Shown here: in pieces, positions 1 to 64,000 of the stretch
How positions within the stretch are numbered: position 1 is the first letter of the stretch
Layout of the letters: every line of letters starts with the position of its first letter
Assembly (NCBI GenBank): GCA_965231035.1
Contig: OZ246409.1
Location: 257,222 to 321,221 of the forward strand
Length of the DNA stretch: 64,000 nt
Direction of reading: 5' to 3'
Origin: an uncultured Muribaculaceae bacterium
Lineage (GTDB): Bacteria > Pseudomonadota > Alphaproteobacteria > Rs-D84
Made by a program: the position numbers and the translations under genes
The notes under the pieces: generated by a model
Databases searched by the model: none
What the model saw: the letters and a program-made list of their open reading frames with translations, nothing else
Told to the model about the DNA's origin: nothing

Positions 1-438
1 ATATGTGCTTGTTCCAACAACCATAGTTGTACAACTTCTGGTTTGTGTTCCTGATCCAACTTCATTACTACAAGATCTTGAAGACGTTTGTCCGGATGTA
101 CACTGGTTAGAGTAAGTAGTACAACTGCCGCTGTCAGCCCAATAAGTTCCATTTACAGTAGCATATTCCCAATATGAACATCCACCCATGGAGCTACCTG
201 CATAATCAGGGCAAAACTGATCAGTATAAGTACATGACGTACATACTTGTTTTTGTAACTGTGATGTTCCACAAGCAACATAACGTGTGTCGCCAGCAGT
301 ACATTGACCGGCTGAACAATTAGTATTTGTAGCAAATGCCTCTGATTCAAAACCAAAAAACTTTGCAAATGGAATTATTATGATTCCAAAAAGAATCGTA
401 AAAATCTTATTATAAAAAAGACCTATTTTTTTTGCCAA
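1..438 (-). CDS. Partial secreted cysteine-rich protein; the C-terminus lies beyond the window start. Probable TTG start at 436-438
   Basis: The minus-strand frame is open from about 438 to position 1. The N-terminus KKIGLFYNKIFTILFGIIIIPFAKFF looks like a signal peptide, followed by a Cys-rich region CSAGQCTAGDTRYVACGTSQ...CTSCTYTDQFCPDY. The track does not list it because it has no ATG and runs off the window edge. A GAGAG-type RBS sits upstream of the TTG. Confidence 0.4.
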   Translation of the reverse strand, partial: MAKKIGLFYNKIFTILFGIIIIPFAKFFGFESEAFATNTNCSAGQCTAGDTRYVACGTSQLQKQVCTSCTYTDQFCPDYAGSSMGGCSYWEYATVNGTYWADSGSCTTYSNQCTSGQTSSRSCSNEVGSGTQTRSCTTMVVGTSTY

Positions 439-455
439 TTTCTCTCTCTTGGGTT

Positions 456-725
456 CTAACTAGAATAACTGCAATTGCTGGTATAAGTATATGTACCATA
501 AGAGTCAGTCATAGTTGTTCCACTTGGAATATAACAGCTGGTTATTCCACCAGTATTATGGTCTATACTTGTACCAGGTGATACGCAAGCTGTACAAACG
601 CCGCCGCTCAAATAATACCCCGTCGCACAACTGGCAATAGTGCAAACATTCAATGTCGGAGTAGCATAAGCAACCCCAGAAATAACCGAAAATAAACCTG
701 TTAAAAATATATATTCTAATTTCAT
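456..725 (-). CDS. Small secreted cysteine-rich protein with a C-x-x-C-x-x-G-Y-Y repeat
   Basis: Track ORF 456..746; the likely start is the internal Met at MKLEYIFLTGLFSVISGVAYA, which is a signal peptide. The mature part is CTIASCATGYYLSGGVCTACVSPGT... Confidence 0.5.
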   Translation of the reverse strand: MKLEYIFLTGLFSVISGVAYATPTLNVCTIASCATGYYLSGGVCTACVSPGTSIDHNTGGITSCYIPSGTTMTDSYGTYTYTSNCSYSS

Positions 726-777
726 AGTACCTGTGAATTTTTGCATAATGAATAGTCCCTTGTCAAATAATAAAATA

Positions 778-1404
778 TTATTTCCATATGTTTAAAGACC
801 CGTTATTATCAGAATACTTCCAACCTAATTCACGAACGGCAGATATTAAATCAGAACGGCTTTTCATCGGGATATTTATAATGATTTCGTCACCAAGAAT
901 TTTTTTAACCTCTAAATTTATTTTTGCAGACTGAAAAGCATGATTTAATGCCATCCAATCTCTTAAGCCATCTGTAATACTAATAGTTACGATAGCCATA
1001 TCAACATTCGAAGTATCTTCTGAAACCAACCAATTTTGAACATCATTTTCATCTAAAAACTTCTTGGATGCTTCTAAGTCCAAAGTTACCTTAATGTTTG
1101 CAGAATATGTATTTGTGGATAAACGTTCACTGTCGATACTAGTTGAAGAAACCAGATTACCAATTGTGGAATCATCTGTATTTTTTATCAGTTCATTAAA
1201 TTTTTCGCTGTCAGAATACTTTGATAAAACATCTGTTGCTATTTGACGCCGAGCCTCGTTAAAGGCCATAATTTTAGCATTTGATGAAGTGTCACTGGTG
1301 ACATTAACAGCCGCAACACCTGTTAAATCAGGTGCAGAAAAAGCAGCAATGGTAAACATTGCAAAAGAACAAACAACTATAAAATTTTTAAAAAATTTTT
1401 TCAT
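778..1404 (-). CDS. Hypothetical exported protein (signal peptide)
   Basis: 208-aa ORF whose N-terminus MKKFFKNFIVVCSFAMFTIAAFSAP is a signal peptide. I recognise no motif. Confidence 0.5.
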   Translation of the reverse strand: MKKFFKNFIVVCSFAMFTIAAFSAPDLTGVAAVNVTSDTSSNAKIMAFNEARRQIATDVLSKYSDSEKFNELIKNTDDSTIGNLVSSTSIDSERLSTNTYSANIKVTLDLEASKKFLDENDVQNWLVSEDTSNVDMAIVTISITDGLRDWMALNHAFQSAKINLEVKKILGDEIIINIPMKSRSDLISAVRELGWKYSDNNGSLNIWK

Positions 1405-1496
1405 ATTGAAAAACCTCTACCGAACATGACCATAGCAATTATGTAAAAAAATTTCAAGCCAGTTTGTTTTCAAACCGGCTTGAAATGAAAAAACTT

Positions 1497-3029
1497 TTAA
1501 AATTTTGCACTTAATCCTACTCGGATTCCCATAGATTTATAAAATGAACTAACTTCATTATCTACGCTGCAAACCCAACCAGGACAGCTGGATTCTAAAT
1601 TTTTTATATTTATAGCTGTTTGATCACCAGTTCCGTCTGTTGCTAACATCTGAGTTTCTGTTTTACCATTGGTTTCCCAAGCAGACAAAATTGAATCATA
1701 TAACCCCAGATAATATTTGGAATTCAAATAGGTTTTTGCGTTTGCCCCGCTGACAGTATAATAATCATACGTCAATCCAAGAGACATATTTATAGAATTT
1801 GTAATCGCTGTTTCCCAATTTGCAGCCAAACCAAGGTGCATTGCTGAACCCATACTTGCTGAATCTTCTACACTTTTAGGATGTTGCCAGTCAAAACGAT
1901 ACGGTTGATCACCAGTTGAATCATAGGCAGGCAAGCCAATTTCAACACGACCATTGATTGTATTATTTTGATTAATATCATAATCTATATCCATAGCAGC
2001 ATAAGGTCCAGCCCAAGTAACTTCATAAGAATGGCTGGTTCCAGGCTGGCTATAATAATATGTTCCACCTGTATCAACCAGTTCCGCATCCGTCCCAATA
2101 TTCATATCACCACCTATGGTATCTCTCCATATAATCTGTTTTGAACCATCAGAATAATGTACAACAACAGCTGGATCACATTGAACTTCACCTGTGGATT
2201 GAACCCTGAAACATGCAGAAGTATCTACTGATAAGCCATAATTTTGTTTTGTTTCTAATTTATAACTAAGACTGCGATAACCCAAAGACGGGGTAAATTT
2301 TGCATTTCCCATTTTAAATGCATTTGGTAAACCAAACCCAGCGTTAAAGCCGAACATACTTCCACCACCGCTGGTTCCAATAGATAATGCATGACCAACC
2401 TGATTACCTATTACGGCACTTGTTCCTGTATTAATCCACTGAGTTATAAAATAACCACCGTTTGTAATATCATCGTCAACCATGGTTGTTTCACCAGATT
2501 GAGTTCCTATTTTAATACCAGCGTCAATTTTTACTGGTGTATTGCTTATGTAAAAATTATAACCGCCAGTTGCGTCAAAAACATTCCAAGCAATATTGTC
2601 ATAGTGCAAAATACTTCCAGAATTCTTCATATCAAATTTCCACATAGCATCTTCTCTGGAAACGCCTGCATTCAAATACAAACCCTGCTCTGGATTACCT
2701 GAACTTGAAGAAATAGAACTTTTTTGTTGTTGATATGAGTATTGTGGCTGAACCCTTTGTTGGTATTGTGGTTGCTGTTGATTCTGATATCTGGAATTGT
2801 AATAATTATTATAGTAATTATTATATCCTGTATTTTGATCAGTATCAGCTGTAGTATCTTCTTCTGAATCTTGGGTTGTATCAGATCCACCAGAATTATA
2901 ATTTGTATTGTATCTTTGCTGAGGTGATTGATAGCTGCCTGTATAATATGTACCTGCAGCATCAGCATTCAAAGGCACAAAAAACAACGAGCAAAGAGCA
3001 AATAACCAACAATTATTATTTTTTTTCAT
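1497..3029 (-). CDS. Outer-membrane beta-barrel protein with an N-terminal Q/N/Y-rich low-complexity region
   Basis: Signal peptide MKKNNNCWLFALCSLFFVPLNADA, then a YNNYYNNYYNSRYQNQQQPQYQQ low-complexity stretch. The alternating beta-strand pattern and the C-terminal ...GIRVGLSAKF ending in Phe are typical of outer-membrane proteins. Confidence 0.5.
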   Translation of the reverse strand: MKKNNNCWLFALCSLFFVPLNADAAGTYYTGSYQSPQQRYNTNYNSGGSDTTQDSEEDTTADTDQNTGYNNYYNNYYNSRYQNQQQPQYQQRVQPQYSYQQQKSSISSSSGNPEQGLYLNAGVSREDAMWKFDMKNSGSILHYDNIAWNVFDATGGYNFYISNTPVKIDAGIKIGTQSGETTMVDDDITNGGYFITQWINTGTSAVIGNQVGHALSIGTSGGGSMFGFNAGFGLPNAFKMGNAKFTPSLGYRSLSYKLETKQNYGLSVDTSACFRVQSTGEVQCDPAVVVHYSDGSKQIIWRDTIGGDMNIGTDAELVDTGGTYYYSQPGTSHSYEVTWAGPYAAMDIDYDINQNNTINGRVEIGLPAYDSTGDQPYRFDWQHPKSVEDSASMGSAMHLGLAANWETAITNSINMSLGLTYDYYTVSGANAKTYLNSKYYLGLYDSILSAWETNGKTETQMLATDGTGDQTAINIKNLESSCPGWVCSVDNEVSSFYKSMGIRVGLSAKF

Positions 3030-3114
3030 TTTTACATCCTACATTCCATCTGTTACATTTTATCATAAAACAGTTGAAAAAAAAAATGATTCTTGTATGA
3101 TTGCTTTCACATTT

Positions 3115-3199
3115 GGGACTATGGCGAAATTGGTAGACGCGCTACCTTGAGGTGGTAGTGGAGCAATCCTTAGGAGTTCAAATCTCCTTAGTCCCACCA
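3115..3199 (+). tRNA. tRNA-Leu, anticodon GAG, with a long variable arm and encoded CCA
   Basis: The acceptor stem GGGACTA pairs with TAGTCCC. The D arm is GCG..CGC and the anticodon stem CTACC/GGTAG has loop TTGAGGT, giving anticodon GAG. A long variable arm, the T arm AGGAGTTCAAATCTCCT, discriminator A and CCA follow. Confidence 0.85.
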
Positions 3200-3210
3200 A
3201 TATTTTTTCT

Positions 3211-3253
3211 TCTTGCCCACATTTTCATAATTTTGCTAACATTATTCTCAGGA
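3211..3253 (+). promoter_or_regulatory. Conserved 5' block shared with the paralog at 26070-26112. Putative promoter TTGCCC-N18-TAACAT lying just before the ATG
   Basis: cttgcccacattttcataattttgctaacattattctcaggaATG versus cttgccctgattttcatatttttgctaatattttacagagaATG; about 80 percent identical over 45 nt. Confidence 0.35.
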
Positions 3254-6200
3254 ATGAAGAAAATTACACTGCTTTTTGCTGTTTGCTTTGCGTTGCTTGG
3301 GATGCAGAAGGTTTTTGCTGATGACAGTACAGACGCTGCACGTGCTGCAACACGAGGAACAGCGACTGTGGTTGTTTCTTCACACCAAAAATCCGAAGAT
3401 TATAATAGTTCTACAGAAACAACTTCTTTGCCCTCGTCTGCTTCAAGGTCTGTTGTTGGTGGCGTTCAAAAAAGCGACTCTTCCCGTGATAGAGCTGTAA
3501 CAAATCGTGATAATTCTATTTCTGATAAATCCAGAACAAGTCAAACAAATCCTGTCACCGTCCCAAGAAGTGCAAGTGTTCAACAGCGAACAGCCAAAAT
3601 TTCTGAAAGATCCGCTGTCAGCCGTTCTGGAATAAATCAAACAAGTAATGTTACAGTTCGCAGTTCACTGGCTGCTCGCAGTGCGTTGAAAACACAATCC
3701 CGTGGAAATATTTCTGCACGTGCAGCGACAATGGATAATGCTCCAAAACAACCTTTACCAGATACAAAATCAACAAAAACAGATAATTCAAAATCATCTT
3801 CTGTTGGTTATAAAAAATGTCGCGAAGTTTATTACGGTTGTATGGATGAATTTTGTGCAAACAAAGACACCCAACTTAAAAGATGCGCTTGTTCATCCAG
3901 AATTCACGACTTTGACTCTGTTAAAAAGAATATGTCCAATGTCGAAGATAAAATTTTAGATTTCAATCAGCGATTAGTCAGTGTGAATCTTGATAAAGAA
4001 GATGCGGCTGCAATATCCAAAGAAACCGAAGGTGAAAAAGCTTATCAACAAACTGATAAATCAGATTCAAAAAGTATTTTGGACGAAATTTCAAAAAAAT
4101 TAAAATCCAGCACAACAGATACAGATTATAACAAAAACCTTTCTGCAATATCGCTTTCGTTGGACACAGATTCGGCATTCGACAGCATAGATTCATCTTT
4201 GGGCGCATCCACAACATCCAAAGAAGGAACAGATCTTTACGATGCCGCGATTCCAGTTTGTCGCGAAATGGCGGCCGAGGTTTGTGATTCAGATGGTGCA
4301 GCAATCGCAGAAAGTGGTTACCAGATGGCAATCGAACAAGATTGTAATACTGTTGCCAAGGCTTATGAAACCCTGCAAGACCAAGCACTGACCAAGGTTC
4401 GTGAAGGAAGCGCATTACTGGATATGTCCAGATTGGATGTTCATCAAAAAGAAAATGCTGATGACATTCTTACCTGCAAAAAGAAAATGCTGACAATGAT
4501 TACAGACAGTTCTGTATGCGGTAAAAATTTAATCGAGTGTCTGGATATTTCTGGAAGATATATTGATCCTTCTACTGGCGAGGCGTTCTTGACTGAAAAT
4601 TTAATTAATATGGAAAAACTTATCACCAGACCATCAGGCAACCAGAAATGGGTCGAAGTTTCAGGAAATTCACAATTCATAACTTACTTGAATTCTAAAA
4701 AGAAATATTTGGAATCATCTATGGAAAGCTGTAAGGACATTGCTGACACTGTTTGGGATGATTTCGTCGAAGATGCGCTGGCACAAATAAAATTGGCCCA
4801 AGAAAAAAAGTTAGAAGACATGCGTCAAAGCTGTACTTCGCTTACTACACAGTGTTTAGCCGATACATCAAAATCAATTTCTGATTTTGACGCGCGCGCG
4901 CTTTCTACTTTTGGTGTAACCGCAGACAAAACAGTTAATGAAATGTGTGCTGGAATAAAAACCGCCTGCACTGCTTTACTGGAATCAACTGGTGGCGATT
5001 CGGATTGGGTCGGCGGTATGAGTGAAATTCAAACAGATAAAACATACGACACACTTATTCAGACATGCCGCGAAGTTGGCAAGGCTTGCATTATCCAAAC
5101 CTGCAAATCTGTTTCAGGAAACTTTGGATTGTGCGAAAGCGTTGATAAATCAGTTAACAGAAAATCCATTATTAATCGTGCTGCTTGTTGGTCTGACGTA
5201 ATTAAATGCGTGGCTAATGCTGGCACCAGTTCTATTGACTCGATAATGAAAAAGTTTTCCAAGACCCCCAGTTCCAGTGGCGGAAACTTTTACACAGAAA
5301 ATTATGGTGTGCAACCAACAGTAAGTAATTCTACAAGTGGCGCTGGATGTGATCCTACTTCATCAACAACCCCTCAAAATTGTATTTATGATATTTGCAC
5401 CGAGTGTGGTCAGTCTGGTCAGCCAGATTGTGCGACTTGCAGATTGGCTGAAAAAATATGGGGCAACTGCGAGTTTATACCAACAAAAACATTAGATATT
5501 GTTCCACAAAACAAAATCAAGGCGACAATTTCCAGCACCGAAACATTGCTGTCTTGGTTTGATACGAACACTGGAACAACCGATTCTGCAGAAAGCTGTC
5601 GTGATACATCATGCGGTGCCGGATTCAGGGCATTTACAACAGATGGGGTAACAACATGTTCAAAGGCTTCTGACTTTTCGTCTGACAATTTACTTTGCCC
5701 AACAAAGCAATTCTTGGTATCCCAACCTGCTTGGAAGAACTGTTGTTCTACAGAAGAATATGATGATTTTGGAAATTGTTGTCAAGATACACCAATTACA
5801 GTTTCAGGGATATCAATCTGCAGAGAAACTTCCGATATCAATGTTTTCCCTGTTGCCTCGTTTACACTCAGCAGTGACAGTAGTGTTTACAAGGCCGGGA
5901 CAAATATCATGGTTTGTGTTGGTGGGACAATAGATGTTACAACCCCCGAAACTGCTTGGCCATCAGGAAGGAATGTTAAATGTAATGGTGGACATTTTGT
6001 TATTATCAATACCACTTATGGAACATATGTCAGCCCTTATTTCAACCTTGACGATATTGGTAATCCAACAACGACGACGAATCAACATCCAACCTACCCA
6101 AGCAATTATTATTCTTTGGATTATGATGCAGCTACAAACACAAGTATAAATTGCATATATAACTTCGAAAGTAATACTTGGAATTCCTCTACAGGAAGTG

Positions 6201-6262
6201 GTGTATGTGATAAAATAACCGGGTACCCGACTAACAACAATAATCTATTTATTAAGTATTGA
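3254..6262 (+). CDS. Large secreted cysteine-rich protein, family member 1 (CMDxFC / CGxDFxNC family)
   Basis: Track ORF 3152..6262 begins with GTG inside the tRNA, so the real start is MKKITLLFAVCFALLGMQKVFA at 3254, a signal peptide. An S/T/R-rich region is followed by CREVYYGCMDEFCANKDTQLKRCACSSR, and VCGKNLIECLDISGRYIDPSTGEAF matches paralog 26113. The C-terminal third is Cys-rich. Confidence 0.7.
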   Translation: MKKITLLFAVCFALLGMQKVFADDSTDAARAATRGTATVVVSSHQKSEDYNSSTETTSLPSSASRSVVGGVQKSDSSRDRAVTNRDNSISDKSRTSQTNPVTVPRSASVQQRTAKISERSAVSRSGINQTSNVTVRSSLAARSALKTQSRGNISARAATMDNAPKQPLPDTKSTKTDNSKSSSVGYKKCREVYYGCMDEFCANKDTQLKRCACSSRIHDFDSVKKNMSNVEDKILDFNQRLVSVNLDKEDAAAISKETEGEKAYQQTDKSDSKSILDEISKKLKSSTTDTDYNKNLSAISLSLDTDSAFDSIDSSLGASTTSKEGTDLYDAAIPVCREMAAEVCDSDGAAIAESGYQMAIEQDCNTVAKAYETLQDQALTKVREGSALLDMSRLDVHQKENADDILTCKKKMLTMITDSSVCGKNLIECLDISGRYIDPSTGEAFLTENLINMEKLITRPSGNQKWVEVSGNSQFITYLNSKKKYLESSMESCKDIADTVWDDFVEDALAQIKLAQEKKLEDMRQSCTSLTTQCLADTSKSISDFDARALSTFGVTADKTVNEMCAGIKTACTALLESTGGDSDWVGGMSEIQTDKTYDTLIQTCREVGKACIIQTCKSVSGNFGLCESVDKSVNRKSIINRAACWSDVIKCVANAGTSSIDSIMKKFSKTPSSSGGNFYTENYGVQPTVSNSTSGAGCDPTSSTTPQNCIYDICTECGQSGQPDCATCRLAEKIWGNCEFIPTKTLDIVPQNKIKATISSTETLLSWFDTNTGTTDSAESCRDTSCGAGFRAFTTDGVTTCSKASDFSSDNLLCPTKQFLVSQPAWKNCCSTEEYDDFGNCCQDTPITVSGISICRETSDINVFPVASFTLSSDSSVYKAGTNIMVCVGGTIDVTTPETAWPSGRNVKCNGGHFVIINTTYGTYVSPYFNLDDIGNPTTTTNQHPTYPSNYYSLDYDAATNTSINCIYNFESNTWNSSTGSGVCDKITGYPTNNNNLFIKY

Positions 6263-6408
6263 TACCAAGCTGTTGCTTGTGGAAATAAAAACAGAATCGG
6301 TGGGGGAAAACCGGCGATAAAAAGAATCCGTATTTCGAATCTGTTACCAGAATTATTAGCTATATTCAATCAGTTATAAACAATTTAATAATATTCTTGA
6401 CTTGTTCC

Positions 6409-6436
6409 TTGACAAATATGATGTTCGGACTATAAT
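6409..6436 (+). promoter_or_regulatory. Sigma-70-type promoter TTGACA-N16-TATAAT
   Basis: Consensus -35 and -10 hexamers are seen directly. AAGGAG lies 7 nt upstream of the ATG at 6478. Confidence 0.45.
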
Positions 6437-6477
6437 GTATATACAGAAACATAAAAACACACAAAAAGGAGTGTAGA

Positions 6478-6900
6478 ATGTTTAAAAAGACTTTGGCTTA
6501 TAATATAAAGAAAGCCTACATAATGATAGGGTTGGCTTTTGGTCTGGTACCAACTTTCACAGCTTGTGAAAAGAATGATGACCAACCACAGCATTATAAT
6601 ACAACTTATAATTTTGTCAGAAATGTTTTGCCAGACACTGTATCAATGGCAAAAGATGGTAAAAACGAATTAGTTGACACTGTATTTTATAAATTTGACG
6701 GAACATCTTTGGGTATGCCTTCAAGAGTGTTGTTAAGATATATTGGTCCAGCATCAAGAGCAGCATCCACCAAATTTAATGGTGGTAAATCTGTAATAAA
6801 TGGTTGCGCGATTGACACCAAAGCGGACAGTACAACCATTACCAGTATGAATTATAAATTTATAAATTCTTGGGTTGGCGGTTGGTCTATGGGTAGATAA
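6478..6900 (+). CDS. Hypothetical lipoprotein
   Basis: Signal peptide with lipobox LVPTFTAC; strong RBS. No recognisable domain. Confidence 0.5.
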   Translation: MFKKTLAYNIKKAYIMIGLAFGLVPTFTACEKNDDQPQHYNTTYNFVRNVLPDTVSMAKDGKNELVDTVFYKFDGTSLGMPSRVLLRYIGPASRAASTKFNGGKSVINGCAIDTKADSTTITSMNYKFINSWVGGWSMGR

Positions 6901-6987
6901 TTATTAAAAACACTAAAAAATTAAATCTGATGCTTGCATCAGATTTTTTTGTTGCTTAAAATAACAAAACTTCTTAAAATTCAAATT

Positions 6988-7956
6988 ATGATTAAAAAGA
7001 TTTTTTTGATTTTTGTTTTATTATTATCTGGTTCGAACGCCTTGGCAGCCGATGAGTGCTCTATATCAAATGCCACAAGTGGTTGTCTTACTGGCAAATA
7101 TTGTCTATATGATTCAACAGGAAACAGTTGTATGCCATGCCCTACTGCATATCCAAATTCATTAGTAAGTAATAATAATGAACAAACTGATTGTTATGCT
7201 TGTGCGACCAGAACCATTGCAAATGGAACTTGGGCGCCCGTCAGTCCTATATATTATCCAACAACACCAACAACATGTACCTATAACTCTGAGAATATTG
7301 CATGTACTTATATGAATTATCCTGTTCCGGATTCAACCGAGACATATGGATACAGATGTGCATTTATGATAATATTAGACGATTCCACCGGTTCCGGTGG
7401 CAGTGGAACAATATATGAAGTTTCTGGTGTAAAATATTTGAGCTCATCCGGAAATCAAATTGAAAATGTCGCAAAACCAATAAAAAGCAACAGCGTTTTT
7501 ACTGGGTATTATTCAAGTGGGAGTTCAATTGCCCAGATACCTGACAGTGGCATTTTACCAGGCAATACATATTTTGCTACCTCGACAACGCTTTTTGCAC
7601 ATTTTTCAACTTGTTCTGGGACTGGCGAACAAGGAACAATTACAAGTTCTGTCAGTGATAACACCTGTTATTATTTTATAACATGTAATGCAGGATACGA
7701 AAATACAACGAATTATAACCTTGCCACCAAAACAACGAACAGCTCTTTGTCTTGCACGCCTTGTTCTGCGGGATACTATTGCCCCGGGGGTGAACATCAA
7801 GCATGTCCTAAGGGTACAACCAGCAGTGGGGGTACAACCGCTACATCAACTGCCGCCTGCCACATGCAGGGTGGGGAAAATGGAACAAGATTTTGTGATT
7901 CTAATGGATGTTTCTATTTGCCAGATACCGCAACAATAACATCTAACTTACTATAA
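6988..7956 (+). CDS. Secreted cysteine-rich protein with ephrin-receptor-like/furin-like C-x-P-C-x-x-G-Y-Y repeats
   Basis: The internal start MIKKIFLIFVLLLSGSNALAA is a signal peptide. Motifs are CTPCSAGYYCPGGEHQACPKGT, CNAGYENTTNYNLA and SCMPCPTAYPNS. It resembles the protein at 456-725. Confidence 0.55.
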   Translation: MIKKIFLIFVLLLSGSNALAADECSISNATSGCLTGKYCLYDSTGNSCMPCPTAYPNSLVSNNNEQTDCYACATRTIANGTWAPVSPIYYPTTPTTCTYNSENIACTYMNYPVPDSTETYGYRCAFMIILDDSTGSGGSGTIYEVSGVKYLSSSGNQIENVAKPIKSNSVFTGYYSSGSSIAQIPDSGILPGNTYFATSTTLFAHFSTCSGTGEQGTITSSVSDNTCYYFITCNAGYENTTNYNLATKTTNSSLSCTPCSAGYYCPGGEHQACPKGTTSSGGTTATSTAACHMQGGENGTRFCDSNGCFYLPDTATITSNLL

Positions 7957-7994
7957 TCAACAAACCGTAATCATTATTCAATACAAATCTATCC

Positions 7995-9288
7995 TGTCCA
8001 ATATATTGGACACTTTTCGAGTGATATATTAAAGCTATGTCAAAATATATGTACATTATTCCATTGTCCAATATATTGGACAGGTTTATTTTTATTCTTA
8101 GAATTTATAATCAAATTCATAATCAGATTTATAATCTGATCTATAATCAAGACATATTCATATTATGCAGTTGTCCAATATATTGGACAAGTTTTTAAAT
8201 AACACATCAAGATTATAAAAAAGCAAACGGAAATAAAATATGAAATGTCCAATATATTGGACACTTTTTGATTGATTCGTTGATACTGTAAAAAACACAA
8301 AAACAAAAGGTGTATTGTCCAATATATTGGACAAGTTTTTAAATAACACATCAAGATTATAAAAAAGCAAACGGAAATAAAATATGAAATGTCCAATATA
8401 TTGGACACTTTTCGAGTGATATACTAAAGCTATATAAAATTATGTGCTTAAAAAACAAAAATAAAAGCCTTGATTGTCCAATATATTGGATAGGTTTGCT
8501 TAAATATATACGAATAAAAAGCAAAAATGAAAACCTTGATGTCCAATATATTAGACACTTTTATAGTGACACACTGAAGCTGTATCAAAACATATGTACA
8601 TTATTCCTTTGTCCAATATATTGGACACTTTTTGAGTGATATACTAAAGCTATATAAAATTATGTGCTTAAAAAACAAAAATAAAAGCCTTGATTGTCCA
8701 ATATATTGGATAGGTTTGCTTAAATATATACGAATAAAAAGCAAAAATGAAAACCTTGATGTCCAATATATTAGACACTTTTATAGTGACACACTGAAGC
8801 TGTATCAAAACATATGTACATTATTCCTTTGTCCAATATATTGGATAATCAAATTATTACCTATTTTCTACCTTAAATTTTATGTCAAAAAGATTTAGCA
8901 ACCGCAAAATTGTTATAAAACTTGGATTACCCGACGGCGACAAAATATTATAAAAACTGCTGCGCGAGATTCCCAAAATTTCAGGAATACTTTGTCTACG
9001 ATGGTGCGTTTTTGCTATTTCCATCAGTATATATTTTATTTTTTCTATATCTAAATTATCCAAAGCGATAGATAACTCAGATATCAAATATTGGTCAATT
9101 TCTTTATTATCAATAAAAAATTCACGGTTTATTTTTGGCTTTGATAAAAGTGAAAATCGCATAATTATTCTCCATAAAATATACGCGTATTATACAGTTG
9201 TCCAATATATTGGACAAGGTTATTTTTATTTTCAAAACCTATAAAATAAGGAATATACTTATTATAAACCTGTCCAATATATTGGACA
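7995..9288. repeat. Array of 14 copies of the 18-bp perfect palindrome TGTCCAATATATTGGACA (four copies are variants GGATA or TTAGACA) embedded in nested tandem duplications of about 144 bp and 220 bp
   Basis: Copies start at about 7995, 8065, 8172, 8246, 8316, 8390, 8475, 8540, 8610, 8695, 8760, 8830, 9199 and 9271. The 100-bp blocks 8171-8270 and 8315-8414 are identical, as are the 240-bp blocks 8390-8629 and 8610-8849. The region is AT-rich and has no credible ORFs apart from 8857-9162. Confidence 0.85.
8857..9162 (-). CDS. HigA-family HTH protein (putative addiction-module antidote, COG3636-like). It is orphaned, with no toxin gene adjacent
   Basis: The C-terminus GISRSSFYNILSPSGNPSFITILRLLNLFDIKFKV matches the conserved GMSRESLYRALSGEGNPTFSTVLKVLKALGLKL end of HigA/antidote proteins. 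A GGAG RBS is present, and the TATAAT -10 at about 9190-9195 lies 3 nt from the palindrome copy at 9199-9216. Confidence 0.7.
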   Translation of the reverse strand: MRFSLLSKPKINREFFIDNKEIDQYLISELSIALDNLDIEKIKYILMEIAKTHHRRQSIPEILGISRSSFYNILSPSGNPSFITILRLLNLFDIKFKVENR

Positions 9289-9404
9289 GGTTTATATTAT
9301 GCTTTTACACAGGCACGGACACAGATTATATAGATATAATACATATGTATGAATATTTTTGTCACCATGTGGTTAATTCCCCAGGATGACAATAAGAAAA
9401 AATT

Positions 9405-9929
9405 CTAAAAAGTTACATTTATAGTTTTTATAACTTTGTTTATTTCTTTCATTTCAGAAGATGCAAACTTTCCCAGAACCCAATCGGCTGGATCCATTTG
9501 TAATTCAACATCACGTGGATGACCAATTCCGATTCTGATTCTGTGATATTCGTTTCCAACAAATTTATCAATTGATTTTATACCGTTGTGCCCTGCACTG
9601 CCGCCGCCTGTTTTTTCACGAATCGAACCAACTGGTAAATCCATGTCGTCGTGTATCACAACCAAATTTTCAATTGGTATTTTGTAAAACTGCATCAATG
9701 ATTGAACAGGCACACCGCTGTTATTCATAAAAGTCTGAGGCTTGGCAAAAATAACTTTACGACCATTGACATCAACACTGGTTGTCAAAGCATCTTTTTC
9801 TTTTTTCCACGTAACATTTTCACCCGCCAAAAAATCCACAGCAACAAATCCAACATTATGTCTTGTCGCAGAATACTTGTCACCAGGATTTCCCAGACCA
9901 ACTATTAAAAGAGGTTTATTTTCTTGCAC
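9405..9929 (-). CDS. pth: Peptidyl-tRNA hydrolase
   Basis: LLIVGLGNPGDKYSATRHNVGF and HNGIKS motifs are present. The probable GTG start precedes QENKPLLIVGL; the track ORF extends upstream to 10034 through a non-conserved leader. Confidence 0.8.
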   Translation of the reverse strand: MQENKPLLIVGLGNPGDKYSATRHNVGFVAVDFLAGENVTWKKEKDALTTSVDVNGRKVIFAKPQTFMNNSGVPVQSLMQFYKIPIENLVVIHDDMDLPVGSIREKTGGGSAGHNGIKSIDKFVGNEYHRIRIGIGHPRDVELQMDPADWVLGKFASSEMKEINKVIKTINVTF

Positions 9930-9976
9930 ATTTAACTCTTTATATTCTATTATATTATTACACAAAGGAGAAAAAT

Positions 9977-10516
9977 ATGAAATTAAAAACAACCGGTCTT
10001 TTGACATTGGTTTCTGTAATGGGTTTTGCCGCAAATGCTAATGCTGGCATGTTGGTAGATTTATATGCTGGCGGTACATTTGGATCTGGCGGAATGACCG
10101 TGTTTAATGATAAAGATAAAATCAGCGACACCAGCACCAGCTATGGTGCAGTTTTTGGTATTGATATTCCTGTTGTTCGTGTCGAGGCTGAATATAATTA
10201 TTTGAATGGCAAAGATGTAAATATGAGCTTGGGCATGTTGAATGCTTATTTGAAAATGCCTGCAACAGTTATTAAACCTTATCTGGGTGTTGGTGTTGGT
10301 ACTGCTTTTGGTGGAAAATATGCAGATACAATTGATATTGATACAACAGCCGCTTATCAAGGTATGTTGGGTATAACTTTTGACTTGCCACAATTGCCTG
10401 TAAAGTTTGATGTCGAAGGTCGTGCGGTTTATGTTCCAGACATTATTGAAGTTATGACAATAAAACCAGATATGTTGAATTACGATCTGCGCTTGAAAGT
10501 TCGTTATGTATTTTAA
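9977..10516 (+). CDS. Small outer-membrane beta-barrel protein (OmpA-like/Omp25-type barrel)
   Basis: AAAGGAG RBS; signal peptide MKLKTTGLLTLVSVMGFAANANA; about 150 aa of alternating hydrophobic residues ending in RYVF. Confidence 0.6.
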   Translation: MKLKTTGLLTLVSVMGFAANANAGMLVDLYAGGTFGSGGMTVFNDKDKISDTSTSYGAVFGIDIPVVRVEAEYNYLNGKDVNMSLGMLNAYLKMPATVIKPYLGVGVGTAFGGKYADTIDIDTTAAYQGMLGITFDLPQLPVKFDVEGRAVYVPDIIEVMTIKPDMLNYDLRLKVRYVF

Positions 10517-10569
10517 ATAAACTTATCAGGGCAGTAAAACTGCCCTGTTTTGACTTATAACTATTAACT

Positions 10570-13299
10570 ATGCTGACACTGATTGACGGAAACTCTTTAC
10601 TGTTTCGTGCTTACTACGGAGTGCATTCACGCCTGACACGGGGTGATGGAACGCCTACGGGTGCTGTCTATGGTTTTTACAGCATGCTGTTACCTATTCT
10701 GGCGGCTGCATCGCCTGATGATTTCTTTGTATGTGTTTTTGATGCTGCACGCAAAAATTTCAGAAATGATATTTATCCAGAATACAAAGCAAACCGAATC
10801 GACCCACCCGCTGATCTAGTTGCCCAAATGGAATTGGCGCGCGAAGCTGCTCGTTCTATGGGTATGCCTGTGCTTTCAATTGCTGACGTCGAGGCTGACG
10901 ATGTTATCGCAACGTTATCAAATATTTTTTGCACCCATGACGGCGGAACCAGAATTATTACCAGTGACAAAGATTTAATGCAGCTGGTATCACCTTGTAT
11001 ATTTTTATTCGATGGAATGAAAGAACTTGATATCCGTGAACCACAAGTTTTTGAAAAATTTGGGGTTACCCCAGACAAAGTTATCGAAGTCCAAAGTTTA
11101 ATTGGCGATTCGTCAGATAATGTCCCAGGCGTTCCAGGAATTGGACCAAAGAAAGCAGCCGAACTGATAAATAAATTCGGAACACTGGAAAGGTTGTATG
11201 AAAATATCAAGCAGGTTGAAAATGACCGAATCAGAAATCTGCTGATTGAACACGAAAATAAGGCACGCGTTTCAAAACAACTTGTTACTTTGAAAACTGA
11301 TGTTGATTTGAATGGTATGAAATTATCGCACTTCAGGTTTGATAAAAAAAGCGCAATGGAATTTGTAAAGGATAAAATAGAAAGCAATTCTTTGGCTGCA
11401 CGAATCGAAAAAATGTTTCCAGCTGATATGGAACTTTCTTTGTCTGCGGCAGAAGAAAAACTGGAGATAAAAACCAAAGCACCCGTACGGGATGCAAAAT
11501 TCAAAACTATTCTGAATGAAAAAGATCTGGTCGAATTTTTATCAACAATAAAAGATGTTTTGGCTATTGATACTGAAACAACCGGTCTGGATCAAATGCA
11601 GGATAAAATTGTTGGTATATCTTTGGCATCCAGCTCTGAATACGGTGTTTACATTCCGATTCGACACAAAAACAGACAGACTGATTTATTCGGTGACAAA
11701 GAAATTATTGCTCCAACACAACTTTCTATTGATTCCGTAAAAAAGAAACTGTGGCCATTCTTGGTAAATCAAAAAATTATAAAAATTGGGCATAATCTGA
11801 AATACGATTTGCACATTTTGGCAAACGAAGGATGGGATACAGCTGCTATTGAACCGATTGATGACACAATGCTGATGTCTTATGTTTTGCATGGCACTTT
11901 GCATACACACGGATTGGACGAGCTAGCACGTGTTTATTTGGATCATGAAAATATTTCTTTTGATTCACTTTTTGCACCAAAGGATAAAGAAAAACATTTT
12001 GATACTGTCAGTATTGATAACGCCGCACCATATTCGGCCGAAGATTCTTATATTTGCTTTGCGTTGTATGAATTATTCCGCGAAAAATTAAACAAGAATG
12101 AAAAGTTGAAAAAGTTATATGAAAACTGCGACCTGCCCTTGCTACCTATTTTACTAAAAGTTGAACGCAATGGTGTTATGGTTGATAAAAATAAACTGAA
12201 CCATCTTTCTAAAATCTTTCATATACAACTGACAACTTTGGAAAAAGATATTTGGGGTATGACTGGACACGAGTTTAATATCGCCAGCCCAAAGCAATTG
12301 GCGACTGTTTTATTCGATGAATTAAAATTATCAGCAAATAAAAAACGTTCCACCGATGCGGATGCATTGACCGAATTGATGGAACATCATCCAATTGTTG
12401 AAAAGATATTAAATTGGCGGTCTATTGCGAAGTTGGCAGGAACTTACGCGGACGCTTTGCCGCGCCAAATTGGAAATGACGGTCGCATTCATACAACATA
12501 TTTACAAACCAGTACAAATACTGGACGACTTTCCAGTCGCGATCCAAACCTGCAAAACATTCCAATTAAAACCGAACTGGGTGAAGAAATTCGCAAATGT
12601 TTTGTTGCACCAGAAAATCGTGTTTTAATTTCCGCAGATTATTCTCAGATTCAATTAAGATTACTGGCAGATGTTGCAGATGTAAAAATGTTCAAAGAAA
12701 CTTTCCAAAAAAATCTGGATATTCATGAACAGACTGCACGTAAAATTTTCGGAATTGCTGCCGATTCACCCGTACCTAAGGATTTACGTCGTGCTGCCAA
12801 AACTGTAAACTTTTCAATTATATATGGAATATCATCTTTTGGATTGGCGGCACAGTTAAATGTATCCCGGTCCGAGGCACAAAATATTATAAATTCTTAT
12901 ATGGCTGGGTTGCCTGAAATTAAAAACTATATGGAAAAAATAAAGGCTTTTGTGACCGACCATTCATGTGTTTATACCCCATGGGGTCGCAGAATAGAAT
13001 TACCAGATATAAAAAATCCACGCCTGCGTGCTTATGCACTGCGTGCTGCGATTAATGCGCCAATTCAGGGTTTTGAAGCTGACCTGATGCGATTTGCAAT
13101 GGTAAAAATCGATAAGAAGCTTGAAAACAATCCGCATATAAAAATGATTATGCAGGTACACGATGAAATGGTATTCGAATGTGACCGTGATATGGCCGAA
13201 GAGTTTGCAAAACAAATAAAATCTGAAATGGAATCTGTTGCAAAACTTTCTGTACCACTGTTGGCTGAATACAACATTGATACATCTTGGGGAAAATAA
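10570..13299 (+). CDS. polA: DNA polymerase I
   Basis: 909 aa. It contains the 5'-3' exonuclease, the 3'-5' exonuclease (DTETTGL) and the polymerase motifs RRAAKTVNFSIIYG and QVHDE. Confidence 0.9.
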   Translation: MLTLIDGNSLLFRAYYGVHSRLTRGDGTPTGAVYGFYSMLLPILAAASPDDFFVCVFDAARKNFRNDIYPEYKANRIDPPADLVAQMELAREAARSMGMPVLSIADVEADDVIATLSNIFCTHDGGTRIITSDKDLMQLVSPCIFLFDGMKELDIREPQVFEKFGVTPDKVIEVQSLIGDSSDNVPGVPGIGPKKAAELINKFGTLERLYENIKQVENDRIRNLLIEHENKARVSKQLVTLKTDVDLNGMKLSHFRFDKKSAMEFVKDKIESNSLAARIEKMFPADMELSLSAAEEKLEIKTKAPVRDAKFKTILNEKDLVEFLSTIKDVLAIDTETTGLDQMQDKIVGISLASSSEYGVYIPIRHKNRQTDLFGDKEIIAPTQLSIDSVKKKLWPFLVNQKIIKIGHNLKYDLHILANEGWDTAAIEPIDDTMLMSYVLHGTLHTHGLDELARVYLDHENISFDSLFAPKDKEKHFDTVSIDNAAPYSAEDSYICFALYELFREKLNKNEKLKKLYENCDLPLLPILLKVERNGVMVDKNKLNHLSKIFHIQLTTLEKDIWGMTGHEFNIASPKQLATVLFDELKLSANKKRSTDADALTELMEHHPIVEKILNWRSIAKLAGTYADALPRQIGNDGRIHTTYLQTSTNTGRLSSRDPNLQNIPIKTELGEEIRKCFVAPENRVLISADYSQIQLRLLADVADVKMFKETFQKNLDIHEQTARKIFGIAADSPVPKDLRRAAKTVNFSIIYGISSFGLAAQLNVSRSEAQNIINSYMAGLPEIKNYMEKIKAFVTDHSCVYTPWGRRIELPDIKNPRLRAYALRAAINAPIQGFEADLMRFAMVKIDKKLENNPHIKMIMQVHDEMVFECDRDMAEEFAKQIKSEMESVAKLSVPLLAEYNIDTSWGK

Positions 13300-13315
13300 G
13301 ATTAAATTTGATATT

Positions 13316-13345
13316 AAAAAATCCGCCAAATGGCGGATTTTTTAT
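13316..13345. terminator. Intrinsic terminator (A-tract, ATCCGCC...GGCGGAT stem, T-tract); bidirectional
   Basis: aaaaaATCCGCCaaatGGCGGATtttttt sits between convergent polA and the dsbA-like gene. Confidence 0.55.
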
Positions 13346-13364
13346 TTATTCAAATCGCAATGAA

Positions 13365-14189
13365 TTATTTGTTCAAAGCATCATTGATTTGTTCAAATGG
13401 GATTGCACCTGGGAAAGCACGATCGCCAATGATCAAGTATGGTGTTCCATTGATTTGGAAACGTTGTGCCAATTCGCGAACTTGACCCAATTCACGTGCA
13501 ACAACTGGACCATTCATGTCAGCTTCCAGCTTTTTAACATCCAAACCAACATCTTTTGCCATTTTCATAACGTTTGCATGAACTTTTTCACCAATTTTTG
13601 ATTGATCTTTCAAATCAGCTTGTGAATAGAATTCTTTGCTCATCATCATTGCATCAAGTGCGGCAGCTTTGTCATCACCCTGCATTTTTGCAGCAATAGA
13701 TGCGCGTGCAGCTGCATCAGACAATGGTCCATGGATCGAGAAGTTCTTTAAAACGATGCGAACATCTTTGCGAGAATCCAATACACGTTTCAGCTCTGCA
13801 TGAACACGGCGGCAATATGGGCATGAATAATCGCTGAACAAGAAGATTGTCTTGTCTGCGTTAACATTTCCCAAAACTGGAGCATCAGCCATCATTTTGT
13901 CCATATTATCACGAACATAGCTGCGAACCATTTTGGAACTTTCCATATTTTTCTGTTCCTGCATACCTGTTGCCATTTCTTGCAAGATAGCTGGGTTTAC
14001 AGATGTCAGATAGTATGGAGTCCACAGACGGCATACAGAACCAGCAATTAATATAATCGCCAGAATTTTTGTTGAGTTTTTAACAAGATCCATTCTGGAA
14101 TCCTGAGCTTTGCTATTTTGTTTGATCAGTTTGCCACCGAACAAATAAAGAGCTATACCCAAAACCAGAACCAGTATTGTCCAAGTCAT
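13365..14189 (-). CDS. DsbA-family thiol:disulfide oxidoreductase with an N-terminal membrane anchor
   Basis: CPYC active-site motif in SDYSCPYCRRVHAELKRV; thioredoxin-fold context; N-terminal TM helix. Confidence 0.7.
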   Translation of the reverse strand: MTWTILVLVLGIALYLFGGKLIKQNSKAQDSRMDLVKNSTKILAIILIAGSVCRLWTPYYLTSVNPAILQEMATGMQEQKNMESSKMVRSYVRDNMDKMMADAPVLGNVNADKTIFLFSDYSCPYCRRVHAELKRVLDSRKDVRIVLKNFSIHGPLSDAAARASIAAKMQGDDKAAALDAMMMSKEFYSQADLKDQSKIGEKVHANVMKMAKDVGLDVKKLEADMNGPVVARELGQVRELAQRFQINGTPYLIIGDRAFPGAIPFEQINDALNK

Positions 14190-14276
14190 AGTTTTTCTCC
14201 TTTTAAGTTGAACGAAAGGAATCCTAGCAAATTTTCACGAAATCGCAAGAGAAAATATTTTATATATTTTTGTCAA

Positions 14277-14939
14277 CTATATCTTTAAGGTATTTCTGGA
14301 CGTAGGCAGAATTCCGCAGTGGTGTTCATAAATTTTCAAAAGAAATTTTTTCATAACTTCCAGATCCAAAGGCAGTCTAAAAAGTTTATCTAAATATGGT
14401 TTTGCACATTCATCACACACTGCACGACCCGTGCGGGGGGACAAATAATTCAAATTTTCTGTTTTATGGCAATTTGAACATTTGGTTAAATCCAAAGCAT
14501 ATCCCAATTCTTGCAATAAATTCACTTCCCAAGACAAATAAATATTTTTTATTTCATCTTTACCTTCTGTCATTGAAAGTTTTTTTAACATTTCATCTGT
14601 GTGAATAAACAAATCAGAATATGTTTCGCGCTCTGGCAACAAAGTTGCTATTAATGAAAAAGCAGAATTCATACAGCTTAATTTAATTGGATTCATCATT
14701 AAAATCGCACCCAGATTTTTTTCTGATTCCCAATGAAAAACTCCCAGCTGGGAATCCACACGCGCATTCCAAGATGAATTTCCAATTTGCCCAACCAGTG
14801 CCCTATTCTTTTTTGCAACTTGGGCTCCACGAATCATTCCACACAGCAAACCAAAATCACGTGTAAAAATCCGCGCAACACTATCGCGTTCCCCAAATGG
14901 TCGAAGTTCAATTAAAATTCCAACAGATTCCATTTTCAT
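14277..14939 (-). CDS. recO: DNA repair protein RecO
   Basis: The N-terminal OB-fold region is ELRPFGERDSVARIFTRDFGLL and the C-terminal zinc finger is CSNCHK...CDEC. Confidence 0.65.
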   Translation of the reverse strand: MKMESVGILIELRPFGERDSVARIFTRDFGLLCGMIRGAQVAKKNRALVGQIGNSSWNARVDSQLGVFHWESEKNLGAILMMNPIKLSCMNSAFSLIATLLPERETYSDLFIHTDEMLKKLSMTEGKDEIKNIYLSWEVNLLQELGYALDLTKCSNCHKTENLNYLSPRTGRAVCDECAKPYLDKLFRLPLDLEVMKKFLLKIYEHHCGILPTSRNTLKI

Positions 14940-14971
14940 GGTTTGATTATAAAATTAAAAATATATAAAAA

Positions 14972-15004
14972 GAATAAAAAAATCCGCCATTCGGCGGATA
15001 ATTT
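14972..15004 (-). terminator. Intrinsic terminator downstream of rplI
   Basis: ATCCGCCattcGGCGGAT stem with a flanking A/T tract. Confidence 0.5.
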
Positions 15005-15670
15005 TTATTCTGCAACTTCAGCTTTTTTTGCCCTTGGCTTTCTGGCTGGTTTTTCAGATTTTTCTTCTTCTGATTTTTCAGCCTTGGCAGCCTTGGCAGT
15101 TTTTGCCGGCTTTTCAGATTTTTCTACAACTTCTTCTGTTGTTGATTTTTCTTCTTCGACTTCTTCAACTTTTTTGGTTCCAAAAGTCAAAACTTTACCA
15201 GCAACCAAAGCATCAATTTCATCTTGGGTCTGTGCGACATAAACTTTGACAGGAACAATTACATCTGCATGTAATGCTACTTTGGTATCAAAGCTGCCAA
15301 CTGTTTTGATTGGTGTGCCCAACATAACTTGTGCTGAATCAACGCGTACACCTGCAACACCTGCCAACATACGTGCAATATCGCGACTGGATACAGAACC
15401 ATACAATTGACCTGTATCACCTGCCTGACGAATCATATGCAATTTTGCATTCTTGACTGCATCAACATAACCTTCAGCAGTTTTCTTGGCTGCTTCTTGT
15501 CTGGCGTGCAATTCTGCTTTCTTGGATTCAAATATTGCAATGTTTGCTGCAGACCAGCGCATAGCTTTGGCATTTGGCAACAAATAGTTTCTGGCAAATC
15601 CTGTTTTAACTTCGACTGTATCGCCGATGTTTCCAAGTTTGTTTATTTTTTCTGTTAAAATTATTTTCAT
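15005..15670 (-). CDS. rplI: 50S ribosomal protein L9 with a C-terminal extension of about 70 aa that is rich in E, K and A
   Basis: MKIILTEKINKLGNIGDTVEVKTGFARNYLLP. The tail is KSEKPAKTAKAAKAEKSEEEKSEKPARKPRAKK. Confidence 0.85.
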   Translation of the reverse strand: MKIILTEKINKLGNIGDTVEVKTGFARNYLLPNAKAMRWSAANIAIFESKKAELHARQEAAKKTAEGYVDAVKNAKLHMIRQAGDTGQLYGSVSSRDIARMLAGVAGVRVDSAQVMLGTPIKTVGSFDTKVALHADVIVPVKVYVAQTQDEIDALVAGKVLTFGTKKVEEVEEEKSTTEEVVEKSEKPAKTAKAAKAEKSEEEKSEKPARKPRAKKAEVAE

Positions 15671-15834
15671 TTTATCTGTCCTTTTTTATAAGTTAGGGAT
15701 AATCCCAAATATTTAGTTTTTAAATTTATTAGAAATTAAATTATGTGAGATGATTGTAAGCGTCTCATCAGACCCGACGTGTACAAGTGCTACACGAGGG
15801 TCTGTGAACGCAACAAGCGTCCACAGAATTTAAT

Positions 15835-16062
15835 TTAACCCAGGTTGTTTCTTACGAATGGTACTAATCCCAAATGACGTGCACGTTTAATAGCCTGAGC
15901 CAATAAACGTTGATCTTTCTGAGAGGCACCACTGATACGAGATGGAACGATTTTACCACGTTCTGTAATATAGTGTCCCAACATCTTGGTATCTTTATAA
16001 TCAATAACCTTGCCCTTTAAAGGGTTTGATTTTTTACGATAAATTGCTGCACGAACTGCCAT
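15835..16062 (-). CDS. rpsR: 30S ribosomal protein S18
   Basis: [30 protein letters not shown]. Confidence 0.85.
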
Positions 16063-16400
16063 TATTCTACCTCTTCGCTATTTTTCTTCATCATAATAGA
16101 TGGACCTTTTGCCAATTCTTCAACACGAACGTTCAAGAAACGGATAACGTCTTCGTCGATTCTGGAACGGCGTTCCAATTCTGCAATTTGTGCACCTGGC
16201 AATTCTATATTCAACAAAACATAGTGAGCCTTGCGATTTTTGCGGATGATATAGGCCAAGTTCTTCAACCCCCAGAATTCTGTGGATTTAACAGAACCAC
16301 CCAGTTCTTTAACGATACTTTCGAATTTTGTCGCTTTTTCTTTAACCTGCGACTCAGTCAGGTCCTGGCGGAATACCAAGACACTTTCATAATAAGCCAT
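16062..16400 (-). CDS. rpsF: 30S ribosomal protein S6
   Basis: [14 protein letters not shown]...[11 protein letters not shown]. Confidence 0.85.
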
Positions 16401-16568
16401 TTTATTTCCTTTGGTTTAGTCAGCCGATGTTAATATAACACCAGCAGGAACACCCTTATTCTAGACAAATATTTGATAAAATCAAGCAAATAATCCCTAT
16501 TGACTTATCGATTGTATTTTTACTATCATTTACAAAAGGCAGAGAGACTTAAAAAACGAGAGATTTTA

Positions 16569-17360
16569 ATGAGTAACCAGTTTCACAGATATCTTAACCG
16601 TATGGCATTGTTTGCAGCCTTGGTCACAGTTGGTGCTATTTTGTTTTATGATCAATTTTTGAAAATAGCCGTCACAAACGTTTGGCTGAACGGTATAATT
16701 ATTGGTACAACTATTTTTGGAATTGGGCTTTGTTTTACTGATATTTTCAAATTGTTGCCAGAATACAGATGGATGAAAAAATACTTTGGTGAAAACAAAA
16801 ATGCGGATTTACCACCAAGATTGCTACGCCCGGTTGCCATGATTTTGCAACGCAGCGAACAGACCAAGGGTCCAATTTCTACCAATACCATCAGCAGCTT
16901 TTTGGATATAATTATCGGCCGTTTCGAAGATCAACGTGAATCCGTCAGATATATAACCAATACTTTGATATTTTTGGGATTGTTGGGAACATTCTGGGGA
17001 TTAATTCATACAGTTGGCGGGTTTGCAGCATTGGTTGGGAATTTGAATTTTGGTGATGAAAATATTATGAATACTTTGCAATCTGGAATTGCCAAACCGC
17101 TTGCTGGAATGGGAACAGCATTTACATGTTCTTTGTTCGGATTGGCAGGCAGCTTGGTTGTTGGATTTTTGGGATTACAAGTACAATTGGCCCAAAATTC
17201 AATATTTCGTGATTTGGAAGAAAACTTGTCTTCGCGTGCCAGAATGTTTGAATTGGATGAGGTAAAGGCTTTTGATGCTCTTCCCCAGATTAACTTGGCA
17301 ACACGCGAATTATCACTAGCAGTTCAAAAACTGGAAAAATCAGTTTCAAAACTGACATAA
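16569..17360 (+). CDS. MotA/TolQ/ExbB-family proton-channel protein
   Basis: TM helices and the family signature TNTLIFLGLLGTFWGLIHTV. The start is taken at MSNQFHRYL, downstream of the track start. Confidence 0.6.
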   Translation: MSNQFHRYLNRMALFAALVTVGAILFYDQFLKIAVTNVWLNGIIIGTTIFGIGLCFTDIFKLLPEYRWMKKYFGENKNADLPPRLLRPVAMILQRSEQTKGPISTNTISSFLDIIIGRFEDQRESVRYITNTLIFLGLLGTFWGLIHTVGGFAALVGNLNFGDENIMNTLQSGIAKPLAGMGTAFTCSLFGLAGSLVVGFLGLQVQLAQNSIFRDLEENLSSRARMFELDEVKAFDALPQINLATRELSLAVQKLEKSVSKLT

Positions 17361-17386
17361 AAATATACGAGAGAGAGGAATAAAAA

Positions 17387-18604
17387 ATGCTGCATTTTCG
17401 TTTTCGTGAAAAAACTAATACTTGGCCCGGGTTCGTGGATTTATTTTCCAACCTGGTTATTATTCTTATTTTCTTGCTGATTGTTTTTGTATTCTTGTGG
17501 ACAACCACCAGTGTTTTTAACAAAAGTAGTGGATTGAAAACTGTTTCTGAATTAAGAAAAACAAACGAAGAACAAAGTCAGTCTTTGGCACAAATGTCAG
17601 CCGATGAACAAGAAGCCAAACGTCTGTTGGTTATGGCACGCAGTGAACTGGAAACTTTACAACAAAGCAAAACTGAATTAGAAGATAAGACAAACGATCT
17701 TCAGTCCAAGGCTTCTGATTTGCAAGAAAAAGCTGCTGACCTTGAAAGTGAAAAAGCAGATTTGCAGGATAAAATTAATCAACTGAACTCTGAAATACAA
17801 AAAAGAGATACCGGCACACAAGAACTGGTTACGGCTTATGAAAGCAAGGTTTCAGATATGCAAGATTCTGAAAACAAATTGCAAGATATGATTAATCAAT
17901 TAAATACTCAACTGAACCAGGCAACTGTGGATAAACAAAAAACAGCCGAGCTGGAACAGCAACGTCGTGCACTGCAATCCGATTTAGAAGCTCAACGTAT
18001 GGCATTATCTGATCAATTGTCAAAACTGCAGGCATCGTTGGACGCAGCCGAAGCAAAGTCACAAACCCAAGAAGTTCAATATACTGAATTGTCGAATCGT
18101 TTAAACAAAGCATTGGCTGACAAGGTTGCAGAACTAAGCAAGGTTGGACAATACCAATCAGATTTTTATAAGGCTATCAAGTTGGCACTGGGCGACAGAA
18201 CAACAATTAAACAAGAAGGTGACCGCTTTATAATTTCCAGTGATATTTTATTTTCCAGCGGCGAATATAATCTGTCACCAGAAGGTAAAAATCAATTGCG
18301 TCTGATTGCAAACGTAATCAAAGATATGGAAAATAAAATTCCAACAGATGTAAATTGGATTGTTCGTGTTGATGGTCACACAGATAAAACACCTGTAAAT
18401 CCTGGAAATCATGCCTTTAAGAATAACACCCAACTTTCATTATTACGCGCAATTGCAGTTTCTGGTGAATTGGAAAAAGCAGGCGTTTCAAAACGCAGAT
18501 TGGTTCCCAGTGGATTTGGCGAAATGTATCCAGTTGAATTGGGCACAGATGCAACCAGCCTGCAAAAGAATCGCAGAATCGAACTGCGTTTAACCAACAG
18601 ATAA
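17387..18604 (+). CDS. MotB/OmpA-like protein: N-terminal TM plug, about 200 aa of coiled coil, C-terminal OmpA peptidoglycan-binding domain
   Basis: The MotB-type TM is WPGFVDLFSNLVIILIFLL. A heptad-rich Q/E/L segment follows. The OmpA-like domain is FSSGEYNLSPEGK...VRVDGHTDKTPV...NRRIELRL. Confidence 0.6.
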   Translation: MLHFRFREKTNTWPGFVDLFSNLVIILIFLLIVFVFLWTTTSVFNKSSGLKTVSELRKTNEEQSQSLAQMSADEQEAKRLLVMARSELETLQQSKTELEDKTNDLQSKASDLQEKAADLESEKADLQDKINQLNSEIQKRDTGTQELVTAYESKVSDMQDSENKLQDMINQLNTQLNQATVDKQKTAELEQQRRALQSDLEAQRMALSDQLSKLQASLDAAEAKSQTQEVQYTELSNRLNKALADKVAELSKVGQYQSDFYKAIKLALGDRTTIKQEGDRFIISSDILFSSGEYNLSPEGKNQLRLIANVIKDMENKIPTDVNWIVRVDGHTDKTPVNPGNHAFKNNTQLSLLRAIAVSGELEKAGVSKRRLVPSGFGEMYPVELGTDATSLQKNRRIELRLTNR

Positions 18605-18631
18605 AAAATCCGGCAACGCCGGATTTTTTTA
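18604..18631 (+). terminator. Intrinsic terminator
   Basis: aaaaaATCCGGCaacGCCGGATttttttt. Confidence 0.55.
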
Positions 18632-18711
18632 TTGAAATATAAAATTTAAAGTTTAACAATTTATCTGTACGAGAATGCAGGAGATACTTTTTTAAATAAA
18701 AGGATAATACC

Positions 18712-19587
18712 GTGAAACAATATTTAGACCACATTGAACATATTCTCGAAAATGGCGTTGTTAAAAAAGATCGCACAGGAACAGGAACCAAAGATTGTTT
18801 TGGTTACCAAAATAGATATGATTTATCAAAAGGTTTTCCCCTTTTGACAACAAAAAAACTTCATTTAAAATCAATAATTTTTGAACTTCTGTGGTTTATA
18901 CGTGGCGATACAAATATAAAATATCTAAATGATAATGGTGTAACCATATGGAACGAATGGGCAAATGAAAATGGTGAATTAGGACCTGTTTATGGTCGTC
19001 AATGGCGCTCTTGGCCGGCACCTGATGGTCGCAAAATTGACCAACTTGGAAATGTCATAAAATCAATTAAAGGTAACCCTGATTCACGTAGACATATAAT
19101 AAGTGCTTGGAACGTTGGTGAAATTGATTATATGGCTTTACCACCATGTCATCTTTTGTTTCAGTTTGATGTAACAAACGGAAAACTTAGTTGTCAATTA
19201 TATCAACGTAGCGCAGATGTATTTTTGGGAGTTCCATTTAATATAGCTTCATATGCTTTATTCACACAAATGATGGCTCAAGTATGTGGTTTACAACCAG
19301 GTGAATTTATACATAGTTTCGGCAGTAATCACCTGTATTTAAATCATATTGAACAATCAAAAATACAAGTTCAAAGAAAGCCTTACCCTTTGCCAATAGT
19401 CAAGTTGAATCCAAATATAAAAAATATTGAAGATTTTAAATTTGAAGACTTTAAATTAACTTATTCAGAAGAAACTATTGAGATATTTAAAAGAGATTAT
19501 TCTGATGATCCGAATTGGAAAAAATATCTTGAAACAAAAAATAGCTATGTATGTCATCCCCATATAAAAGCTAAAGTATCTAAGTAA
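18712..19587 (+). CDS. thyA: Thymidylate synthase (ThyA type)
   Basis: [16 protein letters not shown]; the catalytic segment [12 protein letters not shown]; [17 protein letters not shown]. Confidence 0.85.
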
Positions 19588-19589
19588 TA

Positions 19590-19616
19590 TAAATCCGGCA
19601 CCGCCGGATTTTTTGT
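19590..19616. terminator. Bidirectional intrinsic terminator between convergent thyA and the helicase gene
   Basis: aaATCCGGCaccGCCGGATttttt. Confidence 0.5.
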
Positions 19617-20815
19617 TATTTTTTCTTAAATGAACGACGACGATTTCGTGGTCTTTTATTTCTGTTTCCATTATTTTTTTTGTTACCAGATTCTTTTTTT
19701 AAGCCCATTTTCACATCTTCTGGTAATCCTGATGGAATCTTTAATAATTTGCAAATATCAATCCATTTTGAATAATCATTCTTGGTCAGTAAATTAATTG
19801 CAACACCAGATGCTCCGGCTCGTGCGGTACGACCTATTCTGTGAATATAATCTTCGGGAGCCTGGGGCAAATCATAATTTATAACAGTTCCAATGTGTGA
19901 AATATCTAAACCACGTGCTGCAATGTCTGTTGCAACCATAATATTACATTTTTTACTGCGAAATTCGGCTGTCATTCTGACACGCTTATTCTGATTCATA
20001 TCACCATGTAATGCACATACTGAAAATTTTGCCATATGCAATTTTTTCATCAAACGTTCAGTTCCGTATTTAGTCTTGACAAAAATCAAAACAGATTCTG
20101 GCTGTTTATCCAACAATTCTGTTAAAACCGAATATTTTAACTCATCCGTTGTATGAATTAATTCTTGAGTTAAATTATCTGTTGCAACATTTTGTTCACC
20201 AGCTGATATTCGAACAGGATCTTTTAAATACTTACCAGCCAATTCCATAATATTTTTTGGAAAAGTTGCCGACAACATTAATGTTTGGTGCGGTATTGGT
20301 AATTCAGCAATTATTGTTTCCAGCTGTTTACCAAATCCCATATCCAACATACGATCCGTTTCATCAATTATTAGCATACCGGTTCGACCCAGTCTTAACT
20401 TTCGTTGACGTAAATGATCATTTATACGACCTGGTGTTCCGACAATCAAACGTGCACCCATTTTTAACTGACGCAATTGTTTATCCATTGAATCACCACC
20501 AATCAGCAATGCTGTTGGAATTTTGATTAACTTTCCCATAATTTTTGTTGATTCAACCAAAACCTGGCTGGCTAACTCACGCGTTGGTAATAAAATTAAA
20601 ACAATATCGGTATCGTTCTTTAAAAGATGTGCAATTGCTGGAATTGCAAAAGCAGCTGTTTTTCCAGTACCAGTTTGTGCATTACCCAAGACATCTTTAC
20701 CCTCTAATGCCACTGGTATAACTTGTTCTTGGATTGGTGTTGGATTAATATATTTTGATTCGGCCAGAACAGACAAAATCTTTTTGGGAATTCCCAAATT
20801 ATCAAAAGTTTTCAT
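19616..20815 (-). CDS. DEAD-box ATP-dependent RNA helicase (RhlE-like) with a basic C-terminal tail
   Basis: Q motif, AQTGTGKT, PTRELA, DEAD-like DETD, SAT, HRIGRTAR; the tail is NKRPRNRRRSFKKK. Confidence 0.85.
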   Translation of the reverse strand: MKTFDNLGIPKKILSVLAESKYINPTPIQEQVIPVALEGKDVLGNAQTGTGKTAAFAIPAIAHLLKNDTDIVLILLPTRELASQVLVESTKIMGKLIKIPTALLIGGDSMDKQLRQLKMGARLIVGTPGRINDHLRQRKLRLGRTGMLIIDETDRMLDMGFGKQLETIIAELPIPHQTLMLSATFPKNIMELAGKYLKDPVRISAGEQNVATDNLTQELIHTTDELKYSVLTELLDKQPESVLIFVKTKYGTERLMKKLHMAKFSVCALHGDMNQNKRVRMTAEFRSKKCNIMVATDIAARGLDISHIGTVINYDLPQAPEDYIHRIGRTARAGASGVAINLLTKNDYSKWIDICKLLKIPSGLPEDVKMGLKKESGNKKNNGNRNKRPRNRRRSFKKK

Positions 20816-20962
20816 TATTTTTCTTATGGTTGATTTACGGGGTATCTTTGAAACCCAAAAAACAAATTTATGTAAAATGAATAAAGAATTTCAAGGCAAG
20901 TGTATATTTAAAAACCTAAAAATCAAGTTTTTAATTATTATGCCATGATAATCAATTTCATT

Positions 20963-23464
20963 TTACATAACGATATCTTCACATTTTGCTTCGGATGTTT
21001 CAGTCTTACAGCTGGTGTTTCTATTGTTATGGAACCAGCTTTTGCTGCCTGTTGTTTTGCAACTTTCTGTGATTGTTGTTGTGCAAATATGACAATTTCT
21101 GGTTTCACGACTGAATATTGCACTGACCTGTTTTGTCATTCCACCGCCACTTAATTTTGCACCACCCAAATATCCACCATTGCTGAATGTCACACCACCA
21201 GCATGCATTACACCAGCCCCGCCTTTCATCAAATCTTCGGTTGTTAAACCAGATCCGACTTCGTAACTGATTGCATATGGTGGAGTCAAAGGAGTGCTGG
21301 CATTAACATCACCCAAACCACCTGCCCCACCGTTTTCTGCAATCTTTTGACACATGTATTGTGCCAAATCTGCAGAAGCATTTTTGGTTGCAGATGATAT
21401 TTCTTTATTCAATTTTGTATTATAATTATCTTGAGCTTTACGCAATGCAGCAACAGCAATTTGCATTTTAACCTGGTTCAGCAATTTTGGAAAACGTGCT
21501 GTGGTGACAGAACCGTCCTTACCATTTATCTGTGACAAATCACGTCCACTGACACAATATTGAATCTTAGGATCTTGTTCTATCATTTCAATCGTGCGAT
21601 TAATAGTGCCAGAAATATTATTCAGTTCTTCTTCAACAGAAGACATTATTCCAGCAGCGTTTGGAATACTTGTATTATTTGATTTAACTTTTACCAAATA
21701 ATCTTGGATACCAATTTGTCCAGGTTCTAACTTTGTTCCATCATCCAAAGTTTTACCACTGGAATCACCCATTTGTATACTGCCAAATGAAATCATTCCT
21801 GTTACACGATATACATCACCATCTTTTTGAGAACGAATTGAACCCGTTCCAATTGTGTCATCGGCTGCGAATTTATTACAATCTGTGGTGCTGCCACAAA
21901 CCTCGGTCATTTTTTCATCAACCAGATTCTCGCAATTTTCCAATTCAGCATTATCAATATTCAAATACAATCCCATCAACATTGAATCCAAATCATCCAT
22001 TGAAAATGCTGGATTATTTGCTTTGCAAACAACCAATTTATCCAATGGGCAAATATCTTTTATGTAATTGTAATCCATACCGATACAATTGCTGAAATCT
22101 TTGCCGCATCTTTCATCGGATGTAAAGCAATCTTTGACTTCTTGGGTACAAGCATCTACACGCATAGCAGCCAACTTGTCAGTTACATATCCCCATATCA
22201 TTGGTTCCATTCTTTCACAAGTATCAATTTGAACCTTGCAGAAACTGCGTGCCATATCTGGTCTGGACAAGCAAGAATCCATTGTTGCTGTCCCTTTACC
22301 AACTATATCGTCTTTACATGCTTTTTGAATACAGCTGGAAATATCAGTTAAACAAGATTGACGCATTTTTGATTCTGCATTTTGCTCGGCAAGTTTTATT
22401 GTTGGTGCGGCTTCACGTAAAAAATCGGGCCAAACATTGTCACGCACAACAACACATTGATCCAAAACTTTTTCACAAATATTGCGTTTTGCTTCCAAAA
22501 TTTCCATCGTAGAATCAGTTATGTCAAATTTAGATATAACATCTACTTTGGTACCAGCAGTACTGACGGCCTTGTTATTCTGCATATTTTCCGAAGCAAT
22601 CGTAGAAACGCAATTTGCCCAATCTTTGCCACATGCGTCATCAGATTGCATACATTTTTTAAATTCAACCATACATGTTCCACGATCATACTTGTTTGCG
22701 GAATCAAAACTGCTTTTTAACGCCGCACGAACATCAGATTGTGCACTGGTCAAAATTTTGTCTGCATCAGCCTTTTTTGATGCAACATCATTTGCAAATG
22801 CATTACAGTCAGAAACAATTTGTCTTGAATACATTTGTTGCAAGAACACAACATCTTTTGTACAAGAATCCGGCATCTTGGAAAGACAAAGATCATTCGC
22901 ACCGGTATAAAGAGAGTTTCCAGTTTTATTGGCCAAATTATCAACTTCTTCTTCGAAAACATCTTGATCATCAGTTGAAGAATTAGATTCAAAAATAGCC
23001 ATCAAATCTTTTTTCTTCTTTTCCTTGGTCTGTTCTGTTGATAATTCATCTACTGATATAACATTACCTTTTTCATCATATTCACGGGCACCATTAAAGA
23101 TAATATCAGCCTGTGCCCCAGCCTTGATTTTTTCAACTTGAACTGTTTTCAAATTATCTGCATTTTCCAATTGCTTTTTTATATCAGCCAATTGTTTTTC
23201 ATATTTTGCATTTTCATCACTGCACGAACAAGTTCCACCATTAGTATTATCAACATTACAAAACTGATCCATACATCCGTAATAAGTATCGTAACATTCT
23301 TGTGAATATAAACCAGTCGCCGCAACCTTAGCACGAACACTTGTTCCGCTTTGTATGACAGATTGCCCTTTGCTGGAACGTGTTGCCACAGCAGATTCAG
23401 CTGTAAAATGCACCAAGCAAAACACAGATGTCAACAATCCAAAGCTTATAATTTTACGCATCAT
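20963..23464 (-). CDS. Large secreted cysteine-rich protein, family member 2; cotranscribed downstream of member 3
   Basis: Signal peptide; CYDTYYGCMDQFCNVDNTNGGTCSCSDE; CGKDWANC and CGKDFSNCIGMDYNYIKDICPLDKLVVC modules; Gly-rich C-terminus ending CEDIVM. It is closely similar to 53572-56349. Confidence 0.7.
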   Translation of the reverse strand: MMRKIISFGLLTSVFCLVHFTAESAVATRSSKGQSVIQSGTSVRAKVAATGLYSQECYDTYYGCMDQFCNVDNTNGGTCSCSDENAKYEKQLADIKKQLENADNLKTVQVEKIKAGAQADIIFNGAREYDEKGNVISVDELSTEQTKEKKKKDLMAIFESNSSTDDQDVFEEEVDNLANKTGNSLYTGANDLCLSKMPDSCTKDVVFLQQMYSRQIVSDCNAFANDVASKKADADKILTSAQSDVRAALKSSFDSANKYDRGTCMVEFKKCMQSDDACGKDWANCVSTIASENMQNNKAVSTAGTKVDVISKFDITDSTMEILEAKRNICEKVLDQCVVVRDNVWPDFLREAAPTIKLAEQNAESKMRQSCLTDISSCIQKACKDDIVGKGTATMDSCLSRPDMARSFCKVQIDTCERMEPMIWGYVTDKLAAMRVDACTQEVKDCFTSDERCGKDFSNCIGMDYNYIKDICPLDKLVVCKANNPAFSMDDLDSMLMGLYLNIDNAELENCENLVDEKMTEVCGSTTDCNKFAADDTIGTGSIRSQKDGDVYRVTGMISFGSIQMGDSSGKTLDDGTKLEPGQIGIQDYLVKVKSNNTSIPNAAGIMSSVEEELNNISGTINRTIEMIEQDPKIQYCVSGRDLSQINGKDGSVTTARFPKLLNQVKMQIAVAALRKAQDNYNTKLNKEISSATKNASADLAQYMCQKIAENGGAGGLGDVNASTPLTPPYAISYEVGSGLTTEDLMKGGAGVMHAGGVTFSNGGYLGGAKLSGGGMTKQVSAIFSRETRNCHICTTTITESCKTTGSKSWFHNNRNTSCKTETSEAKCEDIVM

Positions 23465-23487
23465 AATCTCTCTCCACCAAAGTGTTA

Positions 23488-25629
23488 TTACATATTAACG
23501 TCTTCACAAGAATCAACTTCTTGGCAAAATTCTTGAGTACCGCCAGATGCACGACCGCCAAAGAATCCACCAATCGCACCGACTGCACCACCAATTGCTG
23601 TTCCCCACCCAGGCATAACCATTGTACCAGCCGCAGCACCAGCTGCCAATCCACCCCCAGCAGCCTTTAATCCAGATGTATTTTTACTTTCGCCACCTTT
23701 TTCACAAACTTGTTGTGTGCGACATACATGACAATTTCTTAAAGACGGTTCAAAAGATACACTTTTTATATAACTGTAATTTTTCTTTTTTTCGTCTGGC
23801 GTTTCTACCTTATAAGTCGAGGTACAATTTTTTTCTGCTTCTTCTAGGCTTTGAGCACGAGATAATTCTGCAATTTTTGATTCCAATTGTTTCACAGCTC
23901 TGTTTTCTGCACCAATTTCAGCAATTAACTTTGCGGTACTGAACACAGTATCACCCATTGATTTACGACCAGTTGGCTTTTTACCGTCTTTGCAAGCAGT
24001 AACATTTTTATCATTTTCAAAATCAGTAAAGAAATTTTTAACTGCTGCATCCGCATTATCTATAACTTGCTGACGCAAGGCAACCATACCTTCTTCGGTA
24101 TCTGGAACAGCATTCAATGCTGTTATTCTTGCATCATTTGGCAAACAGGACATATCTGTTCCACAAACCTTACCAAGTTTTTCTGCAAAATAATTTGTAC
24201 AACTTTGCAACATTTGATAATCCATCTGCAACATAGCCGCCTGGAGAATTATATTAAATTGTGTTTCTTTCTTACATGATGGGAACATAGACTGTGGACA
24301 CAGCGCAGAAATTTCCGAAGATTTTTTACCTAAACATTCAGGAGCATCATAATTTTTACCACATCTATCCTGTAAACATTTATCTATATCGTTTTCACAA
24401 AATTGAGTTTGTAAAAATCCAAGCTTATCACTGACAGAATTTTTTATACCCGGAATTATATCATTACATTCATCAATTATTGGACATACGCCCGCAGCAA
24501 CATTAATATCTGTCAAACAGGCAGAATCAGTGCCTGTTGAACAACCATCTTCCAGACAAGCCTGAATTTTTGCAAAACAAGTTGCACGGCGATTTTTATC
24601 CGCATATTTTGCAGCATCCTCTAAAACAGTCTTTGATTCAGCAGTCCAGTCTTGTATAACATAATCTTTGACCGCTGTGCATTGGTCCAAAACATTTTCA
24701 CAAGCATTAGCACGACGAGCCAATAATTCTTCGTCCAGACAATTTTCAAAATCAGACCCGCATCCGCCCTTGTCTGATATACAAGATTTATAAGCCAGCA
24801 AACATTCGCCACGATTATATTTGTTTGTTGTATCCAACATTTCCAATCTTGCCTTGCGGACAGCAGCCTCGGCAGTTGTTTTATTCGCACTGGCATCACG
24901 TTTTTGATCTGTCAGATAATTATTAAAATTTTTACAATCTTGAACAATTACACGCGAATAAAGCGTTTCTTCCATCCCAGCAGAATCACCGCAAGCCGCT
25001 AATTTTGAAGCACAATTATCAGTTGCAATTGCATATAAATTGTTACCAATATCATAATCTGAATTCAAAGCATCAGTGTCATCACTTGTTGTGCCAGAAC
25101 TAATCCAATCCGCAAGACTTAAACCAGAAGCACGTGATGAACTTTTAGCCTTGTCACTTTCACCAAATACTAATTTTGCCTTGGCACCAAGTTTTTCGCG
25201 TTCAACACCTTCGGTATACATTTTTTCCGCGTCATTTTGTATTTTTTGAATTTCTTGTATTATCGGTTTTGCCTGATTTATATTGTCAGAACAAGCACAA
25301 CGGCTGCCTTCGGATTCATCTAATAAACAAAATTCATCCATACATTGACGATAATTATCTCGACAACTGTTTGCAGAAGAAGATGTTGTTGTCACACTTG
25401 TTTTTGTGTCTGATGATTTGCTGACAGTTGTTGTTACAGGTTCTGTAACAGTCGTTTGTGTATCTGAATCTGTAGTATTTTCAACAGATGTCGAAGCCCT
25501 GGTCATAACCTGAGATCGGGCCGCCGCCTGGGAAATACGATTAACCCCAACCCTTGCATCACTTCTATCTGCAGCAAAAACAACACTTGGCAGAAAACAA
25601 ACTGCGGTTAAAAATATTTTTAATTTCAT
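23488..25629 (-). CDS. Large secreted cysteine-rich protein, family member 3
   Basis: Start taken at MKLKIFLTAVCFLPSVVFA (signal peptide); S/T-rich region; CRDNYRQCMDEFCLLDESEGSRCACSDN; CGSDFENC; Gly/Ala-rich hydrophobic C-terminus ending CEDVNM. Confidence 0.7.
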   Translation of the reverse strand: MKLKIFLTAVCFLPSVVFAADRSDARVGVNRISQAAARSQVMTRASTSVENTTDSDTQTTVTEPVTTTVSKSSDTKTSVTTTSSSANSCRDNYRQCMDEFCLLDESEGSRCACSDNINQAKPIIQEIQKIQNDAEKMYTEGVEREKLGAKAKLVFGESDKAKSSSRASGLSLADWISSGTTSDDTDALNSDYDIGNNLYAIATDNCASKLAACGDSAGMEETLYSRVIVQDCKNFNNYLTDQKRDASANKTTAEAAVRKARLEMLDTTNKYNRGECLLAYKSCISDKGGCGSDFENCLDEELLARRANACENVLDQCTAVKDYVIQDWTAESKTVLEDAAKYADKNRRATCFAKIQACLEDGCSTGTDSACLTDINVAAGVCPIIDECNDIIPGIKNSVSDKLGFLQTQFCENDIDKCLQDRCGKNYDAPECLGKKSSEISALCPQSMFPSCKKETQFNIILQAAMLQMDYQMLQSCTNYFAEKLGKVCGTDMSCLPNDARITALNAVPDTEEGMVALRQQVIDNADAAVKNFFTDFENDKNVTACKDGKKPTGRKSMGDTVFSTAKLIAEIGAENRAVKQLESKIAELSRAQSLEEAEKNCTSTYKVETPDEKKKNYSYIKSVSFEPSLRNCHVCRTQQVCEKGGESKNTSGLKAAGGGLAAGAAAGTMVMPGWGTAIGGAVGAIGGFFGGRASGGTQEFCQEVDSCEDVNM

Positions 25630-25774
25630 CAGACACCACCCTACATAGTCGTTGTATGTAATTTTATCAAATGCTGGCTTCCCACGCAAGCAGATAAACG
25701 TATAAAAATACCTTGCTTTTTCAATTCATAGCTAATATCATCAAACTAGTATTTTGTTTACAAAAAGGTTATTT

Positions 25775-26023
25775 ATGGCAAAAGATGATGTAATTGTATT
25801 AAATGGTACAGTTGAAGATAAATTGCCGAACACGATGTTCCGCATAAAATTAGAAAATGGACACGATGTTCTGGCAACTGTTTGTGGAAAAATGCGTAAA
25901 GCACGCATTTGGGTTAACGTTGGTGAAAAGGTCCGTGTTGAAATGACCCCTTATGACTTAGACAAGGGTCGTATTACATTTGTAGAAAGAACTGCAAAAC
26001 CTGCCCCAACTGCACAACAATAA
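25775..26023 (+). CDS. infA: Translation initiation factor IF-1
   Basis: [42 protein letters not shown]. The start is in the track frame at the internal Met. Confidence 0.85.
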
Positions 26024-26025
26024 AT

Positions 26026-26053
26026 TTATCCCGCGAACCGCGGGATTTTTTTG
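26026..26053 (+). terminator. Intrinsic terminator
   Basis: ATCCCGCGaacCGCGGGATttttttt. Confidence 0.5.
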
Positions 26054-26069
26054 AAATTACAAATTATTT

Positions 26070-26112
26070 TCCTTGCCCTGATTTTCATATTTTTGCTAAT
26101 ATTTTACAGAGA
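26070..26112 (+). promoter_or_regulatory. Conserved 5' block, paralogous to 3211-3253. Putative promoter TTGCCC-N18-TAATAT
   Basis: see 3211-3253. Confidence 0.35.
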
Positions 26113-28851
26113 ATGAAAAAGATTTGGTCTTTTGCTTTATGTTGCATTATCAGCATCAGTTTTGCTGACGCTTCGCAACGCACAGAAACTTCTATAAATC
26201 GTGAACCAGTTTCAACTTCACAACGTACCGCAACTGTTCAAAAAGAATCTGCAAAAGTTAATTCCAGAACTGGTTCTGTACGTGAGGTTTCGGTCAGAAA
26301 CAGTTCTAATACATTGTCACGATCAGCTGTTACAACCCCCAGAAAAAACACTACAATTTCTGCAAGGTCGGCAACAACCACAACAAAAGCAAGAACAACT
26401 GTTACCAGAAACGTCCCGGTTACAAAAAACAATCTGATATCCCGAACAACCACAACAACATCAGATTCAAAAACCTTTGGCAGTGGATATAACGCTTGCA
26501 GGGACTCTTATTTCACCTGTATGGATCAATTTTGTGCAAAACAAGATGAAACATATCAACGCTGTGCTTGTTCATCCAGATTGGAAGAAATAAAAAGCAA
26601 AGAACGCGCACTTTCACAAACCAAGCAGCAATTACAAGATTTCAAGGATTTAAATATTGATTCAATATCCAAGACCAGGAACGAGGTCAAGGCTATGGTG
26701 AATGCCAGTGCTGGTGAATCCGCAACTGATAAATCAACTGATACTTCCAGCAGTTCGGAAAAATTATCAGGTATCAGTTCTGTATTAAGCAAGACAAAAT
26801 CCGAATCTTTATCCACCCAAGGTAAATTAGATATTGCCGGTAATATAAATGCTATTTGGTCAACCACAGATTTGACTGCTGGTGCAGATATAATGAATTT
26901 AACCGGGGAAAAACTTTACAATGCTGTTCACGCCCAATGCGTTTCTTTTGCATCTGATTCTTGTGATTCTAAATCAACATTAAATATGGTTGTTACTGCC
27001 TATGGAATGTATATTGAAAATGATTGCACAACACTTTCTAATTCTTTGGCAAAACAAACTACTAACGCATCCGGAAGTATACGTGAAACAGAACAAGCAA
27101 TGAACCAAGCCAGATTAGAAAATTATGATTCACATAATTCTACATCTATTAATGACTGTATATCAAACGTTCGCAAAGATATAACTGCTGACTCTGCTTG
27201 TGGTAAAGATTATATTCACTGTTTGGACATAACTGGAAAATATCTTAACAGCGATACAGGAGAGCCTATATACAGCTCGGACTTTTATCAGTTAGAATTA
27301 CAAACATCTTTATCAGGGGATATTTTAACAAACCAGACAAATAGGTTGCTTGTAAATGAGTTAAATAAAAAGAAAGAGTTCGTAACAAACGATTTATCCA
27401 AGTGTAGCGATTTGTCATCTGATGTGTGGGATGAATTTATGCGTCAAGCAATTACCGAAATATATCAAGGCCAGCAAGAAAGAATCCGAGAAGTTAAAAA
27501 CGAATGTATTGATGTTGTTAACGATTGCTATGACACACAAAGCAAATCTTTGAAAGATTTTAGTAATGTAAAAGAACAGCTTTTGTTGGGATCAAGATTA
27601 GAATTATCTGAAGAAATGTGCAAAGAAAAACTTAATGCATGCAGCAATCTTTACGGTGGTGGTGAACCAGGACTAGAAGAACTTGTTACAACCATGCATA
27701 ATATTACAGATCAGAAAATTGCTAAAGATTGCAAAACAACACTGGAAGATTATGCAAAAAGTATTTGTGCTGTACCATCCAGCGACATTGTCCATGGATA
27801 CCCTTTTGCATGTCGCACATACGCACCAGGCGAACAAAAGTATGCCTCTATTTCGTCGTGTAATCTTGTATTTTCGACCGGAACTTTGAATGTTATTGAT
27901 ACCGGGTATACTGCTGGTGTTGATAATGGAACTGGAACTGTTAATTTCATTTGCAGAGATAACACAATTTATACAAATTGCAGTTATGGATATTACATGG
28001 CTTATTTAACCAATGGTTTTTACATTTATGACGGAACTCCAAAACCTGGTAATAAATGTCTAAAATGTCCTACACTTGCATCTAATGGAACATCAGCGGT
28101 TAGTTACAATTGTAATGGTGGAACAGAAGCTCCTGCACAGATAACAAATGAAAATACAAGTAATGTTACATGTGGTGATGATTATGTAGGAAGTTTGTAT
28201 CAAAAAATTGTTAGATATGCATTACAGACCTGCACCAGACCTTCGGATTCTACAGAAGTTTTACCTTATGCAATTTTAGCCGATGTGAATGTTGTTATGG
28301 ATTCAATAAAATCAGCAATGGGCACGCAGTTGTCCGATGAATGTGAACGTCTTGGTGGTATTTGGGTTAATACTCCAGGAAATAATGTATCTTCTGATAA
28401 AATATTAACATCATTTTATACCGAGACCAGTTCTAATAAAAAATGGGGGTATTGTTCTGTTACACCAGCCATAGTATGCCCAAAATTTTCCACTTCGGAT
28501 TCCAGTTGTGTATCTACTGATTCATCGGGTGTATCTGGTGGTTGTGCAATAGCAAAATGCAGATGTGTTTCCGGAACATATTCAAATGGGTCTGGAGGAT
28601 GTACGCCGGGTACATACAGTTGCCAAGGAGCCTGTGGTACCCAAAGAACGACATTTACTGCAAGTTCACAAACACCTGTTACAACAGCATGGACGGGCGG
28701 TGATAATTATAAGATACGTAGAAAATATAGTGTATTATGTTCCAATTGGATAACTGTAAGTGGGGGTACTTGCACTTCTGCTAATTTCACAGCTTATTAC
28801 ACTTCGTGTTTAAACGATAATAATTTCACTACGCTAGTAACTTGCGATTAG
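26113..28851 (+). CDS. Large secreted cysteine-rich protein, family member 4
   Basis: Signal peptide; S/T/R-rich region; CRDSYFTCMDQFCAKQDETYQRCACSSR; ACGKDYIHCLDITGKYLNSDTGEPIY; Cys-rich C-terminal third. Confidence 0.7.
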   Translation: MKKIWSFALCCIISISFADASQRTETSINREPVSTSQRTATVQKESAKVNSRTGSVREVSVRNSSNTLSRSAVTTPRKNTTISARSATTTTKARTTVTRNVPVTKNNLISRTTTTTSDSKTFGSGYNACRDSYFTCMDQFCAKQDETYQRCACSSRLEEIKSKERALSQTKQQLQDFKDLNIDSISKTRNEVKAMVNASAGESATDKSTDTSSSSEKLSGISSVLSKTKSESLSTQGKLDIAGNINAIWSTTDLTAGADIMNLTGEKLYNAVHAQCVSFASDSCDSKSTLNMVVTAYGMYIENDCTTLSNSLAKQTTNASGSIRETEQAMNQARLENYDSHNSTSINDCISNVRKDITADSACGKDYIHCLDITGKYLNSDTGEPIYSSDFYQLELQTSLSGDILTNQTNRLLVNELNKKKEFVTNDLSKCSDLSSDVWDEFMRQAITEIYQGQQERIREVKNECIDVVNDCYDTQSKSLKDFSNVKEQLLLGSRLELSEEMCKEKLNACSNLYGGGEPGLEELVTTMHNITDQKIAKDCKTTLEDYAKSICAVPSSDIVHGYPFACRTYAPGEQKYASISSCNLVFSTGTLNVIDTGYTAGVDNGTGTVNFICRDNTIYTNCSYGYYMAYLTNGFYIYDGTPKPGNKCLKCPTLASNGTSAVSYNCNGGTEAPAQITNENTSNVTCGDDYVGSLYQKIVRYALQTCTRPSDSTEVLPYAILADVNVVMDSIKSAMGTQLSDECERLGGIWVNTPGNNVSSDKILTSFYTETSSNKKWGYCSVTPAIVCPKFSTSDSSCVSTDSSGVSGGCAIAKCRCVSGTYSNGSGGCTPGTYSCQGACGTQRTTFTASSQTPVTTAWTGGDNYKIRRKYSVLCSNWITVSGGTCTSANFTAYYTSCLNDNNFTTLVTCD

Positions 28852-28890
28852 TACAAAAATTTGATAGAATACAAAAAACAGGTATAAATC

Positions 28891-29622
28891 ATGAAAAAAT
28901 TATTTTATGCACCTTTATTTTCGCTAATTTTTTCTGCACACGCGGGTGCTTTATCTGCCCCAAGTGCAACCCCTTGGTGGCTGCAACCAACTATTTGTAA
29001 ACCTAATACTACAAATTGTTATTCAAATATGGGCGCCGGGTATGATTCTGGTATGTGGGATGCAACAAGCAATTGCTGGGGATTGAAAAAAATTTGTGCC
29101 GAAGCTACAACTTCTACATCAGATGAAGATTATGTCGAAATGGGACGTGTTACAATTGCAAATGGTACAGGTATAAATTCTGACTTTGATACTACTGTTT
29201 TAAATGGTGATTGTTTTGGTGCAAGAAAAACAACTGCCAGCGGAACACTTGCTTCGGTTAGTGGAAGTTATGTTAATGTTTGGTGTAATGGGATTTTGGA
29301 CAACCCAGGGGATACCGTTTCAAATGGTGAAATTCAAATTGGAACCCAACCAACATGCAAAGATTTGGCGGCAAATGGTTGGGTTGCTGTTTTGAATCAA
29401 CGCTGTTATGGGAAATATTATGATCCTGAAAAATACTATATTGAGTGTGAAGGAACAAATCTGTTACCAAAAAGGATTATTGTTCTGAATGGATCACAAA
29501 AGTTTACTGGAACTGGTTCTGCACCAAGTGCAAATTATCCTGTTGATGCAAATGCGGCGGATACTTTATTTGATAAAATGTTTAATGTTTCAAATAATAA
29601 AAAATCAGACCATTTTAAGTAA
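28891..29622 (+). CDS. Hypothetical secreted protein that contains cysteines
   Basis: Signal peptide MKKLFYAPLFSLIFSAHAGA; paired cysteines throughout; no recognised domain. Confidence 0.45.
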   Translation: MKKLFYAPLFSLIFSAHAGALSAPSATPWWLQPTICKPNTTNCYSNMGAGYDSGMWDATSNCWGLKKICAEATTSTSDEDYVEMGRVTIANGTGINSDFDTTVLNGDCFGARKTTASGTLASVSGSYVNVWCNGILDNPGDTVSNGEIQIGTQPTCKDLAANGWVAVLNQRCYGKYYDPEKYYIECEGTNLLPKRIIVLNGSQKFTGTGSAPSANYPVDANAADTLFDKMFNVSNNKKSDHFK

Positions 29623-29629
29623 TACAAAT

Positions 29630-29661
29630 AAAAAACCGGAATTCTGATTCCGGTTTTTTTC
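29630..29661. terminator. Bidirectional intrinsic terminator
   Basis: aaaaAACCGGAATtctgATTCCGGTTttttttt sits between convergent genes. Confidence 0.5.
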
Positions 29662-29670
29662 TTTCAATTT

Positions 29671-30942
29671 CTATGCAGCCTTTTTGGAACCTTCCAGTAT
29701 TTCAACTGGCGGCTTTTTATCCTGAACCACTTCAGCATCAATTACAATCTCTTTCAAATCTTCTTTGTCTGGTGCATCAAACATAGGTTTTAACAATATT
29801 TTTTCCAAAATACTACGTAATCCACGCGCACCAGTTTTGCGAACCGATGCAACTTTGGCGATTTCAGATAACCCATCTTCGGTTATATTAAGCTTTACAC
29901 CATCCATTTCCAGCATTGCTGTAAACTGTTTTACTATTGCATTTTTTGGCTCGGTTAATATTCTGACCAAAGATTTTTCATCCAGATTATCCAGAACTGT
30001 TATCACAGGCAAACGACCGACCAATTCTGGGATAATTCCAAATTTTACCAAATCTTCTGGTTGAACTTGGAATAAATTATTTTTTTCGTCACGATCTTTC
30101 TTGGATTGAACGTTTGCACCAAAACCAATCGCAGCACGGTCAGCAGTACGATGACCAATTATTTTATTTAATCCATCAAATGCACCACCACAAATAAATA
30201 ATATTTTGCTGGTATCAACTTGGACTGTTGTTTCACCAGGGTGTTTGCGTCCTCCGCCACTGGCGGGAACATTAGCAACTGTCCCTTCGACCAATTTCAA
30301 CAGCGCCTGCTGAACACCTTCTCCAGAAACATCACGTGTCAAAGAAGGATTTTCGGATTTTCTGGAAATTTTATCAATTTCATCAATATAAATTATCCCC
30401 TTCTGTGCACGATCAACATCAAAATTTGCATTTTGTAATAAACGAGTCAGAACACTTTCAACGTCATCACCAACGTATCCAGCCTCGGTAAGTGTTGTTG
30501 CATCTGCAATCGCAAAAGGAACATCTAAAATTTTTGCCAAAGTTTGTGCGAAAAGCGTCTTACCAGTTCCAGTTGGTCCAATCATTAATATGTTTGATTT
30601 TTGAATTTCAACATTAGAAGTCACGCCTGCACTATGACGTTTATAGTGATTATAAACAGCCACGGACAAAGTACGTTTTGCTTCATCTTGGCCAATTACA
30701 TAATCATTAAGATATTTATAAATCTTTGAAGGAGTCGGCAGTTTTGATGCGTCTTTATTGATTTCTGTACGCATATCATCTGCCATAATATCGTTACAAA
30801 GATTTATACATTCATCACAAATGCAAACATTTTTGCCGGAAACCAGCTTTTTTACTTCATACACGGCCTTGCCGCAAAAGCTGCAAACCTGTTGCGGGTC
30901 GTGTTGGTGTGTTTCTTGTGATTTTACTTTATCTTCGCTCAT
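29671..30942 (-). CDS. clpX: ATP-dependent Clp protease ATP-binding subunit ClpX
   Basis: N-terminal C4 zinc finger CSFCGK...CICDEC; Walker A GPTGTGKT; IYIDEIDKI. Confidence 0.9.
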
Positions 30943-30977
30943 CTTGATCCCTCTTAACTTTTTTATACAGTCAGAGT

Positions 30978-31559
30978 TTATTTTTTAACTAAAATTTCAT
31001 CAACCAGTCCAAAGCTTTTTGCTTCTTCAGCAGTCATCCAGTTATCGCGTTCCATGGCATCAAAAACTTCTTTCTCTTTGCGACCTGTGAATTCAGCCAT
31101 TTGTTTAGTTAATTTTTTCTTATTCTTTTGAAATTGATTTATTTGAATTTCCATGTCAGTAACCTGACCCTGAGCCCCAGCGTGTGGCTGATGAATCATT
31201 ACCTGAGTATTCGGTAAAAGAAATCTTTTACCTCTTTCACCTGCTCCTAAAATAACGGAACCGGCAGAAGCAACTAGACCTACACCAATTGTAGAAACTG
31301 GTGACTTGATGTATTGCATAGTATCCATAATCGCCCAGCATGCGGACAAATCCCCACCAGGACTGTTTATATACAAAGAAATATCAGCATTTGGATTTTC
31401 TGACTCTAAAAACAATAATTGTGCAACAATTGTATTTGCCATACGTGTTTCAAATTCACCCTGAAGCATAATAATTCTGTCGCGCAGCAAACGTGAATAA
31501 ATATCAAAACTGCGTTCACCACGTGGAGATTCTTCTATAACCATTGGAATTAAAGACAT
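30978..31559 (-). CDS. clpP: ATP-dependent Clp protease proteolytic subunit ClpP
   Basis: [12 protein letters not shown]...LYINSPGG...[16 protein letters not shown]. The catalytic Ser/His context is present. Confidence 0.9.
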
Positions 31560-31710
31560 TTTTTCGTCCTTTTTAATTTATTATAAACTATACCATACAA
31601 AAATCCGATTCGCGAATTTATCATATACATAGGCAGTTTCGAACAAAATTCAAGGGGATGAACTTATATTTGTGGCGGATTTTCAAAGAAAATGTTGTTA
31701 ATGTATACAA

Positions 31711-31742
31711 TTAATTGACAAAGCTTATATTTGTATTACTAT
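31711..31742 (+). promoter_or_regulatory. Copy A of the conserved 30-bp promoter/operator motif TTAATTGACAA-N-TTAyATrTTTGTATTAmT (-35 TTGACA, 16-nt spacer, -10 TACTAT)
   Basis: Near-identical copies are at 40581-40612 and 40979-41010. Confidence 0.5.
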
Positions 31743-31792
31743 TTTGTACATAAACACTGTTTTAATAAACAGGTAATTTAAAAGATAAATCT

Positions 31793-32110
31793 TTGACGAA
31801 CTCTAATAAAACCTTTTCAAAAAATAATCTGATAACGTCTGTAGAATTACATGATAAAGACATCGGTTTTCAAATATATTGCGATAGTTGTGTGAAGAAC
31901 AAAAATTGCCCAAGAAAAACTATACCTGACTGCAATTTTATTGATTCTTTGGAAATAATTATCGATAAGCAAGATATTGTCGAAAAACCACATATTGAAG
32001 AAAATAATTCTGGTAAGCATATTTTTATACAAACCAAAAATGGCGTAATTGAAAAACAAGAAGAACAAATTAAAAAATTGATTAATTTTTATAAGATAAA
32101 GACAAAATAA
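31793..32110 (+). CDS. Small hypothetical protein (TTG start; the only long ORF downstream of motif copy A)
   Basis: 105-aa ORF with a weak RBS; CDSC...NCPRK...PDC cysteines. Confidence 0.3.
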   Translation: MTNSNKTFSKNNLITSVELHDKDIGFQIYCDSCVKNKNCPRKTIPDCNFIDSLEIIIDKQDIVEKPHIEENNSGKHIFIQTKNGVIEKQEEQIKKLINFYKIKTK

Positions 32111-32133
32111 AAAACCGCCAAATGGCGGTTTTA
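32108..32133. terminator. Bidirectional intrinsic terminator
   Basis: aaaaAACCGCCaaatGGCGGTTtt. Confidence 0.45.
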
Positions 32134-33297
32134 AATTTCCAATGCTTTTATACCCGGTAATTCCAGACCTTCGATAAATTCCAAGAATGCACCACCACCA
32201 GTTGAAACATAAGTAATATCATCTTTGACACCAATTTGTTCCAGCGCAGTTACAGTGTCACCACCGCCGACAATACTTTCCAATTTTCCACTACGCGTTT
32301 GTTCTGCAATTTTTTGTGCAATTTCAAAGGTTGAATAACCCCAAACTTTACCCCACTCTGCCATACCAAGTGTTCCATTCCAAACAACAGTTTTTACACT
32401 TTCTATTACTTCTATATTTCTTTTTGTGGTTTGAATTCCAGAATCCATAATAACATCGCTGGCAACCATTTCAGAAAATGTTTTATTTATCCGAACAGCA
32501 CTTTGTGAAAATTCTTTTCCAACTCCTTTGTCCAATGGGATATAAAGTTCGCAATCGTTTTGTTTTGCGAATTCAGTTAAATCTGATGCTGCTTTTAGTA
32601 TTTCAGGCTCGCACTTAAAATCACCAGTATTAGCACCAGTTGCAGCAATAAAGGTTGTACCAATCATTCCATCTACAATAACTTTGTCTGACAATTTAAT
32701 CAATGATTTCAAAACACCTATTTTTGTAGAAAGCTTGCTGCCCCCGACAATAGATAATAATGGACGCTTTGGGTTTTGCATTAACTTATTCAGATTTGCA
32801 ATTTCAGACAAAAGCAAGTCGCCCGCATAAGACGGTAAAAATTTTGTAACACCAACTGTGCTGGCATGTGCACGGTGGCTGACTGCAAATGCATCATTTA
32901 TAAATAAATCAAAACCATCCGCCAACCTTTTTGCAAATTCTGGATTGTTTTCTTCTTCGTCCGCATAAAAACGAACATTTTCTAACAAAACAACTTCACC
33001 GTCTTTCATATCCCCCATAAAATCCTTATCTAAACAATCTGGAATTAATTTAATCTTCATATATTCAGCAACTGGTGCCAAAGTATATTTCATATCACGC
33101 GTACCCTTTGGGCGACCAAGGTGTGCACAGATTACAATTTTCGCACCCGCTGACTGCAATTTACGAATTGTTGGCATGCTTTGTTCAATTCTGAAACCGT
33201 CTGTGATTTTTCCGTCAATTATTTGAACATTGAAATCATCGCGCAGCAAAACAAATTTACCTTTTAATTCAAGATTTTCAAAAGTTTTTAATTTCAT
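32131..33297 (-). CDS. pgk: Phosphoglycerate kinase
   Basis: RDDFNVQI...ICAHLGRPKG...; C-terminal GGGDTV and STGGGAFLE. Confidence 0.9.
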   Translation of the reverse strand: MKLKTFENLELKGKFVLLRDDFNVQIIDGKITDGFRIEQSMPTIRKLQSAGAKIVICAHLGRPKGTRDMKYTLAPVAEYMKIKLIPDCLDKDFMGDMKDGEVVLLENVRFYADEEENNPEFAKRLADGFDLFINDAFAVSHRAHASTVGVTKFLPSYAGDLLLSEIANLNKLMQNPKRPLLSIVGGSKLSTKIGVLKSLIKLSDKVIVDGMIGTTFIAATGANTGDFKCEPEILKAASDLTEFAKQNDCELYIPLDKGVGKEFSQSAVRINKTFSEMVASDVIMDSGIQTTKRNIEVIESVKTVVWNGTLGMAEWGKVWGYSTFEIAQKIAEQTRSGKLESIVGGGDTVTALEQIGVKDDITYVSTGGGAFLEFIEGLELPGIKALEI

Positions 33298-33914
33298 AAT
33301 AAATCCTTTACCGGTTTGAAAGTTTTTCTGTAATGCTGATTTATACCATATTTCTTGATTGCTTGCAAATGTGCTGCTGTTGGATAACCTGCATTTTTAT
33401 TCCATCCGTATTGCGGGAATTCAACTGCCAATTCGCACATAATTTTATCGCGTGTTTCCTTTGCAATAATTGATGCCGCAGCAATTGATATTGATTTTGA
33501 ATCACCTTTTATAATTGCGCGTCCGATTAAATCTTTTGGTGTTCTGTTTCCATCAAACAGACAAAATTCAGGTTTTTTGGACAAAGATTCGACTGCACGT
33601 TTCATAGCCAACATAGAGGCCCATAAAATATTCAATTCATCGATTTCATTTGGTGAACAAGATCCAACCGCCCAAATTGTATTTTTTATAATCCAATCAT
33701 ATGCGGCTGCACGCAATTTATGATTCATCTGTTTTGAATCAGTTATTAAAACTGGTATTTCTATATTTTTTTTTGGAAAAATAACTGCAGCTGCAACTAC
33801 AGGCCCACAAAGAGGACCACGCCCAGCTTCGTCACATCCGGCAACAAAATCAAAACCACTTTCTTGTTCAAAACAAAAATCAGGAAAACTTTTCATACCG
33901 CGCATTTTACACAA
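33294..33914 (-). CDS. rnhB: Ribonuclease HII
   Basis: [34 protein letters not shown]. The start may be a few codons downstream of the track start. Confidence 0.8.
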
Positions 33915-33993
33915 ATAATATAATAAAATAAAATCATTTAATATTTGACATTAATAATATTTTGTCTAAAATATTTTTAAAGGAAAAGAAAAT

Positions 33994-34329
33994 ATGCCAG
34001 ATAAAAGAAACTGCATTACAAAAATTTTGCTGACAAAAAAAGATAATAAACCTATTAAAGGTACTGGTGGTATAACCATTTCTAAAAACGAACATTATTG
34101 CTTTAAATCTAAAGAATTAGATTCTTGCCCCGTTTTGACTGGTGCTAAAAATATAAAAGTATGCAGTTGCGAAGAAGAATTTTGTATTGCTGTTCCAGAA
34201 GGCTGTGATATTAATAAAACACTCGCTGGCTTATATTCAGAAAAATTAATTAATCCCGAAGTTTTTTTTGCAAAATCAATGATTGAAAGAATGATACGTT
34301 TAGGCAGAAAAAGAAATAAACATAAATAA
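33994..34329 (+). CDS. Small hypothetical Cys-containing basic protein
   Basis: Preceded by TTGACA-N16-TAAAAT and an AAAGGAAAAG RBS. CFKSKELDSCP...CSCEEEFC. Confidence 0.35.
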   Translation: MPDKRNCITKILLTKKDNKPIKGTGGITISKNEHYCFKSKELDSCPVLTGAKNIKVCSCEEEFCIAVPEGCDINKTLAGLYSEKLINPEVFFAKSMIERMIRLGRKRNKHK

Positions 34330-34343
34330 TAATATTATTATTT

Positions 34344-36065
34344 TTATATTGCCATTCTGTCAGCAATCTGTTTTTGAACATACTCATCTTGGCTACTGTA
34401 CAGTGGCCATTTACCCTCGGCCAGGTCTTCCATGGATGTCAAAGGTTGATCCAGTCTTGCACGATATAACCACAGGTTTGACATAACACGTTTAATGTAA
34501 CAACGTGTTTCATACGCAGGGAAACTTTCAATATATAACAACGGATCTGACGTATCAAAATTTCTTTGGAATCTTATCATCATCCCCATACCAGCATTAT
34601 AAGCAATCAACATTTTTATTATATTGTTCTTGATACTGGGGTGTGCTAATAAATCAACAATATGCTGTTGCCCCAAGAACATATTATGTTCCGGATTTGA
34701 CATATCCAATTGTGACATTTTAATTTTATTTTGACGCGCAACCAATCTGGCTGTACCAGGCATCAGTTGCATTAACCCCTTGGCACCTGCTGTTGATTTT
34801 GCACCAGTTTTAAAGCCGCTTTCTTGTCTGGTAATTGCAAATAACAAAGCACGATCAATTGACCATCCACCCATTGGTTCCCAGTCCGGTAACGGATATT
34901 GCGCGGAATAAATAATATCTTGGTCAATTTCCAAAATTCCACGATCTTTGATAACATCAGCAACCTGCATCGAAGTGCGAGGCAACGCGTACGCGGTTGA
35001 AACAGAATTTACAGCATGCAAAGTTTTATCTGATGCTTTTGCAGTTATTAATAATTTCATATATTGTTCTGCTCTGTCATTTTGCCCAATTTGTATCAAG
35101 GCCAAAGCTTCTTTACCATAATTACTGTTTTTTAATTCTTCAATATCTTCGTCCGTAGAATCTTGTTCAAAGAATTCATAGCTTGGCAAATCACCCATCA
35201 TTGTTGCTGACAAAGCACCATAAAAAGACATTGGATGTTCAGCTGCAATTTTCCAATATGTTTTTGCACTACTTCTGTCATCGTTTGCTTCTGCAGCACG
35301 ACCAGCCCAGAATGCAGCCTCGGTCTTTCGGGCATTATTTATCTGACTCAATTTTAAAATTTCGCTGAAATATTTTTCGCTTTCTGCGTATTTTTCTTCT
35401 TTGAAATATAACAATCCCATAGTCCACAAACCATATTCTGATTTTTCATCAGATGCAACAAAGCCCCATTTTTTTGCCAATTCAAATTCACCGTTTGTAT
35501 AATAAACAAATGATAAACGACCAGCTAGACGTCCATAGTCGGATTCCGTCAATCTGCGTTTGAATAAATTATCTTCCAGTATATTTTTGGCATTCTTTGT
35601 GCTGCCACTGCGGATTGACCTTTTGAATCTGGTAATTCTGGTCGCAGTATCACCATGATATTTTTTCTGGGTCCAGTTTTCTGACATTGCTGTTTCATTA
35701 GATTTACCTTCTATCATCTTTGGTAATCTGGGCGGACGCACAGCAGTTTTCTTTATGTGTGCCAAATTATACATACGATCGGAGCCTGGCATATTATAGT
35801 ATTTATACATCCAGTCAGAAATTTCTTTGCCACGTGTATGATATGTTTTTGAAGTATATCTTTGATACAAAACTTCGTTCATCAGCAAAGGATCGGTTAT
35901 TTTCTTTTCCAATTTCATTGCTGCGTCGATTTTCTCCCGTGATTGCAAATCAAAGATTTCTTTGTAAGTTTGGGCATCTTCTGGTGTTAATATCATCGGC
36001 AAATCAGCCGCAAATACTGCAACAGGTAAAACGAGCATAAATATAACTGTTAAAAATTTTTTCAT
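34344..36065 (-). CDS. Soluble lytic murein transglycosylase (Slt family)
   Basis: Signal peptide. The superhelical N-terminal domain is followed by the SLT catalytic motifs ITRQESGF and GAKGLMQLMPGTA and the AYNAG motif. Confidence 0.75.
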   Translation of the reverse strand: MKKFLTVIFMLVLPVAVFAADLPMILTPEDAQTYKEIFDLQSREKIDAAMKLEKKITDPLLMNEVLYQRYTSKTYHTRGKEISDWMYKYYNMPGSDRMYNLAHIKKTAVRPPRLPKMIEGKSNETAMSENWTQKKYHGDTATRITRFKRSIRSGSTKNAKNILEDNLFKRRLTESDYGRLAGRLSFVYYTNGEFELAKKWGFVASDEKSEYGLWTMGLLYFKEEKYAESEKYFSEILKLSQINNARKTEAAFWAGRAAEANDDRSSAKTYWKIAAEHPMSFYGALSATMMGDLPSYEFFEQDSTDEDIEELKNSNYGKEALALIQIGQNDRAEQYMKLLITAKASDKTLHAVNSVSTAYALPRTSMQVADVIKDRGILEIDQDIIYSAQYPLPDWEPMGGWSIDRALLFAITRQESGFKTGAKSTAGAKGLMQLMPGTARLVARQNKIKMSQLDMSNPEHNMFLGQQHIVDLLAHPSIKNNIIKMLIAYNAGMGMMIRFQRNFDTSDPLLYIESFPAYETRCYIKRVMSNLWLYRARLDQPLTSMEDLAEGKWPLYSSQDEYVQKQIADRMAI

Positions 36066-36067
36066 AT

Positions 36068-36568
36068 CTAAAATAATGATGTTTTAGGCAGGTTACAGGC
36101 CTCGGCGCCTTCTTCTGCCTCGGGAATTTGACTGATAATTTTCTTAAAGTCCGAAATCTTGGAAAATTTTCTGTAAACCGATACAAATCGCACAAAAGCA
36201 ATTTGATCCAGGTTCAATAATGAATCAGAAACCATTTTTCCAACCATTTCACTTGTAACAGAATCATCAGCGTTTTCAGTTTCCAGTCGGCGGTGAATCG
36301 AAGTAACAACTTTTTCGATTTGTTCATCACTGACATCGCGGTTACGGCAAGCAATTTTAATACTGCGTTTTAATTTTTCACGATCAAATGGTTCCAGCTT
36401 GCCACTGTTTTTATGAACCAACAAATCACGCATTTGTACGCGTTCAACAGTCGTGAATTTCGCACCACATTGTTCACAAACACGGCGGCGGCGAATAATC
36501 GCGTCTTCTATATCAGGACGGGAATCCTTTACCTGACTTTCAGTAGAGTTACAGTACGGGCATCTCAT
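36068..36568 (-). CDS. nrdR: Transcriptional repressor NrdR
   Basis: MRCPYCNSTESQVKDSR...CEQCGAKFTTVE zinc ribbon plus an ATP-cone. Confidence 0.85.
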   Translation of the reverse strand: MRCPYCNSTESQVKDSRPDIEDAIIRRRRVCEQCGAKFTTVERVQMRDLLVHKNSGKLEPFDREKLKRSIKIACRNRDVSDEQIEKVVTSIHRRLETENADDSVTSEMVGKMVSDSLLNLDQIAFVRFVSVYRKFSKISDFKKIISQIPEAEEGAEACNLPKTSLF

Positions 36569-36754
36569 AACCACCATAAATTAGCAATCTTGAAGCAAAG
36601 AGTAAAGCATAAAGTTTAAAAAATAGTGGTTAAAAAATACGTATTTTTATAAAAATCAAGCTATTTATTTTGCAGATGAACAGCCGCTGGAGCTTTTTTA
36701 GGGGTCAAAAATATGGTAAAATAAGAGATATGACCAGGGTATTCAAAAGAGAGA

Positions 36755-37855
36755 ATGAAAAAATATCTGAACAAGATTTTTGTTGGCGACTGTATTGAAC
36801 AAATGCGCGGACTGCCTGACAGCAGCGTAGATGCCGTTTTTGCCGACTCTCCTTATAACTTACAACTGGGCGAAAAAACACTTTACAGACCCGAAGATCA
36901 AACCGCCGCACGTGCAGTTCGTGATTCTTGGGATTATTTTGAGTCAAATGCTGAATATGATAAATTTACACGTGAATGGATGACCGAGTGTAAACGCGTA
37001 TTAAAGCCAGATGGTGCAATGTGGGTTATTGGCAGTTATCATAATATTTTCAGGGTTGGCAGCATTTTGCAAGATTTGGGATTCTGGATTTTGAACGATA
37101 TTGTTTGGGTTAAAAATAATCCTATGCCCAACTTTCGCGGGACTCGTTTCACAAACGCCCATGAAACTTTGATTTGGGCAACCCCGCACAAGACTGGAAA
37201 ATATACTTTTAATTATGAAACCATGAAAAAACTGAATGGTGGTAAACAGATGCGTTCTGATTGGGATATAAATATTTGCTTGGGCGAAGAACGTGTCAAA
37301 GATGAAACCGGTAAAAGCCTGCACAACACCCAAAAACCCGAAGATTTATTAAAACGCGTAATTTTGTCTTCCACAAAACCTGGGGATATTATTTTGGATC
37401 CATTTATGGGCAGTGGAACAACCGCAGCAGTTGCCAAAGAATTGGGTAGAAACTTTATTGGATTTGAACGCGAAGAATCTTATGTCACAGCTGCGCGTGA
37501 ACGCGTTGATGCAGTTAAACCAATTGATTTGTCTGAAATAGAAGTATCCGCCCCAAAGCGTGATGAAATCCGTGTAGCCTTTAATGAATTAATTGAAGGT
37601 GGATTGCTGTATGTCGGTCAAACACTGGTCAGTCCACGTGGTGAACGTGTAATGATAACACGTGACGGACAATTGACACACAGTCTGTATGGCAAAGCAT
37701 CAATTCACGTTATGGCAGCCAAAATACAGCGCAGTGCCAGCTTTAACGGATGGGATTATTGGAGTGCGATTAAAAAAGACGGAACACTTGTCGCGATTGA
37801 CGAACTTCGTAAATATATCCGCAACATAAAACGCGACATCAAAAAAGTTGCATAA
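36755..37855 (+). CDS. ccrM: CcrM-type N6-adenine DNA methyltransferase (GANTC)
   Basis: IFVGDCIEQMRGLPDSSVDAVFADSPYNLQL (DPPY motif); FNGT-like GSGTTAAVAKELGRNFIGFE; C-terminal extension typical of the CcrM clade. Confidence 0.85.
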   Translation: MKKYLNKIFVGDCIEQMRGLPDSSVDAVFADSPYNLQLGEKTLYRPEDQTAARAVRDSWDYFESNAEYDKFTREWMTECKRVLKPDGAMWVIGSYHNIFRVGSILQDLGFWILNDIVWVKNNPMPNFRGTRFTNAHETLIWATPHKTGKYTFNYETMKKLNGGKQMRSDWDINICLGEERVKDETGKSLHNTQKPEDLLKRVILSSTKPGDIILDPFMGSGTTAAVAKELGRNFIGFEREESYVTAARERVDAVKPIDLSEIEVSAPKRDEIRVAFNELIEGGLLYVGQTLVSPRGERVMITRDGQLTHSLYGKASIHVMAAKIQRSASFNGWDYWSAIKKDGTLVAIDELRKYIRNIKRDIKKVA

Positions 37856-37882
37856 AAAAGCGGGTTAAAACCCGCTTTTTTA
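37854..37882. terminator. Bidirectional intrinsic terminator
   Basis: aaaaAGCGGGttaaaaCCCGCTttttt. Confidence 0.5.
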
Positions 37883-39307
37883 TTGTTGCTGTTGCTTGTT
37901 ACCAAAATATTTGTCGAATGCTTTTTGGTTCAGCTTTACTGGATATTCACGTATCAAGAATGAATTATAATCAGACATAACTGAACGTGATTTCATACCT
38001 TGCAGTTCTTTCTTTAATGCTGCAAATTTTGCGTTATCCATCTTTGGCGCAATTGATTTTCCAACATGCAGAACCCAGAAAGAATTTTTACCTGGGACTA
38101 TTAAATTTTTGCCTTCACCATTTGAAAATGCTGAAACTAATAATTCTACTGGCGCACCATTTGCACGGGAAACAGTTACAGATTTTTTGCCTGCCAAAGA
38201 TTTATCCTTGTTAAGATTTATCAACAATTGATTTGCGTGCAGATAAGCCTGCTTTTTTTGTTCTTCGGTTTTCCAACCAGCAATCAAATTGCTTTTTACA
38301 GAATCAAAATTAGCAGCGGCTTCTTTGTTAATTTTTTCAACACGGATAATTGCAAAACCCTGTTTTGTTTCCATAATTTCACTTTCCAGACCCTGCTCCA
38401 TTGCAAAGATTTTTGCAACAACTTGGTCGGTCAGCAATTGATCAACAGGTCTTTTGTTTTTCTGGAATGCTGGCAGCAAAATATATTTTGCATTAACTTT
38501 TTTGGCGGCAACCGACATAGAATCACCAGAAATTATTGAATCTTCCATTTTTTGTGCACGTGTGTAACCTGCATCATAGCTGTCCGGTTTATCCATCTGT
38601 GCAGAAACCAAAACATAAGATACCACACGTGATTCTGGAATCATTTTTGGGTTTTGTTTATAGAATTCACGCAACTGTGAATCTGTTGGATTTGCAACCT
38701 TGAAATCACCAAAGTTCACAGCTGTGTAATCAATCTGTCTTTGACCGTATCTGGTGTTGTAAACAGCCTTGACCTCGAAATCAGGAACTTTGACTGGAAC
38801 AGACATAGAACCTAAAACCATTCCTCGCAAAATTTGGCTGCGCAGATATTCTGCAAATTGTTCTTCGGAAAATCCTGAATTATTCAGAATTCTGTCAAAC
38901 TTCATAGGTGAAAAAGTACCACGATCCTGGAATTCTGGAAAGTTGCGAATTTCACGTGCAATACGTCTGTCTGTTACTATAAATTTTAAATCATTGGCAC
39001 GATTTTGAATCAAAGCACTGTTTGTCAAATCGCCCATAACTTTATTTAAAAAAGCACTTGATGCCGCAGGATCGGTATAAATTTGTTTCTGCTGAGGTTT
39101 GGACAATCTTTCCAGTTCCCTAGTTTTTTCATTACTGAATTGTCCCGGGGTTATTTTAATATCACCAACCCTTAACAAAGCGCTTTCGCGGTTCGCATTA
39201 TTCAAAACCCATTCAGCCACGCCCCAACCAACGAATGAAAACATTAATATTCCAATCAGAACTTTGGCGATTGGCTTGTTCGACATGTCACGTAAATATT
39301 CTAGCAT
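37880..39307 (-). CDS. PpiD-like periplasmic chaperone (SurA-N domain, membrane-anchored)
   Basis: N-terminal MLEYLRDMSNKPIAKVLIGILMFSFVGWGVAEWV is typical of PpiD. Confidence 0.6.
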   Translation of the reverse strand: MLEYLRDMSNKPIAKVLIGILMFSFVGWGVAEWVLNNANRESALLRVGDIKITPGQFSNEKTRELERLSKPQQKQIYTDPAASSAFLNKVMGDLTNSALIQNRANDLKFIVTDRRIAREIRNFPEFQDRGTFSPMKFDRILNNSGFSEEQFAEYLRSQILRGMVLGSMSVPVKVPDFEVKAVYNTRYGQRQIDYTAVNFGDFKVANPTDSQLREFYKQNPKMIPESRVVSYVLVSAQMDKPDSYDAGYTRAQKMEDSIISGDSMSVAAKKVNAKYILLPAFQKNKRPVDQLLTDQVVAKIFAMEQGLESEIMETKQGFAIIRVEKINKEAAANFDSVKSNLIAGWKTEEQKKQAYLHANQLLINLNKDKSLAGKKSVTVSRANGAPVELLVSAFSNGEGKNLIVPGKNSFWVLHVGKSIAPKMDNAKFAALKKELQGMKSRSVMSDYNSFLIREYPVKLNQKAFDKYFGNKQQQQ

Positions 39308-39355
39308 TTATAATCCTTTTGGAGTATCCTAGCAAAACACAAAGGAGAAAATCAA

Positions 39356-40033
39356 TTGAAAATAATCGCAGGAAATTGGAAAATGAATGGATCCTCAGCA
39401 GAACTGGAAACTATGATTTCCAGGTTGGAATCCGTTAAGACAAATAACCAAGTTATACTTTGCGTTCCTTTTACAATGTTGAATCATAAATCAAAAAAAA
39501 TTGCTATTGGTGCCCAAGATGTCAGTCAACACGAACGTGGGGCATATACTGGCGAAGTATCTGCACAAATGATTGCCGAAATCGGCACAAAATACGTAAT
39601 AGTCGGTCACAGTGAACGCCGCCAATATCATAATGAAACAAGTGAACAGGTTCGCCAAAAAGCCGATAGGGTTATTGAAGCCGGAATGATTCCAATTGTT
39701 TGTGTTGGGGAAACTTTGGAACAAAAAAATACTGGAAAAACCTTTGAAATTATTGAAAAACAAATCCAAGAATCAACCAAGGATTTGGGAAAATATATTA
39801 TCGCATACGAACCCGTTTGGGCAATTGGTACTGGATTAACGCCAACAACAGAAGAAATCACAACAGTTCATACACATATTAGAAAACTGACAGGTGCCAG
39901 CCTGCTCTATGGTGGATCTGTAAAAGCCAGCAATGCAGTTGAAATTATGTTGATACCAAACGTGGATGGTGTTTTAGTTGGTGGTGCATCCTTGAAACCG
40001 GACGATTTTATACCTATAATAGAAAGCGTATAA
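39356..40033 (+). CDS. tpiA: Triosephosphate isomerase
   Basis: IAGNWKMNG, VGHSERR, catalytic E in AYEPVWAIGTG, GGASLK. Confidence 0.85.
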   Translation: MKIIAGNWKMNGSSAELETMISRLESVKTNNQVILCVPFTMLNHKSKKIAIGAQDVSQHERGAYTGEVSAQMIAEIGTKYVIVGHSERRQYHNETSEQVRQKADRVIEAGMIPIVCVGETLEQKNTGKTFEIIEKQIQESTKDLGKYIIAYEPVWAIGTGLTPTTEEITTVHTHIRKLTGASLLYGGSVKASNAVEIMLIPNVDGVLVGGASLKPDDFIPIIESV

Positions 40034-40053
40034 AAATAAAATTGGTGTAAATT

Positions 40054-40572
40054 ATGGAAGAAAAAGAAATACTAGAAAACCAAACGAACGAAGAAAACGT
40101 TCAAACAGAATCGGAAAAAAATTCCGAAGTTGAATCCTTGCTTACCCAGATTGCTGGACTGAATGATAAATATCTTCGTCTGGCCGCAGAGCTGGAAAAT
40201 ACCCGCCGTCGTGCTGCGCTGGATGCTGAATCGACTGCCCGCAATCGTGCCTTGGCAATAATGCAAAGCTTTTTACCAGTTATGGATGCGGTTGACGCCG
40301 CTGTATCGCACGAGCCAAATGATGCCGGAATTATTTCTATTTCTAAAACACTGGTATCAGCATTGGCAAAAATCGGAATTACAAAAATTGAAACTGTTGG
40401 GCAAGTGCTGAATCCGCAATTTCATAATGTTTTACAGGTTGTTGAAAAACAATTATCTGATTGCCCATGTTCTGCCAAGCCAATTCCAAATGAAATTGTT
40501 GGAGAATTGCAGTCCGGGTATATGTTCGGTGATACTGTTTTACGTCCAGCATCGGTTGTTGTGCAAAAATAA
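40054..40572 (+). CDS. grpE: Nucleotide exchange factor GrpE
   Basis: LNDKYLRLAAELENTRRRA and the C-terminal beta-domain. Confidence 0.8.
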   Translation: MEEKEILENQTNEENVQTESEKNSEVESLLTQIAGLNDKYLRLAAELENTRRRAALDAESTARNRALAIMQSFLPVMDAVDAAVSHEPNDAGIISISKTLVSALAKIGITKIETVGQVLNPQFHNVLQVVEKQLSDCPCSAKPIPNEIVGELQSGYMFGDTVLRPASVVVQK

Positions 40573-40580
40573 TCATTTTA

Positions 40581-40612
40581 TTAATTGACAAGTTACATAT
40601 TTGTATTAATGT
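40581..40612 (+). promoter_or_regulatory. Copy B of the conserved 30-bp promoter/operator motif (-10 TAATGT)
   Basis: ttaattgacaagttacatatttgtattaatgt. Confidence 0.5.
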
Positions 40613-40613
40613 T

Positions 40614-40973
40614 GTGCTTGTAAAAACGAGCAAAGATTTGCCATACGAAAAAAATGAAATTATTGAAAAAATAGATGAAAACGGTGTAATAACATACAAC
40701 ATATACGATTGTAATTTACTGAAGAAAACCGTTTCTAAAATAAAAAATCCAAAAGAAGCCGAAAAAAAGTTTTTTGGGATCCAATATAATTATTCTATTG
40801 ATAATACGCCAAAAATTATAGAAATGACCTTTGAAGTCGCCGAAAGGAATTGGTTTTATTATCAATTGGAAAACCATGTAAAAAATGAAATAGTAAAGAA
40901 AAATAATAAAAATTCCTCAAAAAACACCGTTAAAAACTATTTTGCGAGCATACTACAAAAAATAAGAAATTGA
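40614..40973 (+). CDS. Small hypothetical protein. The true start is uncertain: the GTG at 40614 abuts the -10 box, and a downstream TTG/ATG is likely
   Basis: 119-aa track ORF; no recognised motifs. Confidence 0.3.
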   Translation: MLVKTSKDLPYEKNEIIEKIDENGVITYNIYDCNLLKKTVSKIKNPKEAEKKFFGIQYNYSIDNTPKIIEMTFEVAERNWFYYQLENHVKNEIVKKNNKNSSKNTVKNYFASILQKIRN

Positions 40974-40978
40974 AATTA

Positions 40979-41010
40979 TTAATTGACAAATTATATGTTT
41001 GTATTAATAT
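40979..41010 (+). promoter_or_regulatory. Copy C of the conserved 30-bp promoter/operator motif (-10 TAATAT)
   Basis: ttaattgacaaattatatgtttgtattaatat. Confidence 0.5.
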
Positions 41011-41031
41011 ACAATGCATAAGGTTTTTAAA

Positions 41032-41373
41032 ATGACAGAATTAAAAAAAGAAAATTATCAAAAAGACGGATTGTATAAATTGCTTGAAAAAAATTCCGAA
41101 ACTTTTGAGTTGTATAATTATGATTTCCTTGCAATGGTTATTAAAAGAAATTCTAACGGATCTTTCCACGGAATACAGAACAGCAGAACATGTGGATTAA
41201 TTCCAATGTTACCCAAAGATGCTGAAAAGCGTTGGTATGAATGTGAAAAAGAACTTCAAAATACAAAAAATAATGTTAAAATTATCAACATTTCAAAAAA
41301 AGAGACTGTTGGTAGATTTCAGAATATTTTAAATTCTGTTTTAAATCTTCTAAAACCATGTAATGCAAAATAA
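41032..41373 (+). CDS. Small hypothetical protein (start at the second ATG, preceded by an AAGG RBS)
   Basis: MTELKKENYQKDG...; no recognised motifs. Confidence 0.35.
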   Translation: MTELKKENYQKDGLYKLLEKNSETFELYNYDFLAMVIKRNSNGSFHGIQNSRTCGLIPMLPKDAEKRWYECEKELQNTKNNVKIINISKKETVGRFQNILNSVLNLLKPCNAK

Positions 41374-41408
41374 AAAATCTCGACAATGCCGAGATTTTTT
41401 ATTTTTTT
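41374..41408. terminator. Bidirectional intrinsic terminator
   Basis: aaaaaATCTCGacaatgcCGAGATtttttatttttt. Confidence 0.5.
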
Positions 41409-44400
41409 ATATTCCCAACTTATGTGTCAGTTTTAACATAAATATGGATTCATTTCCAAATTCACTGATATTGTTTGGATTGATGCGATAAATCATCCCC
41501 AGCGCACCATCTGTAAATGCCCCCAGCTTTACACGATAGCTTCCTGTGAATCTTAATTCTCGCTTTTCTGGTGACAGACCCAAATCAGAAATATGGGTAT
41601 CCCTTACAACCAGATCATATGTTCCATCTGAATTTTCAACAACATCATAATCTGCATAAGCATATTTCATATCACCCGAAGTAATTGCCAAAGGCATTGC
41701 GGCCGAGAATGAAAAATTATTTACATCTGCCCCAACTGAGAATGAATTTGATTTAATATCCGACAATCCCAATATGAAATCACCATTTGGATTTGCACGT
41801 GTTTGTGCAAAAGTCGAACGAACTGAAAAATCAATATCCTTGGTCGGGCTGTATCTTGCAACAGTATCAACATATGTTGTATCACCCTGACCCAGTCCTA
41901 ACAATCCGCCCGTTTGTGCACCCAATACTGTATTTGTTTCATGTGCAGTTCCGATTGCTGATGTAATTGCAAACTTTCCATTACCCCATGTAACGTTTGT
42001 TTCACCACCCTGGATTAATCCCAGGTTTGCTGGCTGGTACTGACTGGTAACAGTTGGGTCATTTTGCAAAATAGATTCATCTGTAATATTTCCCGAAAAC
42101 GTACGTGCACCAAAAGACCAATTTCCTGATTTGTACTCGGCACCAGTTGAAACTATATTCGAAGCCAAAGATAAAACAGGATTCGCAGTACCGTCAAATC
42201 TGGAAACACCATCAGTAAAGTGACGCTGATAACCGGCGCTGAAATTAAAGTTACCGACACCATATCCAAATTGTAAATTATCCAAACCACCCATATTATC
42301 AACATAAGCTTTTTCGGATACAGCCATTTGGAATGTTACATTACCCGATTTGAATTGTTTTGGATTTTCTTTGGTTGTTTGGAAACTTCCCAATACATCA
42401 CCCATATAAAGCCCACGAACATCAGATGTACCCAGCGCAAATTCATTTTCCCAAACACGTGGCAATGACAACGTTCCATCAGAACTTGTCAGAACATCAT
42501 AAAATGGTGCACTTATTGATGCGGCACGTGGATTAAACACTGCAGATGATCTGAACAAAGTATTTGTTGCCGCACGCCAATAACCATTTCCACTTGTTGA
42601 TACTATTGAATCCCCATCATAGTAATAAACATTAGCTGTTGGTTTTGTTGCACGTTCAATATTAACCAATCCGTAACCAAACACTTCTTTGAAAACTTTC
42701 AAATAGTCTTCGCCACCTGAGTCAACACGATACTGGTATTCTGTTGGCAATTGATACATAGCCTGCAAATAAGTTTTCAATGCCGAAACTGTCATAGCAG
42801 TCCCGGTTGTAGTTGTTGCCAAATAAGGACCATCAGCAGTCAAAGCCAACAAAGCAAACAATTGTTTGTTATTCAAATAATCAAATGCGGATTTCACAGC
42901 ACCAACCGCCCCAGCCATACTGGATACAGCCAATTCGTCTGTCAATCCTGCCGCAGAAAAACACCATGGATCAATTCCATTTGCACCACTGCCCGCAATC
43001 CCACAAGCGCGTGATTTATAGTTTTTATCATCTAATGGATCAATTGTTCCCTGGGTATCGGTCCAAGTTGATAACGCAATCTTGCCAGAAGGAACATAAC
43101 CAGAAACGCTTGTTTGACCATTTGTGCCGGTACCATTCAATCCAACTGCAACAACCGACATAAATAAATGTTCCAAATTACTGAAAACCAATGGTGCAGA
43201 ATTTTCAAATGTCGCCGTTAATGTTTGTCCTGAATATGAGCTGTCTGTTTCTGCTGCACCAGTCGAGAATATTACCAATGGTGCCCAATCGCGAAGCCCG
43301 TAGTTGTAAAAGAAATCAAAAAAGAGGCTAGCATCTGCACTTGGTAATACTGAGGTTCCATCATTCTCATAATACAAATCAACATAATCAAAAAACTTAT
43401 CCTTATAGTTAGTCGGGGTAGGAGTAACAGATAAAATATCACCAACTGTTTTTGCATCACGATCATGCAGTGGTGAAATCACAGAAGCATTTGCAATAAT
43501 ATCCACTTTTGAACGACCTGTGCTTTCTTCTGGGTCAACTAATCCCGTTAAACCAATGGCATTCAACAATGCCTTGTAATTCTTATAATCTATATTTCCC
43601 AGTTCTTTTGTCAAAGCCAAATCATTATCAGATTCAATCGTATAGGCCTTATCAACAGTACCATCGTCATCGCTGTCAATGTATAATAAACCATCCAGAC
43701 CCTTGTATCCTTTATAAGTATGTGTTCCGTCAGTTGCAGTAAATCCCAACCCAGATGAATCTTTTGCCACTGTCAAAGTATAAGAAAACAGTGTCAAAGT
43801 ATCACTGGATGACCAGCCACTGGTGCTGTTATCAGTATACACACCAGAAACTGTGCCTGCTGCGGCTTTCATACCTTTGCCACCACCAGTTCTGAAAATT
43901 GTCATCTGGCCATTTGGCATAAATCCAATATAGTCAGCAGATGAATAACCAGAATCCTTACCACCGACAACCTTGGCTAATAAATCGTCTATATCTCTTG
44001 AAAAAGAATTATTTATAACCGTTCCATATCCAGCCAAGTCGAACGAATTTAGTGCTGCTGAACTTGAATCTTCTTCGGTCGAATCGTCCAATATTGAATC
44101 AGACTCTGACCCACGATTTATTTTATTATTATAATATTTGCTGGACATCATATTATTACTTGCAGATATCACGGCATTATTATTTGTTTTGCTCCATAAT
44201 AATAATCTATCTTCAAGTGAAGTATCTTGTTTCGCATTTATACCATTCTTTGTTATTATCGCAACATTTGTTGGGCGACCACCCATAACAGAACCACCAG
44301 TCAAAGAACGACCTGAAAAACTTAGCGGTGCTTTTGATTCTGTGTTTCGCAATGTTCGCATACCCATATAACCACGTGCCAGCGCAGAATATCCATGCAT

Positions 44401-45144
44401 CATCAATAAATAATTTTGTTTATACACATGATTTGTCGTATCCGTACTGGTACCGGTCATCAATGCGAAATTATCTTTTAAAATACCTGCGGTTGATGGG
44501 CTGTAATAATTCAAATTGTTTGTGTAATTCGCGGTTTCCGATGTCGCATTAGGCATAGCGGGACTGTAAGGTAATTGAAAAGACGCAGTTCCACCACCAG
44601 GCGTAACATTTGTACAATCACATGTGCCATCTGCTTTACATATTCCAACACTGGTAATTGAACAACGACATTGTTCACCCGAAACACATTTTGTATTATC
44701 TGTGCTGGTGGTATTACTATTTCCAGCAGATACAACATCCGTTAACATAAACAGTCCGCCAACAACAACGGCGGCCCCTGCCGCCGCCAACGCTATGCTT
44801 TGGGCAGAAGACAGCCCGCTGAACAATCCACCAGATTCTTCTTTTGGTAATTTGTTTTTATATTTTTTAATCTGATAATCACACTTCGAAGCGTCTGCAC
44901 CGTACATTTGTAAAATCTGTGCGGCACGAATATCATTATTCATCAATGCTGTGCAAACAACCGACAAGCCAGTATTATCAACATAGTTTATATCCGCACC
45001 ATTATTAACCAGTGCTTGAACCTGCTGAACATCACCATTCTTTGCTGCGGCCAGCAACTGAGCTGCAACCTTGAAATTATCCACTGCAAAAGCGGAAAAT
45101 GGAACAAAAATCAAAGAAAACAACAATAATCTTATGTACTTCAT
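41407..45144 (-). CDS. Giant secreted/outer-membrane-associated protein with N-terminal ankyrin repeats and a C-terminal region of about 1000 aa that is beta-rich and rich in G, S, T, N and Y
   Basis: Signal peptide MKYIRLLLFSLIFVPFSAFA. Ankyrin repeats AAKNGDVQQVQALVNNGADINYVDNTGLSVVCTALMNNDIRAAQILQMYGADAS. A hydrophobic Gly/Ala segment is followed by a long passenger-like region and a C-terminal beta-strand-like pattern resembling an autotransporter. Confidence 0.55.
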   Translation of the reverse strand: MKYIRLLLFSLIFVPFSAFAVDNFKVAAQLLAAAKNGDVQQVQALVNNGADINYVDNTGLSVVCTALMNNDIRAAQILQMYGADASKCDYQIKKYKNKLPKEESGGLFSGLSSAQSIALAAAGAAVVVGGLFMLTDVVSAGNSNTTSTDNTKCVSGEQCRCSITSVGICKADGTCDCTNVTPGGGTASFQLPYSPAMPNATSETANYTNNLNYYSPSTAGILKDNFALMTGTSTDTTNHVYKQNYLLMMHGYSALARGYMGMRTLRNTESKAPLSFSGRSLTGGSVMGGRPTNVAIITKNGINAKQDTSLEDRLLLWSKTNNNAVISASNNMMSSKYYNNKINRGSESDSILDDSTEEDSSSAALNSFDLAGYGTVINNSFSRDIDDLLAKVVGGKDSGYSSADYIGFMPNGQMTIFRTGGGKGMKAAAGTVSGVYTDNSTSGWSSSDTLTLFSYTLTVAKDSSGLGFTATDGTHTYKGYKGLDGLLYIDSDDDGTVDKAYTIESDNDLALTKELGNIDYKNYKALLNAIGLTGLVDPEESTGRSKVDIIANASVISPLHDRDAKTVGDILSVTPTPTNYKDKFFDYVDLYYENDGTSVLPSADASLFFDFFYNYGLRDWAPLVIFSTGAAETDSSYSGQTLTATFENSAPLVFSNLEHLFMSVVAVGLNGTGTNGQTSVSGYVPSGKIALSTWTDTQGTIDPLDDKNYKSRACGIAGSGANGIDPWCFSAAGLTDELAVSSMAGAVGAVKSAFDYLNNKQLFALLALTADGPYLATTTTGTAMTVSALKTYLQAMYQLPTEYQYRVDSGGEDYLKVFKEVFGYGLVNIERATKPTANVYYYDGDSIVSTSGNGYWRAATNTLFRSSAVFNPRAASISAPFYDVLTSSDGTLSLPRVWENEFALGTSDVRGLYMGDVLGSFQTTKENPKQFKSGNVTFQMAVSEKAYVDNMGGLDNLQFGYGVGNFNFSAGYQRHFTDGVSRFDGTANPVLSLASNIVSTGAEYKSGNWSFGARTFSGNITDESILQNDPTVTSQYQPANLGLIQGGETNVTWGNGKFAITSAIGTAHETNTVLGAQTGGLLGLGQGDTTYVDTVARYSPTKDIDFSVRSTFAQTRANPNGDFILGLSDIKSNSFSVGADVNNFSFSAAMPLAITSGDMKYAYADYDVVENSDGTYDLVVRDTHISDLGLSPEKRELRFTGSYRVKLGAFTDGALGMIYRINPNNISEFGNESIFMLKLTHKLGI

Positions 45145-45209
45145 GAAAACTCTCTCTGCTAGAGAAAATTTTAACATAAAAATGTCAAATCTGTCCAGCG
45201 GAAAAAATG

Positions 45210-45482
45210 TTATCTTGTATTAAGTTTTTCAGATTGCAATTTTTTCAATATAATATCATCTGTGGTTTTATCCATATCAAAACCATCAAGCTTTTTTTCA
45301 AACTCTTGTTTTCCAAAATTTTTAATTTTATTTTTATCTTCCAACGACTTGTTAAGCAAATCTATTTTTGTTTTACTTAAATTTTCATCCAAGGCTTGCT
45401 TGACATTTAACAAAACAGATAATGCAAACAGAACCACAAAAGAATATTTACCAAAAGTTTTCAATTTCTTTTTATTATACAT
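45210..45482 (-). CDS. Small hypothetical exported protein
   Basis: 90 aa; hydrophobic N-terminus, K/E-rich. Confidence 0.3.
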   Translation of the reverse strand: MYNKKKLKTFGKYSFVVLFALSVLLNVKQALDENLSKTKIDLLNKSLEDKNKIKNFGKQEFEKKLDGFDMDKTTDDIILKKLQSEKLNTR

Positions 45483-45630
45483 AAGACTCTTCCTTTGATT
45501 ACTCTGCTATGTATAATAGACAAACACTATAACCGTCAAGCGTTTTTTCAATTTCAAGTCATTTTAAATATATTTTTGTTTTTCTCTTTTCTGGTGGGGT
45601 GTTTTTTGATACAATTAACAAACGAGAGAA

Positions 45631-46497
45631 ATGAATAAAAGTTTTGCCTTTTTCATATTTGCATTCAGCTTTGTATTTGCTGGTTTTTCTGCCGCAAGTG
45701 CTTCTTCGTGCTCGATTATGGATTTGAACAGATGTTTGGATTCAGCTTGCGGAATTAATATCAGCTTAAACCCCGGGGCACGTTGTCAGCTTTGTGGAAC
45801 TGCTCAGGCTGGTGCCGCTGATACAAAAGGATTCAAAAGTTTATCTGTTGGTGCATCAAACCGAAACACATTATCTGCATCAGATTTACAATCTGCGCCT
45901 TCTGACCCGGGATCCAGATACGCATGGGCCAGTGGCGAATGTTTAAAAAAGATTTCTGGTTGTACCGCAGATGATGTATCAAATAACTATGACAAATTAA
46001 TTGAACAATCTTGTCGTGCTGCGGGTGTTAACGCAGAAATGAATTCTTTGGTATCTGCTGCAAACAAACAAAAAAATGCAAACGTTTGTAATTCAGAAAT
46101 TCTTTTGTGTATGAATTCTGAAAAACATTGTGGCGCAGATTTTTCAAATTGCAAAACAGATGAAGATTTTAATAAACATTTTTCCGTCTGTGCATCAGAT
46201 ACAATTGGATGTGACAATTTTGTAAGTGATATGCGTACAAATATGATTTCACAGCGTGATTCTGCGACATTGGCTTATGATAATTCTGTATCCAGTATTG
46301 TTAAATCTTATCAAACAAAACGCGAAAGCGGATTGAAATCTGCAACAGATACTTGCACAAACAACAAGGGACGCGAAAGTTGCATAAAAACCGTTTGCCA
46401 GAATAATATGAAAAACAAGTGTGATAGTGATTCTGAAAAATCAATAGCGACATTGTTATGTAAATTTTACGACACAGCTTGCGGAAGGTTAAAATAA
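45631..46497 (+). CDS. Secreted cysteine-rich protein; small relative of the CGxDFxNC family. First gene of a four-gene operon
   Basis: Signal peptide; CSIMDLNRCLDSACG...; CMNSEKHCGADFSNC. Confidence 0.55.
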   Translation: MNKSFAFFIFAFSFVFAGFSAASASSCSIMDLNRCLDSACGINISLNPGARCQLCGTAQAGAADTKGFKSLSVGASNRNTLSASDLQSAPSDPGSRYAWASGECLKKISGCTADDVSNNYDKLIEQSCRAAGVNAEMNSLVSAANKQKNANVCNSEILLCMNSEKHCGADFSNCKTDEDFNKHFSVCASDTIGCDNFVSDMRTNMISQRDSATLAYDNSVSSIVKSYQTKRESGLKSATDTCTNNKGRESCIKTVCQNNMKNKCDSDSEKSIATLLCKFYDTACGRLK

Positions 46498-46500
46498 CAA

Positions 46501-48063
46501 ATGAAATTATACGGTTCAATTTTTACGACTTGTTTTTTGGCTACTGCCTTGGTGTTATCATATAACCCAGCAAACGCCGCGGTTGTTCAACGTGGATCTG
46601 TAACGGCGCGCGCTGCACCACGTGCAAATAATGCTATGCGTATTGCATCAACAACAACTACCAATGATACTGTTGAAGCAACAGATACAACAGTTGCGGA
46701 ACTCGAAACAACAGATACAGCAATTGCAGATGCAAATGTAATTGAAAACAAATCTTCTAAATTTGATTCTGTGTTGGGGGATGTTGGTTCAAATTCAATG
46801 GACGTTTCTGCAAAGTCACGCACACAAATGATAATGGATCAACGTGCTGCTTTGGATGCATCAGATACGCAATCCACCAGCAAAAAAGTTGTTACGACTG
46901 CGGGCAGCACTTGCGATACAAATTTGCGTAATTGTATGAAGCAAAAATGCAATAATGATTTTTCAAAATGTTCTGGGGACGGCGATACTGATTGGGGAAA
47001 CAAAATAAATTCTTGCCGTGCCACTTCAAATTGTTCCAGTGAAGAATTTAATTTATTCGCAGATGAAATCAAGGCAGACCGAGACTATAATTCAGAAATG
47101 GCAAATTATAATCAAACCATTGATTGCGGGAACAGATATAACAGCTGTATAATTTCGCAATGTGGTACAGATTTTTCAAAATGCCTTTCTAAATCTGTTG
47201 CAGATGCTGCGGTGTTGAATTGCACAAAAATCGCAACCGATTGTCAAAGTGCTGATAACGGTTTAACATCCAGGGCTCAAGAAGTTTTCGGTACACTTCG
47301 TAACAACGCCGTAACCCAGACAAAGAAAGATGAAGATCGCCTATATGAACTGCGCAATTTAATGACAGAACAGTGTAAAAGTTTCGGTGCTTCGTTTGAC
47401 GAACGCAGTTTGGATTGCGTATTCACAGTAAATCTGTTCGCAAATAATTCTAAAACACCAATGGCATCAAAAAAATTGTACGCCGGTGATACATTTGATT
47501 GTAACCAGGATTGGTTTGGTATTGATTTAACAACTTATAAAGAAAATGCTTATCGTTTAACACGTTCCCAGACGGCTGCATCATCCGCTATGTTGGGTGC
47601 AGGATTGGGTGTTGCCGCCGGTGCGATTTCATCGGGTGCAATCAGCCACGCAATTGATACACACAAGGCAGAAAAAGCATTAGACGCCGCAAAAGAAAAC
47701 TCGAATTCCTCAAGTAACAACGAATCAGGTTTATCATCAGTTGATGGAAGCAGCATGAATAAAACAAACACAGAAACTGAAACCTCTTCAAAAATTGATG
47801 TTGAAACAAACCGGGATCAGGTTTTAAAAGATAATGCTAAGATAACAGGAAATAACGCCGAAGCTATGGAAAATATGGATAAATCAAGACAAGATTATGA
47901 AACCGCCAAGAAAAACAATGATATGATTGGTATGGCAAATGCTGAAGCTAATATGCACGCAGAAGGAAGTAAAGTAAAAGAAATGGAACATATAGAGGTA
48001 TCTTCTACACCATCTGCACCAGAAAAAATAGATGCTTCAAAATTATTAGGTGGATCGAAATAA
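46501..48063 (+). CDS. Secreted cysteine-rich protein with a Gly-zipper hydrophobic segment; family relative
   Basis: CDTNLRNCMKQKCNNDFSKCSGDGD; CIISQCGTDFSKC; SAMLGAGLGVAAGAISSGAI. A 4-nt gap separates it from the upstream gene. Confidence 0.55.
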   Translation: MKLYGSIFTTCFLATALVLSYNPANAAVVQRGSVTARAAPRANNAMRIASTTTTNDTVEATDTTVAELETTDTAIADANVIENKSSKFDSVLGDVGSNSMDVSAKSRTQMIMDQRAALDASDTQSTSKKVVTTAGSTCDTNLRNCMKQKCNNDFSKCSGDGDTDWGNKINSCRATSNCSSEEFNLFADEIKADRDYNSEMANYNQTIDCGNRYNSCIISQCGTDFSKCLSKSVADAAVLNCTKIATDCQSADNGLTSRAQEVFGTLRNNAVTQTKKDEDRLYELRNLMTEQCKSFGASFDERSLDCVFTVNLFANNSKTPMASKKLYAGDTFDCNQDWFGIDLTTYKENAYRLTRSQTAASSAMLGAGLGVAAGAISSGAISHAIDTHKAEKALDAAKENSNSSSNNESGLSSVDGSSMNKTNTETETSSKIDVETNRDQVLKDNAKITGNNAEAMENMDKSRQDYETAKKNNDMIGMANAEANMHAEGSKVKEMEHIEVSSTPSAPEKIDASKLLGGSK

Positions 48064-48066
48064 AAA

Positions 48067-48663
48067 ATGAAAAAAGTATTAACAAGTATCTTTTCTATTC
48101 TTATATTAACGCCTGCAATCTCTACTGGTTTGTCAGACTACAAAAATTGTAAACTTAACATAGACTCAGAATATTCCAGAAAAGAACTTTCTTTAGAATC
48201 TCAACAGAAACTTGACACATGGATGAAAACGCCCCTAACAGAAGATAGAAAAGGTACATTTAATAGTATTTCATATTCTTGCCCAGCTGGGACACTTCCT
48301 AGCGACTGCTCCGGACAAGGAAAAGATATTTTAAAATCTCTATATGAAAAATATTTAAAACAAATGGAAATTGATGCTGCTGTGAAAGAAAAATGTACAA
48401 ACGACACTTCTATTCAGACAGATGTTAAAAAAACAGAAGTTGTGGAAAATTTAAAGAATACTGTTAAAGAGACCAATACTGAAAAAAATAGTAACTCAAA
48501 AGAAAGCTTCGGCAGCGGTATTAAGAATATGTTCAAATCCGACAAGAAAAAACTAGCAGAGGCAACTCAACAAGCAACAGATTCAGAAAAACAAGCATTA
48601 GAAGAATTTAACACATCTGTTCAAATTGCAAAATCTGAATTTGAAAGAAAACTTGGAATTTAA
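48067..48663 (+). CDS. Hypothetical exported protein
   Basis: Signal peptide MKKVLTSIFSILILTPAIST; K/E-rich. Confidence 0.4.
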   Translation: MKKVLTSIFSILILTPAISTGLSDYKNCKLNIDSEYSRKELSLESQQKLDTWMKTPLTEDRKGTFNSISYSCPAGTLPSDCSGQGKDILKSLYEKYLKQMEIDAAVKEKCTNDTSIQTDVKKTEVVENLKNTVKETNTEKNSNSKESFGSGIKNMFKSDKKKLAEATQQATDSEKQALEEFNTSVQIAKSEFERKLGI

Positions 48664-48675
48664 AGCGGCAATAAT

Positions 48676-50043
48676 ATGAAGAAACTACTTTTTGTATTTT
48701 TATTTTTACTTCCTGTTACTGCTTTTGCAGATGCTTTTGACGACGCTGTGGCAAAATATGAGTCTGATGTCAAAAATGCAACAAATATATTGAATAGTAA
48801 AATCACACAAAATACAAATCTTGTACAACTGTCCACAGATCAAGTAAACGATGATATGAAATCAACTGTCAGAACAGCTAAAAAGAAATTTAACAAACAG
48901 TTAAGTTCCCAAGAAAAAGAAGATGAACAAAAATATCAAGAAAAACAACAAGAAGTAAGTGAACAAACAGATGTTTCAAATTCCGCAAATTCATCAAATG
49001 TTACAAATCCTGATAAAATTGCCGAGCTTGAAGCCAATGCCAAGGCAATGAAAGATAAAGAAAACTCAACTGCAAATAAAATGCTGGGGGCGGCAGCCGT
49101 TGGCGCAACCGGAATTGGCGGCAGCCAATTGTTGCAAGGTCTGTCCGAAAAAAAATCAGACGATGCAGCCGAACGTGATATGAAAGCTTATCTGGCAACA
49201 TTTAAATGTGACTATGGTCAGGGACAAAATGTTAACGGTGGCGATAAATCAATCACCCTGCCCGGCGGAAATGTTTTAACATCTTATTACACAGAATATA
49301 AAACTCTGGCAGCTAATCTTAAAACTACGAAAACTGCTTTGGGATTAACACCTGGAATTGAATCTGAAACATTATTGGATAAATCAACCGCAGGGCTTTA
49401 TGACAATGAATCAACTGGCAAAAAATCTGGTGCTTTTGCCAGCGTATCTGATGCCTTGTCTGGGAATGCAGATGCTAAAGACGCTTGGAATGCCCAAAAA
49501 TCCGAAGCATCTAAAAAGGTCACAACTGGTATTGTTGCCGCCGGCGTTGGTATTGTTGGTGGCGCAGTTGGAAATATGTTGATAAATAAAGATTCCACCA
49601 AGGAAAGTTCAGATGTAAATTCTGATGATAAAAAAACAAATGATACAAGTTCTTCTGTGACTTCTTCTGATAAAAGCAATGAACAAAAAATATCTTCTGT
49701 TACAAATGATAATGTTTCTTTGGATAACACAGATAAAAAAACTAATACTTTTGAAGATTTAGACAAAAAATATAAAGACGCAGCAATCAAATTCAAAGAA
49801 GCAGACGAATTATATAATAAATTAGCTAATGAAAGTATGAAAAACGGTGGTGTTGTTACTGAAGAATTAGAAGATGCAAGAATTGCGCGCGACCAAGCAG
49901 AGAAAGACCTTGAAACTGCAAAAAGTGAAACTGTTACAGCCAATTCATCTATGAAAGAAATTCAAACTGGAAATAATACCTCTGATGATATCTCGAAACT
50001 ATCTAATAATTCTTCTACTTTGTCATTGCGAGGAATGAAATGA
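48676..50043 (+). CDS. Hypothetical exported protein with Gly-zipper segments; the last 9 codons and the stop are supplied by a repeat element
   Basis: Signal peptide; MLGAAAVGATGIGG and GIVAAGVGIVGGAVGNML. The C-terminus STLSLRGMK* is encoded by ttgtcattgcgaggaatgaaatga. Confidence 0.5.
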   Translation: MKKLLFVFLFLLPVTAFADAFDDAVAKYESDVKNATNILNSKITQNTNLVQLSTDQVNDDMKSTVRTAKKKFNKQLSSQEKEDEQKYQEKQQEVSEQTDVSNSANSSNVTNPDKIAELEANAKAMKDKENSTANKMLGAAAVGATGIGGSQLLQGLSEKKSDDAAERDMKAYLATFKCDYGQGQNVNGGDKSITLPGGNVLTSYYTEYKTLAANLKTTKTALGLTPGIESETLLDKSTAGLYDNESTGKKSGAFASVSDALSGNADAKDAWNAQKSEASKKVTTGIVAAGVGIVGGAVGNMLINKDSTKESSDVNSDDKKTNDTSSSVTSSDKSNEQKISSVTNDNVSLDNTDKKTNTFEDLDKKYKDAAIKFKEADELYNKLANESMKNGGVVTEELEDARIARDQAEKDLETAKSETVTANSSMKEIQTGNNTSDDISKLSNNSSTLSLRGMK

Positions 50044-50202
50044 TGTATTAACTGGATTGCCACGCTTCGCTCGCAATGACAAATTGTTGGGGTTAGTTAT
50101 AGTTCCAGTTTGTCATTGCGAGGAATAAAATGACGAAGCAATCCAGGTTGATAAAAGAAAAACATATTGACTGGATTGCCGTGCTTCGCTCGCAATGACA
50201 AA
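50019..50202. repeat. Cluster A of RPE-like hairpin repeats: two elements built from inverted units TTGTCATTGCGAGG...GACGAAGCAATCCAG and CTGGATTGCCrCGCTTCGCTCGCAATGACAA
   Basis: Units at about 50019-50033 plus 50052-50083, and 50109-50147 plus 50171-50202. Confidence 0.75.
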
Positions 50203-50208
50203 TCTAAA

Positions 50209-50237
50209 TTAAAAACCGCCCATTTGGGCGGTTTTTA
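50209..50237. terminator. Intrinsic terminator
   Basis: aaaaaCCGCCCAtttGGGCGGttttt. Confidence 0.45.
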
Positions 50238-50251
50238 ACTTTTATACCTTA

Positions 50252-52300
50252 TTATTGGCATGCGCCATAAGATACTGCAACTGGATGATTATCTACGCAA
50301 GTGCTGCCAGAAACAACACATGCTGTATTTACCAATTGTGTATTGGTTGAATTAACCGGTTTATAATTCAGCTGTGCTGCTGCGCACTGGTTCAAATCTT
50401 TCAGTGTTGCACAAGCATTCTTCCACGAAGTACAATCTGTCGCAGTTGCTGTTGGCATAATTGTATCTGGCAAACGCAGGTTCCATTTGACATAGAAGTC
50501 TTTTAACGAACCAATGCTATAAGATTTACCAAAGTCAACCTTTTGCAATCCGTCACCAACACGACAGTTAATGTTGTTCTTTTCAACAAAAGATGTGATT
50601 GCTGTTGCCAATCCACCTGCGGCGGCACCAGCACCGGCACCAATTGCAGTTGACGCCAACATGTTTGAATCCTCACCCTGCAATATTGTCAACTGATTCA
50701 TAACATTTCCCAGTTCTTTTACTTGTTTTCCAAATTCTTCACTATCAACGCAATTATTGTTATTCCCCGAACAATATGGTTTTATACCATTCTTTTTTGC
50801 AAGATTCAAGTTACTGAATGTCATGGCACATTTATCTGTCGATGTTATAACAGTATTATCATTAGAAAGTTTTTTTACCGTTATTTTAATACTTCTGGTT
50901 CCATCATCAGTCAGGTATTTTACCTTATCTTCTGTCAAACTATTATTCATTACTTCACGATCTTTATTATCCTTTGAAACTTTGTCAAGCATTGCTTTAC
51001 TAGTAGTTCCATCGAAAAGTATATCTTTTGCTGTTACATCTATATCTTCGGTATTAGTAATATTTATTGCTGAATTTGTTGTACCAGTTGTGCATGATTT
51101 CAATGCAACTTTTGCTGCTTGGTAATCACTGTAAAGTGTAACTATGGCTTCGCACTGATCGCCAATATATTCATTTACAATAATCTGGCTTTCAGAATCC
51201 AAGAATTGATTTAAAACAGCGACCTTGCCAGTTGCACGCAATTCCTTATCCAATTCTTTTACCTGATCTTTGTCTTTGCAGTTAAAGTTACGTTGACCAT
51301 GGCCGGCCAATGCACCGATACCTGCACCAACCAATGTACCACCACCAACACCAACGACTGATGTGGTCTTGGTCTTGGTCATCAAACCAAACCCAAACAT
51401 ATCTTTACCACAGTTAAAGCTGCTGCCTGCTGATTTCCAAACTTCGGCCGGTTGATCATTTCCAGCGGCACCAAATAACCAACTGTTTTTGATTTGTGAA
51501 TCTTTGTTGTACGCTGCAACACGAACCAAACATTCACCCTTGACCGCATCCCATCTGGCATAATGTCCACGTTGTGCATCAACAGTACCATTATTATTAA
51601 CCCTTACACCCTGAGGCATATCTTTGGTCAAAGATCCACCAGACTGACTGTTATAAGCACCAACAGTTTGGTTATATTCTTCTGTGACTTTTCCACCATT
51701 CGAAATCGCTGCAAAAGATGAACCATAAGTATTTTTATCCAACAACCAACATGTATTTTCTGCTTGGTTTGGTGTTAATCCTGTTTTGCGCAGAACAAAA
51801 GAATAATATTCAGGTTGAATCTTGCGAGAGTTATAGTCCCACCAAAAATCAGAAGAAGTAGCATAAACATTTTTGCAATTCTTACGAACGTCGCTGATAC
51901 ATTTATCCACCTGGGCATAACACAGACTCATTCCATTAAAGATAGAATTACGCAAATCTTCGTTGAACAAATCGTTTAACCCACCAGGAAGTGCACCGTT
52001 GTTAATACAAGAAGTAACATCGTTGATGCAATTTTCAACTGTATATTCAGAATTTGCAACACCACCATCTGGACACTTGGAAACTGTTGTTCCTGTATTC
52101 GTTGTAGTATTACCAGTCGCATTGCCAGGAAGAATTGACATTGTTGGCATACGTTGCTGACCTGCTGTATAGGCTGCCCCACGAACCGGTGCAACATTAT
52201 AACCCGCACGCCCTGTATCCGCTGCACCTGCAGAACCTAGAACAAAAACTGTACTTGCAGACACAATGGAAAACCCGAATTTCTTTAATAAATTGTGCAT
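50252..52300 (-). CDS. Large exported protein with Cys pairs and two Gly/Ala-zipper segments
   Basis: Signal peptide MHNLLKKFGFSIVSASTVFVLGSAGA; VGVGGGTLVGAGIGALAGHG; AIGAGAGAAAGGLATAITS. Confidence 0.45.
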   Translation of the reverse strand: MHNLLKKFGFSIVSASTVFVLGSAGAADTGRAGYNVAPVRGAAYTAGQQRMPTMSILPGNATGNTTTNTGTTVSKCPDGGVANSEYTVENCINDVTSCINNGALPGGLNDLFNEDLRNSIFNGMSLCYAQVDKCISDVRKNCKNVYATSSDFWWDYNSRKIQPEYYSFVLRKTGLTPNQAENTCWLLDKNTYGSSFAAISNGGKVTEEYNQTVGAYNSQSGGSLTKDMPQGVRVNNNGTVDAQRGHYARWDAVKGECLVRVAAYNKDSQIKNSWLFGAAGNDQPAEVWKSAGSSFNCGKDMFGFGLMTKTKTTSVVGVGGGTLVGAGIGALAGHGQRNFNCKDKDQVKELDKELRATGKVAVLNQFLDSESQIIVNEYIGDQCEAIVTLYSDYQAAKVALKSCTTGTTNSAINITNTEDIDVTAKDILFDGTTSKAMLDKVSKDNKDREVMNNSLTEDKVKYLTDDGTRSIKITVKKLSNDNTVITSTDKCAMTFSNLNLAKKNGIKPYCSGNNNNCVDSEEFGKQVKELGNVMNQLTILQGEDSNMLASTAIGAGAGAAAGGLATAITSFVEKNNINCRVGDGLQKVDFGKSYSIGSLKDFYVKWNLRLPDTIMPTATATDCTSWKNACATLKDLNQCAAAQLNYKPVNSTNTQLVNTACVVSGSTCVDNHPVAVSYGACQ

Positions 52301-52421
52301 TATTTCTCCCTTTAATTGTTTTAATTATAGCACCAAATACACTATAAAAAAAGTATTTTCTGTATAAAAAACAAATTAATATTCTGCGGTTTTAATATTT
52401 TTTACGTTTTAGTAGTAATAT

Positions 52422-52450
52422 TTGACAAATAAACAAAATTCGTCTATTAT
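52422..52450 (+). promoter_or_regulatory. Sigma-70-type promoter TTGACA-N17-TATTAT with the ATG only about 7 nt downstream; possibly leaderless
   Basis: The start of the track ORF coincides with the TTGACA box. Confidence 0.35.
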
Positions 52451-52457
52451 TAAATTG

Positions 52458-53384
52458 ATGAAAAAGCTGTCTGAGTTTTTAAAGACAAATGTGCTGGCAG
52501 TAAAGTGGACCTTTTGGTATTTTGCTGCGTTTTATGCTGTCCTGTCCTTTTTATTTGGATTTAATATATTTTCTGCAAATGATTGGATTATGATTACTCA
52601 TTCCAGATTGCGCGGACTACCTGGTTTTACTTTTGGAATTATTATGTTTTCAGCAATTCCTTTGTACATTGCGACTACTGCAACAATTATAAAAACGAAA
52701 AAACCTTTATTTAATTTCTTTACTGCAAAAAAAGAAGAACCTAAAAAAATAGCCGAAGAAAAAAAAGAAGTTTTCAAAGAAATTATTATTCAATTTCCAG
52801 AAAGAATGCCGACTGAATTACGTGGTGCGTTTATTCGTGCAAGACAACAAGCTGGTGTCAGACCAGAATCTGCCTTTGATATGAAAGACATAAAATCACA
52901 ACCAAAAGTGGCAATCGAAGAAAAAAAAGAAGAAACACCAGAATTTGGTTTACCATTGCCTGATAATTTTGATTTTACATCTGAAAACGAATCGCCTGCC
53001 GAATTACAGTTCAGTTCAACACCTGTGTTCAAAGAAATTAATTTTGGAGATTTTAATACAAAGAAAGATAGCAAATCACCATTGATTGAACATCTTGAAA
53101 GCAAAGGATATGAAATTGCTTTTGATGGTAATGTTGTAATCGCAAATAATTTTGCAATTGCGGTTCACGACGATTCGGATTTTTGGATTGCTGATAAAGA
53201 CAATTGGTTTGCAGCAGGCAAACAAAAAGAATCCCCCATATCCGAAGTTTTAATGGTATCTGAAAAACACGGTGTAAATGCGATGATTTATTTGGCGGAA
53301 AAAAATATTATGGATTTGGACAAACGAATTGCAGAATGGGAATTCAAAGGAGTCAAGGTTATTAAAAACCTGACTGAAATTTAA
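52458..53384 (+). CDS. Hypothetical membrane protein (3 N-terminal TM helices plus a cytoplasmic or periplasmic domain)
   Basis: MKKLSEFLKTNVLAVKWTFWYFAAFYAVLSFLFGF...; K/E-rich linker; C-terminal globular part. Confidence 0.4.
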   Translation: MKKLSEFLKTNVLAVKWTFWYFAAFYAVLSFLFGFNIFSANDWIMITHSRLRGLPGFTFGIIMFSAIPLYIATTATIIKTKKPLFNFFTAKKEEPKKIAEEKKEVFKEIIIQFPERMPTELRGAFIRARQQAGVRPESAFDMKDIKSQPKVAIEEKKEETPEFGLPLPDNFDFTSENESPAELQFSSTPVFKEINFGDFNTKKDSKSPLIEHLESKGYEIAFDGNVVIANNFAIAVHDDSDFWIADKDNWFAAGKQKESPISEVLMVSEKHGVNAMIYLAEKNIMDLDKRIAEWEFKGVKVIKNLTEI

Positions 53385-53398
53385 TTAGCTAATAAAAC

Positions 53399-53538
53399 TT
53401 GTCATTGCGAGGAGTGCAACGACGAAGCAATCCAGTGGATAAAAATGCAAAAGCATACTTACTGGATTGCCACGCTTCACTCGCAATGACAATCTGGTCT
53501 TATTTACTGGATTGCCGCGCTTCGCTCGCAATGACAAA
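53399..53538. repeat. Cluster B of RPE-like hairpin repeats (one full element plus one solo unit)
   Basis: 53399-53436 and 53462-53492 form a hairpin; a solo unit lies at 53507-53538. The units are the same as in cluster A. Confidence 0.75.
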
Positions 53539-53542
53539 GAAA

Positions 53543-53571
53543 TAAAAAATCCGCCAAGGCGGATTTTTTAT
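53543..53571. terminator. Bidirectional intrinsic terminator
   Basis: aaaaaATCCGCCaaGGCGGATtttttt. Confidence 0.5.
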
Positions 53572-56349
53572 TTACATCTGTACACCATTTGTAACTGTTG
53601 TTGGATCTTTGAATTTAGTACAAAAAACACCTTCAAATTTTTTCGTCACTCTTTTTCTTCCACCACCTATATGCAATATACCACCTCCACCTTTGCATCC
53701 ACCACCACCAAAAAAACTTAACCCACCATAACTACAAGTATTAGATTTTGAATAAACATCTTTAAATGTATCACACATAGTCGTAACTGTAGTTATATTG
53801 CAAGTATTAGATGAAGATGAATATACAGAAGTTAAAGAAACCTTTCCAATCATATTACCCTTAGTATCCGTTTGAGTCCATTCAGAATGACCACTGGATG
53901 CTACAGAAATTATATCCGACATCTTTGCACCACTTATAATATATTTCATTGAGTAAATATCATTACCAGACACACCTTTACTTGATGTATCATCAAACAA
54001 ATCAGCATAAGATGTAGCTTCATATGCTGTGCAATTCCCGTCAGAATCATAAGTTTTACAAGATTTAGGTTCTGATGCCATAGCTGCACACATTGCTGTT
54101 TTTAAATCATCATTTTGATTTTCTAATGCTTCTGATACCATTTTATCATACTTTTTATTATAGTTTTTATTTGCTTTTTCCAAGCCAGAATTCATTATAG
54201 CCAATATAGAAGAATCTAATAAATTTGGATATCTTGCCGTAGATGTTGTTGATACTGCATTTGTTCCATCACCACGAATTTGTGTCATATCACGACCCTC
54301 AATACACATCTTTATTTTTGCATCCTGAGACAAGACAGCTATCTTTTGATTCATCTTATTTGCCGTGGATTGTAAAGATGAAACAACGCGTGAGGTCAAA
54401 GAATCTGAAGATAATAAATGATTTTTGTAATCATTTATATCAATCTCGTACTTACCAAATTTTACATCTGTATCACTACTTTTTGTCCTTTCAATTTTCA
54501 CATTTCCATAAGAAACTAATCCTTCAATTACATAATCTCCATTATTATCCTTGTAACTGGATAAACTTTCTGTACCAATAGAATCATCATCATCGAATGC
54601 TGTGCAATTATCAGTATCACCACATATTTCTATCATTTTTTCAGACACAATTTTTTGACATTTATCCAGCAGCGAATTATCTATATTAAGGTAAATTCCT
54701 TGTACTATATTATCTATATCATTAATATTATTTAAAACGCCATCTTTTTGACATCCTACCAGTTTATCAATTGGACATAGTTTCTTTATATCACTCAAAT
54801 CTAAACCTATACAATTATGAAAATCTTCGCCGCAAGTATTTTCATTAGTGAAACATTCTTTAACTTCGGTTGTACAAGAATCAACACGCATTGCTGATAA
54901 TTTTGCATAGACATAATCCAGAATCAAAGGTTCTGCTGAAACACAAGGATCGATTTGCACTTTGCATAAAGAACGAACTGTTTCTGGACGTGATAAACAC
55001 ATATCATATGAACCATCCGGATCATTTGGATCAATTGTATCTTTACATGCTTTTTGGAAACATGAGGATATATTAGAAATACAATTTGTCCGTAAATTAG
55101 ATTCAGCCAATAGTTCAGCTGTTTTTAAAGTTGGTGCAACATCACGCAAAAATGAATTCCAAACCTGGTCTTTTACTGCAACACAAGAATTTGTTATATT
55201 TTCACACATTGGTTTTTTTGATTCCAGCGCATCCATAGTGGATGCAGCAACTGAAATTTTTGTATTTGATCCGGTTATATCAACCATCTTCATAGAAGAC
55301 TTAGAACTGCTGGACATCTTGGCATTTTCAGCCGCAGCAATTCCAACACAGCCTGTAAAATCACTTTTGCAACCTGCTGTATCAGTCATGCATTTTTCAA
55401 AAGCCAAAGTACACTGACCTAGGTCATATTTATTTGCTGTACGTAATGAATCCAAAGCGGCATCACGCAGAGCCTTTTGTGCAGTTGCTAATTTCTGTGT
55501 GCTGGAATTTTTTTGCTTAGTTAAATCATTTTCATACGCCGCACAATCAGATTTTATATTCTGAGAATAACCAAGTTGTATCATTGCCAAATCTTCTGAA
55601 CATTCTGGAATTTGTGCTGAACACAATTCAGCAACAGAACTATACAAGTCATTACCTGTTTTACCTTCAACAGGGCTTACCTCTCTTTGTGCAAATATAT
55701 CTTGATCCATTGTATCAGAATCCGTCTGATTCCACTGACTTAAATCCAACGTTTTTTTCTGGGTTACATTACTAGTTGTTAAACTATTTGCTGTATTGTT
55801 TGCAGATGCGATTACTTTATCTGCATCAGAACCCATTTCAATTTTTTCAACACCCTCGGTTGCCATTTTATAACTTTGAGCATCCAAAGCCTGAATCTGA
55901 ACCTGAACCTTATCCAGCTCAGCCTTGCGATCACTGCATAAACAACGACCGCCACTGGTGTTTTCAATCATACAAAAAGAATCCATACATCCATAATATT
56001 TTTGCTTACAAGCTTCATCCACTATTATATTCTTGTTCACACCAGAAATTGCAGTACCTGAATTTATAACTTTTTGCATAGTCCCAGCACGTGCAGAAAC
56101 AACTGGCGCGGACATTGGAGTTGCCGCAGATCTGGCAGATATTGTTCGAACGTTTGAAGATGTTGCACTGGGCATTACAGCTGAACGTGCAGAAGTTGGT
56201 CTGACAGCAGCACGTGCCGACACGGGTGTTTGTGCAGTGCTTTCAGATGGTTGTGATACAGATTGACCACGCCTTTGCACAGGAACTTCAGCATTTGCAC
56301 ACACAACAAAGGTTGCCATAAAAATAGAAAAAATTGCAATTTTTCTCAT
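53572..56349 (-). CDS. Large secreted cysteine-rich protein, family member 5 (close paralog of 20963-23464)
   Basis: Signal peptide MRKIAIFSIFMATFVVCANA; SARSAVMPSATSSNVRTISARSAATP; CKQKYYGCMDSFCMIENTSGGRCLCSDR; CGEDFHNCIGLDLSDIKKLCPIDKLVGC; Gly-rich C-terminus. Confidence 0.7.
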   Translation of the reverse strand: MRKIAIFSIFMATFVVCANAEVPVQRRGQSVSQPSESTAQTPVSARAAVRPTSARSAVMPSATSSNVRTISARSAATPMSAPVVSARAGTMQKVINSGTAISGVNKNIIVDEACKQKYYGCMDSFCMIENTSGGRCLCSDRKAELDKVQVQIQALDAQSYKMATEGVEKIEMGSDADKVIASANNTANSLTTSNVTQKKTLDLSQWNQTDSDTMDQDIFAQREVSPVEGKTGNDLYSSVAELCSAQIPECSEDLAMIQLGYSQNIKSDCAAYENDLTKQKNSSTQKLATAQKALRDAALDSLRTANKYDLGQCTLAFEKCMTDTAGCKSDFTGCVGIAAAENAKMSSSSKSSMKMVDITGSNTKISVAASTMDALESKKPMCENITNSCVAVKDQVWNSFLRDVAPTLKTAELLAESNLRTNCISNISSCFQKACKDTIDPNDPDGSYDMCLSRPETVRSLCKVQIDPCVSAEPLILDYVYAKLSAMRVDSCTTEVKECFTNENTCGEDFHNCIGLDLSDIKKLCPIDKLVGCQKDGVLNNINDIDNIVQGIYLNIDNSLLDKCQKIVSEKMIEICGDTDNCTAFDDDDSIGTESLSSYKDNNGDYVIEGLVSYGNVKIERTKSSDTDVKFGKYEIDINDYKNHLLSSDSLTSRVVSSLQSTANKMNQKIAVLSQDAKIKMCIEGRDMTQIRGDGTNAVSTTSTARYPNLLDSSILAIMNSGLEKANKNYNKKYDKMVSEALENQNDDLKTAMCAAMASEPKSCKTYDSDGNCTAYEATSYADLFDDTSSKGVSGNDIYSMKYIISGAKMSDIISVASSGHSEWTQTDTKGNMIGKVSLTSVYSSSSNTCNITTVTTMCDTFKDVYSKSNTCSYGGLSFFGGGGCKGGGGILHIGGGRKRVTKKFEGVFCTKFKDPTTVTNGVQM

Positions 56350-56433
56350 AACAAAATCTCCAATGCTTGATTTATTTTATCAGAAAAATCAGATTTATGA
56401 AAGACTTTTAATAAAAATCTATTATTTAAACCC

Positions 56434-56470
56434 TAAAAAAATCCGCACGAATGCGGATTTTTTATTTTTT
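56434..56470. terminator. Bidirectional intrinsic terminator
   Basis: aaaaaaATCCGCAcgaaTGCGGATtttttatttttt. Confidence 0.5.
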
Positions 56471-56481
56471 AGATTTTTTGA

Positions 56482-57024
56482 TTATTTTCCTGTCGAACGA
56501 CGTTTAACAGAAACTTCTTTCTTTGCTGATGTTGACTTAGAAACACCTGTATCTTTTGCAACTTTTGTTGCAACTGGTGCTTTTGGTGCTTTCTTTTCAG
56601 CAACTGGTGCAGAAGTTTTCTTTTCTTCTGTTTTCGCAGGTGCTACTTTTTTCGCATTTTCGTCACGATCAACCAATTCAATTATTGCCATCGGTGCAGC
56701 GTCACCATAGCGGAAACCTGCTTTCAATACACGTGTATAACCACCTGGACGTTTTGCATAACGTGGTCCCAAAACAGTGAACAATTTTTTAACTGTTGAT
56801 TCACCACTGTTACCAAGTTCAGATGCCAACAAACGACGATTTGCGACAGAATCAACTTTGGCGCGTGTGATTAATTTTTCCACAACCGAGCGAAGATCTT
56901 TTGCTTTTGGCAAAGTTGTTTTAATTTGTTCTTTTTCAATCAAGTTTTTTGCCAAGCCTAAAAACAAAGCTTTGCGTGCGCTGTTATCGCGGTTAAATTT
57001 GCGTTTTGCTATTTGATGTCTCAT
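56482..57024 (-). CDS. rplQ: 50S ribosomal protein L17 with a K/A/P-rich C-terminal extension
   Basis: [21 protein letters not shown]...; tail [14 protein letters not shown]. Confidence 0.85.
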
Positions 57025-57241
57025 TTATTCGCTCCTTTTGTTGCAGCCTGCTGTTACACAGGATCAAGACATTTTCATAACCTGAAAATATTTCAGAATT
57101 ATGAAGTTTTTCCAAGTTTCAAAAAACAACTTGGTAAGAAATTAAATTAAAATAATGCAGATGCGAAGCATTTGTCAAAGGGAGTGTATTGGACATACAT
57201 GACCGAAAACAAATGCCAGCAGATGCGTTATTTTATTTAAT

Positions 57242-58270
57242 TTATTTGTATGGGTCTTCGTATTTCTTGGACAACTCAGAAATATTTTCTGGTGGCCAAC
57301 CTGGTACTGTTATACCCAATCCCAAACCCATTGCTTCTAACTGAGCTTTGATTTCGTTCAAAGATTTGCGACCAAAGTTTGGTGTTTTCAGCATATCTGC
57401 TTCGGTCTTTTGAACCAATTCGCCCAACCAGTTAATTTTATCATTCTTCAAGCAATTGTTTGCACGAACAGACAATTCTAATTCGTCTACATGCTTTAAC
57501 AATTTTGGATCAAATGGTAATGCGTCTTTTGCTTTTTCTTCTTCTTTGACTGCGCTGATTTGTGCAGGATCTTCAAAGTTAATAAATACGACCAATTGAT
57601 CTGTCAAAATACGTGAGGCATATGCAATTGCATCTTCTGGAGAAACACTGCCGTTTGTTTTAACAGTCATTTCCAATTTATCAAAGTCTGTTGACTGACC
57701 AACGCGTGTTTCAGAAACTTGGAAAGCAACATTCAAAATCGGGGAAAAGATAGAATCAACAGGGATAACACCTAATGGCAAATCTTCGGCATGTGCGTTT
57801 GCAGCAACATACCCACGACCTGTACCTAATGTGATTTCCATATCCAAAGATGCACCTTTGTCCAGGTTGCAAATTTCAACATCTTTGTTCATGACTTCAA
57901 TGCCACCACTTGTTTCAATCATACCTGCTGTAACAACTGCTGGACCTTTTACTTTTAATAAAGCTTTGTGTTGACCTTCGGTCAGTGCTTTAAAATAAAC
58001 ACCTTTTAAATTTAATATAATGTCTGTTACATCTTCGCGTATGCCAGACAAGCTGGAAAATTCGTGTTGAACACCATCAATTTTAATATACAACGGTGCG
58101 CATCCCTGTAAAGAAGACAGCAGAACGCGACGCAATGCGGTGCCCAAAGTCAGACCAAATCCCTTTTCCAATGGATCTGCGATTAATGTTGCAATATTTG
58201 GATTATTTTCATCGATTTTGATATTCAGCTTTTTTGGCTTAATCAAAGTCATCCAGTTTTTTTCGATCAT
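57242..58270 (-). CDS. rpoA: DNA-directed RNA polymerase alpha subunit
   Basis: The N-terminal domain and the C-terminal domain ELSVRANNCLKNDKINWLGELV are both present. Confidence 0.9.
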   Translation of the reverse strand: MIEKNWMTLIKPKKLNIKIDENNPNIATLIADPLEKGFGLTLGTALRRVLLSSLQGCAPLYIKIDGVQHEFSSLSGIREDVTDIILNLKGVYFKALTEGQHKALLKVKGPAVVTAGMIETSGGIEVMNKDVEICNLDKGASLDMEITLGTGRGYVAANAHAEDLPLGVIPVDSIFSPILNVAFQVSETRVGQSTDFDKLEMTVKTNGSVSPEDAIAYASRILTDQLVVFINFEDPAQISAVKEEEKAKDALPFDPKLLKHVDELELSVRANNCLKNDKINWLGELVQKTEADMLKTPNFGRKSLNEIKAQLEAMGLGLGITVPGWPPENISELSKKYEDPYK

Positions 58271-58407
58271 TTTGATTCCTTGTGGTTTAGTTTATTATTT
58301 TCACCTTAAAGGCCCGGGGATTTTAACCTGTGTTTGCCAAATTGTCAAGAAAAACCTTGCTTTTTAGTAATTTTATGTAAAGATTCGTCTGAAACAGGAG
58401 GTGTAAT

Positions 58408-58980
58408 ATGAAACAACTATCTGATTCTTACTTTAAAACTGTACAAGATTTTGTACTAAAAAATCTTCAAAACCGTAATGTTATCGTTAGTTTTGGAAAA
58501 TCACACACTGATTTTGGGTATTCTGACAAAAACTTCTTTAAATTGGAAGCATTGAAAACTTTGTTTGATAAGGCCAATTATCATATTTCTAATTTGGGCG
58601 CAAAAAAACTTGACGGTACCCAAAAAGATGTTTTTTATGATTTACAAGAATTCACATCTTTCCCTTTTGAGGATTCGGAATCTAATAAGAAACTTTTTGA
58701 TGTGCTCAAAGAATCAAATAACGGTTTTGTTCACTCGACTTATATTGAAAAGATTTTTATAAAATTTCCTGTTTTTGATTCTGGCAAAGTAAGACAGGTA
58801 CAAATTTCTGCTTTTCCAGAAGTAAGTGATTTTATAAAAGATCTCAGCTTTGAGCTATTAGCTTCAAAAATTAAAAAAATGAAATTATTAGATGCAGTTA
58901 TTACTTCAAATAATCCAAAAAGAATTCCCCGCAGAAAAACTGCAACGTTAAGTAGTGAAACACCTCAAAATCAAAGATAA
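58408..58980 (+). CDS. Hypothetical protein (islet gene 1)
   Basis: 190-aa ORF with a GGAGG RBS; no recognised motifs; very AT-rich. Confidence 0.4.
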   Translation: MKQLSDSYFKTVQDFVLKNLQNRNVIVSFGKSHTDFGYSDKNFFKLEALKTLFDKANYHISNLGAKKLDGTQKDVFYDLQEFTSFPFEDSESNKKLFDVLKESNNGFVHSTYIEKIFIKFPVFDSGKVRQVQISAFPEVSDFIKDLSFELLASKIKKMKLLDAVITSNNPKRIPRRKTATLSSETPQNQR

Positions 58981-59006
58981 AAAACCGCCAACTGGCGGTT
59001 TTTTAT
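58981..59006. terminator. Bidirectional intrinsic terminator
   Basis: aaAACCGCCaactGGCGGTTtttt. Confidence 0.5.
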
Positions 59007-59011
59007 AATAT

Positions 59012-59881
59012 TTATAAAAACCATTCTAATTTTTTCACAAGTTTTTTAACTTCTTTTTCTTTGATATCTCCCAAAGATGTTGAAACAATTGCCCAACAAA
59101 CACAGTTTACCCTATCTACCAAAGAGGTTTTTATTACGATTTCAATATCAACATGTATCCCAGATTTCAATTCATAAGCGTGTAAGATTTCTTTCAGAAA
59201 ATCCTTGTATTTTGGGTTATAAAGACTTTGAAAATCATACGCTCTATTACCAAAATTAGCATCTGCCCAGTCAAAAACACCTGTTAGGTGTAAATCTTTA
59301 TTTATTAAACTATTTCCACCACTGAAATCACGATGTAATAGGACAATATCATCAGAATTAAAAATATCTGCATTTTCATATTTATTGTATATATTACTTA
59401 TTTCTTTATCTGATAAAAACGGCTGTAAATTTTTATTTACATAATCAAAAGATTCCAATTTAAATTTTCTTATTTTTAATAAGCCTGGAAATTCTTTTTC
59501 TATTTTATTTTTATCTATTTTGTGAACAGAATTAAAAAAACTTGCACAATCATTTATAAAATTTTTTTGCAAATCATATGGTTTATTATTTATACCTTCA
59601 ACGTCCCAACCATTACCAAGTAACATTTTATGAGTTGTATATGGATATTCAACATTATCTACTATTATAATTTTTGGAATTTGAACTTCAATATCATTAC
59701 GAACAAAATCTGTTATTTTTTGTTCTTTTTTATAATCATCCATATTCTTTTTAGGAAATCTTAATATATTATCATCGACAATAAATGCTATTGAATCCCA
59801 GCCTTCTCCAACAAAGTTTATTTTTGAACTTGAAAACTTATCTTTTAAAAAATCTTCTAAAATATCTTTATTTATTACCAT
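59012..59881 (-). CDS. Phosphotransferase-family kinase (APH/ChoK-like; aminoglycoside or macrolide phosphotransferase-like)
   Basis: Gly-rich loop plus Lys: FVGEGWDSIAFIV...ILRFPK. Brenner motif HRDFSGGN (HxDxxxxN). Metal-binding DWADA. Confidence 0.6.
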   Translation of the reverse strand: MVINKDILEDFLKDKFSSSKINFVGEGWDSIAFIVDDNILRFPKKNMDDYKKEQKITDFVRNDIEVQIPKIIIVDNVEYPYTTHKMLLGNGWDVEGINNKPYDLQKNFINDCASFFNSVHKIDKNKIEKEFPGLLKIRKFKLESFDYVNKNLQPFLSDKEISNIYNKYENADIFNSDDIVLLHRDFSGGNSLINKDLHLTGVFDWADANFGNRAYDFQSLYNPKYKDFLKEILHAYELKSGIHVDIEIVIKTSLVDRVNCVCWAIVSTSLGDIKEKEVKKLVKKLEWFL

Positions 59882-59913
59882 TAATTGACCTTTTTACAAT
59901 CAAGATTATATCA

Positions 59914-59947
59914 TAAAAAACCCGCCAATTGGCGGGTTTTTATTTTA
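59914..59947. terminator. Intrinsic terminator
   Basis: aaaaAACCCGCCaattGGCGGGTTtttatttt. Confidence 0.5.
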
Positions 59948-60331
59948 TTAAACGCGGCGGACTTTCTTTGGTCTGCAACCATTATGTGGAATACGTGTTG
60001 TATCTGTGATGCTTTGAACAATCAAACCAGCATTTGACAAACCACGAACAGCAGATTCACGACCCTGACCAATACCACGCATCAGAACATCAACTGTTTT
60101 CATTCCCATTTCAGCAACTTTCTTACCAATGCTGTCTGCAACAACAGTAGCTGCATATGGTGTTGATTTCTTGGCGCCCTTGAAATTATTTGCGCCAGCG
60201 GTTGCCCAAGTCAATACACTGCCTGCTTGGTCTGTGATTGTAATTCTGGTGTTGTTATTAGTTGCAACTACATGGGCAATACCATGAGATACTTTTTTAA
60301 TAACTTTCTTTTTTGTTTTTGCAATTGCCAT
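59948..60331 (-). CDS. rpsK: 30S ribosomal protein S11
   Basis: GIAHVVATNNNTRITITDQAG... Confidence 0.9.
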   Translation of the reverse strand: MAIAKTKKKVIKKVSHGIAHVVATNNNTRITITDQAGSVLTWATAGANNFKGAKKSTPYAATVVADSIGKKVAEMGMKTVDVLMRGIGQGRESAVRGLSNAGLIVQSITDTTRIPHNGCRPKKVRRV

Positions 60332-60355
60332 TATTTATACCCTATTTTTTATTTT

Positions 60356-60733
60356 TTATTTACCCTTGCTTGCACTGCCAGAAACGACAACACGTTTACC
60401 TTTTCTGGTACGTGCGTTTGTCTGTGTACGTTGACCACGAACTGGCAAACGGTTACGATGACGAATACCACGATAAGTTTTAAGATCTTGTAAACGTTTT
60501 ATGTTCATTTGAACTTCACGGCGAACATCACCTTCTACTTTGAAATTTTCTTCAATGTAATTAGAAATGTTCACAACTTCTGTGTCGGTCAAATCTTTTG
60601 CGCGCAAACTGTCTTTGATTTTCAAAGCCTTGCAAATTTGGGCCGATTTTTTTGGTCCAATGCCATAGATATATCTTAACGCAATTTCAACGCGTTTTTC
60701 TGATGGAATGTTCACACCTGCTATACGTGCCAT
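60356..60733 (-). CDS. rpsM: 30S ribosomal protein S13
   Basis: [26 protein letters not shown]. Confidence 0.9.
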
Positions 60734-60826
60734 ATTATATTTTCCTTTTTATTTTTTACCACTATCGTTTTGCTGCATTATTTTATATCAAATACAACAA
60801 AAGTCAAACTTGTTTTTACCTTTTTA

Positions 60827-62143
60827 TTAACCCAAGACGCGGAAACGCCCCTTCTTTTTCTTGATAACATTGCTGTATTGCTTTGCAACAAGATATGACT
60901 GAACCTGGTTCATAGTATCCAATACAACGCCCGCAACGATCAAAACACTTGTTCCACCAATCATCAGTGGCATACCGAGACGAGTGTTTAATATTATAGG
61001 CAAAACACAAACGACTATCAGATATAAAACACCGATTACCGTCGTTCTGGAAACAACACCATCCAAATGATGAGTTGTTTGTTCGCCTGGACGAACCCCC
61101 GGAATATAACCACCTGCATTTTTAAGATTGTTACTTGTTTCTTCAGAGTTGAAAACAACCGCTGTTTGGAAAAATGCAAAGAAAGCAATTAACAAAGTAA
61201 ATACCCCAAGATATGTCCAAGTTCCATAAGTTAAAAATCCAATAATATTCTGAACTATTAAATTTTCACTTTGTGCAAAACGTTGAATAAATGCTGGCAA
61301 CATCATAATACTGGATGCAAAAACAGGTCCCATAACGCCAGACATATTTATCTTTATAGGAAGATAAGAGGCATTAGTATTTGCAACACCATTCGCCATA
61401 ACTTGACGTGGATATAAAATTTGGATACGACGTTGTGCCTGTTCAACGAATGCTATCAATGCGACTATACCGACAATAAAAACAATTATTAAACCAATCA
61501 TCGCAGGTGACATCTGACCAACGGAACCAAAAGACAACATCTTTGCAATACCGTTCGGAATTTGTGCAACTATTCCAGCAAAGATTAATAACGAAGAACC
61601 CTGTCCGATTCCGCGTGATGTTATTTGTTCTGCTAACCACATAACGAAAACTGTTCCGCCAACTAACGCAATAACCGCTGAAAGTTCAAATATGAATCCT
61701 GGATTAACAACAGCGTAAACACCATTTACTGGTGCCATTGATTCCAAACCACGAACAATCGCCCAACCTTGGATAACTGCCAATAAAACTGCCAAATATC
61801 TGGTATATTGGTTGATTCTTATACGACCTGCTTCGCCTTCTTTGCGTAATTCACTCATTGATTTACTGGTTGCAGATAATAATTGAATAACAATAGAAGC
61901 AGATATATATGGAAAAATGTTCAAAGCTAAAATAGACATACGTGACAATGAACCACCGCTGAACATATCAAACATTCCCATCATTCCGTTATCACTGTTG
62001 AACAAATGTAAAACCGCGGAAGCATTTACACCAGGCAATGGGATAAAAGAACCAATACGATAAACAATTAACGCACCAAGTGTAAACAAGATGCGCTTTT
62101 GCAAATCTGATAAATTCTTAAAAAAGTCTTTTATAAACTTCAT
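60827..62143 (-). CDS. secY: Preprotein translocase subunit SecY
   Basis: 10-TM profile; LGALIVYRIGSFIPLPGVN; GIGQGSSLLIFAGIV. Confidence 0.9.
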   Translation of the reverse strand: MKFIKDFFKNLSDLQKRILFTLGALIVYRIGSFIPLPGVNASAVLHLFNSDNGMMGMFDMFSGGSLSRMSILALNIFPYISASIVIQLLSATSKSMSELRKEGEAGRIRINQYTRYLAVLLAVIQGWAIVRGLESMAPVNGVYAVVNPGFIFELSAVIALVGGTVFVMWLAEQITSRGIGQGSSLLIFAGIVAQIPNGIAKMLSFGSVGQMSPAMIGLIIVFIVGIVALIAFVEQAQRRIQILYPRQVMANGVANTNASYLPIKINMSGVMGPVFASSIMMLPAFIQRFAQSENLIVQNIIGFLTYGTWTYLGVFTLLIAFFAFFQTAVVFNSEETSNNLKNAGGYIPGVRPGEQTTHHLDGVVSRTTVIGVLYLIVVCVLPIILNTRLGMPLMIGGTSVLIVAGVVLDTMNQVQSYLVAKQYSNVIKKKKGRFRVLG

Positions 62144-62174
62144 TACGGTTTAATCTCTCTCGAATACCAGTATG

Positions 62175-62633
62175 TTATTTATTTTTTATTGAACCACCAG
62201 CTTTAGAAATAGCTTCTTCGGCTGATTTGGACCATTTTTCAGCAACAATGTTTACGGCTGTTTTGATTTCACCCTTGCCTAAAACTTTCAAACCAGAAAG
62301 TCTGCGGTTGATAATTTTTGCATCAATCAAAGAATCTAAAGTGATAACTTTTTTCGCATCAATTTTTCCAGCTTTGACAAATTTTTCAATATCGCCCAAG
62401 TTGATTGTTACATAAGTTTTTGCGAATGGATTTTTAAATCCGAATTTTGGAAAACGACGCAAAATTGGCATCTGACCACCTTGGAATGTTGCCTGTTTAC
62501 GTGAACCGGCACGTGCTTTTTGACCTTTGGTTCCACGACCAGCAGTTTTGCCATATCCAGAACCCAAACCACGTCCAACGCGTTTGATACTTTTACGTGC
62601 GCCAAAATTATCCATCAATGCATTCAGTTTCAT
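62175..62633 (-). CDS. rplO: 50S ribosomal protein L15
   Basis: MKLNALMDNFGARKSIKRVGRGLGSGYGKTAGRG. Confidence 0.9.
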   Translation of the reverse strand: MKLNALMDNFGARKSIKRVGRGLGSGYGKTAGRGTKGQKARAGSRKQATFQGGQMPILRRFPKFGFKNPFAKTYVTINLGDIEKFVKAGKIDAKKVITLDSLIDAKIINRRLSGLKVLGKGEIKTAVNIVAEKWSKSAEEAISKAGGSIKNK

Positions 62634-62649
62634 TTTATTTATTCCTTAG

Positions 62650-62826
62650 TTTATTTTACAATCGTTACCATATGAGAAACTTTGGCAATCATACCACGAA
62701 CAGATGGTGTATCACCCAATTCTTTGGTTTTACCAATACTTCCCAAACCCAAAGCCTTCAAGATTTTTACCTGAGAATCTGGTTGTCCGATAATACTTTT
62801 AACTTGTTTTACAATTATTTTAGACA
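62650..62826 (-). CDS. rpmD: 50S ribosomal protein L30. It is shorter than 60 aa and so absent from the ORF track; coordinates are good to about 1 nt
   Basis: The minus strand translates to MSKIIVKQVKSIIGQPDSQVKILKALGLGSIGKTKELGDTPSVRGMIAKVSHMVTIVK. Confidence 0.7.
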
Positions 62827-62858
62827 TGTTCGTTACCTTTTAAATCTTTAAACCAGCA

Positions 62859-63413
62859 TTATTGATCTTGTGTTTCATCTGTATGCTTTTTACCATCACG
62901 GCCAGCAATAATTTCTGCAACTGTTTTTCCACGACGAGCAGCAACAGATTTAGGAGAATTCATTCTAGCAAAAGCATCAAACGCTGCACGGATCATATTA
63001 TTTGGATTGTTACTGCCTTGGGATTTAACAACAACATCTTGGACACCCAAGCATTCAAATACTGCACGTAATGCACCACCAGCGATAATACCAGTTCCAG
63101 GAACTGCACTGCGGATAACAACTTTGCTGGCACCGTATTTAGCAGCCGAGTCATGATGCAAAGTGCGACCTTCTTTCAAAGGAACACGAATCATTTTAGC
63201 CTTGGCAGCCTTGGTTGCTTTTTGAACAGCAGATTGGACTTCCAATGCTTTTCCTTTGCCGAAACCAACGCGACCCGCTTTGTCACCTACAACAACCAAA
63301 GCGCTGAAAGACATATTGCGTCCACCCTTAACGGTTTTGGAAACGCGATTGATAGAAACTAGTTTATCTACCAAGTTGTCTGTTTGTAATTTTTTATCAT
63401 CAAAACGTGCCAT
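62859..63413 (-). CDS. rpsE: 30S ribosomal protein S5
   Basis: [22 protein letters not shown]... Confidence 0.9.
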
Positions 63414-63458
63414 TACTTATGCTCCTTCATTGCAAAGACTTTGCTTTGCATTAAATTT

Positions 63459-63815
63459 TTAAATATTTACCCCACCTGCGCGTATAGCTTCGCACAAGGA
63501 CTTGATACGACCATGATAGCGATAACCACCACGATCAAAATAACAATTCTTTTCAATCTTTGCCTTCTTTGCACGTTCAGCAAAAGATTTTCCAACTAAT
63601 TCTGCACCAGCAACATTCCAACCTTTGCCTTTGAAAGCTTTTTCTTTGGAAGATGCAGCACAAACTGTATGACCTTTGACATCGTCAATGGCCTGAATTT
63701 CAATGTGACGACCAGAACGGAAAACCGACAAGCGGATTTTTCCAGGGTTTTTTCTTTTCAACGCACCACGATTAGATAGCTTGCGTCTCTCATCAGTAGA
63801 TAAATGTTTTAACAT
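63459..63815 (-). CDS. rplR: 50S ribosomal protein L18
   Basis: [18 protein letters not shown]... Confidence 0.85.
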
Positions 63816-63858
63816 TTTTTTTCCTTTTTTGCATCCCCGTAACAGCGGGAATTATTTT

Positions 63859-64000
63859 TTATCTTTGTTTGTTTCCATTTATATAGTCAGCATAGTTATT
63901 TCTTTTTTTTGTTGCTGCTTCACCTATTTTTTTGGCTGCATAACCCCCTGCAACTATCAAAGCAAAAAGAAACGCTCCAAATCCAACTATCTCTGCTGTA
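63859..64000 (-). CDS. Partial CDS (C-terminal 46 codons) of a small membrane protein upstream of rplR; it is not L6
   Basis: Open minus frame ...TAEIVGFGAFLFALIVAGGYAAKKIGEAATKKRNNYADYINGNKQR*. Confidence 0.25.
   Translation of the reverse strand, partial: TAEIVGFGAFLFALIVAGGYAAKKIGEAATKKRNNYADYINGNKQR

What the first reader, a model, noticed from the sequence alone, without database searches (positions are those of the whole stretch)
3254..56349. Expanded paralogous family of large secreted cysteine-rich proteins with invariant Y-Y-G-C-M-D-x-F-C and C-G-x-D-F-x-N-C modules; I recognise no matching family
Five ORFs of 733-1002 aa (3254-6262 +, 20963-23464 -, 23488-25629 -, 26113-28851 +, 53572-56349 -) share one architecture. 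Each has a signal peptide, then an S/T/R/A-rich low-complexity segment (for example SARSATTTTKARTTVTRN and SARSAVMPSATSSNVRTISARSAATP). A near-identical block follows: CREVYYGCMDEFCANKDTQLKRCACSSR, CRDSYFTCMDQFCAKQDETYQRCACSSR, CRDNYRQCMDEFCLLDESEGSRCACSDN, CYDTYYGCMDQFCNVDNTNGGTCSCSDE and CKQKYYGCMDSFCMIENTSGGRCLCSDR. Next comes an E/K/Q-rich stretch that looks coiled-coil, and then repeated C-x(4-6)-C-G-x-D-(F/Y/W)-x-(N/H)-C modules (ACGKDYIHCLDITGKYLNSDTGEP versus VCGKNLIECLDISGRYIDPSTGEA; CGKDWANC; CGSDFENC). Three of the five end in Gly-rich hydrophobic tails. Together they take up about 13 kb of a 64-kb window, and each sits beside core genes such as tRNA-Leu, infA and rplQ. That pattern suggests lineage-specific expansion of a surface or host-interaction protein family. 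The even cysteine counts, the DsbA-like gene at 13365-14189 and the signal peptides point to an extracytoplasmic, disulfide-bonded fold.
Basis: seen in the sequence. Interest (0 to 1): 0.85.

Follow-up and report, generated by a model that had tools for sequence, protein, structure and literature searches.

The report
Orphan cysteine-rich envelope protein family
Five large, exported, cysteine-rich helical proteins in this small-genome gut bacterium are real paralogs of a family found only in its order; the family matches no known sequence family or solved fold, and its function is unknown, most likely a cell-envelope or cell-contact structure.

Summary
Five ORFs (A 3254-6262+, B 20963-23464-, C 23488-25629-, D 26113-28851+, E 53572-56349-) are significant paralogs. 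They share a signal peptide, a disordered S/T/A/R-rich linker, a C-x3-Y-x2-C-M-D-x-F-C block and a ~500-aa helical core with about 17-20 invariant cysteines.

The genome is an uncultured alphaproteobacterium of order Rs-D84 (Candidatus Enterousia relatives), which have genomes under 1 Mb.

The "recent expansion" reading is wrong. The five copies are ancient orthogroups kept across the order:
- The C->B tandem is present in 77 of 80 species loci.
- D follows infA.
- E follows rpoA-rplQ.

B and C evolve about as slowly as phosphoglycerate kinase. E, and apparently A, evolve faster, and the tails of D and E vary.

Best guess, at moderate confidence: these are disulfide-stapled envelope proteins. 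B and C would form an anchored base, and A, D and E would carry the variable, exposed parts. Function is untested.

The parts
3254..6262 (+). Member A (1002 aa). Signal peptide 3254-3319; disordered S/T/A/R-rich linker 3320-3817; CMD Cys block 3818-3901; Cys modules 4475-4540 and 5066-5134; Cys-rich C-terminal region from about 5321, which is poorly aligned with the other members.
   Evidence: no Pfam or NCBIfam hit
20963..23464 (-). Member B (833 aa). Signal peptide about 23393-23464; CMD block 23213-23296; four-Cys modules 22610-22675 and 22085-22150; C-terminal beta module 20966-21139, ending in CEDIVM (20966-20983).
   Evidence: AF2 model has pLDDT 77, long helices and C-terminal strands 776-832. 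213 of 215 orthologs end in Met, nearly all with C-[EQ]-D-I-x-M. Orthologs are 58-81% identical in 80 species loci.
23488..25629 (-). Member C (713 aa), 23 nt upstream of B on the same strand (probable operon). Signal peptide 25573-25629; CMD block 25282-25365; modules 24739-24804 and 24334-24399; Gly-zipper-like hydrophobic segment 23554-23673; last motif CEDVNM 23491-23508.
   Evidence: The C->B tandem is present in 77/80 loci. The Gly-rich segment matches only Gly-rich stretches of phage tape-measure profiles, a compositional match. Three of four C-type representatives keep the Gly-rich segment and end in C-[EQ]-D-[IV]-N-M.
26113..28851 (+). Member D (912 aa), downstream of infA. Signal peptide 26113-26166; disordered linker 26167-26496; CMD block 26497-26580; Cys module 27157-27222; lineage-variable Cys-rich tail 28480-28848.
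   Evidence: AF2 core (about 260-790) has pLDDT about 90; residues 17-119 and 788-912 are below 50. Orthologs are 53-71% identical over about 84% of the query. The tail is not conserved.
53572..56349 (-). Member E (925 aa), downstream of rpoA-rplQ. Signal peptide 56290-56349; linker with SAR(S/A)A repeats 56011-56289; CMD block 55927-56010; four-Cys modules 55348-55413 and 54811-54876; Gly-rich segment and hydrophobic C-terminal end 53575-53700.
   Evidence: It follows rplQ in 43/61 metagenome loci at 35-52% identity. It is the most diverse group, with 71 of the top 150 representatives.
28891..29622 (+). Small secreted 9-Cys protein 39 nt after D, with no terminator-like site in between. It may be co-transcribed with D. 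It is not a family member.
   Evidence: It holds the same position after D in L084 and L085, at 50-53% identity. It shows no significant similarity to the five.
25775..26023 (+). infA (IF-1), lying between the divergently oriented C-B pair and D. A terminator-like hairpin at 26028-26046 separates it from D.
   Evidence: eIF-1a Pfam hit in the same position in L084 and L085

Best explanation
The five genes are this genome's copies of five ancient paralogous lineages (A-E) of an uncharacterised protein family. The family is confined to the reduced-genome gut alphaproteobacterial order Rs-D84 (Candidatus Enterousia and relatives).

Proposed mechanism:
1. Each protein is exported through Sec and its signal peptide is cleaved (read from sequence).
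2. In the periplasm the ~500-aa mainly helical core is stapled by many intramolecular disulfides. They would form at the C-x6-C-type four-Cys modules (inferred).
3. The shared core is the common assembly element, so the paralogs build one hetero-oligomeric envelope-associated structure (inferred).
4. B and C are co-transcribed and slowly evolving, and they share the near-invariant C-terminal C-E-D-[IV]-x-M motif. C also has a Gly-zipper-like membrane segment. Together they would form the anchored base (inferred).
5. A, D and E share the conserved core. D and E have variable C-terminal regions, and A and E are the most diversified groups. These would be the outward-facing parts that contact the environment, a partner cell or the host (inferred).

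On this reading the family is a structural envelope or contact apparatus of a partner-dependent bacterium. It is not a recently expanded antigen family, a toxin or a TraN.
For: Paralogy and conserved Cys. Signal peptides and the disordered linker.

Fold: the models are mostly long helices plus a C-terminal beta module, with the core at high confidence (pLDDT 77 for B; about 90 for D's core).

Size and spread of the family: 911 clusters at 50% identity (547 with E<1e-30) in 1.84 billion representatives. There are 575 relatives in GTDB species genomes. Named hits are gut, rumen or termite Alphaproteobacteria and Enterousia.

Five orthogroups.

Conserved positions: C->B in 77/80 loci; D-infA|C-B in other genera; rpoA-rplQ-E in 43/61 loci.

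Constraint: B 68-69% and C 61-64% identity against PGK 64-68%, RecO 56% and DsbA-like 61-65%. E is 35-52% against RpoA 81-91%. The tails of D and E are variable.

C-terminal motif: 213/215 B orthologs end in Met, nearly all with C-[EQ]-D-I-x-M. Three of four C-type representatives end in C-[EQ]-D-[IV]-N-M after a GxxxG-rich hydrophobic segment.

Disulfide pairing: within the shared core, four Cys columns are present only in B/C/E. An even number fits the gain or loss of whole disulfides.

Genome context: the window encodes a TM-anchored DSBA-domain protein, a porin of the Pom family, SurA-like and OmpA-domain proteins, so the cell is diderm with an oxidising periplasm. Rs-D84 genomes are under 1 Mb, lack standard transporters and are proposed to depend on partners (PMC12306168).
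Against: - No experiment or expression data bears on location, disulfides or assembly.
- No outer-membrane translocation or anchoring signal of a known type was found. By default a Sec/SPI protein in a diderm is periplasmic, so exposure of A, D and E is a guess.
- pTM is only 0.50 and 0.48, so domain arrangement is uncertain.
- Hetero-oligomerisation was not modelled.
- Terminator-like hairpins separate D from infA and E from rplQ. Their position next to highly expressed genes is therefore no evidence of high expression.
- Only C has a convincing hydrophobic segment.
- The variable tails could reflect relaxed constraint rather than exposure.
Confidence: 0.4

Rival explanations
1. This is a lineage-specific expanded family of surface adhesins or host-interaction antigens whose copies diversify under host or partner pressure.
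For: Signal peptides, large size and low-complexity linkers. E-like proteins are highly diverse: 71 of the top 150 50%-identity clusters, and 35-52% identity where RpoA is 81-91%. The C-terminal regions of D and E are variable. The same genome encodes a secreted ankyrin-repeat protein and other Cys-rich secreted proteins.
Against: The five copies are old (17-40% identity). They are fixed as five orthogroups with conserved positions across the order. B and C are as conserved as a glycolytic enzyme. Among the top 150 representatives almost all fall into the five groups. No adhesin or repeat domain was detected.
Confidence: 0.2
2. The proteins are purely periplasmic structural or scaffolding proteins, for example a disulfide-stiffened periplasmic skeleton or spacer, with no surface exposure or contact role.
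Against: E diverges fast, and the tails of D and E are variable. That is unusual for internal scaffolds. The long disordered N-terminal linkers and C's Gly-zipper segment suggest tethering to a membrane.
Confidence: 0.2
3. The proteins are TraN-like, as one ortholog is named in UniRef. That is, Cys-rich outer-membrane proteins that stabilise cell-cell contact by binding outer-membrane proteins of another cell.
For: UniRef100_A0A9D1JWE5, a B ortholog (P0049), is named 'IncF plasmid conjugative transfer protein TraN'. Shared general traits are a signal peptide, at least 20 Cys predicted to form intramolecular disulfides, and conserved parts plus a variable region (TraN traits from PMC9246713). 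A cell-contact role would suit a partner-dependent bacterium (PMC12306168).
Against: - No Pfam or NCBIfam TraN hit for the five proteins, and no Pfam hit for ten relatives including P0049.
- tblastn of B against 72,556 plasmids finds no traN.
- hhalign of family profiles against F TraN, and against a 5-sequence TraN profile, aligns only the signal peptides (probability 3% and 0.2%).
- TraN's predicted structure is beta-rich at the N-terminus with a beta-sandwich tip. Here the core is helical.
- No tra genes were found near the family genes.
Confidence: 0.07
4. The proteins are secreted alpha-helical pore-forming toxins or effectors, used to extract metabolites from a partner or host cell.
For: Long helical bundles with Gly-rich hydrophobic segments. 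Foldseek lists NheA and SmhA (tripartite alpha-pore-forming toxins) for the D model, but at E about 8. The organisms lack standard transporters (PMC12306168).
Against: The Foldseek matches are not significant (E about 8, probability 0.01-0.02). Many structural disulfides and high conservation of B and C are not typical of toxins. No secretion-system genes lie nearby.
Confidence: 0.05

Closest known systems
TraN, the F-type conjugation mating-pair stabilisation protein (Pfam TraN family; NCBIfam TraN_Ftype)
   Same: Sec-exported, large, at least 20 cysteines predicted to form intramolecular disulfides, conserved regions plus a variable region. One ortholog carries this name in UniRef.
   Different: No sequence or profile similarity beyond the signal peptide. 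TraN is predicted to be beta-rich with a beta-sandwich tip, whereas this family has a helical core. The genes are chromosomal, come in five conserved paralogs, and have no tra genes nearby.
Chlamydial cysteine-rich outer-membrane-complex proteins (OmcB, OmcA)
   Same: Exported Cys-rich envelope proteins of reduced-genome, host-associated bacteria, thought to stiffen the envelope through disulfides (my own knowledge). A porin of the 'Protochlamydia outer membrane protein' (Pom) Pfam family lies next to member A.
   Different: No Pfam hit to the chlamydial families. OmcB is beta-rich and these proteins are helical. Intermolecular cross-linking has not been shown here.
Twin Cx9C / Cx3C helical-hairpin (CHCH-type) domains
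   Same: Helices carrying cysteines at a fixed spacing that can staple a helix-loop-helix with two disulfides. Here the pattern is C-x6-C-x6-C-x6-C, as in CMVEFKKCMQSDDACGKDWANC.
   Different: Those are small mitochondrial intermembrane-space proteins (my own knowledge).
Glycine-zipper membrane segments (Gly-zipper_Omp / YMGG / Rickettsia 17-kDa antigen type)
   Same: C has a 40-aa G/A-rich hydrophobic segment with repeated GxxxG (GWGTAIGGAVGAIGGFFGG). Three of four C-type representatives keep it.
   Different: No Pfam Gly-zipper model reached E<=1 for C. The only hits are to Gly-rich stretches of phage tape-measure profiles. Known glycine-zipper proteins are small lipoproteins.
Generic helical-bundle folds (designed helical repeats, syntaxin Habc, spectrin repeats)
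   Different: Z stays below 8, identity is 5-15%, and only a fraction of the 833 residues aligns. This shows helical secondary structure, not homology.

Membership tests
TraN (F-type mating-pair stabilisation protein) | Match to the family HMMs (Pfam TraN; NCBIfam TraN_Ftype) | tested here: not met
   No TraN hit at E<=1 for the five proteins in Pfam and NCBIfam. No Pfam hit at E<=10 for ten relatives, including the UniRef-'TraN' ortholog P0049.
TraN (F-type mating-pair stabilisation protein) | Detectable homology to bona fide TraN sequences | tested here: not met
   tblastn of B against 72,556 plasmids finds no traN. hhalign against F TraN and a 5-sequence TraN profile aligns only the signal peptide, at probability 3% and 0.2%.
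TraN (F-type mating-pair stabilisation protein) | Signal peptide and at least 20 cysteines | tested here: met
   37-43 Cys per protein, and N-terminal signal-peptide-like sequences. This is a generic trait and does not discriminate.
TraN (F-type mating-pair stabilisation protein) | Beta-rich N-terminal domain with a beta-sandwich tip; gene located in a tra operon | tested here: not met
   The AF2 models have a helical core, whereas TraN is described as beta-rich in PMC9246713. Of the neighbours scanned, those with Pfam hits are housekeeping or envelope genes; none is a tra gene.
Chlamydial cysteine-rich OMPs (OmcB/OmcA Pfam families) | Match to the family HMM | tested here: not met
   No such hit in the Pfam scan at E<=1.
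Autotransporter and other known surface-sorting signals covered by Pfam/NCBIfam | C-terminal beta-barrel or a recognised C-terminal sorting domain | tested here: not met
   No Pfam or NCBIfam hit in the C-terminal regions. The AF2 model shows only a small beta module of about 60 aa in B.
Glycine-zipper membrane proteins | Match to Gly-zipper HMMs; a GxxxG-rich hydrophobic hairpin | tested here: inconclusive
   The motif is visible in C (aa 653-692), but no Pfam Gly-zipper hit appears at E<=1. The PHROG tape-measure hits are compositional.
Any family with a solved structure | Sequence-profile or fold similarity to a PDB entry | tested here: not met
Any family with a predicted structure (AFDB) | Fold similarity to AFDB models | not testable with these tools
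   The afdb50 library was unavailable.

The most novel reading that the evidence does not exclude
The five paralogs assemble into a so-far undescribed disulfide-stapled helical envelope or cell-contact structure built on a new fold. That structure would be a defining organelle of the Rs-D84 lineage and the physical basis of its proposed partner- or host-dependent lifestyle. B and C would be the conserved anchor, and A, D and E the fast-evolving contact tips.
Probability: 0.25. Interest if true: 0.7.

Novelty: new variant of a known kind. Interest (0 to 1): 0.45.

Why it matters
Rs-D84 (Candidatus Enterousia) bacteria are widespread in human, livestock, rodent and termite guts. Their genomes are under 1 Mb, they lack standard transporters and parts of glycolysis, and nobody knows how they live. 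A partner-dependent lifestyle has been proposed (PMC12306168).

This genome's longest assembled contig is about 0.85 Mb, and these five genes alone take up about 13 kb, roughly 1.5%. All five lineages recur across the order, and two of them (B and C) are as conserved as a core enzyme. The family is therefore a strong candidate for a lineage-defining envelope or contact structure.

It is also a sizeable family (over 900 clusters at 50% identity) with no Pfam model and no detectable structural relative. That makes it a concrete target for family curation, structure determination and metaproteomic or cryo-ET work. Finally, the one functional name attached to it in a public database (TraN) appears to be wrong.

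Tried and rejected
1. Weak Pfam hits over the CMD block. DUF2664 (E 0.03-0.2, D-type only) is cited only in herpesvirus domain-repertoire papers. MG280 (E 6e-4 on one 132-aa segment) is below its gathering score and inconsistent across members. Both rejected as noise.
2. The UniRef 'TraN' label. Rejected after HMM, tblastn and profile-profile tests.
3. Co-transcription with upstream tRNA-Leu, infA or rplQ as a proxy for high expression. Terminator-like hairpins lie between infA and D (26028-26046) and between rplQ and E (56436-56463), so this was not used.
4. Whether the other Cys-rich secreted ORFs in the window (6934-7956, 28891-29622, 50252-52300) are hidden family members. No significant similarity was found.
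5. The DsbA-like gene as a specific partner. It sits in generally conserved synteny, so its nearness is uninformative.
6. An N-terminal Ala-Asp peptidoglycan-linking motif, as in Brucella outer-membrane proteins (my own recollection). In D orthologs the 'ADA' is more simply the AxA signal-peptidase site, and the other members lack it. Dropped.
7. A trimeric-autotransporter-like or secretin-like oligomeric barrel formed by B's four C-terminal strands. The strands are polar and Thr/Cys-rich, and the Foldseek matches to secretins and levivirus coats have E>0.5. Not supported.
8. Phage or defence origin. No meaningful PHROG or PADLOC hits.
9. Foldseek against AFDB could not be run because the library was absent.
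Full report

All five ORFs are present at the stated coordinates and translate without interruption. The ORF list offers longer alternatives for two of them: GTG 3152 for A and TTG 25689 for C. The first overlaps tRNA-Leu (3115-3199).
- A: MKKITLLFAVCFALLGMQKVFA
- C: MKLKIFLTAVCFLPSVVFA
- D: MKKIWSFALCCIISISFA
- E: MRKIAIFSIFMATFVVCANA
- B: MMRKIISFGLLTSVFCLVHFTAES

All quoted peptides are in the sequence.

The five are true paralogs. All ten BLASTP pairs are significant, from B-E (40% identity, 1e-166) and A-D (28%, 7e-52) down to A-C (5e-10). The alignment has 37 invariant columns, mostly Cys. They fall into two subgroups, B/E/C and A/D. A profile of the five finds no further member among the window's ORFs. 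Together they occupy 13,170 nt.

Minor corrections:
- Only C-x3-Y-x2-C-M-D-x-F-C is invariant, not 'YYG'.
- Raw Cys counts are odd. They become even for four of the five once the signal peptide is removed.
- B, C and E do not end in Gly-rich tails. They end in a small Cys-containing module with a conserved last motif.

**2. Anatomy**

Each protein has the following parts in order:
- a signal peptide;
- a disordered S/T/A/R/V/N/Q-rich linker of about 30-165 aa (70-82% of residues from those seven types), with recurring (S/A)-A-R-(S/A)-A motifs in A, D and E (pLDDT below 50 in the models);
- the CMD block;
- a long helix;
- a helical core.

The repeated 'C-G-x-D-F-x-N-C' element is really a four-Cys module, C-x6-C-x4/6-C-x7-9-C. 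An example is CMVEFKKCMQSDDACGKDWANC in B. The strict four-Cys pattern occurs 1-4 times per protein (only the CMD block in D), and the CMD block is itself one copy; A and D also each carry a three-Cys C-x13-C-G-K variant.

Across 142 family members, 20 Cys columns are invariant. Within the shared core, four Cys columns occur only in B/C/E. That is an even number, as expected if whole disulfides were gained or lost.

The AlphaFold2 results:
- B: mean pLDDT 77, pTM 0.50. Mostly long helices, plus beta strands at 733-832.
- D: mean pLDDT 71, pTM 0.48. The core (about 260-790) is at about 90, while the N-terminal linker and the last 125 aa or so are below 50.

B, C and E share a C-terminal module (C-x2-C ... 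C ... C) with a conserved end:
- 213 of 215 B orthologs end in Met, nearly all with C-[EQ]-D-I-x-M.
- Three of four C-type representatives end in C-[EQ]-D-[IV]-N-M.
- Many E-type proteins end in a hydrophobic-x-hydrophobic motif.

C additionally has a 40-aa G/A-rich hydrophobic, GxxxG-repeat segment (aa 653-692). Its only database matches are to Gly-rich stretches of phage tape-measure profiles.

The C-terminal parts of D, and of many E relatives, are not conserved. A's C-terminal region aligns poorly with the other members.

**3. Whose genome, and how widespread?**

Exact matches are 'hypothetical protein PKJ33_...' entries of an Alphaproteobacteria MAG whose longest contig is 848,746 bp. Homologs come from MAGs labelled Alphaproteobacteria, 'Rickettsiales bacterium' (termite gut) or Candidatus Enterousia, plus a few evidently mis-binned contigs. 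Candidatus Enterousia belongs to order Rs-D84. Its genomes are about 0.75-1.0 Mb, lack the TCA cycle, respiration and standard transporters, and are proposed to be partner-dependent (PMC12306168).

An exhaustive profile search of 1.84 billion representatives gives 911 clusters at E<=1e-3 and 547 at E<=1e-30. A scan of GTDB species genomes gives 575 relatives.

**4. Expansion or fixed set?**

The top 150 representatives cluster into the same five groups as the window's proteins: E 71, A 30, D 18, B 12, C 4-5, plus a few singletons (best-hit classes). Gene order is conserved:
- C lies immediately upstream of B in 77 of 80 species loci.
- The arrangement [small Cys protein]<-D<-infA | C->B recurs in two other genera.
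- An E-like gene follows rpoA-rplQ in 43 of 61 metagenome loci that have enough upstream sequence. The downstream genes (window 52422-53384 and the Cys-rich 50252-52300) are often conserved as well.

So the five are ancient, order-wide orthogroups, not a recent expansion in this genome.

**5. Rates of change**

Identity to two other genera:

| Protein | Identity |
|---|---|
| B | 68-69% |
| C | 61-64% |
| D | 51% |
| PGK | 64-68% |
| RecO | 56% |
| DsbA-like | 61-65% |
| ClpX / ClpP | 82-83% |
| IF-1 | 79-83% |

E-like genes are only 35-52% identical where RpoA is 81-91%. B's most conserved stretch is residues 250-570. B and C are therefore under strong constraint, while E evolves fast. A's group comes second to E's in the number of 50%-identity clusters.

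**6. Comparison with what is known**

Nothing known matches:
- Pfam and NCBIfam give no significant hit.
- PHROGs and PADLOC give nothing meaningful.
- PDB sequence-profile searches give nothing.
- Foldseek against PDB: best E is 0.6 for B and 0.29 for D.
- AFDB could not be searched.

The weak DUF2664 and MG280 hits were dismissed.

One B ortholog is named 'IncF plasmid conjugative transfer protein TraN' in UniRef, so I tested that directly:
- The five proteins, and ten relatives including that ortholog, give no TraN HMM hit.
- tblastn of B against 72,556 plasmids finds no traN.
- hhalign of the family profiles against F TraN, and against a five-sequence TraN profile, aligns only the signal peptides (probability 3% and 0.2%).
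- TraN is predicted to be beta-rich with a beta-sandwich tip (PMC9246713), whereas this core is helical.

Membership in TraN is rejected. A loose functional analogy (a Cys-rich exported protein that mediates cell contact) cannot be excluded.

**7. Most likely mechanism**

Shown or read directly from sequence:
- export signals;
- conserved Cys modules;
- a helical core (prediction);
- a conserved operon and conserved synteny;
- differing evolutionary rates;
- a conserved C-terminal motif;
- a diderm envelope context with a DSBA-domain protein, a Pom-family porin, SurA-like and OmpA-domain proteins.

Inferred:
- The proteins are oxidised in the periplasm into disulfide-stapled helical modules.
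- The shared core lets the paralogs co-assemble.
- B and C form an envelope-anchored base, with C's Gly-zipper segment as the membrane anchor and the C-E-D-[IV]-x-M end as a shared docking or sorting motif.
- A, D and E present variable regions outward.

I give this about 0.4. The rivals are:
- a diversifying adhesin repertoire (0.2);
- a purely periplasmic scaffold (0.2);
- a TraN-like protein (0.07);
- a pore-forming toxin or effector (0.05).

Being next to tRNA-Leu, infA or rplQ is not evidence of co-expression. Terminator-like hairpins lie between infA and D and between rplQ and E.

**8. Novelty and verdict**

This is a real, sizeable, order-specific protein family with no curated model and no detectable structural relative. 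The only functional label it carries in a public database appears to be wrong.

In kind, it resembles other exported Cys-rich envelope or contact proteins of reduced-genome bacteria. In sequence and predicted fold, it is unrelated to all of them.

Function is untested, so interest is moderate (0.45). It would rise if the proteins prove to form a lineage-defining envelope or cell-contact structure.

Noticed in passing
window 50252-52300 (-): A 682-aa protein with a signal peptide, 22 Cys and a Gly-zipper-like segment (VVGVGGGTLVGAGIGALAGHG; weak YMGG Gly-zipper Pfam hit, E 0.03). It is not related to the five by BLAST or HMM. It is conserved near E-like genes in many metagenome loci (36-61% identity).
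   Followed up: partly
window 6934-7956 (+): A roughly 320-aa secreted protein with 20 Cys and CxxC / 'C-T-P-C-S-A-G-Y-Y-C-P-G-G'-type motifs, just downstream of member A. It has no Pfam hit and no significant similarity to the family.
   Followed up: partly
window 28891-29622 (+): A 243-aa secreted 9-Cys protein 39 nt after D. It holds the same position after D in two other genera (50-53% identity). A bidirectional terminator-like hairpin follows at 29630-29659.
   Followed up: partly
window 41407-45177 (-): A 1256-aa protein with an N-terminal hydrophobic leader and ankyrin repeats (Ank_4, E 3e-6). The rest has no hits. Ankyrin repeats hint at interaction with a eukaryotic host or protist.
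   Followed up: no
window 1497-3029 (-): A 510-aa outer-membrane protein matching the Pfam 'Protochlamydia outer membrane protein' (Pom) family (E 3e-10). It has a Q/N/Y-rich low-complexity N-terminal region and lies divergently next to tRNA-Leu and member A.
   Followed up: no
window 16500-17360 (+) and 17387-18604 (+): A gene pair. The first is a weak MotA/ExbB-like membrane protein (E 0.0025). The second is a 405-aa protein with an N-terminal TM segment, a long coiled coil and a C-terminal OmpA domain. The pair is conserved in L084 and L085. It could be a stator-like or Zor-like pair; its function is unclear in a lineage reported to lack flagella.
   Followed up: no
window 45631-50043 (+): A tight four-gene cluster (288, 520, 198 and 455 aa) with no Pfam hits at all. 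It sits in the window's strongest positive AT skew (0.14-0.23). The precomputed Pfam record for the same genes in L081 is also empty.
   Followed up: partly
window 59012-59881 (-) and 58408-58980 (+): An APH-family (aminoglycoside phosphotransferase-like kinase) gene and a 190-aa unknown ORF lie between rpsK and rpoA inside the ribosomal-protein cluster. The surrounding 58-60 kb region has the window's lowest GC (0.29).
   Followed up: no
UniRef100_A0A9D1JWE5 (P0049, B ortholog in Candidatus Enterousia intestinigallinarum): This public database entry names the protein 'IncF plasmid conjugative transfer protein TraN'. None of the tests run here supports that name, so it looks like an annotation error that could spread.
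   Followed up: yes
L085 1577-3910: An Enterousia relative encodes a 777-aa autotransporter with a faint Chlam_PMP signal near the D-infA-C-B cluster. Together with the Pom-type porin, this gives the envelope a chlamydia-like flavour.
   Followed up: no

Follow-up and report, generated by a model that had tools for sequence, protein, structure and literature searches.

The C proteins of restriction-modification (R-M) systems, such as C.AhdI and C.Esp1396I, are small Xre-type helix-turn-helix (HTH) dimers whose symmetric C-box, with a central TATA, overlaps their own -35 box. The attC site of integrons is an imperfect palindrome of about 57-141 bp, composed of R''/L''/L'/R' boxes with GTTRRRY, and the F sopC site comprises 12 repeats. 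The locus described here, located in a 64-kb window (the whole stretch of DNA that was analyzed), is composed of a short HTH gene and an array of an 18-bp palindrome. Our preferred reading, held with slightly better than even confidence, is that the palindrome is the operator of the enclosed orphan HTH repressor and that the array consists of amplified operator units; the palindrome is read as an operator because promoter geometry is conserved across related loci, where palindrome class also co-varies with the putative recognition helix. These comparisons show the HTH gene and its palindromes to be one of an undescribed family of matched putative protein-palindrome pairs, bracketing single accessory genes, in uncultured Alphaproteobacteria, and a full-text literature search for the palindrome 18-mers returned no match.

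Architecture and insertion of the palindrome array

Fourteen copies of the palindrome TGTCCAATATATTGGACA are present at 7995-9288, found at ≤1 mismatch with no more appearing at ≤3 mismatches, and no copy lies elsewhere in the 64-kb window. Shuffled sequences that preserve dinucleotide composition contain 0.06 matches on average and 1 at most. The start-to-start spacings from site 1 to site 14 are 70, 107, 74, 70, 74, 85, 65, 70, 85, 65, 70, 369 and 72 bp, with the 369-bp gap between sites 12 and 13 enclosing the ORF at 8857-9162 (minus strand). The copy number, the 65-107-bp spacing and the single gene-bearing gap given in the first-pass annotation are all reproduced; its variant tally holds for the two ..TTAGACA sites and is revised for the others, from ten perfect and two ..GGATA copies to nine and three.

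Site 1 (7995-8012), perfect and 39 bp past the stop codon of the Cys-rich protein gene, forms the outer boundary of the module. Sites 2 (8065-8082), 3 (8172-8189), 4 (8246-8263), 5 (8316-8333), 6 (8390-8407) and 9 (8610-8627) are also perfect, sites 7 (8475-8492), 10 (8695-8712) and 12 (8830-8847) carry the ..GGATA variant, and sites 8 (8540-8557) and 11 (8760-8777) carry the ..TTAGACA variant. Site 12 is positioned 9 bp past the HTH stop codon. The remaining two sites, both perfect, lie upstream of the HTH gene: site 13 (9199-9216), the putative proximal operator, starts 54 bp 5' of the ATG in gene orientation, and site 14 (9271-9288), the putative distal upstream operator, is extended into a 34-bp perfect palindrome (9263-9296) that is situated 109 bp beyond the pth stop codon and folds as RNA at -21 kcal/mol (z = -7).

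The spacers sort into six recurring families, arranged here in the order A B C A B C D E D F A. A tandem duplication at 8390-8829 repeats a 220-bp three-site unit with plus-strand spacer types C-B-A, its two halves (8390-8609 and 8610-8829) differing by 1 mismatch; the 240-bp blocks previously called identical (8390-8629 and 8610-8849) differ at 3 positions, and the true period is 220 bp. A second duplication, with a 144-bp period, spans 8171-8439 and includes 98 exact bp (8171-8268 and 8315-8412), with about 125 bp at 91%; the 100-bp blocks also described as identical (8171-8270, 8315-8414) show 1 difference. Spacer type F contains a 12-bp tandem repeat, AATTTATAATCA x4 (8102-8150). The array has a GC content of 26% versus 36% for the window, and its sites match the consensus at 96.5-97.7%, compared with 86% identity among homologous spacers. 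Helical phasing is absent, with sites spaced 6.2 to 10.2 turns apart, and an Rfam search of 7000-10500 yielded only two chance-level miRNA matches. The first-pass exclusion of a CRISPR stands, as the repeat is 18 bp long (versus 23-50), the spacers recur and no cas gene is among the window Pfam families listed.

The whole inserted module (7957-9404; no strand) is located between the stop codons of a Cys-rich secreted protein gene on its left (6934-7956, plus strand) and pth on its right (9405-10034, minus strand). In relatives whose Pth is 70-74% identical, the pth and Cys-rich genes are directly convergent, their ends overlapping by 4 bp in locus L202 and lying 34 bp apart in L204, and the HTH gene and array are absent. 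The 1.4-kb module is therefore an insertion between chromosomal genes, which bears out the earlier suggestion of a mobile-element relic in the sense of an insertion, the module as a whole being absent from relatives. It went in where pth and the surface-protein gene converge. Integration at a tRNA gene is rejected, the nearest, tRNA-Leu (3115-3199), not being adjacent.

Four independent metagenome assemblies carry the same gene and array sequence, which argues against an artefact of any single assembly. L002 has one 220-bp unit fewer, and contigs L003 and L004 end inside the 220-bp duplication; the existence of the array is therefore better established than its precise copy number. Such arrays break short-read assemblies, and copy numbers are therefore not to be taken at face value; L005, with a 100-N scaffold gap within its array, was left out of the strain comparison. 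In L006 the spacers follow the order G B D E E G B C B F, and its type F homolog is 12 bp longer (101 versus 89 nt). Spacer matches are in the same orientation in 53 cases and inverted in 0, revealing that array units are reshuffled between strains without inversions. The array probably grew and was reshuffled via unequal crossing-over between palindromes.

The enclosed HTH gene and its predicted promoters

The gene at 8857-9162 (minus strand) encodes an orphan HigA/HI1420-type HTH protein of 101 aa, assigned through PF21716, PHROG 4268 and its homologs. The protein scores 32.2 bits against PF21716 (Pfam; gathering cutoff 27) and 32.2 bits against the NCBIfam equivalog TIGR02684, under the cutoff of 53.7, and is therefore a PF21716 family member rather than an equivalog. 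It matches PHROG 4268, "transcriptional repressor", at 1e-9. Homologs number 39, at 58-97% identity, and form a clade sharply set apart within the family, with 4 of 1.84 billion cluster representatives reached at E ≤ 1e-10. No PDB entry was matched by sequence at E < 0.1, and a Foldseek search with an AlphaFold model of moderate quality (pLDDT 73) gave zero significant matches, with weak matches to HipB and C proteins only. PADLOC assigned the protein to no defense system, isolated phages and plasmids contain only distant HTH matches (30-38% identity), and a profile search of IMG/VR recovered only distant relatives.

No cognate toxin gene, which would be of HI1419 or RelE-ParE type and usually sits directly upstream, accompanies the repressor candidate: there is no ORF on the strand of the HTH gene within 9163-9404, toxin genes are absent at the window locus and in about 23 related loci, and the small ORFs adjoining the HTH gene in L007, L010, L013, L200 and L201 have zero Pfam matches. 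Restriction or methylase genes are likewise absent beside it, its neighbors being pth and the Cys-rich secreted protein gene; one N6_N4 methylase is found among the window ORFs, and none of the ORFs listed for 1-16000 is methylase-like.

A GGAG ribosome-binding site, read from the sequence, is positioned 7 nt 5' of the ATG at 9162 (9170-9173, minus strand), and GGAG or AGGAG aligns at the matching position in related loci. Upstream lies the predicted promoter P1 (9189-9217, minus strand), composed of a -35 box TTGTCC (9212-9217), a 17-nt spacer and a -10 box TATAAT (9189-9194), with the palindrome at 9199-9216 covering both the -35 box and the spacer. A promoter-like element, P2 (9261-9289, minus strand), comprises CTGTCC (9284-9289), 17 nt and TATAAT (9261-9266) and overlaps the site at 9271-9288, so that both upstream sites in the window have a perfect TATAAT at 17 nt. 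The arrangement TTGTC[CT], 17 or 18 nt, TATAAT (TATACT once) recurs in 22 of 23 related loci, where the palindrome starts 50-76 bp 5' of the ATG. A second upstream site, ~64-85 bp from the first, is also present in L006, L007, L163, L168, L169 and L178, and every related locus that reaches far enough has a site 3-25 bp 3' of the HTH stop codon. Within HTH-linked islands, a good -10 box accompanies 24 of 49 sites with a gene start 15-130 bp on, compared with 19 of 209 others. Among the 12 downstream sites of the window, 4 have a -10 box matching at five of six positions at 17 nt in the gene direction: AATAAT at sites 2, 9 and 12 and CATAAT at site 3, on the minus strand.

The anatomy of the sequence, the shared promoter geometry, the co-variation of classes, the insertion and the rearrangement of the array are observed; binding, dimerization, autorepression and array function are inferences. 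Each palindrome is expected to be bound by a dimer of the HTH protein, and the upstream pair overlaps what appear to be two tandem promoters of the HTH gene, with the TTGTCC arm serving as the -35 box. A palindrome over its own promoter would imply negative autoregulation, and since the upstream operators overlap its own promoters, the protein is predicted to repress its own transcription. The other twelve copies, downstream of the gene, would be gene-less operator units, most likely forming a high-capacity binding platform that buffers or titrates the repressor, and could cooperate with the upstream operators. A bound array would also stop read-through between the convergent genes; plus-strand T-runs trail 9 of 12 array sites against a background of 13%, a comparison whose p-value is inflated because duplicated units are counted. 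The first-pass proposal of an operator or titration array for the encoded dimeric DNA-binding protein thus gains from the promoter geometry in 22 of 23 loci and from class co-variation. Across the window and ~9 kb past each end, some 82 kb in all, no target gene besides the HTH gene itself was found, so that a regulatory role would have nothing obvious to regulate here.

A gene for a putatively autoregulated DNA-binding protein with twelve tandem palindrome units at its side is reminiscent of F sopC, and an 86%-identical HTH gene sits in a prophage-like region of L007, as would suit a centromere-like partition site (sopC/parS) or an iteron origin of an integrated former plasmid or phage. This origin, which the first-pass annotation had also entertained as a parS-like centromere or iteron array, is largely refuted and strikes us as extremely improbable. 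The protein is HigA/HI1420-like, neither ParB- nor RHH-type, and genes for ParA, ParM, TubZ and Rep are absent from the called genes and Pfam matches of the window and related loci. The repeats are palindromes 65-107 bp apart rather than phased direct iterons. Only two DnaA-like boxes occur in the vicinity (9056 and 9368, with 1 mismatch apiece) and they form no cluster, and cumulative GC skew runs on through the array with no switch. Viral contigs in IMG/VR contain no palindrome arrays (four classes scanned, single chance-level matches only), and no close phage or plasmid homolog exists among the sequences searched.

Palindrome classes, bracketed genes and dispersed copies in related loci

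Related loci contain at least 6 palindrome classes, each symmetric, with centers AAT, TTT, ACT or ATT and arms TGTCC or TGTCT. Palindrome class co-varies with variants of the putative recognition helix: helix GISRSSFYNILS is paired with palindrome TGTCCAATATATTGGACA, GISRPGFYNILS with TGTCTAATATATTAGACA, GLSKSGFYNMLS with TGTCCTTTATAAAGGACA, GISKSGFYKMLS with TGTCCACTATAGTGGACA, and GISRSGFYRILS with TGTCTATTATAATAGACA. The class is uniform over all sites within any one locus, and a 69-kb contig encoding two HTH paralogs has a distinct palindrome class around each. The HTH genes of the window and L007 differ at 23% of nucleotides, with mostly synonymous codon changes (45 versus 26), and the 18-mers flanking them are nevertheless identical. 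The co-variation could partly stem from joint inheritance of a site-gene-site unit, and symmetric changes in the palindrome would also preserve a hairpin, weakening the argument from classes. Gene-less arrays beside an HTH gene are present in other lineages and classes as well (L163, with 18 sites, L168, L169, L007 and L180).

Many loci (L010, L013, L162-166, L170, L173, L174, L176, L178 and L200) display a site-gene-site-gene-site layout, with the bracketing sites 3-15 bp past stop codons and a terminal site present even before a convergent next gene. The bracketed cargo comprises an MFS transporter, a GNAT, two APH-type kinases, a nucleotidyltransferase, a chorismate mutase and small unknowns; PADLOC gave a weak PDC-S09 match for one nucleotidyltransferase and nothing more. 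DNA homology among HTH loci of differing context extends over about 400 bp and stops at the two palindromes. Conservation of the site itself ends at 18-20 bp, and its flanks are variable. In L163, relative to L007 and L160, the two upstream sites are separated by a 2-kb insertion made up of further sites on either side of an MFS gene.

This layout, the similarity of the cargo to that of integron cassettes, the homology ending at palindromes, the 2-kb insertion in L163 and the insertion of the module here together favor an account in which each palindrome marks the edge of a mobile one-gene cassette and serves as a site of recombination, in the manner of integron attC or Acinetobacter pdif. Site-HTH-site would then be one cassette and the array a CALIN-like stack of empty or decayed cassettes, the HTH protein being accessory or regulatory and the recombinase encoded elsewhere or of an unfamiliar kind; the perfect identity of dispersed copies also hints at a site-regenerating process. 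We nonetheless judge it unlikely. Neither a recurring integrase, a Xer-type site structure nor a transposase is found near the sites among the families listed: the 25 most frequent of 123 Pfam families (117 ORFs) beside dispersed sites include no recurrent recombinase, and the 25 most frequent Pfam families of 50 window ORFs include no integrase. A perfect palindrome of 18-20 bp with unconserved flanks matches neither attC nor the 28-bp dif-like type of site, and a symmetric site should allow inversions, which none of the 53 spacer matches displays. The cassette genes are served by individual promoters that incorporate the site, and the array spacers, when searched by BLAST against all other loci as remnants of real cassettes, have zero homologs beside genes elsewhere.

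A broader combination, which we put forward tentatively and regard as clearly less likely than not, would make the HTH gene and palindromes a previously undescribed cassette system of uncultured small-genome Alphaproteobacteria in which the palindrome is at once -35 box, operator and module boundary. Orientation-free 18-bp palindromes would bracket single accessory genes in at least 6 classes, each with a cognate mini-repressor; exchange at the palindromes would proceed via an unknown recombinase or via short-homology recombination promoted by the bound protein or a cruciform, and arrays like that of the window would be stacked emptied cassettes.

Beyond such islands, the 18-mer is scattered intergenically between housekeeping genes in related termite-gut MAGs, and the ~82 kb of this genome contain no copy outside the module. 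Among 61 dispersed sites, 42 lie ≤130 bp from a gene end, 12 between convergent ends and 1 between divergent starts, and many are flanked by A-run/T-run or long inverted sequences. The first-pass annotation would have been contradicted by a genome-wide dispersed repeat unrelated to any adjacent gene, and half of this holds: the repeat is dispersed in related MAGs, but class co-variation keeps it tied to the HTH family. The near-perfect identity of the dispersed copies is unusual for a transcription-factor regulon. Most of them are located at gene 3' ends, not promoters, which counts against the operator reading.

Extragenic structural repeats of the REP/BIME kind (hairpins, terminators or mRNA stabilizers), having spread through this lineage, would account for the position of these 18-mers between housekeeping genes, mostly near gene ends, and for their A-run/T-run or long inverted flanks; the array would then be a non-regulatory mosaic, with few linker types as in BIMEs, and the link to the HTH gene secondary. 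A palindrome occupies the dsbA/polA junction of L063, where the window counterpart is an ordinary GC-rich terminator, and the terminator at the orthologous pth junction of L204 has the same outer arms, TGTCTACCTGGGTAGACA. On its own, however, the hairpin folds weakly, at -7.6 kcal/mol, compared with the GC-rich terminators of this genome, and the terminal sites of the cassettes lack T-runs. Structure alone would need neither class uniformity per locus nor a match with the HTH helix. With a RAYT-type gene absent and zero copies beyond the module in ~82 kb, we consider this explanation quite improbable.

Significance and comparison with described systems

If binding occurs as inferred from operator and helix, the related loci would constitute a natural series of at least 6 closely related repressor/operator pairs whose specificities are set apart by a few residues of the helix and, in each half-site, by two or three base pairs, providing a ready-made readout code and possible orthogonal regulatory parts. 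The HTH protein would, if this is true, represent a toxin-less antitoxin-type regulator now controlling or delimiting accessory genes in reduced genomes, and operator arrays are unusual for this class of antitoxin-type HTH proteins. The site-gene-site layout, with integron-like cargo and no known recombination machinery, makes the packaging and movement of accessory genes a testable question.

Comparison with F sopC/parS reveals a shared tandem arrangement of ~12 units, each with a short palindrome, beside a DNA-binding protein gene; the window array differs in its irregular unit lengths, chromosomal location, non-ParB protein and lack of a partition ATPase. Integron arrays, CALINs and Acinetobacter pdif modules (PMC6449649, PMC13141974) also have single accessory genes, each lying between copies of a short conserved palindrome, with drug-modifying-enzyme and TA-type cargo and modules shuffled among contexts. 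In the system described here, by contrast, no integrase was found among the families listed, genes lie in either orientation with their own promoters, and inversions are unseen. Identity with attC is ruled out by the 18-20-bp perfect palindrome and its variable flanks, and identity with the 28-bp pdif/Xer site (11-bp XerC arm, 6-bp spacer, 11-bp XerD arm) is ruled out by unconserved outer-arm positions.

REP/BIME and REP-RAYT systems (REPINs; PMC3116915, PMC3337134) resemble the locus in having extragenic palindromes at gene 3' ends, clusters of mosaic linkers, a gene flanked on both sides by cognate palindromes and several co-varying classes per lineage. The flanked gene of the window encodes a 101-aa HTH protein instead of a HUH/Y1 transposase, and its palindrome is a perfect 18-mer that doubles as a predicted -35 box and is not dispersed in the ~82 kb read.

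The HigA/HI1420 type II antitoxins (PF21716, COG3636) share Pfam membership, a small HTH protein and a palindrome, here the putative operator, in the protein's own promoter, whereas the window system has no toxin gene, its putative operators occur in arrays of up to 18, and sites of its type also flank unrelated cargo and are dispersed in related genomes. Unlike the R-M C proteins, the HTH protein belongs to another sequence family, has many more sites and is encoded without adjacent R-M genes; like them, with weak fold matches, it is a small HTH protein with a symmetric site, centered on TATA, over the -35 box of its own predicted promoter.

Organization of the palindrome array

The 18-bp palindrome TGTCCAATATATTGGACA is present in exactly 14 copies (≤1 mismatch) in the window, all within 7995-9288, against a chance expectation of 0.06 copies in shuffled sequence; outside the module (7957-9404), none occurs in the window or within ~9 kb past each end. 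The copies are spaced 65-107 bp apart, with the sole exception of a 369-bp gap holding an HTH gene (8857-9162, minus strand), and this window search bears out the first-pass annotation on copy number, spacing and gap. Its two copies ending in TTAGACA also stand, but its ten perfect copies and two ending in GGATA are in fact nine and three, and the duplicated blocks it called identical are present but only nearly identical. The tandem period is 220 bp (8390-8609 versus 8610-8829, one mismatch), and a second repeat has a 144-bp period.

Gene and array recur in three other metagenome assemblies, and the array is thus real; the exact copy number is softer, since two of these contigs stop within the 220-bp duplication and one lacks a unit. 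The comparative data are metagenome assemblies throughout, in which repeats are error-prone. A 100-N scaffold gap within the array of a related strain (L005:6375-6474), where array length is not comparable, illustrates how such arrays break or distort assemblies.

The downstream spacers comprise six types, arranged A B C A B C D E D F A in the gene direction, whereas the order at L006, a locus of a related lineage with a 97% identical HTH, is G B D E E G B C B F; some units have therefore been duplicated, others lost, and their order changed. The 53 detectable spacer matches all share one orientation, a sign of direct repeats slipping or crossing over unequally rather than of recombination at a symmetric site. 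Sites are conserved at ~97% and spacers at 86%. Units of types A and F are similar to the promoter and leader of the HTH gene and retain, at 17 nt, a -10 box matching at 5 of 6 positions; a T-run immediately follows 9 of 12 array sites on the plus strand (background 13%), corresponding on the other strand to A-tracts upstream of the -35 box. Gene-less arrays also adjoin HTH genes of other classes, at L163 (18 sites), L168, L169, L007 and L180. The earlier suggestion of a parS-like centromere or an iteron did not hold up: every defining gene is missing, making such a function extremely improbable.

HTH loci in unrelated contexts share DNA similarity over ~400 bp, ending at both flanking palindromes. 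Two relatives (Pth 70-74% identical) share the gene order recO, dsbA, polA, OMP gene, pth, Cys-rich protein gene and, further along, Pom; in both, pth and the Cys-rich protein gene converge directly, with neither HTH gene nor array at this junction. By these alignments, the module is a separate unit that has been inserted here. In one of the two relatives, L204, the orthologous junction is a 34-bp gap (5562-5595), aaaaaaaTGTCTACCTGGGTAGACAgttttt, a bidirectional terminator-like palindrome with the outer arms of the family and a different centre. The module sits among clustered genes for Cys-rich proteins, secreted or surface-borne, without a Pfam match (456-746, 3152-6262 and 6934-7956), adjoined by a Pom-type outer-membrane protein gene (1497-3029); the array-adjoining Cys-rich gene diverges far more among relatives than the flanking housekeeping genes. 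The start of pth (9405-10034) is ambiguous, with a mechanical ORF from TTG 10034 giving 209 aa and different assemblies calling 200, 186 or 174 aa.

The HTH protein and its putative operators

The 101-aa HTH product passes the gathering score of Pfam PF21716 (dnstrm_HI1420, "probable addiction module antidote protein"), also matches PHROG 4268 ("transcriptional repressor"), and scores short of the NCBIfam equivalog cutoff. No toxin gene lies beside it in the window or at related loci. Its 39 homologs (58-97% identity) all come from metagenomes or MAGs with an Alphaproteobacteria or Rickettsiales label, and only 4 of 1.84 billion cluster representatives reach E ≤ 1e-10, followed by a gap and then ordinary HI1420 proteins; by this search, the clade is small and isolated. 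Differences between homologous genes are chiefly synonymous, a mark of purifying selection on the gene.

On the HTH gene strand, the proximal palindrome (9199-9216) reads cTTGTCC-AATATATTGGACAACTG-TATAAT, in which a spacer of 17 nt separates a -35-like hexamer from a perfect -10 box, with GGAG and ATG coming next; the distal palindrome (9271-9288) likewise has TATAAT at 17 nt. In 22 of 23 related loci, the start-proximal palindrome begins 50-76 bp ahead of the ATG and has TATAAT (TATACT once) 17 or 18 nt further on. A second site lies 3-25 bp past the HTH stop codon in all loci long enough to show it.

The palindromes take the general form TGTC[C/T]-NN-TATA-NN-[G/A]GACA, with symmetric classes that track the putative recognition helix across related HTH loci: GISRSSFYNILS pairs with TGTCCAATATATTGGACA, GISRPGFYNILS with TGTCTAATATATTAGACA, GLSKSGFYNMLS with TGTCCTTTATAAAGGACA, GISKSGFYKMLS with TGTCCACTATAGTGGACA, GISRSGFYRILS with TGTCTATTATAATAGACA, and GISRPGFYKILS with TGTCTACTATAGTAGACA. 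Class is uniform within a locus, including sites several kb from the HTH gene, and two paralogs on one 69-kb contig each have their own class. Elsewhere in the genome of the MAG that encodes the RPG helix variant, copies are mainly TGTCT..AGACA, and these are not independent because several belong to one repeat; in two other MAGs, copies are almost exclusively TGTCC..GGACA. This co-variation is good but indirect evidence that the HTH protein reads the palindrome, its counts not being independent events because loci of one class are phylogenetically related. Linkage within the site-gene-site unit, and selection for keeping a hairpin, could account for some of it. Asymmetric hybrid sites (TGTCCATTATAAAGGACA and its reverse complement; L200:1118, 11201 and 11336, L163:3696, L170:818, L162:3473) join an ATT and a TTT half-site, hinting at heterodimers or a further specificity class.

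Cassette-like islands and dispersed copies

Beside HTH genes of other loci, palindromes bracket single genes in a site-gene-site-gene-site arrangement, with sites 3-15 bp past stop codons and a terminal site even ahead of a convergent neighbour. Among the cargo are an MFS transporter, a GNAT acetyltransferase, two APH-type kinases, a nucleotidyltransferase, chorismate mutase, P-loop kinases, Nmad3, SDR, a serine hydrolase, DUF4440, ASCH and unknowns. A -10 box stands at the right distance in 24 of 49 gene-preceding island sites versus 19 of 209 others. Compared with L007 and L160, L163 carries 2 kb (sites, an MFS gene and more sites) between the two upstream sites. Such architecture and sharp homology ends would suit cassette-boundary recombination sites, a role that we consider unlikely given that no recombinase was found among the 25 most frequent Pfam families of the ORFs beside dispersed sites or of the window ORFs, the site structure is neither attC nor dif, and inversions were not seen.

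A prophage terminase large-subunit gene in L007 is apparently split into same-strand parts 6.1 kb apart, the N-terminal ATPase (3840-4445; phrog_38 276-459) and the C-terminal nuclease (10571-11464; 482-713); the segment in between, with family palindromes at its two ends (4528 and 10497), holds the HTH gene, a CI-like double-HTH repressor and DnaB helicase. An element of ~105 bp directly adjoins palindromes at L013:6312-6438, 9982-10116 and 11879-12006, L165:1840-1966, L200:8208-8336, L163:5343-5447 and L148:7432-; with its motif aaaaaGACATATAYCGGACATAG and terminal terminator hairpin CCCGC...GCGGG-TTTT, it may be either a small RNA or a second site for protein binding.

A palindrome scan of one genome per species gave, among the matches listed, at least ~60 singletons in unrelated taxa, consistent with chance, and at least ~60 more in a few Alphaproteobacteria/Rickettsiales MAGs from termite guts (on as many as 11 contigs each), where they lie between housekeeping genes. 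Of 61 dispersed sites, 42 have a gene end no more than 130 bp away, 12 lie between the ends of converging genes and 1 between the starts of diverging ones, placing them mostly near gene 3' ends rather than at promoters; many have A-run/T-run or long inverted flanks. This location recalls REP/BIME-like structural repeats, an identity made very unlikely by the weak hairpin (-7.6 kcal/mol) and the class specificity.

Ordinary terminators of this genome are GC-rich hairpins. Ordinary intergenic hairpins share the core A-run-(T)CCGCC..GGCGG(A)-T-run (13315-13344, 18603-18629, 19591-19611, 32111-32132, 53540-53573, 56436-56463, 58977-59006 and 59916-59941), forming bidirectional terminator-like palindromes whose core reuse is itself notable. 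Many solitary termite-gut palindromes are the centre of long inverted repeats with arms of tandem 7-bp repeats (GGTCAGT-, TTAGCAA-, ACGCGAA- or TTTACGA-like, varying by MAG and locus; L051, L058, L063, L069, L075, L081, L084, L089, L090, L094, L102, L111 and L141). MAG Lab288P3bin136 contains a ~190-bp MITE-like element (L101:4840-5010) with terminal inverted repeats GGGAACTGTTAAGATAATAG and two adjacent palindromes of different classes, TGTCTAATATATTAGACA and TTGTCTGCCATAGTAGACAG; contigs L123, L128, L135 and L137 stop in that end sequence too, which suggests a multi-copy element.

Proposed mechanism and comparison with known systems

We somewhat favor a mechanism, built from sequence, in which the HTH protein would bind each palindrome as a dimer and repress its promoters P1 and P2, at the proximal and distal upstream palindromes. 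The downstream copies would be amplified operator units, providing the repressor with a sink or platform (titration) and forming, once bound, a barrier that separates convergent transcription units (roadblocking). Our confidence is higher for binding and autoregulation and lower for any array function. A literature search found no description of the palindromes, and that the HTH-palindrome system represents a new kind of cassette system is a tentative, rather doubtful proposal. Protein-family membership excepted, it shows the defining features of none of the HigA/Xre, C-protein, REP-RAYT/BIME and integron/pdif systems; it resembles autoregulated HigA/Xre or C-protein operator systems in its way of working, REP-RAYT units and BIMEs in its distribution (PMC3116915, PMC3337134), and integron or pdif cassettes in its architecture (PMC6449649, PMC13141974).

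Follow-up and report, generated by a model that had tools for sequence, protein, structure and literature searches.

A toxin-less HI1420-type HTH gene and its palindromic sites: a candidate autoregulated repressor with a multi-site operator set

Introduction

What does an antitoxin-family gene do when it stands without a toxin, and what are the palindromes that surround it? COG3657 and COG3636 are listed as a toxin-antitoxin pair (PMC2701414). In the stretch of DNA analyzed here (64 kb, hereafter the window), a gene of the antidote type lies instead among repeated copies of a short perfect palindrome. The original prediction proposed that the antitoxin has been co-opted as a standalone repressor whose operator is this palindrome, or that its toxin partner has been lost. 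We compared the gene, its sites and its surroundings with those of its relatives (Table 1 gives the coordinates used throughout).

Table 1. Features of the HTH gene locus, in coordinates of the window.
Feature	Position	Strand	Remarks
Whole block (two operators, gene, array)	7957..9404		between pth and a Flg_new-like gene
Palindrome array, 12 copies	7995..8847		3′ of the gene; 65-107 bp centre-to-centre
Recent 220-bp tandem duplication	8390..8845		Tandem Repeats Finder: 2.1 copies, 99% identical, three palindrome units
Post-stop palindrome	8830..8847		differs at one base (TATCC... when read along the gene); 9 nt separate it from the stop codon
HTH gene without toxin partner	8857..9162	-	101-aa ORF, HI1420/COG3636-type
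Shine-Dalgarno GGAG	9170..9173	-	7 nt before the ATG (9162-9160); conserved in homologues
-10 box TATAAT, proximal promoter	9189..9194	-	4 nt past the palindrome (ACTG)
Proximal operator O1 (putative)	9199..9216		perfect 18-bp palindrome; covers -35 and spacer of the gene's promoter
-35-like hexamer TTGTCC	9212..9217	-	formed by the palindrome itself; promoter scan
Second TATAAT, possible distal tandem promoter	9261..9266	-	separated from O2 by 4 nt
Distal operator O2 (putative)	9271..9288		core of a perfect 34-nt hairpin (9263-9296)

Results

To place the 101-aa product, which ends in ...GISRSSFYNILSPSGNPSFITILRLLNLFDIKFKVENR, we compared it with protein family profiles. Its proposed membership of the HigA/antidote (COG3636-type) proteins was borne out by PF21716 (dnstrm_HI1420), against which it scored 32.2 bits (E 9.9e-8; gathering cut-off 27), with residues 24-98 aligning to profile positions 15-88 of 90, nearly the full length. 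Against NCBIfam TIGR02684, a hypothetical equivalog, the score was 32.2 bits and thus below the curated cut-off of 53.7, which makes the product a divergent HI1420 relative and not an equivalog. All its Pfam and NCBIfam matches were to HTH families, and no catalytic domain was found among them. The gene is present once in the window, and the 39 homologues of its product are 58-97% identical to it and conserved in length. They form a compact clade: a search of 1.84 billion proteins returned 4 representative clusters at E≤1e-10, and beyond these there is a gap before canonical members appear at approximately 35% identity. The N-terminus is strongly conserved within the clade (MRFSLLSKPKI.R..F), and the C-terminal ...GNP.F.T...L...L motif is common to the clade product and the canonical members recovered. 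An AF2 model of the protein is all-helical (H56-62, H67-74, H82-91) with a moderate mean pLDDT of 64. Foldseek comparison of this model with the PDB gave no match at E≤0.001, the best being HipB and restriction-modification C-proteins at E of approximately 1-3, and searching PDB sequences with the family profile gave no meaningful match. The modelling thus points to a helical, HTH-like protein and to nothing beyond that.

The absence of a toxin ORF upstream of the gene, as originally claimed, was confirmed: on the gene's strand, no ORF in 9163-9404 is longer than 37 aa. The gene therefore does not occupy the position of an HI1419/HI1420-type antidote, directly 3′ of a gene for a COG3657 RelE-like toxin. 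We then built an HMM from eight HI1419-type toxins adjoining distant homologues, which recovered six toxins used as positive controls with E of 1e-40 to 1e-48. In a six-frame search for an HI1419/RelE-type toxin frame, this HMM found nothing better than E 0.13 in the 64-kb window and in 26 close-family loci. The search included the region upstream of 9162, where a degraded RelE/HigB-like frame might have persisted, and no match was obtained there. Because the HMM came back empty from the window and from the 26 loci alike, the toxin appears to be missing clade-wide and not lately lost in this genome. On sequence evidence, the standalone gene originally proposed is supported.

The palindrome TGTCCAATATATTGGACA occurs in 14 copies at 0-1 mismatch, all of them within 7995-9288, and no copy was found elsewhere in the 64-kb window outside this 1.3-kb locus. 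Dinucleotide shuffles of the window gave a mean of 0.06 copies and a maximum of 1. The copies originally placed at 9199-9216, 9271-9288 and 8830-8847 are all present at these positions. O1 extends to 20 bp if the flanking T/A is counted (TTGTCC...GGACAA), and lies 72 bp from O2 centre-to-centre; a second upstream copy is found at about the same distance in relative L001. A consensus promoter scan recognized TTGTCC - 17 nt - TATAAT over O1, with 10/12 matches. The predicted order of palindrome, TATAAT, GGAG and ATG stands, with amended distances: the gap between palindrome and -10 box is 4 nt (3 nt only with the 20-bp palindrome), and GGAG follows TATAAT after 15 nt and not after about 20. The GATA-TATAAT arrangement that follows O2 is also found after the degenerate distal copy in L039.

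We next considered whether this layout is conserved, using the 22 relatives with a tabulated upstream region (47-97% identical). In 22/22, the promoter of the gene takes both its -35 and its spacer from a TGTC-N10-GACA palindrome, so that the dyad overlaps the core promoter of its own gene, as in an autoregulated repressor. The distance from palindrome end to ATG is 30-58 bp in 22/22 loci and 35-39 bp in about half of them, and a TATAAT-like box usually lies 3-5 nt (mostly 4) past the palindrome, being an exact TATAAT in approximately 17 of the 22; GGAG and the ATG follow in this order in 22/22. When -10-like hexamers were counted around 126 palindromes, they peaked at offset 4 (33 sides, versus 0-11 at other offsets). 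A -10 box at the fixed offset was present at 34 of 261 palindrome sides, which indicates that most palindrome copies are not promoters. At the nucleotide level, the window and other loci are homologous from the upstream palindrome as far as the post-stop palindrome (query 233-622).

A downstream copy is indeed found at 8830; it starts 9 nt and not 10 bp past the stop, and bears one mismatch. A post-stop copy is present in most homologous loci, 2-34 nt 3′ of the stop. Read as RNA along the gene, the window copy has little tendency to fold (-4.5 kcal/mol, z = -0.4) and does not surpass shuffled sequence; this poor folding favours a role at the DNA level. The core palindrome hairpins are likewise weak (-7.6 to -9 kcal/mol, z = -1.5 to -2.8). 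The hairpin around O2 folds at -21 to -22 kcal/mol (z = -6.9) on either strand.

Across the relatives, the palindrome falls into at least 8 classes by sequence, and these follow the recognition helix of the resident protein. The helix RSSFYN(I/M)L goes with CAATATATTG, RPGFYNIL with TAATATATTA, KSGFYNML with CTTTATAAAG (class B), KSGFYKML with CACTATAGTG (class C), RSGFYRIL with TATTATAATA and RSGFHKML with CGCTATAGCG, and the 47% identical P0040 goes with CATAATTATG. The inner palindrome bases change symmetrically, every change being mirrored in both half-sites, and the closely related protein-site pairs are set apart by a few residues in the recognition helix and, in each half-site, by two to three mirrored bases. 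Where two paralogues are found together, each has its own palindrome class (L008 and L009 in one MAG, P0002 and P0031 on one contig). Of the other palindromes, 76/94 match the operator class of the resident gene versus 19.5 expected (5000 label shuffles, mean 19.5, maximum 60). Mutual information for half-site position 7 placed N72 near the top, but also non-helix columns, and lends weak support because it is confounded by shared ancestry. The sites thus covary with DNA-reading residues, and shared ancestry could explain part of this covariation since the protein and its site pass on together as a single module. Altogether, the layout conserved in 22/22 loci and the covariation with the recognition helix support, as far as comparative data reach, the idea of the palindrome as an operator in an autoregulated arrangement.

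The array 3′ of the gene contains no ORF of substance, and a search of it with Rfam gave no family; the palindromes produced nothing more than microRNA-hairpin noise below threshold. Its spacers are AT-rich and belong to a small set of types (b-g); 6 spacer types recur within the array and 5/6 are also found in the sister strain. L039 and the window differ in the order of their spacer units and in duplications of them; this comparison depends on assemblies of repetitive DNA. The shorter array of L038 was rejected as a copy-number change because a run of N marks a scaffold gap there. Terminator-like sites number 9 in 7900-9450, versus 0.4 expected, and many palindrome copies have an A-run before and a T-run after them. 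The terminator-like palindromes, the unit order that varies between strains and the accessory genes bracketed in relatives (see below) had escaped the original prediction.

Several known repeat types were considered for the array and rejected. A CRISPR array does not fit repeats of 18 bp (not approximately 23-50 nt) with recurring spacers, no cas genes and no Rfam CRISPR match. A MITE junction, in which the palindrome would be two abutted terminal inverted repeats, was discarded because simple loci hold isolated whole palindromes without a partner half-site. Integron attC sites are imperfect and 57-141 bp long; the sites here are perfect palindromes of 18-24 bp, and no integrase domain was found among the Pfam-annotated neighbours. 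The dif site has an 11-6-11 structure with inner ends ATAA/TTAT. On sequence, dif/Xer was rejected: the inner arms here are TCCA/TGGA, and the class differences fall where Xer arms would be.

The block is found at the same site in L038-L040 and L014, and has no counterpart in two otherwise syntenic relatives. In one of these (L085/L086), pth directly adjoins the next gene. In the other (L087/L088), only a single palindrome, TGTCTACCTGGGTAGACA, is present at the site; it is related and A/T-flanked and lies between the same convergent genes, with no HTH gene. In other relatives, single unrelated accessory genes lie tightly between two palindromes (nucleotidyltransferase, GNAT, chorismate mutase, P-loop protein, MFS transporter, Nmad3 and aminoglycoside-type APH/APH(6) kinases). 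No conserved partner gene was found 3′ of the HTH gene, the downstream proteins being mutually non-homologous. Next to a flanking gene that is orthologous in the two, L012 has three genes between palindromes that L044 lacks. A conserved non-coding element of approximately 190 nt lies beside palindromes in six relatives; ARAGORN and Rfam detected no tmRNA or tRNA in it, and its alifold support is weak. The homologue in L001 (86% identical) lies within a prophage that carries capsid, terminase, Mu F and DnaB genes, and has 7 class-A or near-class-A sites around it. The phage and plasmid record collections yielded one distant canonical match each.

Discussion

The comparison supports, on the basis of sequence, the original interpretation of a standalone gene with a palindromic operator, and we consider it probable that the gene encodes an autoregulated repressor exapted from the antitoxin family and served by a multi-site operator set. 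The product would most likely be a dimeric HTH repressor of HI1420/COG3636 antitoxin descent that works without a toxin. The dimer is predicted to bind the dyad TTGTCCAATATATTGGACAA. Bound at O1, it would exclude RNA polymerase, because O1 itself forms the -35 and spacer, resulting in negative autoregulation. A second putative operator lies 72 bp upstream and has a TATAAT to itself, and the post-stop copy and the 11 further copies may serve as extra binding sites; as RNA, these copies would also give weak hairpins with T-runs behind them. Unequal recombination between palindromes is the most likely origin of the array. The function of the array is a guess: it would probably act as a repressor sink and/or as an insulating terminator stack at the junction with the next, convergent gene. 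In relatives, the protein-site pair may control or insulate the single accessory genes between palindromes, of which the window would retain empty units alone.

The palindromes might instead be above all recombination sites that bound mobile single-gene cassettes, like integron attC or Xer dif modules, with the HTH gene as one cassette supplying site recognition or regulation and the window array as empty cassettes. This overlaps with a repressor function and does not exclude it; as the main explanation we hold it to be unlikely. It would account for the single unrelated genes held tightly between two palindromes, for the lack of homology between any two downstream cassette proteins, for the three extra genes of L012, for the homology of the HTH module stopping exactly at its two palindromes, for the absence of the block from syntenic relatives of which one retains a single related palindrome, and for the units reordered and duplicated relative to L039. 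However, the only recombinase-type domains among Pfam-annotated neighbours (approximately 10 kb per locus) are Mu F and terminase-RNaseH of the L001 prophage, no cassette is common to two different arrays, and 18-bp perfect palindromes are unlike attC and dif. Moreover, gene-sized spacing of the sites is also expected if the palindrome is a promoter/terminator element of an accessory regulon. A wider proposal, which we put forward as speculative and rather doubtful, is that the HTH-palindrome pairs form an undescribed cassette platform in uncultured gut Alphaproteobacteria, the dyads being portable promoter-operator-terminator elements as well as crossover points. With similar reserve, accessory genes and the approximately 190-nt element would be gained, lost and shuffled at the dyads. 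Just as tentatively, the toxin-less homologue would be the specificity determinant, with at least 8 mutually orthogonal protein-site pairs, and the window array would consist of empty cassettes.

The L001 prophage also raises the question of whether the locus is a remnant of prophage immunity, with a phage repressor, stoperator-like sites and the window at a decayed prophage edge. Several homologues bear the JGI name 'DNA-binding phage protein', in Dehalococcoidia distant orphan relatives are followed by large serine recombinases, and co-evolution of a repressor with multi-site operators is known in Cluster A mycobacteriophages (PMC6550527). A phage remnant is quite improbable, however: there are no phage genes near the window locus, which lies among housekeeping genes such as pth and polA, besides genes for an outer-membrane protein and a secreted Cys-rich one; the majority of other loci sit in the chromosome among housekeeping genes; and the one match in the phage records is distant and canonical. 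We regard as highly improbable that the palindromes are structural RNA or DNA elements (bidirectional terminators or REP-like hairpins), co-inherited and kept uniform by gene conversion, with the HTH protein binding elsewhere. The enrichment of terminator-like context means that a role at the RNA level could explain the palindrome symmetry, and the A- and T-runs, the 34-nt hairpin (-21 kcal/mol) and the A/T-flanked palindrome that a syntenic relative keeps without the HTH gene fit this too. But in every locus the copy nearest the promoter occupies -35/spacer DNA, which is not transcribed, and the core hairpins are weak, the post-stop copy being no better than shuffled. Distinct classes also keep to their own paralogue within one genome, which calls for a determinant encoded by the module, and the HTH gene is the module's only gene. 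Finally, the 12 palindromic units that start directly 3′ of the gene for the presumed binding protein mimic a centromere-like partition site such as F-plasmid sopB-sopC. This is extremely improbable: neither a ParA/ParM-type partition NTPase nor a ParB-family protein is encoded next to the gene, whether in the window or in those loci for which genes were called, the setting is chromosomal with no turn of the GC skew at the locus, the units vary in both length and sequence, and the sites of relatives enclose genes and do not form one array.

An exapted, autoregulated repressor would make this locus a clean natural case of an antitoxin gene turned into a free-standing regulator throughout a clade and not in one decayed locus. 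The at least 8 related repressor-operator pairs would be a ready series for deciphering an HTH recognition code or for orthogonal genetic switches. Furthermore, the bracketed resistance-type genes and the reordered units hint at an unrecognised organisation of accessory genes, and perhaps their exchange, in uncultured gut Alphaproteobacteria.

The locus shares traits with several known systems. With the HI1419/HI1420 pairs it has in common the nearly full-length match to the antidote profile and the C-terminal motif, and differs in its toxin-less clade, the gap to approximately 35% identity, an N-terminus of its own and a score below the equivalog cut-off. In F-plasmid sopB-sopC, twelve tandem palindromic units lie directly 3′ of the gene for the binding protein. 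The same number and placement of units are seen here next to the gene of a presumed binder, but on a chromosome, with heterogeneous units, a protein from outside the ParB family and no partition ATPase. In REP/REPIN-RAYT systems, the gene is flanked by its own palindrome class, other copies are scattered or clustered between genes, and gene clades correspond to classes (PMC3116915, PMC3337134). Own-class palindromes flanking the gene, more intergenic copies and clade-specific classes are found here as well. However, RAYTs are transposases that mobilise REPINs; in place of a Y1 (HUH) transposase we find a 101-aa HTH protein that matches HTH families only, with no palindrome copies outside the 1.3-kb locus in the window. 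The repressor of Cluster A mycobacteriophages has many short intergenic cognate sites, and repressor and site specificity co-evolve (PMC6550527, PMC9283540). A monomer binds each of these stoperators, which are asymmetric, 13-14 bp long and aligned with the direction of transcription (PMC9283540). One small repressor, many short sites and co-evolving specificity would be common to both systems, given the binding predicted here, whereas our sites are perfect dyads, the protein belongs to another family and the loci are mostly chromosomal. The closing comparison is with antitoxin autorepressors such as HigA and MqsA, of which MqsA acts at other promoters too. HigA binds palindromes in its own promoter (PMC6987408). 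Our protein resembles them in being a small HTH protein with a dyad site, at which binding is predicted, overlapping its own promoter; unlike them, it has no toxin co-repressor and has 14 sites, not one or two, at least 8 matched specificities are found in its clade, and its sites also flank unrelated genes.

Family membership of the HTH gene and search for a toxin partner

The HTH ORF ends in the C-terminal sequence in which the original prediction had recognized the end of an antidote protein. This assignment was borne out: residues 24-98 matched Pfam family PF21716 (dnstrm_HI1420, "probable addiction module antidote protein") with 32.2 bits, over the gathering cut-off of 27 and well under the 53.7 bits that the stricter NCBIfam equivalog model TIGR02684 requires. 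A word-indexed search returned 39 homologous proteins of near-constant length (58-97% identity), whose named sources are uncultured Alphaproteobacteria or Rickettsiales MAGs. When 1.84 billion cluster representatives were searched exhaustively, only four clusters reached E<=1e-10; a gap and then canonical family members at approximately 35% identity followed. Genome and metagenome scans yielded approximately 26 distinct loci with HTH-gene relatives, many with record titles (Lab288P3, Cu122P5, Nt197P3, Emb289P1) that we take to resemble termite-gut MAG names.

Distant homologues in other phyla have a 95-108-aa RelE-like gene directly upstream, in agreement with the COG3657-COG3636 pairing listed in PMC2701414. 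An HMM made from eight such RelE-like toxins, taken from beside distant homologues, recovered six control toxins (E 1e-40 to 1e-48). Run on all six frames of the whole window and of 26 close-family loci, it gave no match better than E 0.13, so that the lack of an upstream toxin ORF reported from sequence inspection extends to the entire window. Judged from these searches, the HTH clade as a whole is without a toxin, which rules out a recent loss in one genome. Distant HI1420-like genes in Dehalococcoidia MAGs, present in several copies per genome, also have no upstream toxin; large serine recombinase genes (approximately 520-560 aa) directly follow them, which suggests that integrative elements recruited this HTH family independently.

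Layout of the promoter and the conserved unit

The proposed order of palindrome, TATAAT, GGAG and ATG stood, while the nucleotide counts given with it were off by one or a few bases. A consensus promoter scan found TTGTCC - 17 nt - TATAAT (10/12 match), the -35 hexamer being made by the palindrome. Each of 22 homologous loci has a TGTC-N10-GACA palindrome whose end lies 30-58 bp upstream of the ATG (35-39 bp in about half), with a TATAAT-like box 3-5 nt (mostly 4) past it; in approximately 17 the box is an exact TATAAT. A GGAG-type ribosome-binding site comes next, and most loci have a second palindrome 2-34 nt past the stop codon. Nucleotide homology between the window and all homologous loci runs from the upstream to the post-stop palindrome (query 233-622), which defines a conserved unit of approximately 390 bp made up of palindrome, promoter, gene and second palindrome. 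Around 126 palindromes, -10-like hexamers cluster at exactly 4 nt (33 sides, versus 0-11 elsewhere), and where such a box is present, an ORF starts 20-70 nt beyond half of the sides, versus 12% where it is absent.

Positions of features in the window and, where a locus handle is given, in loci of other genomes
Feature	Position	Strand	Remarks
HTH ORF	8857-9162	minus	101 aa
Upstream palindrome copies	9199 and 9271		two, 5' of HTH gene
Proximal palindrome	9216-9199	minus (reading)	then ACTG
Proximal -10, TATAAT	9194-9189	minus	after ACTG; then 15 nt
GGAG	9173-9170	minus	then 7 nt, ATG at 9162
Distal palindrome	9271-9288		then GGTT and TATAAT (9266-9261) on HTH gene's strand
Extended 34-nt hairpin	9263-9296		-21 kcal/mol
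Post-stop palindrome copy	8830		9 nt beyond HTH stop codon
Tandem repeat inside type-g spacer	8102-8150		12-bp repeat AATTTATAATCA, 4.1 copies
Gene converging on array	6934-7956	plus	Cys-rich, Thr/Ser-rich; signal-peptide-like N-terminus
~190-nt element, L045	6141-6420	plus
~190-nt element, L060	540-850	minus
~190-nt element, L058	1290-1540	minus
~190-nt element, L057	2290-2560	minus
~190-nt element, L009	2890-3180	plus
~190-nt element, L025	3500-3800	plus
Mixed-class palindromes, L044	3431-3563		four, 34-42 bp apart
Class-C palindrome region, L001 prophage	10440-10570		TGTCCACTATAGTGGACA
Palindrome lacking HTH gene, L087	7570-7587		TGTCTACCTGGGTAGACA
Palindrome lacking HTH gene, L088	1384-1401		TGTCTACCTGGGTAGACA
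HI1420-like genes, L016, L017, L021, L022, L029	~6001-6320 each		Dehalococcoidia MAGs

Covariation of protein and site

The outer TGTC/GACA of the palindrome is invariant, and the inner ten bases form classes that follow the recognition helix, all class changes being mirrored across both half-sites. Paralogues from one MAG (L008 and L009) each have a different palindrome class, as do those on one 69-kb contig (P0002 and P0031). Among 94 further palindromes in homologous loci, 76 fit the operator class of the resident gene with at most one mismatch, compared with a mean of 19.5 and a maximum of 60 in 5000 class-label shuffles. Shared ancestry contributes to this signal; in the mutual-information ranking N72 stands with the top columns for half-site position 7, yet the ranking is not helix-specific. 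Since the conserved module contains no other gene, the HTH gene is nonetheless the simplest carrier of specificity.

Recognition helices and the inner ten bases of their palindromes
Helix	Inner ten	Remarks
RSSFYN(I/M)L	CAATATATTG	window's class
RPGFYNIL	TAATATATTA
KSGFYNML	CTTTATAAAG
KSGFYKML	CACTATAGTG
R(P/A)G(F/Y)YK	T(A/G)CTATAGTA
RSGFYRIL	TATTATAATA
RSGFHKML	CGCTATAGCG
RSGFYLML	CATAATTATG	P0040, most distant member (47% identity); same two positions relative to gene

The L044 palindromes represent three classes (CAATATATTG, CTTTATAATG, CAATATATTG, CACAATAGTG), and asymmetric "hybrid" sites, of which CATTATAAAG is an example, are seen again in L012, L045 and L083. One HTH homologue, of class A like the window's, sits in a prophage (L001), in which the class-C palindrome lies between dnaB and the terminase gene among repeated GCTAGCGACTA-like motifs.

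The array and its neighbourhood

The palindrome TGTCCAATATATTGGACA occurs in 14 copies (0-1 mismatch), all within 7995-9288, against a mean of 0.06 in shuffles of the window. Eleven lie downstream of the post-stop copy; spacing is 65-107 bp centre-to-centre, and a 220-bp stretch holding three units is duplicated with 99% identity. Small ORFs within the array were rejected as genes, being translations of the repeat itself. The type-g spacer, the longest, is also found with one more 12-bp unit in L038 and L039. Spacer types are shared between the window (b c d b c d e f e g b) and L039 (h c e f f h c d c g) and their order differs, consistent with unequal recombination between palindromes if the difficulty of assembling repeats is borne in mind; the apparently short array of L038 is a scaffold gap and was rejected as a real shortening.

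Strains with a 97%-identical HTH protein have the window's neighbourhood, in the shared order S6, S18, L9, RecO, DsbA, PolA, outer-membrane protein, Pth, HTH, array, Flg_new-like. Orthologues of this last, converging gene vary from 332 to 477 aa across relatives and match Flg_new weakly. The HTH-array block is missing, with synteny kept, from genomes whose Pth is 70-74% identical, and in L085 and L086 pth directly adjoins the next gene. In L014, an HTH gene (58% identical protein, different site class) directly follows pth. Two histories would thus account for the pth-side locus, an old origin followed by losses or repeated insertion at one point, neither being favoured. At the same junction, L087 and L088 have one A7/T5-flanked palindrome, whose outer 7 nt are those of the TGTCTAC...GTAGACA operator class. 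Deletion of the module could have left this palindrome as a relic, or it could represent the terminator type from which operators arose.

Inter-palindrome segments in relatives are either short (approximately 47-110 bp, "empty") or contain one gene, occasionally two, on either strand. Among the bracketed gene products are a Polbeta/NTP_transf_2 nucleotidyltransferase (L058), a GNAT protein and an MFS transporter (L045), a P-loop protein and a chorismate mutase (L013), Nmad3 (L010), an AAA-type kinase (L056), and APH(6) and APH phosphotransferases (L012). Several others have no family, and the proteins are mutually unrelated. Compared with L044, L012 has three extra inter-palindrome genes beside an orthologous flanking gene. 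Six relatives, though not the window, have a conserved non-coding element of approximately 190 nt (core ...AAGTGGTAGATGCGCGCTGACCTACAATGYGTGCGCTTGTCGCC.CATAA..GCCACCAAA..), in 6/6 loci within approximately 90 nt downstream of a local-class palindrome. A terminator hairpin closes most copies and differs from one copy to the next; the element gave no Rfam family or ARAGORN call, and alifold support was weak.

Discussion

The best-supported reading is that an exapted antitoxin-family HTH protein would repress its own promoter via the dyad operator. The toxin-less clade and the layout at 22 of 22 loci favour, at the sequence level, the original prediction of an antitoxin co-opted as a standalone repressor with the palindrome as its operator. 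In relatives, further palindrome copies probably control or insulate neighbouring accessory genes; in the window, amplification of these copies would have produced the array of empty units, which, at a guess, may serve as a sink for the repressor, as a stack of terminators, or in both ways.

A weaker reading takes the palindromes as terminators only. The array region holds 9 terminator-like sites versus 0.4 expected; folding is weak for the core hairpin (-7.6 to -9 kcal/mol) and no better than for shuffled sequence in the post-stop copy, and the extended hairpin is the only strong one. The palindromes may well have roles both as DNA and as RNA. Their bracketing of unrelated genes makes cassette boundaries or recombination sites a possibility; among neighbours with Pfam data (approximately 10 kb per locus), the only recombinase-type domains were phage Mu F and terminase-RNaseH of the L001 prophage. 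Weaker, too, are readings of the locus as a prophage remnant, for which the L001 homologue is the relevant case, and of the repeated palindromes as a centromere.

Orphan antitoxin-like regulators and self-repressing antitoxins are already known. Unusual in the present HTH module are the clade-wide toxin loss, the diversification into at least eight pairs of matched protein and site, and the co-occurrence of operator arrays and accessory genes bracketed by palindromes.
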